A DNA stretch of 64,000 nucleotides from contig NMRA01000036.1 in assembly GCA_002633005.1 (NCBI GenBank), positions 124,001-188,000 on the forward strand. Reading direction: 5' to 3'. This document shows, piece by piece, positions 1-64,000 of the stretch (positions are counted from its first letter, which is position 1; every line of letters starts with the position of its first letter). The stretch is from Phoronis australis (taxonomy: Eukaryota; Animalia; Phoronida). The position numbers were made by a program, and so were the translations under genes. A model generated the notes under the pieces. The model made no database searches. It was given only the letters and a program-made list of their open reading frames with translations, and had not been told where the DNA came from.

Positions 1-1324
1 TTGCCAAAATAATGGTGATTCATCACAGAATACACTAAAACTAAGAACTTGTGGCTTCATTTGACTACACTATGACCACAGATTAGCTGCTAACAACAAA
101 TGGACATTAAACAACTGTCTTATTAAACAGTTCATTTACATGGAATGTCACTTACCATCAAATACAACAATACTGCAAGTTGACAAGAAGAAACACTTCA
201 TAAATTAAAACAAATGAACAAAAATCAAATACAACAGTGCTTCGTATCAAAAAAGTATAAAGACATTTTACTCATTTACAATATTTCGTCTTATTTCAAA
301 AATGATTTTACTTCATTTCCTTAGTGCACTTTCAATTTTTAGAAATTAACAAAAGAGCATTTTTCTAAATAAAAATGATTCTCAAACTACCTGATTAATC
401 ATGTATTTCCTCGGGTTTTGTGGGTTCAAATACATAAATGGGTAAACTGCAATGAAGGTGTTTCCTACAAGCAGAGCTGCATTTTTCTATCGGTTTAGAG
501 TACGTATGCGCACTGTAAAAACACATTTCACAGCACTGGACGTCTCCTACACATTGTCCACCAAAATTCAGTCTTCAAACATCTCAAGGCAAGAATCAGC
601 TCGCAAACAAAACCAACAATTACAAATAGTTACAAAACCAGCAATACAACTGAGAACTATAAAGCAGCAAAAATGAGCCCATGACTGCACCACAAGTGGT
701 ATACTTCTAGAGATGTTTTTAGTGTCACAAAATATCATATAGAATTAAGATCTTTCGAGCCGTTCTGATAATAACTGATGTGCAAGCAGTATCTCGACAA
801 AAACGGTTAACAGATGATGCCACGGTGATCAAATTCATCCACAATCGAATGATGTAGGTGCATATCAGTCATGTACCCTTGTCTCAAGTCATTTGGCCAA
901 AAATTTTAGGCAAGAAAAATCTCATCATAATATACAATGGCCAACAGGTAGCGTGATGGTAGACGAATCTGTGCGAAAATTGGTCACATAACGTGCCAAA
1001 TTTTAGCACGATCCATGAAGTGGTTTTTGAGAAAATTGACAGACAAGCAAAGCTAATGACGGATGGACGGGATGCTGACTATACGAGATGACAAATTTTT
1101 TTAGCACACATAAAAATGGCACAACCTTGAAAGATTCAGTATTCACTGGTTGATACCAATATAGAAAGAACCCAGACAATAATAGACTGACAACAGAAAA
1201 CTGTTAGAGGGGCATTTGTGGGCAAAAGATCTCGTGTGCTTGCCTGAATGCATCAATTTTCAGGCAGGACTGTTCTTTTACAAGTACCTCTTGGACACTG
1301 TCCAGCTCATTCATAACTTGTCCT

Positions 1325-1795
1325 TCACACTTGATACATAGGGTCTTTAACAATTCTATATTTTCGTCCAATGAAGAAATAAAACACATTCAATAACTGC
1401 TGAACTCTTGACAGTTGGCACGGGGAACTTCCTTTGAGAGGTTGAAATACAGTCGTGTAACCTTTACTGATCAACCAAATCTGTCCATAGAGAACACCCA
1501 GCCCAAAAAACGACCAAGCAAAGTTAAGTGCAGACAGGGCAAACACCCAGCCATGTTTCAAAAATGCAGCGAGCAACACGTCCAACAAACCATTGGCCTT
1601 TTCTACTTCATAAACAAACTGATAGGCGGAATGGAGAAATATGAATTGCAAGAATAGAAGAGTCGCAGTGAAGACAACGAAGAGACGGCGGTTCCTGTGT
1701 CCAATACACGAGGTGGTGTAGAGGCAATGGTGATCCATCTCGTACACGCAGCGATCACACAGCTTACAGTGTTTAGTCGGCTTGCTAGGAATCAG
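1325..1795 (-). CDS. Paralog A last exon, DHHC catalytic motif and TM helices
   Basis: KHCKLCDRCVYEMDHHCLYTTSCIGHRN; TGA stop at 1325-1327. Confidence 0.95.
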   Translation of the reverse strand: MIPSKPTKHCKLCDRCVYEMDHHCLYTTSCIGHRNRRLFVVFTATLLFLQFIFLHSAYQFVYEVEKANGLLDVLLAAFLKHGWVFALSALNFAWSFFGLGVLYGQIWLISKGYTTVFQPLKGSSPCQLSRVQQLLNVFYFFIGRKYRIVKDPMYQV

Positions 1796-4700
1796 CTGAA
1801 AGAAAAGTGCACAACTGGTTGGTTTCAAATTCTGGGAGTCTGTTTCATAAAAAGAGACTTGAGACTTAAGTCAGAAAGTTCACCTTACGCTCCACTCAAC
1901 TATTCTGAAAATTAACTTTTATTTCTGCAACACAGGGTCTATGAAGAAAATGTACCCATAATACAGTGCTAGTTCAGTGCTAATTGTTCAGATATTTTTT
2001 TGAATCACTTTTAAACTGTAATGTGCTAACAATTAGATAACAAAACTTTAATCACTAATTGTGAAGTGGGGAGTGCAATTAAAAATTTCTAACTTAAGTC
2101 TGAAGTCTTGTAAATTACTCGGAACAACTCTGACTAGTGTTTCAACGTACTCTAAGAAATGGTGCAGTAGACATCTACACTGATTCTTCACATTGCTAAG
2201 CCATTCATTTGGCTAATACCAATCGCAGCTGATTTACTCCAAAATTAGTGCACCATGGTAAGTGGGTGACTTGATATTGATATTCACTGGTAGGTGTTAC
2301 GGTAAAATTAGTGCACCATGGTCAGTGGGAGACTTGATATTGAAATTCACCAGGAGGTGTTATGGTAAAATTAGTGCACCATGGTCAGTGGGTGACTTGA
2401 TATTCACAGAGAGGTGTTACAAAAACATTAGTGCACCATGGTCAGTGGGTGACTTGATATTGAAATTCACCGGGAAATGTTACAGTAAAATTAGTGTACC
2501 ATGGTCAGTGGGTGACTTGATATTGAAATTCAGCGGGAAATGTTACAGTAAAATTAGTGCACCATGGTCAGTGGGTGACTTGATATTCACAGGGAGGTGT
2601 TACCATAAAATCTCACCAATTCAAATACAATATGGTGAATAAGTGAAATCATGTTTCTTATGTTTCATAAAAGATTTGTAGCACCAAATTAATGCTGTAT
2701 TACATTCAAGTTCTGAACCATAGCTACCATCGAACAATATTTTAAAAAATTATCGTAATTAACCGAAACGTTCGATGCCCTTGAAAAATGAAAATGTTAT
2801 TTTTGTCTGAAATTGGTATAATTTTATCCTAATGAAAAAAGGATTTATTATCTAAATAATGTGACAACAGAAAGATGTTCATCTCCACCACAATGGGATT
2901 TGCAGGTTAAGCGTCCTACAGACTACCTATACGCCACGCAGTTGGAGACACTGTTTCACTAGCCCCGGCCTTCAATTGAATTTCAGTCTCTCCGTTCAAT
3001 ATCTACACCAACTCTTGAAACAATGCACCAAAATTTATACATAATACCATGGTTAGGCATTGTGATTAACAGGAGCTACATTGTACAACGCTTTAAGATG
3101 GATATTACCTCGCACTTGACACACAGTGCCTGCGGTCTAGACAGAACCACCACCAGGTCACGCATTGTGTACGGACCACCCATGTTGTCCTTTTGCTTAG
3201 ACTCGGTCACATAACCTGAAACGTAGACTATCTATATCACACAGTGTTCGCCCAACAAATCACTGGGGTTCAGTAGATGCACCCCTTTCAAAATTTCTAC
3301 GGTCCACAAAAACAGTCCAGGATCCACAATCTAATCATTTTGCATGAAATCAAACTTAAAATTATCTTCAACATTTCGCATTCTTCTTTACTATGAACAA
3401 AAGATAAATGTTTATTATTCTGAGCTCAAGTATAGTATGGTTTACGTGTAGGACTATGTAATCTTCATAATATGCACTAGATGACCCCAGCATTAGAGCT
3501 ACGAATTCGAGTCTCAACTCGAAATCTTGAGTTTTTACTCGAAATCTTGAACTTTTACTCGAGTTTGAAACTCCAACCTAGAGGTCATCAAGTGTGAATT
3601 TGGACTATATGCTCAAATATTAGTTAATGCACAATATACTCAACCACAGACTACTGATAGATATTGAATTCATATTAAAGGAAAATGGAAAATTTCAAAA
3701 ATATTTTCCAGTTTGATTTTGAATACAAAGTTAAGACCTGGACCCTCAACTGTTTTTGAGGTATGATAACTGTACATTTTGCAAAGAACTATGCACAAAG
3801 TATTTTGGAAACAAACCCGTTGGTATTTCATTAATGGAAAATATGGTAAGATGTCCAAGAAACTAAATGTATGATTCTCATGTCTTTAGTTTTAATTACT
3901 TCTTACAACTTGTGCTCTTTTAGCTTGGTTGCATCAACTGACGCAGAAATGCCAGCTCAGGACAACACTGTATCATGAATATGGTTTTTACACACCAAGT
4001 AAAAGTCACGCAAGTCTATGGACCACGACCACATAACTGTATTCAAACTGTGTATCCTAACCAATACTGGCATTTTTGTATGAGCTGAAATGTGAAAGTT
4101 TAATTCAAACCGTGCCAAGCAATTGCCTACTTTCGAGTCACGTTTTAACTAAAGTCTCGTGGTGAAAAATCCTGGTCTATGCCTTAGGTTTTAGGTTTTC
4201 CTTCTTGTTGGTTGAAACTGACACAACTAAACAGGTAAAATGTTAATCAAAAACATGTGTGACAAATTGTACAAGGTTATCATCTCCATAAAAAATTGAG
4301 ACACTGCAAGAGAACAAGAGCCCAAATTACGATACCTTATCTAAGTAAAAATTTCACAAGAAGACTATTAATTGTCATAGGGGATCACAATGTTAAATCC
4401 CAATTGTGAGATGAAAAATCCAACCACTAAAGCTAGAAGCAATGGTGCTATCCGTCTACAATTTAATGTTGAAATGATTGAGACAATATCACAGGCTAAA
4501 AATATTTCGTACAAGTTACAAAGTTCAAGACGACTGTCTTAATGTCTAATACGTTCCTGGACCAATAAAATCTAGATTATTATGATATGTTAGAAAATAA
4601 ATAAAGCAATGACTTACCTGGATCTCCAAACACCATGGTGACAAAACAATATATAGAGAATGGCAGCAAACATACGAATATGAAGACGTTGAAAAGACCA

Positions 4701-7700
4701 TCTTCTAAGAATGTGACCAGTGGACACTGCTAAGGAATGATATCACTCTTGGCTAGGGTCAGTATAAACTAGTGTAAAAGATCTATGTCTTTCTAGAGAG
4801 CCAAAATGCAATGCTCTATCTTGATTCATCAGCATACACATAGGAAGGAGAGATTATCCTTCAATTATGGAGGGTTAAAACCAATGCTACCACGACAACG
4901 ACTTTGTTAAAGCCTAGTTTGATAGACTTTAGTAGCCTCCTTTTTAACACTTAAAAGCAGTTAGTGGGACCAAAGACAGTATAACTTTGAATTACAAACC
5001 ATTTAATCAATCTTCTGACTTAGCACACAATATGGCAGGAAAGTAAAACTCTATTTTGCCAAATTTTGAAACAAAAGCAACTATTAAGAAAAAAATAAGG
5101 AGATGTAACCTTGGCTTGTTTTGTGTAGACGTCTGAAAACTGCATTCTGTACATTTAACAATATATGTATAAAGGTAAATGACAATTTTAGCAATTATTT
5201 TTGTGCGAAATAAGTGAAGAATTGCAGTATGTACAACATGACAAGCATCAGTAAAGGATATCAGGGGATAATACCAACAGAAAGCACGTCACAGATTGGA
5301 GAAAACCACCCACGAAGCCTCCCAGTCTAGATGGTGACGGAAATCTGAAAACAGAGTTATGTTCATTAACTATTAAAAGCTACTGGTATATTAACAAAAT
5401 CCATACGTCTTATTGGGACATTCCTTCATACATGTTGCCAGAAGATAGAAAGAAATTTGAGAGAGCCTGTCTTTCGCAAACAAATTAAAAGGCAATGTCA
5501 TAAAATGTATTCGAAAGAAAAAAGTCAAACACCATTTGCAAATGGTGTCATGTCTATCAGCACGTCACCACCTTTTTTAAAATAGACAAAACTCGATAAT
5601 AAAGCATTTTTTAAATCTATTTTTGAATTTAAAGAGGTGGACCAACAAAAGTGCCACCAGGGTTGAATGACAATAAACTTCACTTCTTTATAAATTTAAA
5701 AACCAGAACAGTAGCATTCGCAAAAATATACGTAACATAAGAGATGTTCCTATTTTTAATAGTATATTTTTTGCCTTAAGTGACTGATTCTATGTTCTGA
5801 TTGGTTAAATAAAGAAACCATATTTCCCGTTTAAGCACTTACCCACTGACATGACTCATCCTATGACCTTTATCAAAGATTTGTAGTATGCAGATGGCAG
5901 CACCAAACAAACACAGGAACCCCTGGTGGTTGGGTGTGAACACTTTTGACAGAACGATGGTGACGATGAAGTTAACATGAGGCCAGAGTAGCTCACCGTA
6001 CCAAGCCCTGAGAGGGCGATCCGGTTTGAAGTTCATCTGGTCCTGCATTAGGTAGTACTTGTTGAGAGCTGTCATCATCACAAAATGTCTGCAAAATTAA
6101 ACACGAGGGTACACGTGGGTGCAGTACAAAGAAATTAATTGGACAAAGACTCAACATCCACCGTTATGACTGGGAATGAGGAGAATACCCGAAAGTTGGC
6201 AAATGACGATGGTTAGCGTAACAGCAGGAAGTCATATTGGGTCAATTTTGGTGTAAGCAAAATTAGCTGCCATGACAATTGTTCAATTACTGTTGGCATG
6301 CACTATGTAGAGCAAATACATGTGTGAAAAGCCATCCTATATATTACATACTGCTAGATATGTATCCAGTGCATAAGATATGGATAAAAAGGTACTTAAT
6401 AGGCCCATTTAGACAAAAACATTAAGACATGACTCTAATTCTCAGAAATTATTGGAGCATGAAATATTAAAAAATTAACAGGTTTACATACTATTAACCA
6501 TTTTACTAAAAACTGCATGAACAACGATTGAACAAAACATGACCCTATTCTTCAGACAGCTCTTGCGAGCCAAATGCATTGAAGTTTGCAAGGTGTAAAT
6601 AAATTCATAAAATGAAGTTCTTGTGAGTGAAAGATTTTAATTGGCATAATTAAACACCAAGTAGAAGGTACAAATGGAGGCTTAAAGGGGAAAGAAACTG
6701 TTTTTATATCACCTTCAGGAAAAATAGACTGAGGTTCTTGGTTATCTTAGAAATGCGACTCGCAATCGAACGCAGTCTCTGTGAATACAGAATCAAAATG
6801 TGGGCCTTTTGCGGGGCTGTTTACATTTCTTTATTGTTGCATGGATGGTAAACAAACATTAGGACAACACTAGTTAATTAGGAATAACAAATTTCCAAGA
6901 AATTTTGGGATGTTTGCTTATGAAAACCAACAAAATATGCCCACCAGTATCAACTTCAGGCAAGGTCTTGTTTTTTTAAAAAGCCTTTTTTTTCTTAAAA
7001 AGCTGCATGAAGGTGCCAAGTAAGCAAGGCTTGAAATGCAATGATTTGGCAACTGAAGAGTAAAAAATTAAAAATCAAATCCTGCATCATTTTCACTTGT
7101 CTCTGCTGGATTTTCAACTATAAAAAATATCACACCACCGACACAATTTTCACCAAAAAAGGAGACCACAATCAAGTTTTCTATTTTGGCCTAACCAAGC
7201 ATCTATAATAATTTTAAAACAGGTAACTTCAAAAAGTGATTGCTTTCCCCTTGAAATTCTTGTTGAGCAAGGGACATTGTTACAGAGCTAAATAACTACT
7301 TCGACGATCTCTCTCTTGCACACAGATCCAGTGGGTCCACATTCTCTTTGTTTTTCACGTGTAAAATCTTCACACCGCCAGACATCAGTAGTTTCCAGCC
7401 GACCTGTGCATGACCTTTCATACAAGCTACATGCATGGCTGTGTTACCATTCGCATCTTGCAAGTGAATGTCACTTCTCTGGAAAATGACAAGAAAAGCG
7501 AGTGACACCAGAAAAGAGTATCATCAGACAACTGTAACACAACATACCAGCAGCAATGGACAACCTTCAAAGATTCTCTAAACATTCTTAGACAAAAATG
7601 CTGACAAAGAATCCACACCCTGCCTTGAACAGGTTTAGAGACGAGAATGTGACTGAAAATGTGAAGGTGAGCAAAACATTGAAATGGATGTCAAATTGAT

Positions 7701-10700
7701 AATTTTTCATGTTTAGACCATACGACCCATTTCACAGTCACGTTGATGAACTGTGTACACAAAAAGTCCTTAAAATCAAAGTTAGGACATCTTAACTAAC
7801 CACTTTAACTCAAATGGGCCCCAGATCACCAAGTAAGAGATGGAGAGGGACATAGGATTGTTTTTTTTTGCTTTAATGCGACAAATGTGAACTACAATAC
7901 TGTGATACTGCAGCCAAATTGTGAAATAATATATAACTCAAGTATTACATTAAAATAAAATACTCAGTTGAATATATGTGAAAGAACAAGAGTGAAAGCT
8001 TCTGTATACTAAACTGGAATCGCTGTTTCACAAACAAGCAGAGTTATTTCAAATTGTATGCTCGTTACAAAGCACAATAACAACAGATACAGGATGTCTA
8101 AAATTATGAGACACATCTTAAATTCAAGAATAACTCATGAATAAACAATTCTCGCTGGCAGTATAGCCTATATGTGGGAGTTTTCACACACATCTAGTGC
8201 AGGAATACTCATCTGCTCCATTTTGATGACAGCCATTTCAATAGATAACACATTAGCTGGTAAGCTAATGATCTTTCTATGAATGATATCCTTGAGTTCA
8301 GATGTTCACAATCTTTCTATGTTGGCTCTTTTTTAAATATATCAAAATATCAGTTGGAATGTGACTGGCTGTACACTCTTTAGTTTGTAAATTCAAGACA
8401 TAAGTGTGTCCCTTAATTTTGAAAAACCCTAATGATACAACTGGCACCTTTTCGTCTACTATTCACCTTATTTTTTAGTAGATAGTGCACCATGTCTTGT
8501 TGGTCGTGCTCCGATGCAACATGAAGCAAACTCTGCTTTTTATGATTGACATCTTGTAAGCCCAACCCACACACCTCACACAGATATATGATCACGTGAC
8601 TGAAACAAAAACAATCCTCGTAACTTCTTTGACTCATTAAAAACAGATACACCAATCAAATACAATAAAATTGGTAAGGTTTTTGTGCTGATATATATGC
8701 AAGAGACTTGAGCTGTGCTGCATAAAACATCAGAACCAATTCGCAAGATTAGTTCCATTGTTGTATATCATTCAACAATGATAATGTGATGCTAGATAAT
8801 GTTTGACATTACTCCACATCATATAACTGTATGAAGATATTATGTACCTTTGCCACAGAGTTATAAGTGGTCATATTTTAACAAAATGTTCACTAGTCTA
8901 TAAGTTGTCGTATTTAACAAAACGATGACTTCCACAATCAAAAGTAGACACTTGAATGTTCAGAGATAGTGACAAATTAGGTTAATTGATGACAAACAGG
9001 ACAAAAAACATCCTGCACATAATTTCAATTCACATTCTGTTTTACAAACTTTTAATATGAACTCACACGCTACCGCCAGCTGCAGCGTGATGCATGATCG
9101 TCCATCCCTCCTGATCGACGGCCTTGAGATCAGCTCCGTTCTCCTTCATCATGTGCACCAGCATAGTCTTACCGCTCCGACACGCCATGTGTATTGGTGT
9201 CTGGCCCTTGTTGTTTGTGGAGTTGATGTCGGCATTGTTGTCTAGTAACAGCATTACCAGCTGATCCATTCCAGACTCACATATTCGGTGCAAAATGGTA
9301 TTCCCATCGTCATCTACACAATAGAAGAACTGGTCATTAATAGGAATTAGGCAGCAGGGATTTCAGGAAGAGACCTCACCAAGAAAAGACCCCCACGGTG
9401 GCTCTTTTGAAAACAAGGTTTGGAAAATGCCCTATGGGAATTTATTTCCAAACACCAATCGACCGGCCGACTTGTTAGTTTGCCATTTTTGCTGCACCTT
9501 ATTCTGTTAAAGTTATTGTCACACGTAGTTTGAACGGTGGGTAGTTTGCTGTAATTACTTGTGATTTTGTTTGTGTGGCCTTCCGTAGTGATCTTAAAGA
9601 ACCTCCAGGGGTAATTTACATGCCTGGTATAATATGGCTGTAGAAAATATAGCCAACATGTTGTTAAATTCTCAATTTCATATATTTAAAAGCCAATCAT
9701 TAGTAAACAGAAACTTCAGACTTCTCCTATAATAGTAGCCAAGCTGGCGTCTAAATGAAACCTTCCTCTTACAGCAAAATATCCTAAAAACCAGGCATGA
9801 ATAAGGATGCTGCTGGCACCAATGCAAGTTACCCCTGGAGGTTCTTTAAGATCACTACGGAAGGCCACACAAACAAAATCACAAGTAATTACAGCAAATT
9901 ACTCACCGTTCAAACTACGTGTGACAATAACTTTAACAGAATAAGGTGCAAAAATGGCAAACTAACAAGTCGGCCAGTCCATTGGTGTAGAAAGTATCTT
10001 ACACGATGTGTAGCAAGTATCTTACACAATTTATTAACGCGATTGTGGTATTGATGATGAGCCATCACTCTCATGTTTGAAAATTGCTCTGATATTCACT
10101 AAATTGCATCTACAGGATTTCTAGAAGTCTGTCATCAATGATTTTCCCAATCCTTTATTAAAATAACTATAGACCCACATTTTAATCCAGAAGCAAGTTT
10201 TTGATTTAGACCACTTACAGTGAACAGTTATAAAAACCATCTCAACTTGCTCCTTTTCTTATGATAAATGACAAATGATTTCAGGATTGCAAAGATGTGA
10301 CACATTTCACCCTTCTTTTAGACCACATTTGGCGTGTAAAATCACTCGCTATGACAAACAACTTGTAGAGCCTTGTCTAAAGCAACAATGAACTGACAGT
10401 TTTTTGAAGGCCTGACATCACCTCTAATTTGATGAAGCAACAATTTCAGACCAATATCATAATGACAAGAGGTCTAAATTATGAAATTCTTATTTGGGGT
10501 GGAAGGCGGCTTTATAGGCACTATGTTCGTATACACAGCGTGCCAATGGTTAGGTTCTGCTTAATTCCAATTTTATATAGAGTATGGCCAACACACAGGG
10601 TACATACCTTTCTCATTGACAGCTTCTGGTTTCTGTGTCAGTATGGCATGACAGACAGACGACAAGGTCTGCTGCATGGACAGCTGTCTTGCATGCTTGT

Positions 10701-13700
10701 CACAGCCGTCATCCTTGCAACAGCCAGTTGTAGCAGTTTTTGCTTCTAAAATTGAGCAAGATAAATAAGAAATTAACAATAACAACTGGACAAGAAAGTC
10801 CAAAAGGAAACAGAAGTAGGGATGCGTCTGGGCCTCTTACTAAGACATCGTTCACTGCATATAATGCATGAAAATTGTTCTCAAAAGTTGGCCGTCAACA
10901 TCGAAAAAATGTTGAAATGAAATTTGACAGCAAAAAAGAACTTCTAAGGATGATTGAGAGCATTTTAAAGATACAGGAATTTAATAAAACAGGCAATACA
11001 TGAAAGAGTAACTGCAGTTATCCAACATTAAAAAGCATTTCACTTTTAACCAAGAGAAGAATAATCACATTTTTTCAAATTAACAGGGGCAACGCTTGAA
11101 GCAATTTACATAAAATTACCTACATTTAACCAATGGAAAAGTCCCAAACACAAAGATTAGTCATTGGTTCCCACAATAGTTCATTTCCATTTTCAAGAGC
11201 TCTGATCATGTGAATGACCATTAAAGTAAGATCTTACCGTATTCGACTGGGTTAATGGCAAGACTACGTAATAAATTAAATATCTCAAAACTCAGGGGTT
11301 GAGGGTTATAATGAGGCCAGGCATTTAAATGTGATGTTTTTGAAGAAAAGTCGTGAGGGCAATTACGTGAACTAACTTGATCTTGAGTTAATAATCATGC
11401 AGTTGTGCTTAAAAGTGAAAATTTGAATAAGCACGGGTGGTAATTTAGACAAACATGGGTATACAGGTGGTACTGGCGTGAAAGTTTTCACTAACCATGG
11501 TCTTTGTTTTTCCACATGTTCAAAAGTTTATCAACAGAAATGGAATCAGTGATTTTGTCCAGGCTGCCATCTTCATTGGGTTCACCAGGATGGTAAGTCG
11601 TGACATGCTGGGATGAAGGCGCCATCTGTTGTCGATTTATTTGGCGTATAGCTTCAAAGAATTCAGAATTCTCTGCATTTGGTAGTACAGGTCTGAAAAT
11701 AATTCACAAAACAGATTATTTTTTACAATTATAATATCTCCAACATCCCTGTACACAAGATGTGCAAAGGTGATGAAATTTGCATTTTTCACATTGTACG
11801 GTCAACTTCTTTAAAAATTGACAGAATTTGTAGAAAACCACCTAGCTTCATTGAAGTTGTAACGAAACCTCAAGAAGGAACAAGGCAAAAATGCTAAATC
11901 GCTGAAAATAAGCCATAATGATAAAATGCTTTGTGCTGAACTTTCTATTAGATTTTGTCTGCTTTTTTGAAAACAATGCACTTTGATGTTATGGTAAATC
12001 ACAGTTGATGACAACTGTTGTGAAATTACACAGAATAACTTCTAGTAATTCTAAAATTTTCAAACAAGGTATTATACAATACTGTACAATTCATGTGCAA
12101 ATTAGCTTCACAAGAATTTTCTACATTTTATTATAGATTTTTTGAAAACGTTTCTGCAAGAGTTATTACATCTTTCAAAATATTCCATCATTACATACAT
12201 TTCATTTGGTCTCACTATCATTTCAATAACATTGCATCTTTCCCGCTTCTTTGGCTATATTTTGACTTGCATGAAGATTTGTAACTCATTTGGAACAGTC
12301 CAAACAAGTATTCTAACAATTTGAAGAGCACAGAAAGCCAAATCACATGCGGAACTGAGCAACTTCTATCAAAGGCAACATGTTAGTCAGAATAAGAGGT
12401 GCGTCTATGACTATGACCTTGCCTGTGTGCAATTCACAAACAATAGGGTCGTCCAGGATTACACAGTGACACTTGACTCTTGCCGTGTTTACCAAAAATG
12501 CCGCAAACATTTTCGAGCTAGTGGAGTTCCACACTTTATTTGTTGTCTGGTTCTTTACAAGTTTATCTTGGTTGCATTACCAGTAATTTATTCGTCCTTC
12601 CAATGCCAACACAGTGTTACTGCAGTGCTGTGGGCTGCAACTCCGTTGTGAGAAAGTTTGATAAATCAGACAAATACCCGTAGATGCACGATCTGAAATT
12701 CTTTGCCTTCCCAACATCAACGAGAGACACGAAAATGTGCCTGATTTCCAAAACAAAGTCACCGGCTTTCTTATCTCCAATATAAAGAAAAGTTCTATCA
12801 CTGTGCAATCTGGGACAGCCCTACATTAATCCCACCTAATGGCCACTTTTATTCAGAAACCAGATGACTGGCAGCAAAAATCTCTAAGACACCTTTACTA
12901 ATAGTAAAGTGAGCCTCTGAACTGTAACAGTCACTGTAAATGGGAATGAATGGACAGCACTTCCATTTTAGCAACTCTTAATTAATCAAACCCGATTACA
13001 GTACATAGCAACCTTATCAGTTCTCATAACACACACCTCAACAATGATAACAAGGCTAACTAATTTAGAGCATAATGTGTTATCTCAAAAATGTAGGGAA
13101 ATGATACTTGATAAAAAAGACAAGAATATTAATATTTCAGCGACTATAAGTAACGAAGGAATATTTAGACTTTAAATGCAAAGCTATTGAGCTTAGTATA
13201 CTCGCAACTGTTGAGGCCCGGGTTCGAATCCGGCCTTGGTTTCCCGCCAAAATGTTATCTCACTAGTGAGATAACTTTATGGGTTATTACACGGTTGTAT
13301 CTGCCATTTGACGCTAATATTGTGGTATAATTAGTTTTTATTTTGTTGCAACAATACAAGAATATCAGATCGTAGTCATAACATGAGACAACCAAACGAG
13401 AAAAAAAGTTATGATGCAATAATGAAAGGCAAGTGAAAATTAATAAAAATCACAATTTCTGTTGTGCAGTTAAAGATTTATTACCAGCAAATAGCCGATA
13501 TTTAGGTGTCATATCCGAGGACGATTTAAATCAGTATACTTTAAAGGAAAATTGAATGATTTTTCGTGGGGTCCAAAACGACTCATCAAATAACTAGATA
13601 CCACATAATGATTGAGAAAAAATATCACATAGTAAAAAATTATAATACAGATTTCAGAAGTTTCTGTCGCAGTAACTCATTGCTCATTTGCCTATTACAA

Positions 13701-15308
13701 AATCTTAATTTTTATCACTTGTTTAAAGCTGCATTTCACAGTTTAGCTAGTTGAAAAAAAACTGTATTTGGCTTTTTATTCTCATAAAATCAGCCTCATA
13801 ATATTTCTCATCGTGATAGGATTCTATTTTGGTCACCAACAAGGACATCGAAACTACTCATGACTCAAGAAAATGCTTCAACGTTTATTGGGATTGGCCA
13901 ACCACAAACTTGAAAATTCAAAAGTGTTACTATAGTAACAGAAATGCAATCCTGTCACTGTAAGGAAAGTTATGGCATTGGTTTTATGTGAGTAAAAGAC
14001 TGAAGTGCAGCTTTAATGACTGACTTCCTTTTGGTTTGTAAAATCGCTCTGGGTAATTACTTAGGACCCTCAATTCTTCATCGTAGCTTCAATAGCGGAC
14101 TTTTCCTATTGGCGCTCTCTAGAGTAATGAAAGCGCGAAAGCAACTTCCGCTTGATCCCATCTCGGAGCAAAAACCGCTAAAGATTTTTTCTCAAAGCTG
14201 TGATTATCCACTAGACATTCTTGGAAAGGTACATACACACAACCTCCTTCCCAAATTATTTGAAAACATTCATGATTTCTGCATACAGTTCTGCATGCTC
14301 TTTTCATACTTGTTTTTCATGTACTCAACTCCATGACTAAAATTTCAGCCATTTCCTGCCTCTGCCGAATCAAATGTCGACTTCTCTAATCCGAATCCAG
14401 TTTCAAGTATGACCGAAACCACCAAATTATATCAAACCATTCTATACTGTTTTGTACACCTTTTACATATCTTTGGTTTTAATTCATGTATTATATAACG
14501 ACCAGTAAGTATGCAGTATTTTGTAAATTATTTGTATTCTTAGTACTTAGTTTTATCGTAGACAGTTTACATGTAATTTAGTTATCAGGTGGTCTTCATG
14601 CAAGCAGCCTCGAAGCCTCTGTGGGTCTCCTAGCCTTTGTACTATGGTTCTTTTAAGTATATGTATCAACTGTAAAAGTATCATGCCTAAAATAAACTAT
14701 TTATCTAATCTAGATCTATCCAAGGCATCTACGTCAAAAGAATGAGCACGGCTATGTGGTACAGTGACGAGCACTTCCCTCAGACTTGCTTTACTTTAAA
14801 CAAGATGGAATTTGAACTGGGCACCTTTCGAATGTCAATCCAGTGCTCCAATCCACTACACCAAAGACACAGTAGTAAAAAGAAAGCTCCTGATCAGCAC
14901 GAGTGAACCACACACCAACGCTCATATTCTTCAACGAATGCTATAACACACAATGACAGCCCGAAATATCATGCCATTGTTAATAACCTAGAGGTTGGTG
15001 TAAACAGACAAATGTATTTCTGACATGAAGTAAACATAACAATGAAATAACAAAGAATCAAAGCACAAAGCTTACGTAGTTTTGTTGCCTTGACGATGCC
15101 GTTCTGGCACTTTCACCTGTTCAGGCAGAATCAGTCGACCTTGGGCATAGAGTTGCTGGAGAGCTTCTAGTTTTTCAGGAGTCATTGACGCGGATGCATG
15201 AGGGAGCCATGTGTTAGTGACCATAGTGGCACCCTCAGGGAGGCTGAATCCTCCATGACCGTGTCCACTGCAAGGCTGTTCACCATGTGAATGACCATGA
15301 GAAAACAT
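1325..15308 (-). CDS. Ankyrin-repeat DHHC palmitoyltransferase, paralog A (ZDHHC13/17/Akr1-like architecture), 11 coding exons, ~711 aa
   Basis: Exons 15076-15308, 11496-11692, 10608-10745, 9067-9313, 8467-8599, 7300-7478, 5843-6088, 5262-5344, 4618-4719, 3109-3215, 1325-1795 join in frame (2136 nt). Ankyrin motifs (GQTPIHMAC, GNTAMHVAC), TM segments, DPG motif, CVKC...KHCKLCDRCVYEMDHHC. Confidence 0.9.
2241..2611. repeat. Intronic minisatellite, ~6 copies of a 63/57-bp unit
   Basis: Repeating aaaattagtgcaccatggtcagtgggtgacttgatatt... Confidence 0.95.
3109..3215 (-). CDS. Paralog A exon 10, first CxxC of the DHHC cysteine-rich domain
   Basis: GYVTESKQ...ALCVKCE; tttcag/GTAATA. Confidence 0.88.
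4618..4719 (-). CDS. Paralog A exon 9, TM segment and DPG motif
   Basis: VTFLEDGLFNVFIFVCLLPFSIYCFVTMVFGDP; GTAAGT donor. Confidence 0.85.
4720..5261 (-). other. U12-type (minor spliceosome) AT-AC intron
   Basis: 5' ATATCCTTT, branch-like TTCCTTAGC ending 9 nt before the terminal ...CCAC boundary; frame preserved. Confidence 0.85.
5262..5344 (-). CDS. Paralog A exon 8, TM segment, followed by AT-AC U12 intron
   Basis: 83 nt, FPSPSRLGGFVGGFLQ; followed by ATATCCTTT. Confidence 0.85.
5843..6088 (-). CDS. Paralog A exon 7, TM segments
   Basis: ttttgcag/GTAAGT; HRMSHVS parallels HRIEHVS in paralog B. Confidence 0.9.
6686..7251. mobile_element. Non-autonomous DNA transposon, TTAA-type target (Kolobok-like)
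   Basis: ttaa|AGGGGAAAG ... CTTTCCCCT|tgaa. Confidence 0.6.
7300..7478 (-). CDS. Paralog A exon 6, ankyrin repeats
   Basis: 179 nt; DANGNTAMHVAC. Confidence 0.9.
8467..8599 (-). CDS. Paralog A exon 5, ankyrin repeat
   Basis: 133 nt, same as paralog B exon 3; shared YL(C/H)EVCG. Confidence 0.92.
9067..9313 (-). CDS. Paralog A exon 4, ankyrin repeats
   Basis: 247 nt, same length and phase as paralog B exon 2. Confidence 0.92.
9452..9988. mobile_element. Foldback element/MITE with ~160-bp inverted arms
   Basis: 9452-9614 is the near-perfect reverse complement of 9829-9988. Confidence 0.85.
10608..10745 (-). CDS. Paralog A coding exon 3 (...AILTQKPEAVNEK)
   Basis: ttttag/GTATGT; end homologous to paralog B exon 1 (NNPDAVNQK). 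Confidence 0.85.
11496..11692 (-). CDS. Paralog A coding exon 2 (PVLPNAENSEFFEAIRQINRQQM...)
   Basis: ttttcag acceptor, GTTAGT donor, open frame, phases 2->1 bridge exons 1 and 3. Confidence 0.65.
13186..13250 (+). mobile_element. tRNA-derived SINE head
   Basis: B-box GGTTCGAATCC; no intact cloverleaf. Confidence 0.45.
13727..14012. mobile_element. MITE with TTAA target-site duplication (Kolobok-like)
   Basis: TTAA|AGCTGCATTTCA ... TGAAGTGCAGCT|TTAA. Confidence 0.65.
14801..14870 (-). mobile_element. tRNA-derived SINE head
   Basis: Reverse complement reads tggtgtagtgg (A box) ... agttcaaattcc (B box). Confidence 0.5.
15076..15308 (-). CDS. Paralog A coding exon 1 (His/Gly-rich N-terminus MFSHGHSHG)
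   Basis: ATG at 15308, donor GTAAG, phase 2 matches next exon. Confidence 0.75.
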
Positions 15309-16904
15309 TTTCAGATGTCTTCAATGCATTTCAATCCTGAAAGACCGAATATTCAATTGGGATGCAAAGGAGAGTTGATCGGACAGGCAACACTAAACCC
15401 TTAATGAATCCCCAGTCACTTAATAAATGGTCCCAAGGCATACAGTTTTCTACATTGAACAACGGCAACAAACTGGTTCTCAATATCCGATGCCCCGCTA
15501 AGTGACTATTGCTAGACACTTAGTCTCATTGGGCCACTTGATTACCCCAGTTAAGTTTAGTGCGACTGAGTGAGGGAGTTTGTACTAGCCCTGGATGGGA
15601 CTCTTTATATAATATATAGCTGCAGCTGCCGGTCAGTTCCTCCCTCAAATTACAATTTGTTAAACAAGAACTAGAAGGACAACTGGAAGAAGTTTTATGT
15701 CTCTCATTTATGCCCATAAGAGAACGAATGACATTACATGTACTCTCATGCCTAGGGGGCTTGATTTTGCAACTAAGATCACTGTCTTGAGTTATTTATC
15801 AGAAAAAAATCAATTTGTTACAGACCTTTCAAAGGTTAAAGATTGAAGTGGGTGATTGGGTCAGCCTAAGTTGTTCAGTCATACAAGGTCACAGGTGGAA
15901 GACTAGAGTCAGGCCACATCCTCCGCCCCTTATGGGCCGAGTGTTGACAAAGTGTCTGCCTTTACTCCAGTGATTGGAGCAAATGGTCATAAATGCATTT
16001 ATTATTATTAAGCAGAAGGCTATTAATGAAATCAACCAACTACAATATAAATACGATTACGAAAGCTAAGCTGCTGTGGTAACGACAAATGAATGAGGTT
16101 TAAACATTGCTCACAGCTAAAAATTTAAGAGAGCATTTCAACCACGACCTGTCATCTTGTTCACTCTGTTTGTCGACACTAGGTGGCGTATGTAGCCCGT
16201 TCTCGAAGCGTCTGCTATGTTGCAATGAGCCTAGCAATTGCTGGATTGTTCCAACTAGTTCCAAGAATTTACCAGCAATTGCTGGGCCCCCTGAAACCAA
16301 GCAGACAGACATTTCAGGAGAACACAGCGAATGCAACCCAATGGTCCAAACAGAATAAACACGATGGTGGGTCGTCACCAAAACGCAGAAATGTATAGAT
16401 TAAATAACAAATTTTAAAATTTAATTCAATTGAATTACTACTCGTCAGGAAATTACAACAACTTCTAGAGAGGTGCTTTCAGAAATATCAGATAAGGGCC
16501 GGGGTATCGATCACTGGTAGAACATTTTTGTCAGCCAAAGTGTGAGTTGTCTTCAGTGACACCTATTCAAAAGCCCAAGAATGTGTGTTTTTATTACATT
16601 AAGCAAGCTTTTCCAAAAAAATTAATTTCTTTTCTACTGCTGACAGTTGAAAATTAGAGTTTTTAAAACGGCCACTTGCAACGCTAAAAATGCATGAAAT
16701 TCATAGACAAAAAACATGCATAAATTTCTCAAATTATTGTCTGATTCTGATGATTCTTTTTTTAACTTGCACAACTAATTCTCTTTGCATATGAGATTCA
16801 GCTGGCAATTGGTAAATGGCCAAAAAAAATTATTTTAGTCCGTAACACACTCGACTCGCGAATATGTACCTTAATTGATTGTGATTTACCGGATAGCATT
16901 TACA

Positions 16905-17195
16905 GCGTCCTGCTCCAGTGAGTACTATAGCAACAAATTTGTGGTCAAAGCAAATTCTTCCCAAAAAGCCGCTGCGTATACTGTAAATGTGCTCCATGTG
17001 AGTCGGCATGGAATTATCCAATGAGTTACGGATGGACGGCAATTGCTGGTTATCACGGAAAGTTAAGAATGTCATGACATTCCGTGACACATCGGTAATT
17101 TCTGTGGAGCATGACTGACAGTACGCAGTGGCTTTTCGGGGAAATTTTTGTGCTTTGACCGTGAATTTGTTGTGAAATCGCTGGAGCAGGACACC
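16905..17195. repeat. Degenerate long inverted repeat between the paralogs
   Basis: 16905-16998 pairs with 17102-17195. Confidence 0.7.
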
Positions 17196-17430
17196 GTAAT
17201 TAATGGTATAATGCTATCAGAAGAAATGCACATGATTTGTTGAACCAGTTTAGTGTAAATTTATTGAGTTTTGCATTCGATATCGACGGCTGAAGTGAAG
17301 CACCCGGCCGTGGAATTCCTATTCCCGAGTGTCATACCTCGAAGTATATATAGTGTATTGGATTGGAGACGATCAGAAGCTGAGGACTCCTGTGCATACA
17401 GCTATAGCTAGCTGGCTAGGTCCAACAAGT

Positions 17431-17840
17431 CCTGGGCCCGGTCTCCAATCTTTTTACTCGAAATGGAACTCGAAATTAGGTTTGGCATTTTCTACTCTAC
17501 TTTTGGGCGAACTCAAGATAAGTGTCTATTATTCTACGCTCGAGTACACAATAACTTACGTAGATAATTTATTGCCCTTAGTTCACCAGTTTGTAAACCC
17601 AATATTAAAGCAATAAGTTCGAGTTTGAACTCGAAATTTCGAGTTTTTACTCGAGTTTGTAGCACAAATATAAGAGTCTTCAAGGGCAAACTTGAACTAG
17701 AAACTCCTATGCATAAACTATAATGTATTCGAGCACAGTCTAATAACCAATTATCTTAAGTTCGCACAAAAGGAGCAGAGAAATTGCCAAAAATAGTTTC
17801 GAGTTCGTTTCGAGTACAAAGATTAGAGACCGGGCCCAGG
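17431..17840. mobile_element. MITE family 1, copy 1
   Basis: TIR cctgggcccggtctccaatc (19/20 match); near-identical copy at 23071-23467. Confidence 0.85.
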
Positions 17841-18089
17841 GCCGCAGGGACAACAGCTTCAAGCTTGTACACGTTGGGCCAGAAAAAAACCTACTACATG
17901 TAGACGTACGAAAGTGCCTCACAGTTATATAATTCAAGAGCATTTAAAACACTAAACATATGTTTTGTCAACAACCACTTACGACCATGTACTCTTGTTA
18001 ACGTCCTTGACATGAACACACCATAGACATCACATCATGGTACACACTTTTTCCTTGTACTAGTGTTGGAATAACTATCCAAAAAGTGG

Positions 18090-18165
18090 GCAGTGATTGG
18101 CTAAATGTAAAGAATAACGACCAATCACAATTATTGTTCTACACCGATTGTCCGTAGGTGGCGCT
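18090..18165 (+). promoter_or_regulatory. Probable paralog B proximal promoter: inverted and direct CCAAT boxes, CTCF-like motif
   Basis: gattgg at ~18095, ccaatca at 18121, ccgtaggtggcgct at 18152, ~80-150 bp upstream of the ATG. Confidence 0.45.
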
Positions 18166-18242
18166 GAATTAAACATGGTTGCCTTGTTGCAATTGGCGAA
18201 TGTTGGTCTTCTTGTTTTGTGAACTTTTGTACATTTTTGGCC

Positions 18243-18354
18243 ATGCAAACCCCAGTTGGCGTTCTGTCTAACTTGCTGGAGGTAGTTAGCACTTGTGCAC
18301 CAGCGGTGGTGGATCAAGTTGTCAGAAATAATCCAGATGCAGTTAATCAAAAAG
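18243..18354 (+). CDS. Paralog B exon 1 (MQTPVGVLSNLLEVV...NPDAVNQK)
   Basis: gccATG context, phase-1 donor GTTTGT, homologous to paralog A exon 3. Confidence 0.8.
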
Positions 18355-21300
18355 GTTTGTTTCCACACACTGTCACTTACACTGTCACTGACTTAGCACT
18401 AGCCAGCCAGGTAGCTGTATGAAGACTGTCGTCAAAATACAGCTAGGTCCCACTGTGTGTATTTCTTCCATAGACCCCGAAATTGCACACAGCCTGGGTA
18501 GTTCTGCTCGTCACTGCGCCGTGAAACTAATCAACATGTAAAGCTAAAAACCGGACGGTGTGCATGCAAAATCTGGGAGTCAACCAACAATCACCTTTCC
18601 CGTTACACTGCGTTACAGCCGTTTAAGTGAAAAACAATGCAATAAACGTCATTTTCTAACAATGAAAAGTATTTCATCGTTTTGAAAACAGTACGCTCGT
18701 GTCACGCGCGCGCGCCATTTCCTAAATTTTTGCGACATCTCTCGGGTGTTGATGATAGCTTGGCAGCAGCAAAATTTCTTCTGAAATTCGATTTTTCGGT
18801 ATCAAAATTCTAAAAACTTATAATGAAGTGAAACCAGTTCTGATAATTTGTTGTGACGTGTACGCAAGCTCGTGAAATAACAACAGTTGATTGAAGAATC
18901 GGCGAAAAAAGAAACTGGCCAATAGGTGACGCAATATTTCATGGCGCCGAAAGCCGTCGCTAAAGATCGCTCCACAACTTTAGCAGCAGAATAACGGTAG
19001 AACGTCATTTTTGCCAACACCGTTAAATAATTTAGTTTATTCAAGGAAGACTGTAGTTTTTAATGACACCAATTTTGTGTCAGATTTTATCTTGCCACTT
19101 TTTTTACCCACATCGATGCAAAGCTGTATATTTATATACAGCTTTGTACTAAGGCTATGACTTAGCCAGCCACTGAGCCAGCTAGCTGTACACTTAAGTG
19201 TAGCCTACTTAATTATCGGACGGATCCTAAATATCGGACATTTCATAAAATCTTACTTGAAGCGTAATCTGAGAATTAAATGACACCAATTTTTGTTCCG
19301 CTGTAATGCATTCAATGTCCGGCTCCGTCTCGTTCGTTTACAGCGTTGCCTTGTTTTGATTTCACCGAGAGAGGGTATAATTTACTTATTTAGACCCCCA
19401 AGTTGGCCTAAAATGGAGGATCGCATAAATTGATTATAAAAGTTAAAAACAAAATCTTTTTCCACAATGAAGTCATCTCACTGAACTGACAATATGTCAC
19501 TGTTTCATTTTTTCATTTGCTTTTAAACTCAAGTGAAACCCCGGCCGCACACATGCGGGTGTCATATCAAGAAGACAAAGAGACACAAAAAACTGCATTG
19601 TGTTTGCACTTGCTTTAGTTGTCTGCACTGATTCATCGAAACGACTTGGATCGTCATCAGATTTCATTTTATGGATAACTGTTGCAAATGGAGCTGTGTT
19701 CTAGCAGCACATAACGCTAAACTAGTTGTGAGAGACCGTCCGGAGTTGGTATATGGTGCAACTCCGGACTATCTGGGGTCAACAAAAAAACCACAGTTCA
19801 ACTGTGAGTCTACACCAATGTGATAAATAAGAGTAGTTCTACTTGCTGTGTCAGCTTTAGGTATGCTTATCTCTTTTATGACACACAATGTGTGACTGGG
19901 CAAAGCGTTTTCAAAATAATGTGGATAAATCAGTGGAGTGTGAGACCCCTCAGGTCCCTGTCAAGTCTTCACGGCAATTCTACGTTATGATGTATGCCAA
20001 AACACTGGAGCTGAAATTTGGCAACAAGGTGCCCATGGCCATTACTTGGTTAGTCAGTTTTCTGCGTTGTGGCGTATGGGGAAATATGGTGTCCTATATT
20101 TAGCCGTAAGGTTCTCCGAAGGTTTGCTAGTTGTGTTTTTTAGAGAACATAAATGGGGCTTTCGGTGACAAGATATAGTAACAGAACAATTCTGTAAAGG
20201 TAAGTCTTTATTTCAGCAAAGAATTTACAATCATCCGTAATATTTTCAATTAAATATAATGCAAAATGTGCCAAAATGTCCGATAATTAGGTCACTTGAT
20301 TGTATGAAGACTATCGTCAAAATACAGCGAGGTACCACTGTGTGTTTTTCTTCCATAGACCCTGAAACTGCACACAACCAGGGTAGTTCTGCTCGTCAAC
20401 TCGCCATGAAACCTGTATTAACGTGTAGAACTAAAGACTGGACGGGGTGCATGCAAAATCTTGGAATCAAACAACACTCACCTTGACTGTTGCAGCTGTT
20501 AAAAGTGGAAAACAATCTAAAAAACGTCATTTTCTTGCATAATCCTCTGCCTTTTCTAACAACGAAAAGTTATGCGTCATTTTGAAAACACGCGCACGCA
20601 CCATTTCCTAAATTTTTGCGACATCTCTCAGGAGATGAGGATAGCTTGGCAGCAGCAAAATTTATTCTAAAATTCGTTTTTTCGGTATCAAAATTCTAAA
20701 AACGTGTAACTAAATGAAATCAGTTCTGATAATTTGTTGTGACATCTAAGCAACTTCGCAGAAGAAGAACACTTGATTGAAGAATCGGCGAAAAAAGAAA
20801 CTGGCCAATAGGTGACGCAATATTTCATGGCGCCAAAAGCTATCGCTAAAGATCGCTCCACAACTTTAGCAGCAGAATAACAGTAGAACGCCATTTTTTC
20901 CAACACCGTTACATAATTTAGTTTATTCAAGGAAGACTGTAGTTTTTAATGACACTAATTTTGTGTCAGATTTTATCTTACCATTTTTACCCACATCGGC
21001 ACAAAGCTGTATATTTAGTATACAGCTTTGTACCTAGGCTATCACGGACTATACCTTATGGGATGGGCACTGGTCGGATATAACGCCATAGTGGTCCTTT
21101 ATTTAGGGAACTAGGCAAACAATGAATAGCGGGCCCGTTACTTAGTGGATGAAACTGGTTCTCTAAATCTGAGACTGCTATATCAGACCAGTGCCCCCTG
21201 ATGATGGTTTAGAGAATCAGAAATACATCTTTATTTTAACACGTGCATTCACAAATACAAACATTAGCCTAAGGCTAGTCAGATGAAGTATCTACTGAAT

Positions 21301-24300
21301 AAGTGTGATGTGATGTGTTGGTTTGCAGGGTTTGACTAATCACTAATCGTCACATAATGGAGGTGCCAGGTTATGGGTGGCCATTTATGGAAAAAACATC
21401 AAATTGTCTCTTTTCTACTGGCTTGGATTTTCAGGCTGCACATCCCGTCACTTAAATACTGGCTGGAGTACCCCCCCTTGAAATACTCCAGTGTTTGTAT
21501 GTACATACATACTATGTACGTAAATTATTTAAAATAGAGCTTCTTTTTTGTGAAGAGTTGTGACTCTTGATTAATAGCAAATTCACAGTGCAACAGCATT
21601 CAAATTTGGTCCTAGATAATCAGATAAAGCACTTGAGGACTGTAAGACAGATTTCATTTACTAAATTACATGCGAAGTGGTCTGGAACTAGCTTACCGAC
21701 TGTAATGTGCAAGTAGTTATGCAAAACTAACTCTCAAACTTATATGTACCAAACCTACTGACAAAGAATCTCAGCCCCCTGTAATCTATGTCAAACTTTG
21801 GTCTTCCTTGTCTTCCATTTTGAATAACATCAAGTGGATCATGTGCAATATCAGGGCAGGTGTTCAGACCAGCAGTATCACTGTGAAAATGGTCACTTGC
21901 ATGAAGGAGTGTAGTGCAATAAACTTGCTTGCATCCCTCGAAAGATTGGCTGCGCATGACAAGGCTACATCTTCTGTCCCTGGAACATCCAAGATTCTCC
22001 AAATTAAATGCTCCAACCTATACAGGAATCCCCCGTCGAAGTGTTGTGTTTCTTGAAACTTCTTAAAGTTTCCATTTCAAGAGGATCTAGTCTTGTCGCC
22101 AACTTCTCCAGCGTGAAGTTATCATCAAAGAGCATTATATGCTTACTCTTGCTTATGCGCATGTGCAATATATTAGTTGTGTCATTAGGCTGCCAGAATT
22201 GACAAAACAGAATCGACGAAACTGGATTAAATTCATAAAACGGGATTGAATTCACAACGCGATAGGATAGACAAAACAGGGATGATTTAAAAACAGCATT
22301 GAATTCACAAAACAGGTTAGAATAAACAAAACAGCATTGAGTTCACGATATGGAATCAACAAATATGGATTGAATTAATGCCCAAGATAGGATTGAATTG
22401 TCGTACAATTGGCATTGAGTTTATTAAATGGAGTTTAACATTCAATTTGATGTTTTTTTTTGCAGAAGTGGCCCCCCATTGCAGATGAAATCACATACAT
22501 TAAAATGCCTCCATCTTCCTTAAATTTTATCAAGCTGACTGAACACTGAATTACTTGTCACTACTCTGCTAGCACCATCTAGTGTGAACCATCCATACTA
22601 GGTCATTCAAATTGTCCCATAGATTTGAGGCTTTGTTGGTTAATTGATCCATGAACATGTTTTTCTATTTTTTCCTGGTGACTGAACATCAAAACAGCTA
22701 GTGAATATTGCAGTTTGCATAAACAGTTGACAATTTAAGCTTTTTCTGTTCACCAAAGCTCATTTTGCAATCCTTTCACAACAAAACCTACATCAAAATG
22801 TATTACGTCCAACCGTGTGTACGTTTATTTAACTCTAACTTTCGAATGACACCTCTCTGCCCATTTTATTCTATTCAAACACAGTCTGATGAGCATTTCA
22901 TAAATCTCACATCACTCTCGCATGTTTGTAACAATAAAGCAATCAAACATTGGTTTCAAAACAGTATCCGCATGCCAGTTGCTTATTATTGTTTGGTTAA
23001 TAAAGTGGCATCAGAGTGTTGATACAAAGTTTTGAAGGTCATGTACTTTTGATGTCCTCAAGTAGGGTTTCTGGGCCCGGTCTCCAATCTTTTTAATCGA
23101 AATGGAACTCGAAATTAGGTTTGGCATTTTCTACTCTACTTTTGGGTGAAATCAAGATAAGTGTGTATTATTCTATGCTCGATTACATAATAATAATTTA
23201 TTGCCCTTAGTTCACAGTTTGTAAACCCAATATTAACGCAATAAGTTCGAGTTTGAACTCGAAATTTCGAGTTTTTACTCGAGTTTGTAGCATGAATATA
23301 AGGGTCTTCAAGGGCAAACTTGAACTAGAAACTCCTATGCATAAACTATAATGTATTCGAGCATAGTCTGATAACCAATTATCTTAAGTTCGCACAAAAG
23401 GAGCAGAGAAATTGCCATAAATAGTTTCGAGTTTGTTTCGAGTACAAAAATTAGAGACCGGGCCCTGGTCTAAAAGTCATTTAGATTAATGTGTTAATCA
23501 GAATTGAAATCACCTTACCTATGCAAACTGCAACCCTTTGTTTTTGTAATATGGTGGAATGGCAGAGCTAATTACACAAGAGAAAACAATGGACCAAATG
23601 GAGTTCATTGATTGTTTCAAAGGGAAGGCTCATTGCCACCGACGCGATTATTCTTGTATAAGTTTGAGATTTTGGTTTAACCTAAGTAGTGCTGTGTAGG
23701 TCTTTAAACTCATGGCACTGTTGGCATTATTTCTCTATTACAGGATGGAATGGCTTCACACCTCTCCACAAAGCGTGCTTACGTGGCGATATAAACATTG
23801 TTCGAATCCTCTTGGTATTCGGCGCAGATCCAAATTCCAGAAACAACAACGAAGAAACTGCTTTCATGTACGCATGCAAGCGGGGAAATCCAGACATCAT
23901 GCATGCCTTGCTGGATAAGGGAGCTGATTTGGGAGCCGTTGACAATCTGGGCCGGGGAGCTATGCATCACTCTGCTCATGGTGGAAATGTGTGAGTTTTG
24001 GAGCCAAATATGAACGGGTGAAACTGCTGTTTTNGGGGGGGGGCGAATGGCAAGAGATTGGCTCAGTAGATTCTGTTTTACTGAAGTTGAAAATAAATCC
24101 AAGTGTTTACATTTGTTATTATTCAGTGTTTCTTTGAAGAAATCTTGTGAGGTTTACTAATTTTTTAATTGGATTAAGTGGCTTGTTTTCCAAAGATATA
24201 ACCTAAAAATCGCCTCACTGTTTTTGTTATACTTGCAACTACCATTACATTGATCAATAGCTTTGTCAATTATAATAATGGCTAACAAACAATTTGGTTT

Positions 24301-27300
24301 CCAAAGCTGCATGAGTGTCCTTTTAACTTGCTTTTTTCTGAAAGACAGGAGGCAATGATGTCCTGCGGGAATTTCAGCCATGATTACCGTTTTTGTTCAC
24401 AGCTATGGCCTCCATTATTTGCATGAGGTTTGCGGTGTTCCTTACGACTGGTGCGATAATCAGAAGCAGACAGCTCTCATGATAGTGTCGATGCATGGTC
24501 ACATGGAGGCGCTGAAGTACTTGCTGAAGGGCGACGTAAGTTTCGCTTTAAAAGCAGGTTTATGCTAGCACAGGGATATGCAACCATTGAATGTTTTTGA
24601 ATGAAAGCAGTTGCTTGGCTGAATCTCTTACACAGTTGATGTCTCATGATATTGATCTAATCTGAATATACAACTTCAAATTCAATCTTAATTGCACATT
24701 TTTCTTCTTTTAGTATTAAGTCAAGATAACTGTCTTTGATGTTGGGCTCAGATGGCCAATAAACCAAGCTCGCATTCAGTGTCTGAGTTCTTAATTTCTA
24801 CGTTGTGGCATCATCAGTGGTAAAGTTACTCTAAATTTGTCTATCAGGGCCCTCAATCCCTCAATTGTGGGGTTGAATATCGGCCCTATTCCTCTCTGAC
24901 AAATATTAAAAAATCATGTGAAATTCCTCTCATAAGGCCCATAAATTCATCTCAAGTGATTGAAAAATTCCCCTCGAGGTTCAAATCATCAGTAATTCAA
25001 ACCGGTGGCAATTTGAAAGAGTGCAAAATGTTAGTTTTGGCTACCTGAGGCAGAGTCTGTGAGGGCTTGCAACATGGTGGGGGTGCTATTAATGGTGATC
25101 GGAAGGTAGAATTTCCTCCTTGCACCAAAAAGTTCCCCTCCCAGAAGGCACAAGCACCTTTCCCCTAGGATGAATGAGGGTCCTGTTTACACTGACCAAG
25201 CACAAAATGAGACGCCAATCTGGAGTTCTTAATAAAATTATAACGTAAAAATCAACTTGTGATTGATAGAGTTGCAGATCAGAGATTAGATTTCAGACTT
25301 TGACGTTACACAGCTAATGATGTGAAGATGGTGGAATAACTCTCAGAAGCACGTCAACATTAAAAGGTTGCGTTTTATTGATACTTCAAGCTGTAGATTA
25401 CTGCCTGCTGTGCAAGGATAGTATAATTATTCTTAGTTTTATTTTGACTTGTTGAGACTTTGATCTCGTTCAAAACATTTACCTTTGTTTTGCCGCAGGG
25501 TTACTGACATCAGAATTCTATTGCTGAACATTGATTACAAACAGCCTAAGTTAGAACTGTGTAACCAGATCTCGCAACATTAAGTTCTGTTTTCAAAAAC
25601 TGGGCCTGCATTACGCTGATCGTTTTAAAAGAATATGCTTCGTTCTTTTACAGAGGGTTAACATTCATCATGCTGATGCAAATGGTAATACGGCACTACA
25701 CATAGCGGCCTTACAGGGACATCTTTTGGTAGCTTGGTGGCTGGTCGTCAAAGGCAGATGTAAGACAGTGCATGCCAGGAACAAAGAGAGTCTCACCCCA
25801 CTTGACCTAGCGCACAAGACCAAGGATTTAAAGCAAGTATATTTCATAAGAGTTTCTGTCAATTGATGTATGTGACAACCTGGGAATATTTTTTAACCTT
25901 ACCCAAATTAGCTTTGTTATAGGAATATTCTGCTACTAAGTAGTTATTCTCCAACTACTAATCATTGCGGCTTTCCTAGTTATCTTACACAGTGTTAGCA
26001 TTCCTTTCAGTGTCTCACAATGATGTAGCTTGTGGTCAGGCTTTCTTCGCCCATGGTGATTGCACGTATTGGCCGGAATGTTGGCATTTTGCTTCACGTT
26101 ATGCAACGTACCCAAAAAACGCCTGATAGGATGCCTTATTTTTGAGACATGGTCTGGCACGTAAACAAATTGCAGATTCTCGTTGCCTTTAACTGTTGTG
26201 AATGGTCGCGCTAATGGCAGTGGTGCATAAACATTAGAGAGATCCTTGATTGTTGTTATCTTATAATCTTGGCAGCCATCTGTCTCGAGAGACAATGAAC
26301 ATGCGCCCTCTGTCAGTCATTGGTTGGATTGCAGTGTCGCCTGTGGCTAAAAAGTCCGATTCTGGAGTTTCAAGTTCTGTTGCAGTTGTCACGTGTATGC
26401 TTGGTCCTGATCAGTAGGCGCAGAGGTTGCCCTCTGATGCCTTTGTTCTTTAACTAGTGCCTGCTTTTCATCTCTTCTTTTCTTGCTGGTTTGGATGCAC
26501 GACTAGACAGTCGACCTCCACCTGCTGTGATCGGGGGCCACAGCTTCCCAATCTGCGACGTTGATGTTTCCCGTCTTCAGATCACGCTTGCAAACATCTT
26601 TTTAAGGGAGCATTGGTCTTCCTGCAGGTCTGGTTCCAGTGGCAACCTCTCCATAAATGTATCTGGCATTCTCCCATCGTCTATGCGCCTCATGTGGCCA
26701 AGCCAGTGGAGGCACCTTTGGGTAACCATTGTGCACATGCAAGGCAGTACCACCTGGGTTAGAACTTTGTTGTTGGAGTCATGATCCAGCCATTTAATGC
26801 CAAGTATCCTTCTCAGCCAGCACACATGAAAAGTTGAGTCTGCCTTTGACGGGTGTATAGGGGCCATGATTCGCTGCTGTATAGGAGAGTGCTGAAGATA
26901 CAAACCTGGTAGACTTTCATCTTGGGGTTGGTGGTCAGCATACGATTATTGATTGTTTTACTTGGTTCTTATCTAGATGGCGATCTCATTTTGTTCCAGA
27001 TATTACTCAAAAGGCTACTACAGGTTATTTTGTTATATTTATAAATAAAAACATTGGTTTCTTAGTTAATAAGATATTATTTAGTTTTTGTGTTATGTGC
27101 TTTGTGTTTGCTACAGTCTATAGTTTGCAAGTTAAACTGGAGAGACTTCAAACGAACTCTGCCAGATTTTGCCAAGCTTGGCTGGAATTATTTGGCAGTT
27201 TGATGCAACTTTAGTTGTAATGAAATTGATTTTTTGTTGGATTTAAATTAAAGTTAAATATGTCGTTATTTCACCTAGCCACTAATGGTTAATCTGTAAA

Positions 27301-30300
27301 TGGATGTACCGTATTCTCCCTAATAAGCGCCTCAGGTGTTTATTAAGGTGAATACGGTAACTATTGATATTTTAACGCACTATGTGGCACATTTGTTTTT
27401 GGTGTTTTTGAAGACATGGGTGGTTTTAAGCACGTTAAAGTCTTAGACACTCTAACTAAATTCTTGTGGTAATGGGTATCGTTTTATAATTTGATATTTT
27501 TTATTATTTTTTTGTCTCGATTAATGCCTGTGTTTAGCTTTACACCCAACCCTTTTGAAATTAAAACGTTTAACGTTCTAATTTATATCACATTCTTAAG
27601 GTTAAAGCCATTGGAACACTGTAATATTGCAGACACAAGGAGACAGCTGACTTGCTTAAGTGGGTATGGCTGTTCCCTGACACCAACTACCAGCCGCAAG
27701 GTCCTACCATTGGCTGGTACTGGCATTTGTTCATGCCTTCTGTCTGGTTCATCATGGCTGCCGTGCTTTCAAAGGTTCTTGGGCCATTCGTATATGGCGA
27801 GGGTGTCGTGATGACGGTGTGTATGGGATTCACAGTGTTTACCATACTGAAACATCAGCATAGGATCGAGCATGTGTCCAAGTGAGTTGTTTGGGGTTGA
27901 TACACTCAGTAATGTGTAAAGGATTCTCAATATTTACCATTATGTGTGTGTATAATTTATTTGAATGTACCATACTCGTCCGGGTTACGGCCCATGCTCA
28001 GCTTACTGCCCACACCCGAAAATTTCAATTTTTCATTTTTAAGCACCCATGCTCAGCTTACCACCCATCCCCAATTTTTCACGATCGAGACTTCCGTAAA
28101 AGTGTCTGTGCTTCTGTGAACCTTTGTCGCACAAAATTAAGATTCCAAAACGTGCGCAACTCGCTTACCTTTCTGTGACAATCAGTCAGATTTAGTGGAA
28201 CAGGGACCTTGCCTTACTATGGCTGTAAAATACCTGAATTCTCATGCCCTTTACTGAAGGAGACACAATTTTTTCCTTTGACTCACTCGCGGAACTAGTG
28301 TTAGCATGTACTGATCACTGAGACTGCACTTGTCAAATGTATTTCATTTGGTGTAAAAGAACCAGCAAAGCAGTACTTGACAGGGATATCACGCCTGTGG
28401 CCAACCTTTCTGTGATTCCCCGTGACAGTACGTGAAACATAACCACCCTGAGCATTGAAATAAGAAAAGGCATAGTCCATTGTGACGAGCCAACTTGTGT
28501 AGCTGGTTAAACGCATGCTTTTAATGACTTTCACTCCTGACACCAAAATGGAAGCGCCCAACCCAAGACAAGAGCTCAAAACAATCAACTTGTCATTAGC
28601 GCAAGTCGAACATTCTGTCCATGTTCCACCTGGTCAGAACCTTATTTTTTAACTTTTGATTTGCCTGATGACTTTTTACTAGATGGGTTTTTGCTTGGCA
28701 GCTGACCGAGTACCCCCATTGCCTAATAGTAGTATCATCGATTGTTGAGCACGTGCTTTGAACAACAGCACTGTTGGTTTGAACTAGAAAAAGAAATATA
28801 CAATGTAATGTTACATTGTTCAAAGTATTCAATGAGAAGTCAATCATTAGCATGTTCTTGGTTGCCTAAGTGTCCAGCTGGAAGCAATCTTTATACAATC
28901 AAGTTCTTCCCTTAAAGCTCCACTGCGAACTAGCAGAGTCTTGTTTGATCTGTCTTTTCTCTTAAGAAACTTGACCTACTGAACGCACGCCTACCTGTAG
29001 GAATACCTTAGTGCTAAGAGTTGACCAGCAGCGACCGAGGTACGTAAAAACCCAATCACGCTCAGGATCACGACCCCATTATCGTGTGCACAGGCCGTCG
29101 AAGTCCGTTACTTCAATCCCTGACCTATATTTTAACCGATATGCTTGAAGTCTGATGTCAGTGTAGCTCCGTCAGGGTAAAATCGGTCCTCCATGCAGTA
29201 AGCAACAACTCCCGACTTGTCATAAATTTCGATTTTAACTGCCCATGCTCGGTTTACCACCCACCCCCTGTTTTTTTAGATTCCCATTTTAAGCACCCTG
29301 GGCGGTAACGTGGACGGGTACGGTACTTGGTGGACCTTCCATGAATTTTTGTTTTCGTACCGTGTATTTGTCTTGATACGGTCGTGCGGTAACCATTTCA
29401 TTTGACCATGCAATAAAGGGATATTGTGGAGCCATGTGTCACAGTTACTGGTCGTCCTACGCATATTGACCGAAAAGAGAGTCGGTAAAGAAGTGCTATG
29501 ACTCTTTCATATGTTGCATAAATACGTTAAACTACAGGATGTTTGATATCAGTTTTGTGTTATTAGCCTCGGTTGCTGTGCCAAGTATTTTCACTTGGTC
29601 AAATGTATTTACTCAAAGTGAAATGGTAGAGAATGGTAATAGTCACATGATTAGTGAAGTGTAGCAACAAGTGTGTTTTGAGGTTATAAACGCACTGTTA
29701 TGTTAACATTTAGATGTGTTCAAAATCATTCTGCTGACCATTTAACTAAAAAATGTTATGCGTGAATTATAGTATGTTAATGAGGTCTCTTAGTAAAATT
29801 AAGAAATATCAATGTTAAACATTCTAAAGATGCAACCTTTTCAAGATACTCTTACCGCCTCTGTTCACTTAAAACTTCATACAAGGTATTTGACCATACA
29901 CCAATCTAGTTTATGTTTATTCCCAAATGTTTTCAAAATAACCAGAACGAATTCTGGAAATTTCAAAAGAATTTTGAATTTTTGGTTGTTTACTTACAAA
30001 GTAGCAGCCACGGTTAAGTAGCCTAGTGAATTTTACTTTATGAATTTCCACTAAAAACACAAATGCCTACAAGGTTGTAATTTGCAAAATGATTTAGTAT
30101 TTTCCAATTCGCCAAATTTCTGCCAGATCATCCTAGATTGCCACGATGGTGTTTTTTGTGTTCAAATGGAAAATTAGTCTCAAATGGAAAGTTATGAGTC
30201 TTTCGTTGAAAGTACTATGTAGCAACCAATTTTCTCCTCATGCGCACAGGCTCTTCTCCCCAGACAGACGAACACGATTGGGCTCTTCTGATTTTTGTTG

Positions 30301-33300
30301 AACAATTCTGACTTCCGTCTGTTTACTTCCTGAAGTATTTTGAGTGGATGTTGTGGCGACTTCATGGCGACCTGTAATTTTTACCATGTCGCCAAACAAA
30401 ATCTGAGGTTGCAGTGGCGATCCCTTCTGTGTCTTTAAAATAGATTTGTTTACTTGTATTGCATTTTCCTGACATTATGTATGTTCTGTCTGATTTAGAC
30501 CTGAAACGGACATAAATTTTGTTTAAATAATTACTGTGTTGCTATATTGATTTGTTCAATCTTGCATTCAAATTGATCGTGTGATGGATATCATGCATAG
30601 TTATCATTCAAGTCATAATGATGTTAATCTTCTTATTTTATCAATTCTGTACTTTGTTGTGATTTCAGGTGGCCTAACCCTATATATGCTGGATGTTTTG
30701 GAGGCGGATTCATAGGCAGTATTATCATCTTCTATTGGAAAGTTTTTCCCTGTATCCTTTTAAAAAGCCTTAGTTTCAAATTCTCCGTAATCATCATGTC
30801 ACTGGCGGCTTAGGCAAACATTTGGAGGAAGAAAGCAAATTATCGTACTGTACAAAAATTGAAGGTGACGGGAGCAGGCAAGAGCATCACTCAAAGCATT
30901 CTCTGAGGTCACCAAAAAGCAGATGCCATCTTCTTTCCGAGAAATTTATCATTGATAGTCAAATGCTATGAAAGTCACAGTGCAACCATTAGCTATCTAA
31001 TGACAAGAACTCGTCACTTTTCAAAGACATAGCATAATCTAAATGACCATCTCTGATTCATTAAGTTATATCACTTTATTAACTGATTTGGTAGCAATAC
31101 GTACATTATACAAACTATGTTGACATTGATGTTGACATTCAGCATTGAAGTTGAGCTGTCATAAAGTGTTTGAATCCAACAAAAGAACTATATTTATTTC
31201 TCTGGTAATATCGTAAATACTTGTAATTGCTTCAAAACACAATGCATACCTATTTACATCTAAAAATTAGAGGTCTGTTTGTTTATTTACTGAAAATTAA
31301 GCCATCTTCTGGAGATGCAGTATTAAAGCCCATCAGCTGGTAAGGCCATCTTTATACCGTCTGTTTCTTCTTATACCCTACCAAAACTCATCCGCCATGG
31401 ATAGTGCAGTGAGTAATGGTATTATTTTTCATTACTGGGGTGGACACATTTTTATTGCAAGAATACAGAATCTATTTGAACGATGATTGAGAAAATTACT
31501 TTCAATTGTCAGATTAGTTAAGTGTTTTAGTTTTGCCCATATTTTATTGTTAACTGCACAAGGGGATTAAAGCATTTTGATTTATGCTTAATTTGGTCAG
31601 GTGTAATGTTGTTAACTTCAAACCCGAACGGTTGTTGCAGTGTATGTGAATCTAGTGGCAGAAACAACAGTGCATGTGGTCTGATGCACATTAATCAGAT
31701 GAGAACAGGCTTCTTAGCTGGGCCGTTGCATGAAACATCAGAAAATTTTCTTGATTTAGTTGTTAATATAACACATATACACATTAAGACCAAGGTGAGG
31801 AGCTTGAGACCTGACTCAAGGGTCTAGCAGCGGGGTCCAACGAGATTTGAGAACAAGAAGTGGACACTCATCCCTCTAGTCCACCCTGTCCCTTTTGGTA
31901 GATACATTGTTGTTTTAACAGAGCAGTGCTTACTAGATATTTTAAGAAGCCCATTATGTATTTCAAGACAAAAAGAGGTTTTGAAAATGTAAGTAAGTTC
32001 AAAGGTATGATGGTGCATTGCACAAAAAGAATTTCCAAAATTTTATTGTTCTTGTTTTTCTAGTTTTCATTAATGTTGATTTATTTATTGCAAACCATGA
32101 AAACTGCCAAAAGTTGTTTTGTGACATGTTCACTATGCAGACGAAACTGATGATGTTATACAAAAATCTTCTTAATCTTAGTATTTTTGTTGAGAAATTT
32201 GACAATTGAAATCAAACCCCTCTCGGTTATTGCTATTGTGTTAAATAGGTCATGAACTATGGAGTGTTTAGGAATTCATTAACTTGTATTTACCTTAACA
32301 TTTTGTCACAGATATATCTGACAAGTTCCTTATAGTAGGCCCTTTAGTTTTGTTGACACCTGTCACGTTGTATCAGTATTGGCAGCTATTGAAGAGAGAT
32401 CCAGGTAAGACCTGCTTTGTTATGTCATTCAGTTCTACCTTGTCTTTGCAGTGGCCCTTCTTGTGGTGATCTTTAGGTCTGTATGAAACCTGCTTTGTAA
32501 AAATTGTGAAGTTCAGCACTGGTACCGAAATGAATTTCTTCAAGATTGAGTTACTAAACTGACGTTTCACCTGACAGCCACATTCATTATCTCACGTACA
32601 TGTGACATGACTTGTGCAGAAACATTTATTTTACTTACACCAACAAATATCTGAGAGAGGGAATGATTTTAAATTTCATTAGGACTTATTGCCGGTATAC
32701 GAACCCTTGAGAACACCTCCGTGTATCAATTAAGGTAATGATCTTGAGGTGGAAGCAGGATTTGTCACGCCACTTTTGCTCAGAAACAATAGCCATTTTC
32801 CAGGTTTAATAGAAGTCTTAAAATAAATATCCAAACAAATACACCTGTGTCTGCATTGATGCATCCTTATTCACAGTAGGCCAAAGTCAATCACTATTTA
32901 TTTTACTTAGATTTTATTTCTGTGGAGCTCCTTTACTGATGGAGAGCACAAGCCCATGTAGTTGGACTTTGAGGCTTCATCAAAATCACGGGCAATGTCC
33001 AATAGAACAAAATATGATATGTCTAGATACCAGGTTTTAAAATTTCAACCCAACTACCATTTCCATGGACCCAGTGTTTTATCTTGTACACTCCAGAATC
33101 TGGTGAGGGCAGTTGTCACTCTGTGGGATAAATCATGCCAAAAGGAGGTGCATAAGCCGTTTGAGTTTCACCATTTTAAAGTTAAAAAGCTGCAAACAGT
33201 TAGGATGTTTTTGTAGGTGTCATACATGAACACTATGATTTGATTTTTTGTCAGTTTCAAGTCATTTCACCTAGCTAATACTAGGTCACATTCCTCAGAA

Positions 33301-36300
33301 AAATACAAATCGGTAAATAAAACAACAATAATGGATCAACTGAAATTTGAAATTTTCGGATGTAATAACTTTCTTTATCAACAAAAACAGAAATAAAGTA
33401 AAATCAAACACAAAATGACAATTGACATATAAGATATGGTGTAATGAAAATGATACATTTTTGCGTAAAAAAATTCAATGACATTTTAAGAAGTTTTTAT
33501 GTTCAATCCATGAGGTTCTATTGTATTAAGTTGCTTGATTAAACTTTCTTCCATTCATGTTACCTCATTTAGGATCCACTATTATGATGGATGCTTCAGA
33601 TAAGAAGATGATAAATAACGTAGAAAATATATCTGAAACTAAATAAGGCTATCCAGATCCTCCCAAGGATACTATTGTTTCATGAAATGAAGAATATAAA
33701 TCGGTAAATAAAAAAACATTATAATGGATCAACTGAAATTTGAAATTTTCGGATGTAATAACTTCCTTCAGTAAAATACTAAGCATATGAGGATGGTACT
33801 GCGCCAAATAGCTGCGAGAATTTACAAGACAAGACGAGACAATGAAATCCAACACCAGGTGGCAGTGTGTATTTTAGCAAGAAAAGTTTCCAAATGTTGA
33901 GTTCATGCTAAAACATAGTTTTGCATCTAGCGCTCTACCAATTTCAAGTTTGTTTACCTAGTAGTAATCAAATTTAGTTTTGTGTATTTTACTGCGAAAA
34001 TTACAGTTGACCTATCTCTGTAATCCAGTGGACCTTAGGTGACAGTGGTTTATGGTTAGTGGGTGGCCACAGAGTGCACAGCTTACGATCCATGGACATG
34101 TAATCAGCTGATACACCAAGGAACCTTGTTTCAGATTTGTGCATGTCTTTTCTCTGTGGAGCGTAGCACTTGAATGTAGCCTATATTCTCAGCGCGATAA
34201 CCCTCAAGAGCCAAGGTTAAAACCTGTTTGAAATGAGGGACTTGGAATGAAATTTGTTGCATATTCTGTCTAATCTAGGGTAGGAAGATTCTTACTTTAC
34301 AAAGTGGTTTTCTTCTACTGGTATTTCTCAGTAGTTGTCTAAAATTTGCTAAAGTTGGAGTTAACACCGATGAAGGAGTTACAACTTTACAGATTGAAGC
34401 TACTGGTAAACATTCCATCTAGGTAAACAAATAAGCTGTGATGTCAAAAAACCTGTGATATGTCATGTTCCCACTTTTGCCTGATGTTCTCATGCAGACA
34501 CTGTTAATGTTTACCTGAGTTTCTGCCGTCATGTGGTCACTTTTATCAAAGGGCATTAGTCCAGTCTTAGCACATTATTGCAAACACGGCACTGCATTTT
34601 TAGAGAAGCAAAAATAGTGCAATTCGTGTAAAGTTGATAATTTTTTATATTCAGAGTTAATGACCATTTGATGAGCTGTGTTAATGAATTGTGTACAAAT
34701 TATTAAAATGCGGACTTGCAACTTCTTAAACAGGACCCAGTTGATTATGTTTGAGCAATCATAAAGATCTCAAAAAACACACAAGCAATCGATATAAAGC
34801 CTAAATAAGAGACCTTGATAAAAAGTGTAACAATAATAACATTTTGACTTCGGTTTGATATTTGTTTTAGTGATCTGTACGAAGTATTGTTCTAGGTGCA
34901 GTGACAAAGTCTGCCATGAAAGCAGATGGGTCCTACTACAGCATAAAAGATCTAGGTTCGGGAGTACTCAAGGCTGAATCTTTTTGTATTGCTTGCGAAG
35001 TGAGTGCTTCTAGAATAAATTACATGAGAATTTAATCTCAGTCTGTTCTCTCGAGTTCTACTTTTCGTTGTATCTTGTGCTGTATATTACATCACTGCAG
35101 TTTGTATGATTTAAGAAAGTCAGGGCCGAGGGTCTAGTATTTGTGCTCAAAATCAAACTCAAAATTATTATTTCTGACATTTTCTATAATTCCACTTTTT
35201 GTGCAGAGCTCAGGGTAACTGTCTATCATTCTTTGCTTGAGCATATTATGGTTTATGAAATGTTCGTCTAATCCCAATTTGCAGTTGATGTCCCCAATAT
35301 TATACTGATAAGTTCGAGTCAAAACTCAAGTAGTTTTTACTCAAAATCTTAAGATTTCACTCATTTGTAACTCAAATGTAGGTGTCATCTAATCCAAGCT
35401 TGGACTAGACACTCATCGGCATATACCATAGTATACTCGAGCGCAATATAATAGGCAGTTATTTTGAGTTCATTTTTAAGTAGAATGAAAAAGGTAAAAA
35501 ATAATTGTGAGTTTGTCTTCGAGCAAAAAGAGTACACTCTGGCCTAGAAATTTTTATGGGGCGAAAATTAATGAAAAATATTTCATTCTCAACTGCCTTT
35601 GAACACGTTTTATGTAGTTTTATAATGTAATGTTTGAGGTGAAGTTGAATGAAATTAATCTGTGAAATTTTGATGCAAATTTTTGTTTTGACATTTTGTT
35701 GATTTAAGAAAAACGATTGTTGGTAAATTTTGAAAACTACTGTATGTTCCATCGTGAAAACGTCTTAACAGTTTAAGAGTAATGACCCTTCTGGTGATTT
35801 TGCTGCATTTCAGACGGTGCGTCCTGATAAGGGTACAGAACGAATCAAACACTGTAAGTTGTGCGAAATGTGCGTGTACGGTATGGACCACCACTGCCTG
35901 TACCTGTTGAAATGTGTAGCACGGCACAACCACAGGCTATTTGTCATCTTCATCGCTGGTCTGCTATCTGCGATGGTATTGTTTGTGATAGGCATGGCAA
36001 ACAGTTTACAACTACAGTATCCTGATGCAGACGGCTTTGGTGATATAGCCACTCGAGCGTTTAAAGAAAACAGTCTTATACTGAGCACCATGTTCCTTAA
36101 TGTAGCATCTGTGATATGGGGTTGGGTCCTATTATATAGTCAGCTGAAAGTGATCGCTCAGGGTTTCACGTCTGTGTTCCAGCCAATGTTCAATACAGAC
36201 TCTGGTCTCACCAGTGGGGAGAAGCTGATGAACATTTTGTATTTTTTAGGCGGGAGAGAGATTTATGCAANNNNNNNNNNNNNNNNNNNNNNNNNNNNNN

Positions 36301-39300
36301 NNNNNNNNNNNNNNNNNNNNNNNNNNNNNNNNNNNNNNNNNNNNNNNNNNNNNNNNNNNNNNNNNNNNNNNNNNNNNNNNNNNNNNNNNNNNNNNNNNNN
36401 NNNNNNNNNNNNNNNNNNNNNNNNNNNNNNNNNNNNNNNNNNNNNNNNNNNNNNNNNNNNNNNNNNNNNNNNNNNNNNNNNNNNNNNNNNNNNNNNNNNN
36501 NNNNNNNNNNNNNNNNNNNNNNNNNNNNNNNNNNNNNNNNNNNNNNNNNNNNNNNNNNNNNNNNNNNNNNNNNNNNNNNNNNNNNNNNNNNNNNNNNNNN
36601 NNNNNNNNNNNNNNNNNNNNNNNNNNNNNNNNNNNNNNNNNNNNNNNNNNNNNNNNNNNNNNNNNNNNNNNNNNNNNNNNNNNNNNNNNNNNNNNNNNNN
36701 NNNNNNNNNNNNNNNNNNNNNNNNNNNNNNNNNNNNNNNNNNNNNNNNNNNNNNNNNNNNNNNNNNNNNNNNNNNNNNNNNNNNNNNNNNNNNNNNNNNN
36801 NNNNNNNNNNNNNNNNNNNNNNNNNNNNNNNNNNNNNNNNNNNNNNNNNNNNNNNNNNNNNNNNNNNNNNNNNNNNNNNNNNNNNNNNNNNNNNNNNNNN
36901 NNNNNNNNNNNNNNNNNNNNNNNNNNNNNNNNNNNNNNNNNNNNNNNNNNNNNNNNNNNNNNNNNNNNNNNNNNNNNNNNNNNNNNNNNNNNNNNNNNNN
37001 AAAATTTTCTTGATTTAGTTGTTAATATAACACATATACACATTAAGACCAAGGTGAGGAGCTTGAGACCTGACTCAAGGGTCTAGCAGCGGGGTCCAAC
37101 GAGATTTGAGAACAAGAAGTGGACACTCATCCCTCTAGTCCACCCTGTCCCTTTTGGTAGATACATTGTTGTTTTAACAGAGCAGTGCTTACTAGATATT
37201 TTAAGAAGCCCATTATGTATTTCAAGACAAAAAGAGGTTTTGAAAATGTAAGTAAGTTCAAAGGTATGATGGTGCATTGCACAAAAAGAATTTCCAAAAT
37301 TTTATTGTTCTTGTTTTTCTAGTTTTCATTAATGTTGATTTATTTATTGCAAACCATGAAAACTGCCAAAAGTTGTTTTGTGACATGTTCACTATGCAGA
37401 CGAAACTGATGATGTTATACAAAAATCTTCTTAATCTTAGTATTTTTGTTGAGAAATTTGACAATTGAAATCAAACCCCTCTCGGTTATTGCTATTGTGT
37501 TAAATAGGTCATGAACTATGGAGTGTTTAGGAATTCATTAACTTGTATTTACCTTAACATTTTGTCACAGATATATCTGACAAGTTCCTTATAGTAGGCC
37601 CTTTAGTTTTGTTGACACCTGTCACGTTGTATCAGTATTGGCAGCTATTGAAGAGAGATCCAGGTAAGACCTGCTTTGTTATGTCATTCAGTTCTACCTT
37701 GTCTTTGCAGTGGCCCTTCTTGTGGTGATCTTTAGGTCTGTATGAAACCTGCTTTGTAAAAATTGTGAACTTCAGCACTGGTACCGAAATGAATTTCTTC
37801 AAGATTGAGTTACTAAACTGACGTTTCACCTGACAGCCACATTCATTATCTCACGTACATGTGACATGACTTGTGCAGAAACATTTATTTTACTTACACC
37901 AACAAATATCTGAGAGAGGGAATGATTTTGAATTTCATTAGGACTTATTGCCGGTATACGAACCCTTCAGAACACCTCCGTGTATCAATTAAGGTAATGA
38001 TTTTGAGGTGGAAGCATAACTTGTCACGCCACTTTTGCTCAGAAACAGTAGCCATTTTCCAGGTTTAATAGAAGCCTTAAAATAAATATCCAAACAAATA
38101 CACCAGTGTCTGCATTGATGCATCCTTATTCACCATAGGCCAAAGTCAATCACTATTTATTTTACTTAGATTTTATTTTTCTGGAGCTCCTTTACTGATG
38201 GAGAGCACAAGCCCATGTAGTTGGACTTTGAGGCTTCATCAAAATCACGGGCAATGTCCAATAGAACAAACTATGATATGTCTAGATACCAGGTTTTAAA
38301 ATTTCAACCCAACTTCCATTTCCATGGACCCAGTGTTTTATCTTGTACACTCCAGATTCTGGTGAGGGCAGTTGGCACTTTTCCGTGGGATAAATAATGC
38401 CAAAAAGAGGTGCATAAGCCATTTGAGTTTCACCATTTTAAAGTTAAAAAGCTGCAAACAGTTTGGGTGTTTTTGTAGGTGTCGTACATGAACACTATGA
38501 TTTGATTTTTGTCAGTTTCAAGTCATCTCACCAAGCGAAAACTAGGTAACATTCCTCAGAAAAATACTACGTATATGAGGATGGTACTGTGCCAAATAGC
38601 TGCGAGAATTTACAAGACGAGACGAGACAATGAAATCCAACACCAGGTGGCACTGTGTGTTTTAGCAAGAAAAGTTTCCAAATGTTGAGTTCATGCTAAA
38701 CATAGTTTTGCATCTAGCGCTCTATCAATTTCAAGTTTGTTTACCTAGTAGTAATCAAATTTAGTTTTGTGTATTTTACTGCGAAAATTACAGTTGACCT
38801 ATCTCTGTAATCCAGTGGACATTAGGTGACAGTGGTTTATGGTTAGTGGGTGGCCACAGAGTGCAGAGCTTACGATCCATGGACATGTAATCAGCTGATA
38901 CACCAACGAACCTTATTTCAGATTTGTGCATGTCTTTTCTCTGTGGAGTGCAGCACTTGAATGTAGCCTATATTCTCAGCGCGATAACCCTCAAGAGCCA
39001 AGGTTAAAACCTGTTTGAAATGAGGGACTTGGAATGAAATTTGTTGTGTATTCTGTCTAATCTAGGGTAGGAAGATTCTTGCTTTAAACAAAGTAGTTTT
39101 CTTCTACTGGTATTTCTCAGTAGTTGTCTAAAATTTGCTAAAATTGGAGTTAACACCGATGAAGGAGTTACAATTTTACAGATTGAAGCTACTGGTAAAC
39201 ATTCCATCTAGGTAAACAAATAAGCTGTGATGTCAAAAAACCTGTAATATGTCATGTTCCCACTTTTGCCTGATGTTCTCGTGCAGACACTCTTAATGTT

Positions 39301-41081
39301 TACCTGACTTTCTGTCGTCATGTGGTCACTTTTATCAAAGGGCGTAAGTCCAGTCTTAGCACATTATTGCAAACACGGCACTGCATTTTTAGAGAAGCAA
39401 AAATATTGCAATTCGTGTAAAGTTGATAATTTTTCATATTCGGAGTTAATGACCATTTGATGAGCTATGTACAAATTATTAAAATGCGGACTTGCAACTT
39501 CTTAAACAGGACCCAGTTGATTATGTTTGAGCAAACATAAAGATCTCAAAAAACACACGAGCAATTGATATAAATCCTAAATAAGATACCTTGATAAAAA
39601 GTGTAACAATAATAACATTTTGACTTCGGTTTGATATTTATGTTTTAGTGATCTGTACGAGGTATTGTTCCAGGTGCAGTGACAAAGTCTGCCATGAAAG
39701 CAGATGGGTCCTACTACAGCATAAAAGATCTAGGTTCGGGAGAACTCAAGGCTGAATCTTTTTGTATTTCTTGCGAGGTGAGTGCTTCTAGAATAAATTA
39801 CACGAGAATTTAATCTCAGTCTGTTCTCTCAAGTTCTACATTTCGTTATATCTTGTGCTGTATATTACATCACTGCAGTATGTATGATTTAAGAAAGTCA
39901 GGGCCGAGGGTCTAGTATTTGTGCTCAAAATCAAACTCAAAATTATTATTTCTGACATTTTCTATAATTCCACTTTTTGTGCAGAGCTCAAGATAACTGT
40001 CTATCATTCTTTGCTTGAGCATATTATGGTTTATGAAATGTTCGTCTAATCCCAATTGCAGTTGATGTCCCCAATATTATACTGAAAAGTTCGAGTCAAA
40101 ACTCAAGTAGTTTTTACTCAAAATCTTAAGATTTCACTCACATTTGTAACTCAAATGTAGGTGTCGTCTAATCCAAGCTTAGACTAGACACTCATCGGCA
40201 TATACCATAGTATACTCAAGCACAATATAATAGGCAGTTATTTTGAGTTCATTTTTAAGTAGAATGAAAAAGGTAAGAAATAATTGTGAGTTTGTCTTTG
40301 AGCAAAAATAGTACACTCTGGCCTAGAAATTTTTATTGGGCGAAAATTAATAAAAAATATTTCATTCTCAACTGCCTTTGAACACGTTTTATGTAGTTTG
40401 ATAATGTAATGTTTGAGGTGAAGTTGAATGAAATTACTTTGAAATCTGTGAAATTTTGATGCAAATTTTTGTTTTGACATTTTGTTGATTTAAGAAAAAC
40501 GATTGTTGGTAAATTTTGAAAACTACTGTATGTTCCATCGTGAAAACGTTTAACAGTTTAAGAGTAATGACCCTTGTGGTGATTTTGCTGCATTTCAGAC
40601 GGTGCGTCCTGATAAGGGTACAGAACGAATCAAACACTGTAAGTTGTGCGAAATGTGCGTGTACGGTATGGACCACCACTGCCTGTACCTGTTGAAATGT
40701 GTAGCACGGCACAACCACAGGCTGTTTGTCATCTTCATCGCTGGTCTCCTCTCCGCGATGGTATTGTTTGTGATAGGCATGGCAAACAGTTTACAACTAC
40801 AGTATCCTGATGCAGACGGCTTTGGTGATATAGCCACTCGAGCATTTAAAGAAAACAGTCTTATACTGAGCACCATGTTCCTTAATGTAGCATCTGTGAT
40901 CTGGGGTTGGGTCCTATTATATAGTCAGCTGAAAGTCATCGCTCAGGGTTTCACGTCTGTGTTCCAGCCAATGTTCAATACAGACTCTGGTCTCACCAGT
41001 GGGGAGAAGCTGATGAACATTTTGTATTTTTTAGGCGGGAGAGAGATTTATGCAAAAGATCCACTGTATGAGAATGTATGA
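18243..41081 (+). CDS. Ankyrin-repeat DHHC palmitoyltransferase, paralog B, 9 coding exons, ~560 aa (last 3 exons present twice)
   Basis: Exons 18243-18354, 23744-23990, 24403-24535, 25654-25832, 27633-27881, 30669-30751, then 32312-32404/34896-34999/35814-(gap) or 37571-37663/39674-39777/40599-41081; 1683 nt in frame. GFTPLHKAC ankyrin motif, DHHC motif. Confidence 0.9.
18389..21041. repeat. Head-to-tail tandem pair of a ~770-bp element (18389-19157; 19158-21041, interrupted)
   Basis: Colinear copies, both ending in hairpin caaagctgtata...tatacagctttg. Confidence 0.85.
19191..20302. mobile_element. Non-autonomous Tc1/mariner/pogo-type element, TA target duplication
   Basis: TA|CAC(T)TAAGTG...TAATTATCGGAC ... 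GTCCGATAATTAGGTCACTTGATTG|TA; removal restores gctgTAtgaagact seen in copy 1. Confidence 0.8.
21065..21196. mobile_element. Small MITE (132 bp)
   Basis: TIR gggcactggtc(g/t)gatata(a/g)c, 18/20 match. Confidence 0.7.
21727..22480 (-). mobile_element. Possible IS3EU-like transposon relic
   Basis: GRPKFDI peptide, subterminal gattgaattc repeats, terminus resembling TAYGG..gccacttctg. Confidence 0.4.
23071..23467. mobile_element. MITE family 1, copy 2
   Basis: Same TIRs and body as 17431-17840; older relatives near 3480-3745, 35121-35546, 39899-40326. Confidence 0.85.
23744..23990 (+). CDS. Paralog B exon 2, ankyrin repeats
   Basis: WNGFTPLHKACLRG...; tacag/GTGAGT; 247 nt. Confidence 0.93.
24403..24535 (+). 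CDS. Paralog B exon 3, ankyrin repeat
   Basis: 133 nt; cacag/GTAAGT. Confidence 0.92.
24845..25185. mobile_element. hAT-like MITE
   Basis: TIR cagggccctca / tgagggtcctg; no clear target duplication. Confidence 0.5.
25654..25832 (+). CDS. Paralog B exon 4, ankyrin repeats, GC donor
   Basis: RVNIHHADANGNTALHIAA...; 179 nt as in paralog A only if the donor is GCAAGT. Confidence 0.85.
26270..26945 (-). mobile_element. 5'-truncated RTE-clade LINE relic
   Basis: LRRILGIKWLD, LHWLGHMRRIDDGRMP and terminal SRIGLFSHRRHC peptides; frameshifted. Confidence 0.85.
27633..27881 (+). CDS. Paralog B exon 5, TM segments
   Basis: ttgcag/GTGAGT; HKETADLLKWVW...HRIEHVS. Confidence 0.9.
27970..29323. mobile_element. 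Non-autonomous Tc1/mariner(pogo)-type element, TA target duplication
   Basis: TA|CCATACTCGTCCGGGTTACGGCCCA ... TGGGCGGTAACGTGGACGGGTACGG|TA. Confidence 0.75.
30669..30751 (+). CDS. Paralog B exon 6, followed by GT-AG U12 intron
   Basis: 83 nt, WPNPIYAGCFGGGFIGS; followed by GTATCCTTT. Confidence 0.88.
30752..32311 (+). other. U12-type (minor spliceosome) GT-AG intron
   Basis: 5' GTATCCTTTT; branch TACCTTAAC at 32291-32299, ending 12 nt before the intron end (...CACAG). Confidence 0.88.
32312..32404 (+). CDS. Paralog B exon 7 (copy 1), DPG motif
   Basis: ISDKFLIVGPLVLLTPVTLYQYWQLLKRDP; GTAAGA donor. Confidence 0.85.
33307..33772. mobile_element. ~470-bp insertion present in duplicate copy 1 only
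   Basis: Absent at ~38567; flanked by aaaatac repeats; ~65-bp terminal direct repeats. Confidence 0.75.
34896..34999 (+). CDS. Paralog B exon 8 (copy 1), CxxC
   Basis: GAVTKSAMKADG...FCIACE; GTGAGT donor. Confidence 0.85.
35814..36270 (+). CDS. Paralog B last exon (copy 1), DHHC motif, cut by the gap
   Basis: KHCKLCEMCVYGMDHHCLY; runs into Ns. Confidence 0.85.
36271..37000. other. Assembly gap (730 N)
   Basis: Run of N. Confidence 1.
37571..37663 (+). CDS. Paralog B exon 7 (copy 2)
   Basis: Same sequence as 32312-32404 at offset 5259, with U12 branch site upstream. Confidence 0.8.
39674..39777 (+). CDS. Paralog B exon 8 (copy 2)
   Basis: Copy of 34896-34999 with V>E and A>S changes. Confidence 0.8.
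40599..41081 (+). CDS. Paralog B last exon (copy 2, complete), DHHC motif
   Basis: tttcag acceptor; ends KDPLYENV*, parallel to KDPMYQV* in paralog A. Confidence 0.92.
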   Translation, partial: TVRPDKGTERIKHCKLCEMCVYGMDHHCLYLLKCVARHNHRLFVIFIAGLLSAMVLFVIGMANSLQLQYPDADGFGDIATRAFKENSLILSTMFLNVASVIWGWVLLYSQLKVIAQGFTSVFQPMFNTDSGLTSGEKLMNILYFLGGREIYAKDPLYENV

Positions 41082-41243
41082 TTATGTTACGGTATTCGAA
41101 GAAGGAACGTGACTGTGTCATATACTTGTGTTAGTTTTTTCTGTAGACTGTGCCTGTACATTGTACATTACGCGATTCCAAAAGGTCAGGGATGTACACA
41201 GAATTGGCTATGCCATACCAATATTTTATACAGGTTAGCACAA

Positions 41244-41741
41244 CAAGGGGGAAATCAAGAATTTGTCGGACTTCAAAACCAGTTGGCTTCACTGCAAAAA
41301 TCAAATGGGCTGTGATCTAACGTGTTGTCCGGAATTCAAAACGCCATGCTCTCACCCAAAAAATACTAGTTGGTTGGACCCAAAGCACTATGGCTGGCGC
41401 TATATCTAGTTGGCCCCTGATCAGACACAACAGCAGGACTTCCTCAGAGACTTGTTTGAACGTCTCTGAGGATTCGAGTGACACCTAGTGCTTATTTTTC
41501 ATACCCGTTTGTTTTTGTTCAAAATCGGCGATTTGTTCAGCCATTGTGTTTGAGCTTTGGCCAACACGTTTTAGGTCTGGCAAACCAGTTTTTTTAGTGC
41601 AGCCATCTGGTTTTGAGGTACCAACTATCACGTTTTAAGTAGAACACCGGCTATTGGGTTTTGCAGTCCAGCCAGCTAGTTTTGAAGTCCAGGCAAGTGG
41701 TTTTGAAGTCCGACCAATTGTTGATTTCCCCCTCCCCCTTG
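41244..41741. mobile_element. MITE downstream of the paralog B stop codon
   Basis: gggggaaatcaa..gtcggacttcaaaacca pairs with tggttttgaagtccgac..ttgatttccccc; ~21-bp subterminal repeats. Confidence 0.7.
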
Positions 41742-43631
41742 GTCAAAGACATTTTTATATATTAACTTTTAAAATTGCTATCAATTCAGACAAGTTTGAT
41801 TAATGTATGGATCTGGTCTCAACTTGTTGTAAACTCAGCTGAGAAGGGATTTATGGATCTGCAATAAACCAACAGTTCATTCTTACTCAAAGCCATGTCC
41901 AGCGCATAAAATGAGGAGTCCAAAAGTAAATAGCACTGCATGTTACAACGCGAGTCATGTTTCCAAGCTTCTCACTGGGTTGTAACTGGTCATAGACTAT
42001 GTTTTGTGCATTTTTTTTTCATTCATAGTTTAATTACTTGGGATAGCATACTACCTGTAGTGGTTTTTACTGGAAAGGTTGCGTTAATGGGAAGATATTG
42101 CGAAGTGCCATTGTATGAATTTATATTTTGTCTGCTTGGTGGCATTTTGGTACTTTGTAATGTTTTAGTGCAAATGACAAATCATACGAGAGATTCAATG
42201 TAGGCAATGTGGTTATTATTGAACCCTCTGAGATGTCATTCATTATTTTCTTAGTGATTTCAAGCATAACTACAAATGGGTCGTATTTTCTTACATATAT
42301 TTGCAGCCACTGTTAACCATTGGTCACAATTTTTATGACATCAGCAATGCATGAATATTAATGCGAGCAATCCATGAATATTAATGCGTCTATGAATTAC
42401 TACCTTCACTTTAACTGTAATAAGTTGTATAAAAGTCGCCACACAATTTTTTACAGATGGTTTATAATAATCTTTATTCTTAATATCATTTAATTAAAAG
42501 AATGTCTGTGTCCAAAAGCCTACAAATCTGGCTCAGCTTGACTTCACAGGTATTCTCAATTTGTCATTTACTTTGAAATTAATATTTTGTATCTAAGCAT
42601 AATTTATTTTAAAAGCGTCTAAAATATGGCACCATATCCTATTTCCTTCATTGTCACACACCCTTGTTTGTAAATACAATAAGTTGGTACTAAAATCTTG
42701 ATTATATTTGCTCAGCTATATTACATTTAGTGACAATTATGGATGTCTAACACTATCAACAGAGCTTTCACTATATGACCTGCAGAAAAATTGTTTCCAA
42801 TGCCAATTATGAGACCTAATCAGTGGACTTGGAAATGTTGCAGCAAGGATTTCTCCTTGAATGTACATGGCTGTTGGTGAAATAGACTGAGGTCTGGACG
42901 AACCAGACAACTTTAATTAAACGAATACCACACTGTCCATGAGGTTCCCAGTCATGTTATGCAATGGTTAGTTGGTTCCCCGTTGACTTTGCCCCCATTC
43001 TCAGATAGTATTGAGAACCATGTTTGCCTGACAGAGCCCTTAAATTAATTTCTTAACTATATTCCTAAAGGGATGAAACAATGAATGCAAATCAATTTGA
43101 ATGAGTGTAATCATAACTACCCCACGTTACCAGTCCAACCCTTCTTCCAAGCCAGAGCCAGTGGTCAGCTTTTGGGAGCCCTTAGATAAGATTTGACTGG
43201 GGCCTCTTTCAGATTACATTCATAGTAGAGCCCCCTAGTCCCTGCAGGCCTCAAGCAGCCTCTAATTTTGCCCAGTGGGCAAGCCAGCCCTGTTCAGTAC
43301 CCACAAAGAAATAGATGCAAAATTGTTAACTCATAATATTTAACTCACTGAGTAAGTTAAAAACAATAATTGACTAATAAAATAACGTAAAATTATCTTA
43401 TGTTTTGATTCAGCATGAACGGATTATGCACTTTTTTCACTTAACCTTTTTTATAAAAAATTGTAATGACCAATATTTTAGCAGCAAATTCACACAGTTT
43501 AATGTATGTTCTTTCTCTGAACCACCATTTTCTAGTTTAATAAATGAAAGTCCTTTGATTAAGCTACAGAGCTAATTATTTACAAGGTGATAGGACCAAT
43601 GTTTGCCCAGAGGTGTTTCTGAGCAAACTCC

Positions 43632-44078
43632 TTACTGAGTTTGAGTAAAAGGCAAATCTGTCACAACCTTAAAGGAAGTTGCACGCGATTGGTCCACCAG
43701 TTGCGTCTGCTGCACAGGCACAGACGACGTCTGCACAAACGACTGAGTGCGTGTCTGCTGAACAGGCAAGGATGAAGTCTGCACAAATGATTGAGTGCGC
43801 GTCTGCACAGGCACAGCAACCGAGCGTGGCAAATTCAGATCAGTCACGACGGTATACCCTTCGTTGGTTGTGGGGGCAAGAGGCTGCGTAAGTGGTACCG
43901 CCTCAATGGTGTTTGTACGTTGAATGGTTTGCGTTTCATACTGCGCTGTCGACGGCTGGCTTACAATGGCGTACTGGGACTGCGTGGACTGGATTGAAGG
44001 TTGCAATTTGGGAAGATCAGCCACCACAGTGTACTCCGTGTTGACGATGGGTTGAGCTGGCTGACTCAGTGTTATCAC
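43632..44078 (-). CDS. Cadherin probable terminal exon (T/Q/V-rich)
   Basis: ttgtag acceptor, 148-codon frame, TAA stop. Confidence 0.72.
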   Translation of the reverse strand: MITLSQPAQPIVNTEYTVVADLPKLQPSIQSTQSQYAIVSQPSTAQYETQTIQRTNTIEAVPLTQPLAPTTNEGYTVVTDLNLPRSVAVPVQTRTQSFVQTSSLPVQQTRTQSFVQTSSVPVQQTQLVDQSRATSFKVVTDLPFTQTQ

Positions 44079-47000
44079 CTACAATGTAATGATTGAAACC
44101 ATATTTAGGAATTCTCTGGTCAAATGCCGATTGGAATTTGCTGCTCATGATAGCCCGTGATATTTTCAGTGAAACTTGCGTACGTTGGGACATGCAAAGG
44201 TCAAATCTTTGCTTAATTCAGACAAAGTTTCGTGGTGTGGTTGTTCCAGTAAGTTGTACACTAGGCCCTCAGATTAGTTGGATTTTGCCTTCCTCAAATA
44301 AAATTTTGGCCTCGTTGGACCCAACTTGTAAGAAACTATATTGTATCATGTGGATTTATCTACTACATTTGATTATAGCTTGGATGTTTAGTTATGACGC
44401 ATCTGCCAGTAATATGACATGATTCAGAAGGAATAGAAATGCAGTCACATCACAGTTTACAGATCAAGGACTTTTCGAATTCAGGTAACCACGGGGACAA
44501 TTTTTGTTCAAAATTATGTGTTTGGATTTAATGGGTGTGCTCTGACTAGGGTTGCACCCATTGTGTACTCCCATGGAGTTGAGGATTATGATTGACCAGA
44601 TCCATAGCCAGCTACAATTTTCGAAAACAGTGCTTACTAATTTATAGCACTACATAAATGTGGCTTAATTATTATAATTGGTTTTAATTTTGGCATTTTA
44701 ATTTTATTTGACAGACCAAAACGTCAAAATGACACGCTAAAAAGTGAATATGAAAGTGGTTACAGTTAAGGTTTTCTGAAATCTTATTTAGTGACCTTTA
44801 AACAAGCTAGGTCAACTAGTAAAAGTATATTTTTTTGAAAGAAAAAGACCAGAGATTAAAAAATTTAAAATATGTTTTACGTTTCTGTGCCATTTTTATG
44901 ATTACGTTAACACCTTTTGTAAGTCAAAATTTCCTTTTTTTACAGAAAACCCTAGCTTGATTTTAATGAAACAAACATTAAATGAAAACTTCATAATTTA
45001 CCTCTGTCAAAAATGCTGTAGGGGAATTTTCGATAACTCATTTTGTTTAATTTGTTTCTATGCCAAATTAACTTCCAAAACGTAAGAACTTTTTTGTTGT
45101 AAATAGCAGTCTTATTCATCTATCTTACGGTACACAAAAACTAGGCATTTAAAAGGAAAATAAAATCCTAACAGAGTTTTTGAGATTGATGAATAAATAT
45201 TACAATTGGAAAGTTTCAGTGAAATTCACTGAGCTGGTTTGAAGAACTCGTGTTCCTAAGTTCATCTTAACTGCCAAAGCTGAGAAAAAGTGGAAAACGT
45301 CGCAAGTCCTCAAAATCTGATGGTTATGGCATAATTATTTGGTTAAAACTTGTTTTTGATCAATATAACCTATACATTCCATAACCATGTTCGCTATGAA
45401 CATTCAGTCACAGTGTCAACTGAATCTGCACTTATTTTGTTAAGTCAGTTGACAATGAACAGAGTGAAACTTGGTTAGCGGAAAAGTTCACCTCTTGACC
45501 TATTTTAATAGCACTTGTACACAACACATGCCAAAGCATGGGCCGGGGAGACTGAAAGAAACCAAGTACGAAATGTAGAATAGAAATTGATTATTTATGG
45601 TTAAAGTGGGCTGTGAGTACAAGATTGAAGCAACAAAATGTCAGATTACGGGTAAAACTGAATTAATTTGGGTTAGGATTTATCTTTTTTCATAACTTGC
45701 TGTCTTTGTAATATGCCTGACGCAGTGCAGCGACTCTGCATTGGTCATAATGTTAACAAATTACGGTCCTATGTACTCACTCACTCAGCATCAAAAAATA
45801 CATTATGACTCCGTATTCCGAGGCATCTTTACATGCTACGTACACGTCGTTAACTCAATCTTATGGCGAATCGGTAAATGAAAGGACTGTCAATTGTGGG
45901 AAGTGCATAAGCCAAGTGGGAGGTTTGATTTAAGTGAAAGCTTTGTAACCTTAAGTTTGAAGTTGGATACGAAGTAAACAAATTTTCATGTGAATAAAGT
46001 GTTTCTGTTAAATTTGTTTTTCTCGCTACATTGTATATATTTCATATCTGATGTTCCCTGAGAATGAAGATAAGTACGTGTTTTGCTAGACCTATGTGAC
46101 ATATTGTAATAACTGTCAGTTTTTGTGAATGAAGTTTGAGATATCGTTTAATGTCACGAAAGATGCTGTTTTTACCTGGGGTTGAGGCTGTGGAATGGGA
46201 GCCGGCTCGCGACTTGACATGTACGAGGTCCTCTTGGTAGTTGTAGTTGTGGTTGTCTGTTGACCTCCACCACCACTTGCTAAAGTAGGTGGCGCTACAA
46301 TCGTAGTCTGGTTGCTCTCTACTTTTTCGTCGGCTGATGGTAGAACTTCTGACACGATTGTGTAGTTCTCATTGGCTGATTTCTCTTTTCCAGTGGAGGC
46401 TCGGGCTGAAGGACAAAATAGAATAAAAATGGATTTCTTTATCACACAAGTAAGTAAAATTAAAAATTAAGATTTTTTCAATATCTCGAAATCATTTCAC
46501 TTACTCAAATGTCTTTTGTCACAAGTGATTGACAAAAAATACTTTGCCTAAGTAAAGTACTTGATAGTTACATCAAACTTAATCATTACATGCAAACATT
46601 TGACACACTGAACCATTAGTTCAAGGTTATGATGTGAGAAAATCTTTTATTTGACTTTGAAAAATGTGTTGTTGATTTTACAACAGTCTCCCGACAATTT
46701 ACACTATCACTACAGTTTTGAAAATTACTAATCGTCATTCATCAAAAACATCTGCAGTAAAACTTGCATCAGTCTGATCCAACAGAACCATCAGATGTTA
46801 TCGGAGTAATGTGAAATCCCAACTTTCTTCACTTCAACAAATGTTCAAAATTTTGACAAATTTTTGGTGATGATTGAGCAGAACAAAGTAAAATTTGTCT
46901 AATTTTTATTTTTGTTGATTTATTTGTGTCCTAAGCTGATTCAATTTCCATTTTTATAGTGGAGAAAAATGAAATACTACGCTTGTCATTTTTTATCGTT

Positions 47001-50000
47001 ATTATGTGATGGCAATGCGGGGTTTTACATTACGGCGCTTACCGACAGTGTTTGTTGACTGAAAAGTAGTCATCTTTTGTGACTGGCTGTATGCAGCCGA
47101 TGCTGCAGCCGCTTGACTGGCCAAAACGGAGGCTCGATGATACTCTGACAATCCTGTGTCGTGCTCATATGCTAAGTTACTGAAGGCCATATTGCTTTTA
47201 TTGATCCATCCAGAATTGTAGCTGAAAAGACGCAATATTTTATGAAGCAAACTTTCTCTCTCCAACATACTTACATGGCTGTCTCAAAAAAATTTGTGTT
47301 CGACTTAGACTTTATGTGATTGAACAATTCATTCATTCACTTATTAAATCTCATTTAAATTTCAACTGTGACGTGATTTATCAGTAAATATTGATACCGT
47401 TAATAGGTTACTATGAGTAAGACTCAAAAAGTGGTGAAATGTGGAAAAGTTAGGAATACACATCACATTTCAGAAATGGCTGACAGGATTAAAACGTTGC
47501 CTTATGCACTGTTCCTCACAAATGCTGTAAGAAATAATTGTTTTTTAAAATGTTTCACTTTTTCATGAGGGGCTACCAAAGAGGAGTTAATAAAAAAGTT
47601 TCATAAAATGAAATTGAAATGATAAAAAACTATACATCTTGAAAATTATTATATGCGCTAACTATTGAGCTGTAAAGGTGGGTGACAATCTGCATAAAAA
47701 TTTATATCCAGAAGAAATTATTAGACATAATTATGCTGTCTGTTGTTTTTGCTATAAAAATAATGTCCTGATCTTTTGATTAATTTCTCTTAAGACATGA
47801 TCACGTGACCGAATTAGTGGCATATCAAAACAAATTGAAAAATCAAATTATACAGGTTTTCTACTTTAAAAAACAATATACTTTCATCAAATTGAAGTCT
47901 AGTGATATTTGACAAAAACCATAGACTCGCTGATAAGTGTAACCTGAAGAAGTCATCAAGTTCATTCTCATCGTTTACTCCATACAAGCATCACAGGCCT
48001 GCTTCACGAAAGTGACTTAAGATGGAAATTTTGTCTTAAGTTCCCATTTAACAATTGCTGAAAAAAGGTTTGAGCACAGTAACAATCTAGAAATAATTTA
48101 TAGAAATTTTCTAACGAGTGAGATTTAATTATTTTTCAGAAAGAGTTGTGTGGAGCAATAAGAAAATCTGAGTGACACATATACTTACTAACTCACTGAA
48201 CTGTTTTTTATGGACGACTCAGCACGGAGACGGTCTTTTTCTGGAAATGCAAAAAAGCTAAATGACTAAATTCTAGCCAATAAACTGAAAGTACACTCAA
48301 CAGAACCTTTTGACAGACTTGAAATTTTATAATTTTATTAATAACAAAAAACAAATTGTTCGGAAATAATTATTTTAAAATCCTTACATTTTTACAGTAG
48401 TTATGATATTGAAGCACCAAGAAACCCACCTTCCATAAAAATCTCAGATGTGTGTTTATTCCTCGATACTTGACTGCTTATTTAAGATCAGATCCCCACA
48501 AGTTGACAAGTTGACTAGTAATGGCAGTTCATTTGACGAGCCTGGTCTCTGAGCACTAGCCAACTGTCAGATTTTCTCTAGCACAGAAATTATTATTACT
48601 CATCGGAGAAAGGAACAAACTGCAACCAATTTGTAGCAGCAAGTGGTGTTAATGAAAAGAGCTTTTTACTGCAGCAGGTTTATATTAAGTACGGTAACAG
48701 TGCGCGTAGTTATGCAGGCTTGATTCCAATTTTGACAAATCACAAAATCTTCAGGGCCCAAGGATCATCTAATCTCTATGAGTAACTGCACATTATGGTT
48801 TGAGTAAACTTGAAAATCTGTACTCGAATCATCTAGTGTGATTGATTAAGTCGAGTCAAGGTCTGAGTTCGGAGATTAGATCATTATACTCAAGTTGCTT
48901 CAAACCTGCAATAGTACGTCTGTATGCCAATCTTCTGTCTCTACTTCTCTGCTCCATCCTAGAAAGTAAGTGTGTCATATTGTCATTTGAATATCCGTTA
49001 TAATCACTATCAAGAGAGCAATTATTGTAAACTAATAATTCAGTCATTCAGCTATTTATTTGGTAGGACTGATCACCGTATACGTGACTGTGTAGTTAAA
49101 CCCAATGTTAATCTATACACCTCATTCTGGAATTTGCTAAATGATTTTTCATGCAAAACACTTGTGAGCTGACAAAACTAATATATACTTCACATCACCC
49201 ACCCATATTTATTAGTTGAACAGACTGATCAAAGATATGAATGTGCATGGCAACAGTGTTCCGCTCACTGTTAGCCAGAACCTTAGGCAGACTTTACTCT
49301 CATATCAGCATGAGTTTTGCATGGAGAATGTCAGTCATTCCCTAAGTAATAACCAGTACTTTTCTATTGGGCGGCAGACTTACTCATAGCAGCATGTTCG
49401 GCAGCAGGGACAACAGCAACAGAGCAGAAGGAGCAGAATAGCCAGTATAAGGACGACGAGGAAGGCGATCAAGGCCCACACGACGGGCCACCAGTCGACG
49501 TTGGCACCCACAACGGAACCCTATGAAGAAACATCACAGGTGTGATTAGGTCAGTGTTGCCAGAATTTGACTACGGATACTTCTCCACTTATTTTGCACA
49601 AAAATAATAATTAAATAAAATTAATTGCCAAAATTGTATTGAAGTAAAGAATTACAATATGTGTTTGGCAAATGAATATGTTTGGTAATTCATTCGCCTG
49701 TTTTGAATTCCTGCTGAACAAGTGGAATTTATTTTCTGCAATTTTCCCTAGAAATTATTTTTTACTTTTTACTCTTACTAGTGCTGCCCTCTTGTGACAT
49801 TCTGTTGTTGCTGTTTTCTTGTTAAATGTAGAAAATTGACTTCATGTCACAACACAGTTTGTGGCATGGGAGACAACTACATGAATTTCCAACAAAAAAT
49901 GGTTGGTTACAAGTCCAGAGCAAAAATTGCAAACAAATGTCTGTACAATTTTGCTAATAACGTTTTCTAGAAAACGGCTGCGTCCATAACACTGCATGCA

Positions 50001-53000
50001 GACCGCTTGTATAACGCAGTAAAAATAACTCTCAATGTCTCAGACAATCAGGACCCCCATCAAAAGCAGTGAGAACTGATGAGGCTACCCTCATTGTAAA
50101 TATTATAAAAATAAATAAATAAATAAATTTTGTCAATACGAAAACAAAATCATTTATAAGTCTGATTCAAAACTCATGTATGTGCATTTTTTTCAATCAA
50201 TTATTGGAGTATAGGGATGAGCTGCAAAATGTAAAGAGCAATAATTAAGGAATACTGAAAACAACATTTTAATTTGTTTCAAAAGCCCCAATTCTCATTA
50301 AGTTTGTAGTATATTTTTTCTCAGGACATCTGGCCAGATTTTTTCACATTGCCCTCTGTTGATAGAAAAGAAACGTACCCATCCGGTAATTGCGATGACA
50401 TTAGCCAGTTCCCCTTTAATTTTAAAGTTCCCAGCCATGCCTTTCTCCAGCATGTCGTCCAACTCAATACCGGTCAGCAGACGTTCTTCTTTCAAATCAG
50501 CAACGTACAACACAACATCAGACCTGATAGAGAAGAAAAACATGAAAAATGCATCATGTCCAAAAAAATTCAAAAAGGACATTGTTTTTGCACTAGGGGA
50601 AATTAGAAAATGAAATTGTGCAAAAATCCACTCAAGATAGGGCTGTTTGTGAAATTCTAAATTTGATACATCAATTAAACAAGAGCAACGTGGAGCGTTG
50701 AAATGCGCCCAAGACAGCACCGCAAATGGTATGCTTCTACAGCATATCACAAAAATGGCCACTAGATGGAGCAGAATATTTGGAAGGTGGTGTCGTCTCT
50801 TTAACACAACAATTTGCCAATTTTCATGAAAATAAGTCAAAGAATTCTGAAGATACAGAGGCAAACGTAAAAAAATAAAACTGGCGCTAGGGGGCACAGG
50901 CATGGTCTGACAGGTTTTAGACTCACCGCCATCTGTTGCCATATCCATAGGAGCAGAATTCGTCTAAATTTTGGAAAGATCCTTAAAGAGTGAAAGATAC
51001 AGCCGTAGACGAAAAAAATTGCCCCTAAGGGTGTCAGAACAGTTAAAACTGTCCGAAAATTGAAGTCCGAATTCCAAAGATATAGAGGCATGATAATAAA
51101 AAATTAAAATTGCCACTATGGGGTACAGTGGTAGTCGAATGGGTCCGAAACTCATCGCAACTTGTCATCAGCTTTCTAGCAACACACCTGCTAAATTTAA
51201 TGAGATCCCGCAAAGAGTTTAGGAGATACACCATTGGATGCCAGACAACCAGACAAAGATGACAACAATATGCAATGAACTCGCATATAAATATTACTTA
51301 TAAAGCTATTGATCCCTGGTAACGAAGGTAGTTGATTACCTTAAGTCAATTGAAAGGTCAAGGTCATTATAAAGTTCTGTTAAAAGATAAGACTGCTATT
51401 GAAAAATTAGAATTACTTGTCGTCATGAACTTTTCCATCCTTCACATGATAACGAATATCCTTTATCCACACAAGACCTCCATTTGTGGCGCTGGACACA
51501 AAGCTGAAATGCAAAGAAATATGCATTACTGATGAATTAAAGCAAAAGCAATTCTCAAATAAAATGAAATTTCCCAAAATTTGTTTTGGCCAAGTTCTTT
51601 AAGAAAATGTCGTAATGGTGGTTTCATTAGCTGTTATTAGCCGCAATTAGCTTTCAAAATCTCAGGTCCCATGGGAGAAACAGCTCTTCTCCCATGACAT
51701 ATTCAGGTGTCCTATTCATAACGATAAATCACCTGTCATTCAAGCTACTGCTACGCCCCCTGTCGTCAGTTGTCATGATTAGGAATTCCTGGTCATTCTG
51801 AGTGATTATTTTGGTGTGTAAAGCAGACTGTAATAATTCTTCACTTATTTAGCACACAATATTATGGACAAGTGAAATTCTATTTTGTCAAATTTTTTCA
51901 CGAAAACAAAAAATTAAAAGCATTGTTTGTACTGGTTAGATTATTATCATAAAACAACTTTTGCTAAATTTCCCATTGTTTTCAGGAAAGTAATCATCCT
52001 TTGAAAAATGGAAAATGACAATTTTGGCAATTAGTTTTTTCCGAATTAAGTGGACAATTATCGTAGCTTGCTGTTTACAATGCACTAAAGTTGGGATAAT
52101 ATGACAGCTACTGGTCCACTGGAAAACTCATTTCAGACATGTTTGTCAAAAGTGACTGTGTGATATGTAAGTGTCGGACATATAGTCAGTACTTACTCCT
52201 TTATTGTTGACTGGTAAACCCTAGCATCCGATGGTGAAAACGCAACAGTAAGAATCATTTCCTGGTACGTATGAGTGATCCAAGTCTGAAATTTGGAAAG
52301 CTTAGGTTGATTTTTTTCATTGGATTGAAGGAAAGGTGGTTCTATGGAAGTCAGTTGTTTCTATACACATCAAGTATTACTTTGACAACTGAAGGCAAAT
52401 TGTCTTGAATTTAATACTGTAATATGTAACAAATGAAATTATGTATTTTCATAGCAGCATTCACAGACTGATTTAGGAAGGGTTTGACAGTTTGGGCTTC
52501 CTAGTCCTCAAAAATACATCAACATATCGCAGGAAATGAAAAAAATAAAATTTTAATTACAAGTATTGCTTCTATATCACCTGATAAATAAAAGATTGAA
52601 AGACAGTATACAATTTTTTTCTCATCATAGCATGAGTCATATCCTATTTAATATGTAACATTTTTCATTGTAGTCATCAGCTTCTAGTTCAGTGATATAC
52701 ACTATCCTTGAGTGCACACCCTGCTGATGATTTAAACAAACCTATCCTCAAACTCCTGGTTTCTGAATACTCCATCTACTAACTTGACCCAACCATATTT
52801 TCTCTGGAAATTTTTACTCTTCACAATACAGTTTTTAAAGAAGACCCTACACACATTGTGCAGTTGGAGTTTTTAGTATTCGTACAGTTCTTGAATAATG
52901 TCTGCTTAGCTCAACACTCCATACCTGCAATCACCCAGGATATCTACAGGCTGGGAAACACTTACAATAGACTGAGCCGTGGCTGACTTCTGACCGTTGT

Positions 53001-56000
53001 CCGTTGCCGTGATGCTGGAAAGATAGTTCATGTCCTTTTTGTTGCTGACCAACCAGCTATTTTTCATTTTGTCCACGTCGATAGTGAACATGTTGATGAC
53101 TGAAGCTTTCGTTGTCGTAGTGCCATTGATCCGCTCTACGACTTTGATCAGTTGGTATGACAGTTCACTGCTCTTATCCTTATCCGTTGCAGTGAGGATG
53201 AAGACCACTGTGTTGAGGGGTGAGTCATAAGGAAGGACTAGAAAGGAAAATGAAACGATCATAACCATCCGAATCCCATGAGAGCTCTTTCTTGTCCCTT
53301 TACCCACACTGTAAACATAATTGTGCGGCAATTTTTAAAGTAACTGCTCAATGTAACTACAAGCAATCATTGCATTGTATTGATCACTGCATGGCATTCT
53401 CAAGCATAGCCTAGCACTCATAATCAATGTTCACAATTGTCTGTCAGTAACTCTATGATAACCTCTAGCTTTTCCCAACTCTGTGTATTACCATCATCTT
53501 TTGGGTGTTGTTGCCATGTGGGTTGCTGAATGCAAATGTCAAACGACAACATCTTTCAGTAATACCATTAGTTTAAAATAGCAAAGTAAAATGAACATGT
53601 TACGTTCTATGACGATTATCGTCAAATAGAAATTTTTGTGCTAAAGCAAGAACTGCTCAAAAGCATAATTTTCAAAAGTAACAAGCACTGCATACTTTGC
53701 TATTTACCACGTCTGCAACAAAATAAATCAGAAACTGTCTTTAATGAACGATTCATTTTGTATTCTTAACACATGAACTTACACGAATAATATTTGTCGA
53801 AGCCATTTTCAAATTTGAAAACAGGCACTGTATCTGGTTCATCCAAAACCTCAATGAAAACCTCCACGTAGTTCGGGTCAGTCGCTCTCCGTTTTCGTTT
53901 GGTAACCACAGAATCATCAGTAAAGTTGTTGAAAGCCTTTATGGTCAATCTGTGTTGCGCTAACACCTCACGGTCAAGAACTTTAGTGGTAGTAATTTCT
54001 CCAGTGTTGGAATCAACTTTGAATCTTTCATGGGTATCTCCTCCTAATATTTTCAGAAAATGTCAAGATTTAGCTGTTTTAGCAATTTGCTGATATAAGT
54101 GACTCTACAGTTTACAATGATATGTAACTGAGACCATGCCCAGGACATATTTGACCCCATGACCTCAGTGGTTGCAATCCAACACTTTGCTAGTAGAGCT
54201 AACAGCCCATGTGGCTACCAGCTTAGTATTTTAAGCATACTTGAATAATGTCACTAGCCTCGATTTCAGTGAATTCTCCCAAATATTGGAAGCCAATGCC
54301 AAGAAAAATAATAATAAATTTTGCTGTTTTATGGGTCTAGACAAATGTAATAACTTCAAGAAGTCTTTCCTACCTTAACAAGGTCTCAAAATATGTTTTT
54401 ACTCCTGAAACCGACTAATTTGAAAAAAAAATTAAATGCCAAATTCCACACATGGTGGGGCCCTGTTATTGCAGACAGCCTCTCACGAAAACCAATGAGG
54501 TGCATTATTTTTACATCAACCTAATCTATTTAGATACTTAACCATACTCATGCGGGGTTAATGCCCACGTCTGTCTTGGCAGCCATCCACAGCTCATACG
54601 GTCGAAACGCCCTTAATTAAAAGTGCCAGTATCTTTGTGAACGCACACGACACAAGAAATTCCATTCCCAAATCGTACGCAGCTCGCTTACCTCTGGTGA
54701 GTTTCAATGGCACCTTGCCATATTCAGATGGGAAAATATTCACCTCTTCGCTAAAGGAAGTATGAGGTTCTTCTTTTGCCTCATGCAAATTCTAATATTT
54801 TTGTACTTGAAAAAATGGTGATGGTATTATTGTAAGTGAACTGACCTTGTAGGTAAACGCACTTCCCCAAGTTCTCAAATGCCCATGCTCAGCTTAACGC
54901 CTACCTTCTGATCTTTTTTCAATTTTTGCAAATTTAAGCTCCCTGGACATTAACCCCGAAGAAAACGGTTCTGTTCTGTTCAACAGATGAAAAGCAATAT
55001 TATAATTCAAATTGATGAATTTAGAAAAATAATACTGAATTCTTTTGAGAACAGCATGTTTTTTTGGTAGTTTGACACTGACATCACGTTATTGAAATAA
55101 CGATGTTAGTATTGCACCATGTGTGTTGTGGAGGGCTGATATCAAAAGCCAATTGCATATAAAGAAAGTTTGCTTTAAATGTGGAGTGGAGATGTTTTCT
55201 CTGAGGCTGCCCATCCTGGGGCCACCACTTTCAATCTTCCCCTACAACTTATAATATTTTGTCATATCGCATCACATACAAATGACTACCACAAACCTCA
55301 CCACCCTATGACAGCCTTACTGTTTACACAGCGTCAGATCACATCATGTCACGCAGAAAAGAAAAACTTTATACGAAGGGTTTGAAACAACACAAGATCA
55401 GTATGGATTATGCAATCTGTTATTTGAAAAATTTACATTTAACTGATGAAGAATGATGTTAAATTATTGTGTTTCTTGATGTTACATTTTAGCACACATG
55501 AGTAATATTTATTATTTTAATTTGATTCACTTGATAACACATTTAAACAAGATAAAAGTCACACAGTAGAAATAAAGCAATAAATAAAGAAAAGAATAAA
55601 GAAATTATAAATAAATAAAAAATAAACAAGATAAAAGTCACACAGTAGAAATAAATCAATAAATAAACAAAGGAATAAAGAAATTATAAATAAATAAATA
55701 AATAAAAATAATTAGAATAAATAAACAAGCATTAGTAAGAGGATATTTTGCATTTGGATCTAGGATGCTGCAAAGGAGAGGGGTGATCGCAATGTCCAAA
55801 AAACAAAAGGTTTCTGAAAGCCCAACTGACAGAATGGTGTCGGTGGTTTTTTGGTCATGCTCGAGTCCCCTGTCCCTGCTACACCCGCCTGTATGTGTAC
55901 GCTAGACTGTGATTGCAATTGTATTAATTCAGACAATTCTAAACTACAACAGTGCTATTTTATTGCAAACAGAGTGTAGAAAATGAAATGGGAATTTTAA

Positions 56001-59000
56001 CAAGTTTATGAATTGCAATTTCATAGCAACTGAATTGTTTATGAATTTCTCACTCAGCCAAGGAACTGTGAAGTCTATATGGCACCTGCGCCAACAAATA
56101 GAAAACCATGATGGTGCAGCTGTAATAGCCACTACCAGCTTCTTTGGGCAACAGAATTTTTTAATCAAGGCATCACATTGAAATAGTCAGATGTAGTGAA
56201 AATGGTTATAGTTAATTATCAGGTTAATTATATTGCTAATAAATAAACACCAGGCAAAATATTTACCAAAAACATCACTGGTAATCACCCCTAAAATAAA
56301 ATTACATTAAACACAATATCCATTTTGCACAGCTCAAAGAATGCAAACATGCAACAACTTATGACTAGTGAAGCAGGCCACACAAAAATTCCATGATCAG
56401 GGTCCCTTTACTCACTGTCATCTGGCTACTTTTTTGCCATTGTTCAATGTCAAATTATACAAAAAACTGAGTTTCATAACAACAACGTTTATCATTGCTT
56501 CATTTAGTAAAATTACTATCATCCTAATGTACCTTGCTTGGTACCGAGTCACAATTAAAAAAGTGTGAAACATTTGAGTTCATTTTTTCTTATCAAAACC
56601 GACATAGGCTCATATGGACCTCAACACACATGCGAAAAGTGAAATACTGTTCGTTTTCAATGTGCCATTGGCTCCATAACTAACTGGAAGCAACTTACTG
56701 TCAATCATGTAGGAGACAACAGCGTGTTTGCCTATGTCCTTGTCCGTTGCTCGCACTCTTCCTACGAATGTTCCCGGGGGTCGGTTCTCCATCACAGTAA
56801 AGTAGTATGGTTTGGTCCCGCCACTCTAGAGGAATGATATAAATAATACAATAAAACCAAGTGAAAAATGAAAGAAATAATTACTTGTAAAGAAAGTCTA
56901 ATTCTTTCTTGTTCACATATTAGTTTCCTAATATTACCTACCACGGTCTCCTTTTCATCTGTGGTAACGAGCTTGTGATGCACGTATCATTTATATATTA
57001 TTCGGGACATATGTCAATCATAAACCATTTTTTAAACCATTACCACCTTGCAACTTTTGTATGTATTGATGTTTTTTCATAGAACAAGGTATCGGCATGG
57101 TTTGGGTCACTTATTAATTGCAATGATGATGACTTCCTGAAACCATTTTGAAAGTCTAATTATTTCTAAAATCTATTAGTTTGTTTACAACAACCAGCTA
57201 GACAACTTATTTACACTGTCATGATGTTTCCAGCTTATTTACACTTTCGTGACGTTTCCAGCTTATTTACACTGTCTTGATGTTTTGTTTAATAATCATT
57301 TCTCCAGAGATCTCTGATAGGTGAGACAGTGTTCTTAGAAGAATAAACACCAGAATGCCATACACTCACGGTGGTCAATGATTAATGCAGGACTGACAAC
57401 CAAAAGCTCCCCACTTCAAATTCCATGTTACCCCATGGAAAAAAATCCAAAAATGTGCTCATCATCAACCACCAGGAGGATACCATACACCCGTGCAGCT
57501 TCCTCCTAAGAATAACACCTGAAGATGGCCGGAGAAATGATTGACTGAAATGTTATGCCAACATAATATAGGTTAGAGTTTGGTTAAAATAGCTTTTGGA
57601 AATGATGTGTGTTACAATGGATATGATTACATGGCCAATTTAACATGCTGACACATTCAAAAGGTCAAACTTCATACTAAGATTAGGAAAGGAGCCATAT
57701 TGCCATAATGGTGAATTATTAACTTGTCAGTCATGCAATAATGCATGTACATTAATTTGTCCTCCTAAATTTGTCATTCTATGCAAGGTCCATTGAAACT
57801 CATGAATATCCCTAAACAAAATAATCACACCAGTTGTGTACCCACATGAGTTGTGCAAATAATATGATTTATGACCCAATCTGTTGAGTTTGTGTCTAAC
57901 AGTTGAGTGATTATTGGTAGTGTTGTGGTCAAGAATCAACAAGTGCTAAGTTTTGTCTGACAAGAAATTGCCCAGTCAGGCTAAGCATTGGACTAGAGTT
58001 CAATATTGCCCAAACTTCATTCAACATCTGACCCAGGCATTATAGACAGACACTGTAATGTAGCTCACCATTTTCAAAGGGAATTCAGGCAGATGATCAT
58101 CAGTGTCCAGAATACGAATGGTCAACACTCGGATTTCAGATGTTAAAACCTGGTTTTTTCCTGTATCCCTGGCAACAAGGAGCAACTGTAAAATTAAAAA
58201 ATTGAAATGAATAAGAACAGTAAAAATATGTTGGACTCTTTGCATTCAATTTCAAGATTATGATTTATTGAAAAAAACATTATTAATGAGAAGAACATAA
58301 GAATGTTGAATCAGAAATCGAAGCTATCTTGGAATCAACCTTTCATTGCACTTGTTTCGCATACCACAGTCATTGGCCAATCCATATTTTGCTCTTTCAG
58401 AAAATGCAAAATAAACATTGTTCGGTTGTAAACTAGGTTGACAATTTTGTGTCCAAGGAGTTGAAATAATCTTGCAGTGATGGTAACAATAATAAAATTA
58501 ACAATTTATAGTACGACTGTAGTAGTTATAACAATTGTAATAGTAATAGTAATGATAACAATAATAATAATAATGGTAATGGTAATAACAACAATAATAG
58601 TAATAATAATAATAATAGCAATAACGAAAACAAATGTGCGTGTGTAGTTTGCCGACTGGAGCATTGGGCAGTGAATTTGTGGAGTCGCTGAAAGGCTCGT
58701 TTGGCTGCGGAAAACTTATTTATACAACAGATTAACGACAACTTGCTCAGAATAATATACAACTCAGCCCTGGTCAAACCACGAAGATAAAAATCAATGG
58801 GTAGTTGAAAACAAAACATGGTCACTTACTAAAAGTGAAATATTTTAAAATTCAGGAGTAGTTAGTTTAGTCCCATTGTGTAAATTTACGACACCAGATT
58901 TAGATTTGATAAATTCACCCAGGTTCCACTCCTTTCTTCAAAGCCTACCGTGTAGAAGTCTTTAGCCTCTCTATCATACACCTGCTTGGCTGATATGATG

Positions 59001-62000
59001 CCTGTGATGGGGTTCATACTAAACTCCACATTCTGTGTAGGGTGATTACTAGAAAATTTGCCGTCCACCATGAAGCCGTAATTGACACGCCCCCCATCAG
59101 GGTCTCTGGCAGATACCTGCACCACCTCCAGGCCCAGGTATTGGTTCTGGAAGAAAAAAATCATGCCCATGCTAAAATCATTTTTCTTCTTAAACCTGAT
59201 ATACACCAGTCTTTCATAAGAAATATCTCGACGTAGACATCTAATTGTTACAGTAAGTAAAAATGGTTTTAACTAGCTTCTAAATCAGATGAGAAATGAT
59301 TTCTGGATAGTTCGTCAATTGCACGAGACAATGCTCGGCGCATAAAATAATAGCCCATTGGGTCATGACGACACGTCTTAACGCGAACATCAAAATAAAC
59401 ATATTAATAAACAAAACAAAAAATATAAAAAAACACCAACTGACTTCACAATTTCTCATGTTATAATAAAGGTGACACTGAAGTTACCTCAAGAACGTTG
59501 ATAGTGACGTTATTAGAGTTTGGATAGATCCACACGGGGGGCTCATTGTTGGCATCCTTTACAGTGACAGTGACATAACTAACATCTGTCCGACCATCGG
59601 CAGCTCCATACTTGTCCGCTGCAGTCACAGTAAAGAAGTGATCGCCCACTTTGTCGATCAACGTCTTAGCAGTGGTGATTTTACCGGAGTCAGGGTCCAC
59701 TCTGAATAAACCTAGATGGAAGATATCACATGGTTTACTAAAAAAATAATTGTGAGCAGTGTGGTACACATTGCACCAGATGTACGCAGGCCCCTCAGGT
59801 GGGCCCATCACACTGATCACCTGTTATCATTTTATGCCTTATTTATAATTAAAACTCAGCTGAGAGGCTATTGGCCCGACTCGAGGTCTAGCAGTGTGAC
59901 TAGTGAGACTCAAACCCAGGACATTGAGTAAAGGAACCAAACGCTAATCTCACTTGACCACACTGTCTCCTCCAAATTACATGTTGCATATATGCATGTT
60001 GCTAAGACACGTAATTTTTGTAGTAGGATAGCTGATTGGTCAAATTGCGTAAGTTACACGTTTGTTAGACCAAAATGGTTTGAGACTCTATAAATGCAAA
60101 CTTTGTTATATCTGATACCTGATTGTCCAAATTAATGCATTGGTTGTATTTAGAAATAATTTTTGTAATATCCAATAATTGAGTCGTCAAATTATGTCTT
60201 GCCCTAAGTGCTCACCTTCTGTATCTCCTGCAACCTTCGAATACTTGATTTTCTGGTTGATACCTATGTCCTTGTCGCTGGCGTCTAACTGAAGTATGAA
60301 TGCGTCTACTGGGATAGTCTCAATGATCACGGCACTATAGTTCTTGGTGGAGAATATTGGTGAGTTGTCGTTGACATCAGACAATGTTATGTAGACCTAC
60401 AAAGCCAGTGGATCAACAAAGTACTGATGCTATTCAATGCAGGGTTGAAATTGCAGCAATAGTCGCTTATTTGAGTCTTGGATTTTGAGAAGCAGTTTAA
60501 TGCTTAGTCAGTGGAGAAAACTGTCTCTCAAAATGAGGAACCCTGCAAGAGACTGATAGCGAAATGAAATTTTTCCCTTTCTTATGGAAATAGAATTTGC
60601 TCATTTATCTCATACATAGATTTTGTTTTTGTTACGGAGCTTCATGGACTCATTCTGCAACACTTTTATTAGTTCACAAGTTTTCATTTTTGGTTTGGCT
60701 TAGATTTTTGGCTCATGGTTTGTCATCGCTTAGAACCAGGCTCAATGTTTAATGATGTTTAATCAAGCTAGTCATTTCTGAGTCGAAATTTAAATATGGC
60801 TTACCAAATAGGACAGTTTGGAGATCAAACACTATTGGAGCACTCACTGGTTAATATAGGCCACAATGCTTTCAGTGCATAAAATATGACCGGACGTTGC
60901 CATCTCAACATATTTGCCTTGGGTCTCAAGCAATAGCAAGCTGTCATTTTTCCCAAGCCCAAAAATCATGCAAAATCTAAATAAATAAGAAGCCAAGACT
61001 AATTTTACAACAGGAACTGGTCTTAACCAATTTTTGACAGAAGGCAGACAGCCTTATGTACTTACCGGCATTGTCATGGATTTCCTTTGGTTAGGATGGT
61101 TAGGACTATCCTGTGCTGTCACAGTGAATGTTATCTCTGGTCTTGTCTCTCGGTCCAGCACTGCACCTGGCTTCACATAGATCACACCCTGGATACAAGA
61201 GTTTCAGTCACTCATCTATCTGATCTACCAGCAATTAAGACTTAATGTTGTTGAGTTGATGAAGAAGTCATTATTAGCAGTGACTTAACGTTGTCGAGTT
61301 GATATAGAAGTCATTATTAGTAGCGACTTACTGCTGTTAAACTGATGTAGAAGTCATTATTAGAAGTGACATACTGTTGTTGAGTTGATGTAGAAGTCAT
61401 TATTAGTAGTGACTTACTGTTGTTGAGTTGATGTAGAAGTCATTATTAGTAGGCATGGTGTAAGAGACTACGCCAAACGTTCCCAAATCACCATCATTGG
61501 CATTCACTTGCAGCACAGACATGTGTGCGGGGGAATTCTCAGGAATAGTCTTGCTGTACACAGCCTACAAATACAAAATATTACATGACATTATATAGAT
61601 TTAAGTAATTAATGCAAATGAATGTTAAAAACAATGTTTGAGCACCATCAAATTTGGGTTTGCTGTGATTACATGTTTGAGAACTAGTTCAGTCAAAAGT
61701 AAAAATTCCACAGCTTAGACTTAAAATAAAAGACTGAGAAAATTCTAAAACTCCTAGTAATGAGATGAGCTAGCTCGAATCTCGCTTGGCATCGCCATTG
61801 ATTCTTGGGTCCACTAAACGTCAGTTATGCTACATGTAATAAATATTCATAAAAAGTTCTCTAGAATATGTAGTAAATATCACAAATTTTTGCCAGAGAA
61901 CCTCTACTCATCAAATGAAATATCAAACCCACTCATGAGGCCATTGGGGCTTCTTTATTAACCTTCCCTAACCAGGTATGCTCTCTTCACCTTCTGGACG

Positions 62001-63895
62001 TGACCGAGGGATTTTGTGCCGACAAGATTGGGATGAACAATTTTTTGGGGGATATATGTCAAACATAAAGAGTTCAAATAATTACCCACCTTGTCAAAGA
62101 GAGGCTGGTGATCATTCACATTTTCAACAGTTACGTAAATTGTCGCCGTTGCTGTTAATGCAGGTTGACCGTTATCAATTGCTTTGACAACAAAAAATGT
62201 GGAGCGCTCTGTCTCGTAATCCAGGGGGCGCCTCGTTGTTACAACACCTGCAATCCAAAACAATTGGCTCATTAAATACATTCAGAAGTTAATGTGTAAT
62301 TTGACAAAACGTGATGCTCTTTTTGTAGACTCTTTAGATGACACTGGTTAGTTTGGGGAACTTACCTAGCATAGAATTTTAGAGCCAACGTTGAGCAGCA
62401 AAGTGTAAGCAAACATATCTGAACTTGGCAAATTAATGTTACCACACACTGGTAGGTCCAAAACCAATATTTTGAGTACTCTGTATTATACTTTAACCCA
62501 TTTGGCAGTTTGTGTACCCATCAGGTACTTCAAATAAATGGTATTTATAAATTTTACTGCTGTTTAGCTGTGAATGTTGAATTCTTAAACAAAGTGGTTT
62601 GTGGTTTACAACATCACCCGTTCATCCAATCTTGGAATTGTTGCTGAATGAGGCAGCTACTCAAGTCACAGGCAATGTAATTTTAGGGTTGACCAATGCC
62701 AATGAAGTAAGAAGCATTTTCCCAAGCAGCCGATGGTTCCAATGGTCTTGCTGGTAATGGCAATAGAATTGTAGTTGCAGAAATATGAGACGGCTGTTAG
62801 AAGAATGAATGCCCTAATTCAATTTTCATTTTTAGTCAGCTCAGTAAACAGGGTAAAATGCATCTTTAAACTTATGTTGTTTGAGTGTGTGTACTTACCT
62901 GTTGCAGGATCAATGTTAAAATGTCCACCAGGATCTTGTGTGATAACATATCTGGTGACTATTCCATCTGGGTCTTGAGCAAGCAGAGACTTGACCACAG
63001 AGCCCGGGGCTAGATTTTCACGCACGGTGATATTGTACTGGGGAATGGACAGCGTCCAAGGGGCCACAAACTCAGGTGGGTAAATATTCACCTGAGTGAT
63101 TACAAAAATGATGGACCCTGGAAGAAACAAAGTCTGTCATGAGCAGATTCAGAATTCATCTGACATATGACCGGAATTTTGTGTAACTGAAAGTGTCATT
63201 TGACTCTTTTAACTTCAAATTAACTTTATTTTAAAAATCTACTGTTGACATGTTCTACAGCAAAACTATTAACAAAAAAACAATGGAAATTATGTATTGA
63301 GCGTATGCATGAAATTATGTATTGAGCTTAAGCTTGATTCTCAGAAGCCACAAACTATGTAATTTTTAGAAGTATGATGAAAAACATCTCACCAATTTAT
63401 ACCCAACTAGTTGTTTTGTTATCCATTCCGGGAAGACTGTACATGAATTTTAATTTGTCCTAGTGTCACAATGCTGGGATCAGCGATTTAAAACTTGTTG
63501 AAGCATGAAAGGAACATTGATTTCTGTTCATGATTATTACTTTCAAGAGCAACATCTAATTTTATAACACAATGGTGAGAAGGCGTCAAATCTTTTCACT
63601 TTATTGTACAACAATAAAAAAGTCGACTTGTGAAATAACACAAGTTAACACATGGTTATAATGAGGTAGGTTGAACCTCAGTTTTGGTTTTACCATTGAA
63701 TACTTCTTTTTATCTTTATTTGAAATTTCAAATTAATGTTCAACTAGCTGCAATATGCTCACCAACTCCTGTCTGTATTGGGTTGGCAGAATTATCATAT
63801 GCATTGATGTCATACTGAATGACCTGCGCCTTGTTGCGGTTCAAGGCTCCACTGACTCGTACCACTCCAGTCGTTGTTTCAATGGAGAAGACATT
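43632..63895 (-). CDS. Large non-classical cadherin (Cad87A/Cad99C/CDH23-like architecture), 3' 21 exons; 5' end outside window
   Basis: Exons 63763-63895, 62899-63117, 62090-62247, 61418-61564, 61066-61188, 60216-60396, 59488-59711, 58949-59146, 58069-58185, 56699-56825, 53783-54043, 52966-53237, 52197-52285, 51417-51503, 50379-50523, 49384-49520, 48906-48958, 48189-48240, 47043-47221, 46176-46405, 43632-44078 join in frame (3579 nt). LDYE/LDRE, DVNDNSP, DxD motifs; TM helix; no recognisable catenin-binding domain. Confidence 0.88.
46176..46405 (-). CDS. Cadherin cytoplasmic exon (T/P/Q-rich)
   Basis: cttcag/GTAAAA; open frame. Confidence 0.75.
47043..47221 (-). CDS. Cadherin cytoplasmic exon (AFSNLAYEHD)
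   Basis: ttttcag/GTAAGC; NxxY-like motif. Confidence 0.75.
48189..48240 (-). CDS. Cadherin cytoplasmic micro-exon (KDRLRAESSIKNSSVS)
   Basis: tttccag/GTAAGT; phase 1->2. Confidence 0.6.
48906..48958 (-). CDS. Cadherin cytoplasmic micro-exon (MEQRSRDRRLAYRRTIA)
   Basis: tttctag acceptor; weak GTTTGA donor supplies the needed phase. Confidence 0.6.
49384..49520 (-). CDS. Cadherin TM exon with cysteine string
   Basis: WWPVVWALIAFLVVLILAILLLLLCCCCPCCRTCCY; catag/GTAAGT. Confidence 0.9.
50379..50523 (-). CDS. Cadherin exon, membrane-proximal domain part 3 (SDVVLYVAD)
   Basis: Canonical splice sites, phase fits. Confidence 0.82.
50677..51290 (+). mobile_element. Interspersed repeat, possibly Helentron/HINE-like
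   Basis: aacaagag start and cagac-rich end; similar-looking segment at ~860-1115. Confidence 0.35.
51417..51503 (-). CDS. Cadherin exon, membrane-proximal domain part 2 (VWIKDIRYHV)
   Basis: catttcag/GTAATT, phase 2->2, open frame. Confidence 0.78.
51826..52067. mobile_element. MITE family 2 (relatives at ~5010-5230 and ~49570-49660)
   Basis: TIR-like aattcttcacttattt ... aattaagtggacaatt; body similar to 5015-5230. Confidence 0.55.
52197..52285 (-). CDS. Cadherin exon, membrane-proximal domain part 1
   Basis: TWITHTYQEMILTVAFSP; tttcag/GTAAGT; phase fits. Confidence 0.8.
52966..53237 (-). CDS. Cadherin exon, last (divergent) cadherin repeat
   Basis: ATDKD, ATDNG motifs. Confidence 0.88.
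53783..54043 (-). CDS. Cadherin exon (LDRE...KRKRR...LDEPDTVPVF)
   Basis: Cadherin motifs; GTAAGT donor. Confidence 0.9.
54542..54969. mobile_element. Short relative of the 27970-29323 element
   Basis: ccatactcatgcggggttaatgccca ... tggacattaaccccg..aaacgg; shares gcccatgctcagctta. Confidence 0.6.
55545..55705. repeat. Two-copy A-rich tandem duplication (~79 bp)
   Basis: aaacaagataaaagtcacacagtagaaataaa occurs twice. Confidence 0.85.
56699..56825 (-). CDS. Cadherin exon (VMENRPPGTFVGRVRATDKD)
   Basis: Cadherin motifs. Confidence 0.92.
57206..57285. repeat. Three copies of a 28-bp unit
   Basis: cttatttacactgtcatgatgtttccag and variants. Confidence 0.8.
58069..58185 (-). CDS. Cadherin exon (ILDTDDHLPEF)
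   Basis: Cadherin motifs. Confidence 0.9.
58527..58625. repeat. Imperfect (AAT)n microsatellite
   Basis: aat/aac/agt/ggt triplets. Confidence 0.9.
58949..59146 (-). CDS. Cadherin exon (ARDPD...YDRE)
   Basis: Cadherin motifs. Confidence 0.93.
59488..59711 (-). CDS. Cadherin exon (FRVDPDSG...DANNEPP)
   Basis: Cadherin motifs. Confidence 0.93.
59865..59970 (-). mobile_element. tRNA-derived SINE head
   Basis: Reverse complement shows gtggtcaagtg A-box-like and ggtttgagtctc B-box-like motifs. Confidence 0.4.
60216..60396 (-). CDS. Cadherin exon (DVNDNSPIF...ASDKDIG)
   Basis: Cadherin motifs. Confidence 0.93.
61066..61188 (-). CDS. Cadherin exon (GVIYVKPGAVLDRE)
   Basis: LDRE motif; atccag/GTAAGT. 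Confidence 0.9.
61239..61451. repeat. 43-bp minisatellite, 5 copies, spanning a cadherin exon/donor junction
   Basis: Unit gtgacttactgttgttgagttgatgtagaagtcattattagta at 61409, 61366, 61323, 61280, ~61239. Confidence 0.92.
61418..61564 (-). CDS. Cadherin exon (IPENSP...ANDGDLGTFG)
   Basis: Cadherin motifs; 3' end overlaps a tandem repeat. Confidence 0.88.
62090..62247 (-). CDS. Cadherin exon (LDYE...NVNDHQPLF)
   Basis: Cadherin motifs. Confidence 0.93.
62899..63117 (-). CDS. Cadherin exon (VNIYPPEF...VRENLAPG...DPD)
   Basis: Cadherin motifs, canonical splice sites. Confidence 0.92.
63763..63895 (-). CDS. Cadherin exon (NVFSIETTTGVVRVSGALNRN)
   Basis: ttttccag/GTGAGC; cadherin repeat. Confidence 0.88.
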
Positions 63896-64000
63896 CTGGA
63901 AAAAAAGTTATAATTGAACGTAATGAGCAAAATTTAACTATGTGCCACTTTATTGTTTAATTCCTTTCTCATCCCCCCTTTTTCTGCATTTGGACTATTC

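What the first reader, a model, noticed from the sequence alone, without database searches (positions are those of the whole stretch)
4720..32311. One minor-spliceosome intron in two subtypes: AT-AC in paralog A, GT-AG in paralog B
Seen: in both genes an 83-nt exon ends in phase 1 at a U12-type 5' site. Paralog A (minus, 5261->4720) has ATATCCTTT, branch TTCCTTAGC and terminal AC. Paralog B (plus, 30752-32311) has GTATCCTTT, branch TACCTTAAC and terminal AG. Both splices keep the frame into the DPG exon. Established: RTATCCTTT plus a CCTTAAC branch close to the 3' site defines U12 introns, and AT-AC/GT-AG subtype switching is a recognised but uncommon event needing both ends to change. Inference: a subtype switch happened after this local duplication, giving a natural side-by-side comparison. 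The downstream exon is 9 nt shorter in B (93 vs 102), which may reflect a shifted 3' splice site. Standard gene predictors would likely mis-model paralog A here.
Basis: partly seen in the sequence, partly recalled or inferred. Interest (0 to 1): 0.8.

Follow-up and report, generated by a model that had tools for sequence, protein, structure and literature searches.

The report
Ancient minor intron, two end types
Two neighbouring, anciently duplicated lipid-attaching (ankyrin-DHHC) genes share one rare-class intron that RNA reads show is spliced with AT-AC ends in one gene and GT-AG ends in the other; the AT-AC form is likely the original, also found in human ZDHHC13/17, so this is a clear but known kind of intron change.

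Summary
Confirmed. Both motifs sit at the stated coordinates. RNA reads show both splices: B 30751^32312, 6 reads; A 5262^4719, 4 reads with two silent differences at the joint. The introns share phase and alignment column in two head-to-head ankyrin-DHHC genes that are 36% identical.

(1) The duplication is ancient: A groups with bryozoan-type proteins, B with a brachiopod protein, and an A+B clade is rejected. (2) The genes belong to the si:ch211-223a10.1-like sister subfamily, not to ZDHHC13/17. (3) B's 93-nt exon is the family's commonest length; A is the long one.

Human ZDHHC17 has an AT-AC U12 intron in the same column, and ZDHHC13 probably does too. Related loci show every textbook state at this site: AT-AC, GT-AG U12, ordinary U2, and loss. 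So AT-AC is probably ancestral, and B's branch likely switched early. A reversion in A is not excluded.

Subtype switches are known: 36 U12DB clusters, and human ZDHHC9 versus ZDHHC5 differ the same way. This scan also noted an AT-to-GT case in ray PROX2 (unchecked). Verdict: new member of a known kind, interest 0.38.

The parts
1325..15308 (-). Gene A: ankyrin-repeat DHHC palmitoyltransferase, 11 coding exons, 711 aa (15308-15076, 11692-11496, 10745-10608, 9313-9067, 8599-8467, 7478-7300, 6088-5843, 5344-5262, 4719-4618, 3215-3109, 1795-1325)
   Evidence: Open model; Pfam Ank and DHHC; 8 of 10 junctions listed in RNA reads
5262..5344 (-). Gene A 83-nt exon ending in phase 1 (Pro codon + 1 base)
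   Evidence: upstream junction 5843^5344 in 16 reads
4720..5261 (-). Gene A U12-type AT-AC intron, 542 nt
   Evidence: 4 reads skip exactly 542 nt
5253..5261 (-). U12 5' splice site ATATCCTTT
4729..4737 (-). Predicted U12 branch site TTCCTTAGC (one A only, the A9-type variant), 9 nt before the terminal base
   Evidence: A9/A10 variants described in PMC1557818 (passages)
4618..4719 (-). Gene A 102-nt exon ending in DPG; 3 codons longer than the family mode
18243..36270 (+). Gene B: ankyrin-repeat DHHC palmitoyltransferase, about 560 aa. Exons: predicted first coding exon 18243-18354, then 23744-23990, 24403-24535, 25654-25832, 27633-27881, 30669-30751, 32312-32404, 34896-34999, 35814 to the N gap
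   Evidence: first exon from sequence only; 4 of 5 junctions inside 25500-36250 listed in reads; Pfam
30669..30751 (+). Gene B 83-nt exon ending in phase 1
   Evidence: upstream junction in 10 reads
30752..32311 (+). Gene B U12-type GT-AG intron, 1560 nt
   Evidence: 6 reads, cut unambiguous
30752..30760 (+). U12 5' splice site GTATCCTTT
32291..32299 (+). Predicted U12 branch site TACCTTAAC, 12 nt before the terminal base (a second one-mismatch candidate lies 28 nt before the end)
32312..32404 (+). Gene B 93-nt exon ending in DPG; the family's commonest length

Best explanation
Genes A and B share one intron at the same codon and phase, spliced with AT-AC ends in A and GT-AG ends in B; its signals predict removal by the minor (U12) spliceosome, and the GT-AG form likely arose once, long ago, on B's branch from an ancestral AT-AC intron. 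Shown: the motifs, both splices, the shared position, and the same position in ZDHHC17. From established knowledge: U11 reads RTATCCTTT and U12 pairs with the CCTTRAC-type branch site whichever terminal pair is present, so both subtypes splice to the same junction. Inferred history: the intron predates the split between the ZDHHC13/17 subfamily and this sister subfamily. An early lophotrochozoan duplication gave A and B. B's intron changed its first and last base, probably through a single-end intermediate such as AT-AG, without moving either cut. Worm-like relatives inherited GT-AG U12, a bivalve-like lineage went on to an ordinary U2 donor, and bryozoan-like lineages lost the intron. Predicted consequence, untested here: A's splicing depends more than B's on the A-type-selective factors CENATAC and TXNL4B/DROL1.
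For: Splices seen in RNA. All 7 introns shared by the two models fall in the same columns and phases. AT-AC lies outside the A/B group: human ZDHHC13 and ZDHHC17 rows read AT_AC in phase 1 (PMC8280824 supplement 1), and the ZDHHC17 site falls in the same column as A and B under three MAFFT modes. DNA shows AT-AC directly in L059 (62% to Phallusia), L041 and L039. Hemichordate P0009 and mudskipper P0199 models read through the donor as N-I-L, which needs an AT start; the medaka ZDHHC17 model gives the matching D-I-L-F control. GT-AG U12 is seen in 9 loci read (L008, L013, L015, L024, L027, L034, L038, L069, L074) and a U2 donor in L010 (64% to Mya). A gap-free DNA alignment of 8 donors puts every cut after column 83. 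The tree places the A clade beside a clade holding annelids, molluscs, Lingula and B. AT-AC to GT-AG is the direction proposed in the literature (PMC2831892 section 15).
Against: The two deep branches that date the duplication have SH-aLRT 84 only, on a quick LG+G4 tree with long A-type branches, which could pull the A clade outward. The mixture-model tree did not finish. The worm-like GT-AG loci are equally distant from A and B in the last exon (32% each), so their B orthology rests on motif resemblance. They probably come from one close host group and count as one or two independent points. The two other A-type loci with the site on the contig have lost the intron (L049, L065), so AT-AC in the A clade rests on gene A alone. 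A's junction has only 4 listed reads, each with two differences at the joint. U12 dependence was not tested, and intronIC was not run.
Confidence: 0.62

Rival explanations
1. Reversion in A. The switch to GT-AG happened in the lophotrochozoan stem before the duplication. The duplication came later, and paralog A went back to AT-AC.
For: Every lophotrochozoan-like locus other than gene A that keeps the intron starts with GT (10 read: 9 U12 and 1 U2). A-type proteins were found only in bryozoan-like records, unnamed records and weakly a nemertean. Long branches could make the A clade look older than it is.
Against: The tree as built puts the A clade outside the annelid+mollusc+Lingula+B group (84/84). 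GT-AG sites outcompete AT-AC sites in a reporter (PMC8280824 passages). One search for the phrase 'GT-AG to AT-AC' with 'U12-type intron' listed one paper, and I could not read that passage because the tool had closed.
Confidence: 0.2
2. Repeated independent switches. The duplication is lophophorate-level, and AT-AC changed to GT-AG separately in B, in annelids and in molluscs.
For: The forward direction is favoured, and single-end intermediates are viable (PMC1557818 passages). Taxon sampling here is thin.
Against: It needs three events at one site, although only 36 of nearly 1000 U12DB clusters show both subtypes.
Confidence: 0.12
3. Gene A is not really spliced at AT-AC: the joint lies a few bases away or uses canonical GT/AG sites, or the introns are U2-type.
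For: Only 4 listed reads, each with two differences at the joint; a cut shifted by two bases also gives two mismatches. Eleven in-frame canonical alternatives exist. The tables were truncated.
Against: The skip is exactly 542 nt. None of the 11 alternatives gives the observed product (39-60 codons against 61), and none was listed in reads. The shifted cut would have TG..CC ends. The same AT-AC layout recurs in L039, L041, L059 and human ZDHHC17.
Confidence: 0.05

Closest known systems
U12 AT-AC intron of human ZDHHC13 and ZDHHC17 (PMC8280824 supplement 1 rows; mouse Zdhhc13 in PMC5224493 passages)
   Same: Phase 1, ATATCCTTT donor, AC acceptor. The ZDHHC17 site is in the same alignment column, 28 residues before DPG against 29 (B) and 32 (A), with 9 nt between branch motif and intron end as in A.
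   Different: Genes A and B are in the sister ankyrin-DHHC subfamily. B has GT-AG ends. A's branch motif is the single-A variant. The ZDHHC13 position was judged from the short flanks in the table only; no ZDHHC13 protein was aligned.
U12 subtype switching AT-AC to GT-AG (Burge et al. 1998 as cited in PMC2831892; 36 U12DB clusters with both subtypes; fish Syntaxin-6)
   Same: Same intron position, both U12 signal sets kept, only the terminal pair differs. Later conversion to U2 and loss are the known fates, and both are seen here in relatives.
   Different: Published counts are mostly between orthologs. Here both states sit in neighbouring paralogs of one genome, and all four states were found at one site.
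Human ZDHHC9/14/18 (AT-AC) versus ZDHHC5/8 (GT-AG)
   Same: Paralogs of the same enzyme superfamily in one genome with opposite subtypes. For ZDHHC9 and ZDHHC5 the flanks place both introns in phase 2 of a Thr codon 21 residues before the His of GLTGFH (counted by eye).
   Different: A different intron, downstream of the DHHC motif, and the genes are on different chromosomes. The homology is my own reading: HMMER placed gaps differently through a third protein, and I found no paper stating it.
si:ch211-223a10.1 / ascidian ZF(DHHC)-2 ankyrin-DHHC subfamily
   Same: A and B fall inside this clade (99 for 48 rows), with members named from sponge, tunicates, sharks, teleosts, echinoderms, molluscs, annelids and Lingula.
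   Different: No paper in the library names this gene. Most sampled animals gave one member; this genome has two. A has a long N-terminal extension, also seen in the bryozoan-type proteins.

Membership tests
U12-type (minor) intron | 5' splice site RTATCCTTT | tested here: met
   0 mismatches in both introns; 2-7 in the other 15 introns
U12-type (minor) intron | CCTTRAC-type branch site close to the 3' end, with A at position 9 or 10 | tested here: met
   A: TTCCTTAGC, 9 nt before the end; B: TACCTTAAC, 12 nt; one mismatch each to TTCCTTRAY. Criterion from PMC1557818 passages
U12-type (minor) intron | Actually spliced at these ends | tested here: met
   B 6 reads; A 4 reads with an exact 542-nt skip but two silent differences at the joint
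U12-type (minor) intron | Dependence on U11/U12/U4atac/U6atac; presence of these snRNAs in the genome; intronIC score | not testable with these tools
   No genome is held for this window; no knockdown data; intronIC not available
U12 subtype switch between homologous introns | Same codon position and phase | tested here: met
   Column 556, phase 1 in both; gap-free DNA alignment of 8 donors
U12 subtype switch between homologous introns | Direction AT-AC to GT-AG, after the duplication | tested here: inconclusive
   Outgroups are AT-AC. The order of switch and duplication rests on branches at SH-aLRT 84
ZDHHC13/17 (HIP14/AKR1) subfamily | Ankyrin repeats plus DHHC domain | tested here: met
   Pfam Ank and PF01529 in both genes
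ZDHHC13/17 (HIP14/AKR1) subfamily | Groups with ZDHHC17/AKR1 in a tree | tested here: not met
   A and B lie in a separate 48-row clade (99); invertebrate ZDHHC17 and fungal AKR1 group apart. Lingula has both types (P0001, P0341)
Recent species-specific tandem duplication | A and B are each other's closest relatives | tested here: not met
   B is 44% identical to Lingula against 37% to A; AU test p = 2.9e-5; A-type loci in other animals
DHHC palmitoyltransferase | S-acyltransferase activity | not testable with these tools
   The DHHC motif and upstream cysteines are intact in both; activity is inferred

The most novel reading that the evidence does not exclude
Paralog A is a natural reversion from GT-AG to AT-AC, against the accepted one-way decay of minor introns. 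Every other lophotrochozoan-like copy seen here starts with GT. If the duplication postdates the annelid and mollusc splits, A regained the slower, CENATAC-dependent subtype, which would point to selection for A-type control of one of two head-to-head paralogs.
Probability: 0.2. Interest if true: 0.65.

Novelty: new member of a known kind. Interest (0 to 1): 0.38.

Why it matters
The case gives one intron position with the whole proposed life history of a minor intron: AT-AC, GT-AG U12, U2 and loss, with two states side by side in one genome. It also pushes the human ZDHHC17 (and probably ZDHHC13) AT-AC intron back to before the split from a sister subfamily that includes a sponge member. Since AT-AC introns depend selectively on CENATAC in human cells and DROL1 in Arabidopsis (PMC8280824 passages; bioRxiv 2020.10.19.345900 passages), the pair could test whether subtype changes gene control. 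That test is easier in human ZDHHC9 versus ZDHHC5, or with engineered two-base swaps already published for Arabidopsis, which limits the interest. For annotation, gene A needs an AT-AC junction that predictors often miss.

Tried and rejected
Whole-genome search: no genome is held, so the minor snRNAs and further paralogs were not checked. The look-up of sequencing runs listed no RNA holder by shared words; the runs came by species label, and their reads differ from the window at many positions.

A single-protein scan of metagenome contigs found nothing; the alignment-based scan worked. The mixture-model tree timed out. The careful tree and a ZDHHC17-wide read-through count were not run, because the script machine was lost. 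The ESM Atlas gave no usable hit for L041, so L041 and L039 stay unplaced beyond 'this subfamily, not ZDHHC17'. P0049 was a poor bridge to ZDHHC9; P0121 served. tblastn with A's N-terminus did not find B's first exon; it was found by eye.

Rejected: a shifted 3' site in B (B has the modal length). Left open: a 9-nt upstream slide of A's acceptor. A's first 9 exon bases match B's last 9 intron bases at 7 of 9 positions, but A's branch spacing is normal (9 nt, as in ZDHHC17) and this loop varies between about 27 and 32 residues across the family.

The third RTATCCTTT at 51456 was read and not tied to any exon. Loci read and dropped: L007 and L053 (site off the contig), L018 (donor off the contig; acceptor AG), L052 (no introns at all in the part read), L056 and L073 (other DHHC families). 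The L013 row was out of frame and is ignored.

Literature searches: ('minor intron' + ZDHHC17 + ZDHHC13; ch211-223a10.1) found 0 papers; one search found 1. The paper reader closed, so the supplements of PMC10639083 were not seen; they may list this intron for Lingula or other invertebrates.
Full report
Observation. Gene A, minus strand: exon 5344-5262 (83 nt); intron 5261-4720 (542 nt; ATATCCTTT, TTCCTTAGC then 9 nt, AC); exon 4719-4618 (102 nt). Gene B, plus strand: exon 30669-30751 (83 nt); intron 30752-32311 (1560 nt; GTATCCTTT, TACCTTAAC then 12 nt, AG); exon 32312-32404 (93 nt). The donor 9-mer occurs 3 times in the window against 1.63 by chance (23 of 100 shuffles reach 3), so only its placement counts. 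Among 17 modelled introns, these two alone match with no mismatch; the rest have 2-7.

RNA. Three raw RNA runs (about a fifth of each read) and one contig set were laid on 600-16200 and 25500-36250. B's joint 30751^32312 appears in 6 reads with an unambiguous GT..AG cut. A's joint appears as 4717 to 5264 with four letters between, a skip of exactly 542 nt, in 2+2 reads (table 5c). Two of the four letters differ from the window; under the AT-AC cut both are silent third positions. The runs come from other individuals with many differences. No joint using another GT/AG pair was listed there, but depth is low and 3 joints were not shown. Eight of A's 10 junctions, and 4 of the 5 B junctions in range, were listed.

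Genes. A encodes 711 aa in 11 exons. B encodes about 560 aa: 514 aa modelled, a predicted first exon 18243-18354 and an end taken from the duplicated copy. Both carry ankyrin repeats and DHHC and lie head to head about 3 kb apart. They are 36% identical over 507 columns, and all 7 introns shared by the two models fall in the same columns and phases, the U12 intron among them.

Family and age. In a quick LG+G4 tree of 59 proteins, both genes sit in a 48-row clade (SH-aLRT 99) apart from ZDHHC17 and fungal AKR1. Named members include Sycon, ascidian ZF(DHHC)-2, shark si:ch211-223a10.1, teleosts, echinoderms, molluscs, annelids and Lingula. A groups with the bryozoan Watersipora and unnamed P0043 (98), then P0003 (96), then Tubulanus (84). 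B groups with Lingula and P0036 (93) inside an annelid-mollusc group (84). Holding A and B together is rejected (AU p = 2.9e-5; the model shares any long-branch pull). Shared residues and a long N-terminus in the A group, and A-type genomic loci L049 and L065, agree. The duplication is therefore old, though the copies are neighbours. An unchecked note from this scan calls the animal a probable phoronid, which fits.

Exon length. From the interrupted codon to the DPG-type motif, 48 of 90 family proteins have 29 residues like B, and 3 of 90 have 32 like A (counted by eye; redundant set, with 6 rows lacking the motif match). The surplus is in A, at the exon start. An indel in a variable loop or a slide of A's acceptor are both possible; B shows no shift.

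Polarity. Supplement 1 of PMC8280824 lists human ZDHHC13 and ZDHHC17 as AT_AC, with flanks that put the intron in phase 1. The ZDHHC17 flank maps to F-W-N-D|L in a bat ZDHHC17, which aligns to the same column as A and B in three MAFFT modes. Three database models read through this donor: hemichordate P0009 and mudskipper P0199 give N-I-L where correct models have T or S, and medaka ZDHHC17 gives D-I-L-F. All three need an AT start; this evidence is indirect.

Related DNA. A scan of metagenome contigs returned the best 80 of 138 related loci. All 80 were pattern-searched and 22 were read. At this site: AT-AC U12 in L041, L039 and L059 (L059 is 62% to Phallusia; L041 and L039 unplaced). GT-AG U12 in L008, L013, L015, L024, L027, L034, L038, L069 and L074, plus L025 by pattern. 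These are worm-like (best named match Capitella 36%, Lingula 35%), probably one close host group with two paralogs. A plain U2 donor in L010 (64% to Mya). No intron in L006, L049 and L065. Six loci were uninformative. Eight donors align without gaps, each cut after column 83.

Mechanism and history. Shown: position, ends, splicing. Established knowledge: the long 5' motif and branch site, not the terminal pair, define the class (PMC7367187 and PMC1557818, passages); AT-AG and similar single-end forms exist and may be intermediates. Inferred: AT-AC is ancestral, since it occurs in the sister subfamily and in the non-lophotrochozoan members seen. The simplest history (0.62) is one switch on B's branch after an early lophotrochozoan duplication, followed by U2 conversion in a bivalve-like line and loss in bryozoan-like lines. 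Because every other lophotrochozoan-like copy starts with GT and the dating branches are weak, a switch before the duplication with reversion in A stays open (0.2), as do repeated switches (0.12). Predicted only: A's intron is slower and needs CENATAC/TXNL4B. In human cells 92% of A-type against 24% of G-type introns respond to CENATAC depletion (PMC8280824, passages), and a two-base swap removes DROL1 dependence in Arabidopsis (bioRxiv 2020.10.19.345900, passages). L039 looks like a cDNA in which only this AT-AC intron remains; that is one contig and an anecdote.

Comparison with what is known. PMC2831892 (passages and section 15) reports 36 clusters with both subtypes among nearly 1000, and conversions and losses as the usual fates. 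Human ZDHHC9/14/18 are AT_AC and ZDHHC5/8 GT_AG. For ZDHHC9 and ZDHHC5 the flanks fall in phase 2 of a Thr codon 21 residues before the His of GLTGFH (my count). So a paralog pair of opposite subtype already exists in human in this superfamily. I found no paper on this subfamily or this intron outside vertebrates. The library is incomplete, Burge 1998 was seen only as cited, and the supplements of PMC10639083 could not be read. PMC5224493 (passages) confirms a U12 intron in mouse Zdhhc13. An unchecked note of this scan describes an AT-to-GT change in ray PROX2.

Verdict. Real, RNA-supported and well placed in its family: a new member of a known kind. Interest is 0.38 rather than 0.8, because subtype switches, also between paralogs, are known and this one is ancient. 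The extra value lies in the four states at one site and the deep age of the ZDHHC17 intron.

Noticed in passing
window 37001-41055 versus 31742-33306 and 33759-36270, around the N gap 36271-37000: The 3' half of gene B, including the U12 acceptor and DPG exon (identical over 151 nt), is repeated at 96-98% identity across the gap, with no U12 donor seen for the second copy. Probably two haplotypes assembled in tandem.
   Followed up: partly
window 25833-27632 (+): Gene B intron with GC-AG ends (GCAAGT donor), supported by 6 reads; the matching intron in A is GT-AG.
   Followed up: yes
L008:1503, L013:1496 and related worm-like loci: The intron after DPG has a GC donor (GCAAGT or similar) in these loci, whereas A and B have GT.
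   Followed up: no
L039:79-297: A contig that looks like cDNA: all downstream introns are removed but the AT-AC intron is retained.
   Followed up: partly
window 15308 to 18243: Genes A and B are head to head, with predicted start codons about 2.9 kb apart. A-direction reads extend to at least 15709-16200, so a shared promoter region is possible.
   Followed up: no
window 15308-10608 (-): Gene A has about 150 extra N-terminal residues, starting with a His/Gly-rich stretch. Long N-termini also mark the bryozoan-type proteins P0003, P0010 and P0043.
   Followed up: no
window 52906-63136 (-): Several ORFs resemble cadherin-repeat exons; two gave Pfam Cadherin hits below the curated cut-off (E about 1e-4). 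Likely part of a large cadherin gene.
   Followed up: partly
window 43632-47283 (-): Low-complexity Thr/Gln/Ser-rich ORFs (43632-44078, 46116-46466, 47002-47283) that may be exons of a further gene; no Pfam hit for the first.
   Followed up: no
window 17432-17840 / 23071-23468 and 18416-19161 / 20301-21045: Two interspersed repeat pairs (93% and 83% identical) inside or near B's first intron. The first has an internal inverted structure and relatives at about 3338-3729, 35216-35515 and 39918-40307, like a non-autonomous DNA transposon.
   Followed up: no
proteins P0009, P0199, P0389: Mis-predicted database proteins that read through a phase-1 U12 donor show x-I-L right after the site, and the first residue tells AT from GT. 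This could type U12 introns from protein databases alone.
   Followed up: partly
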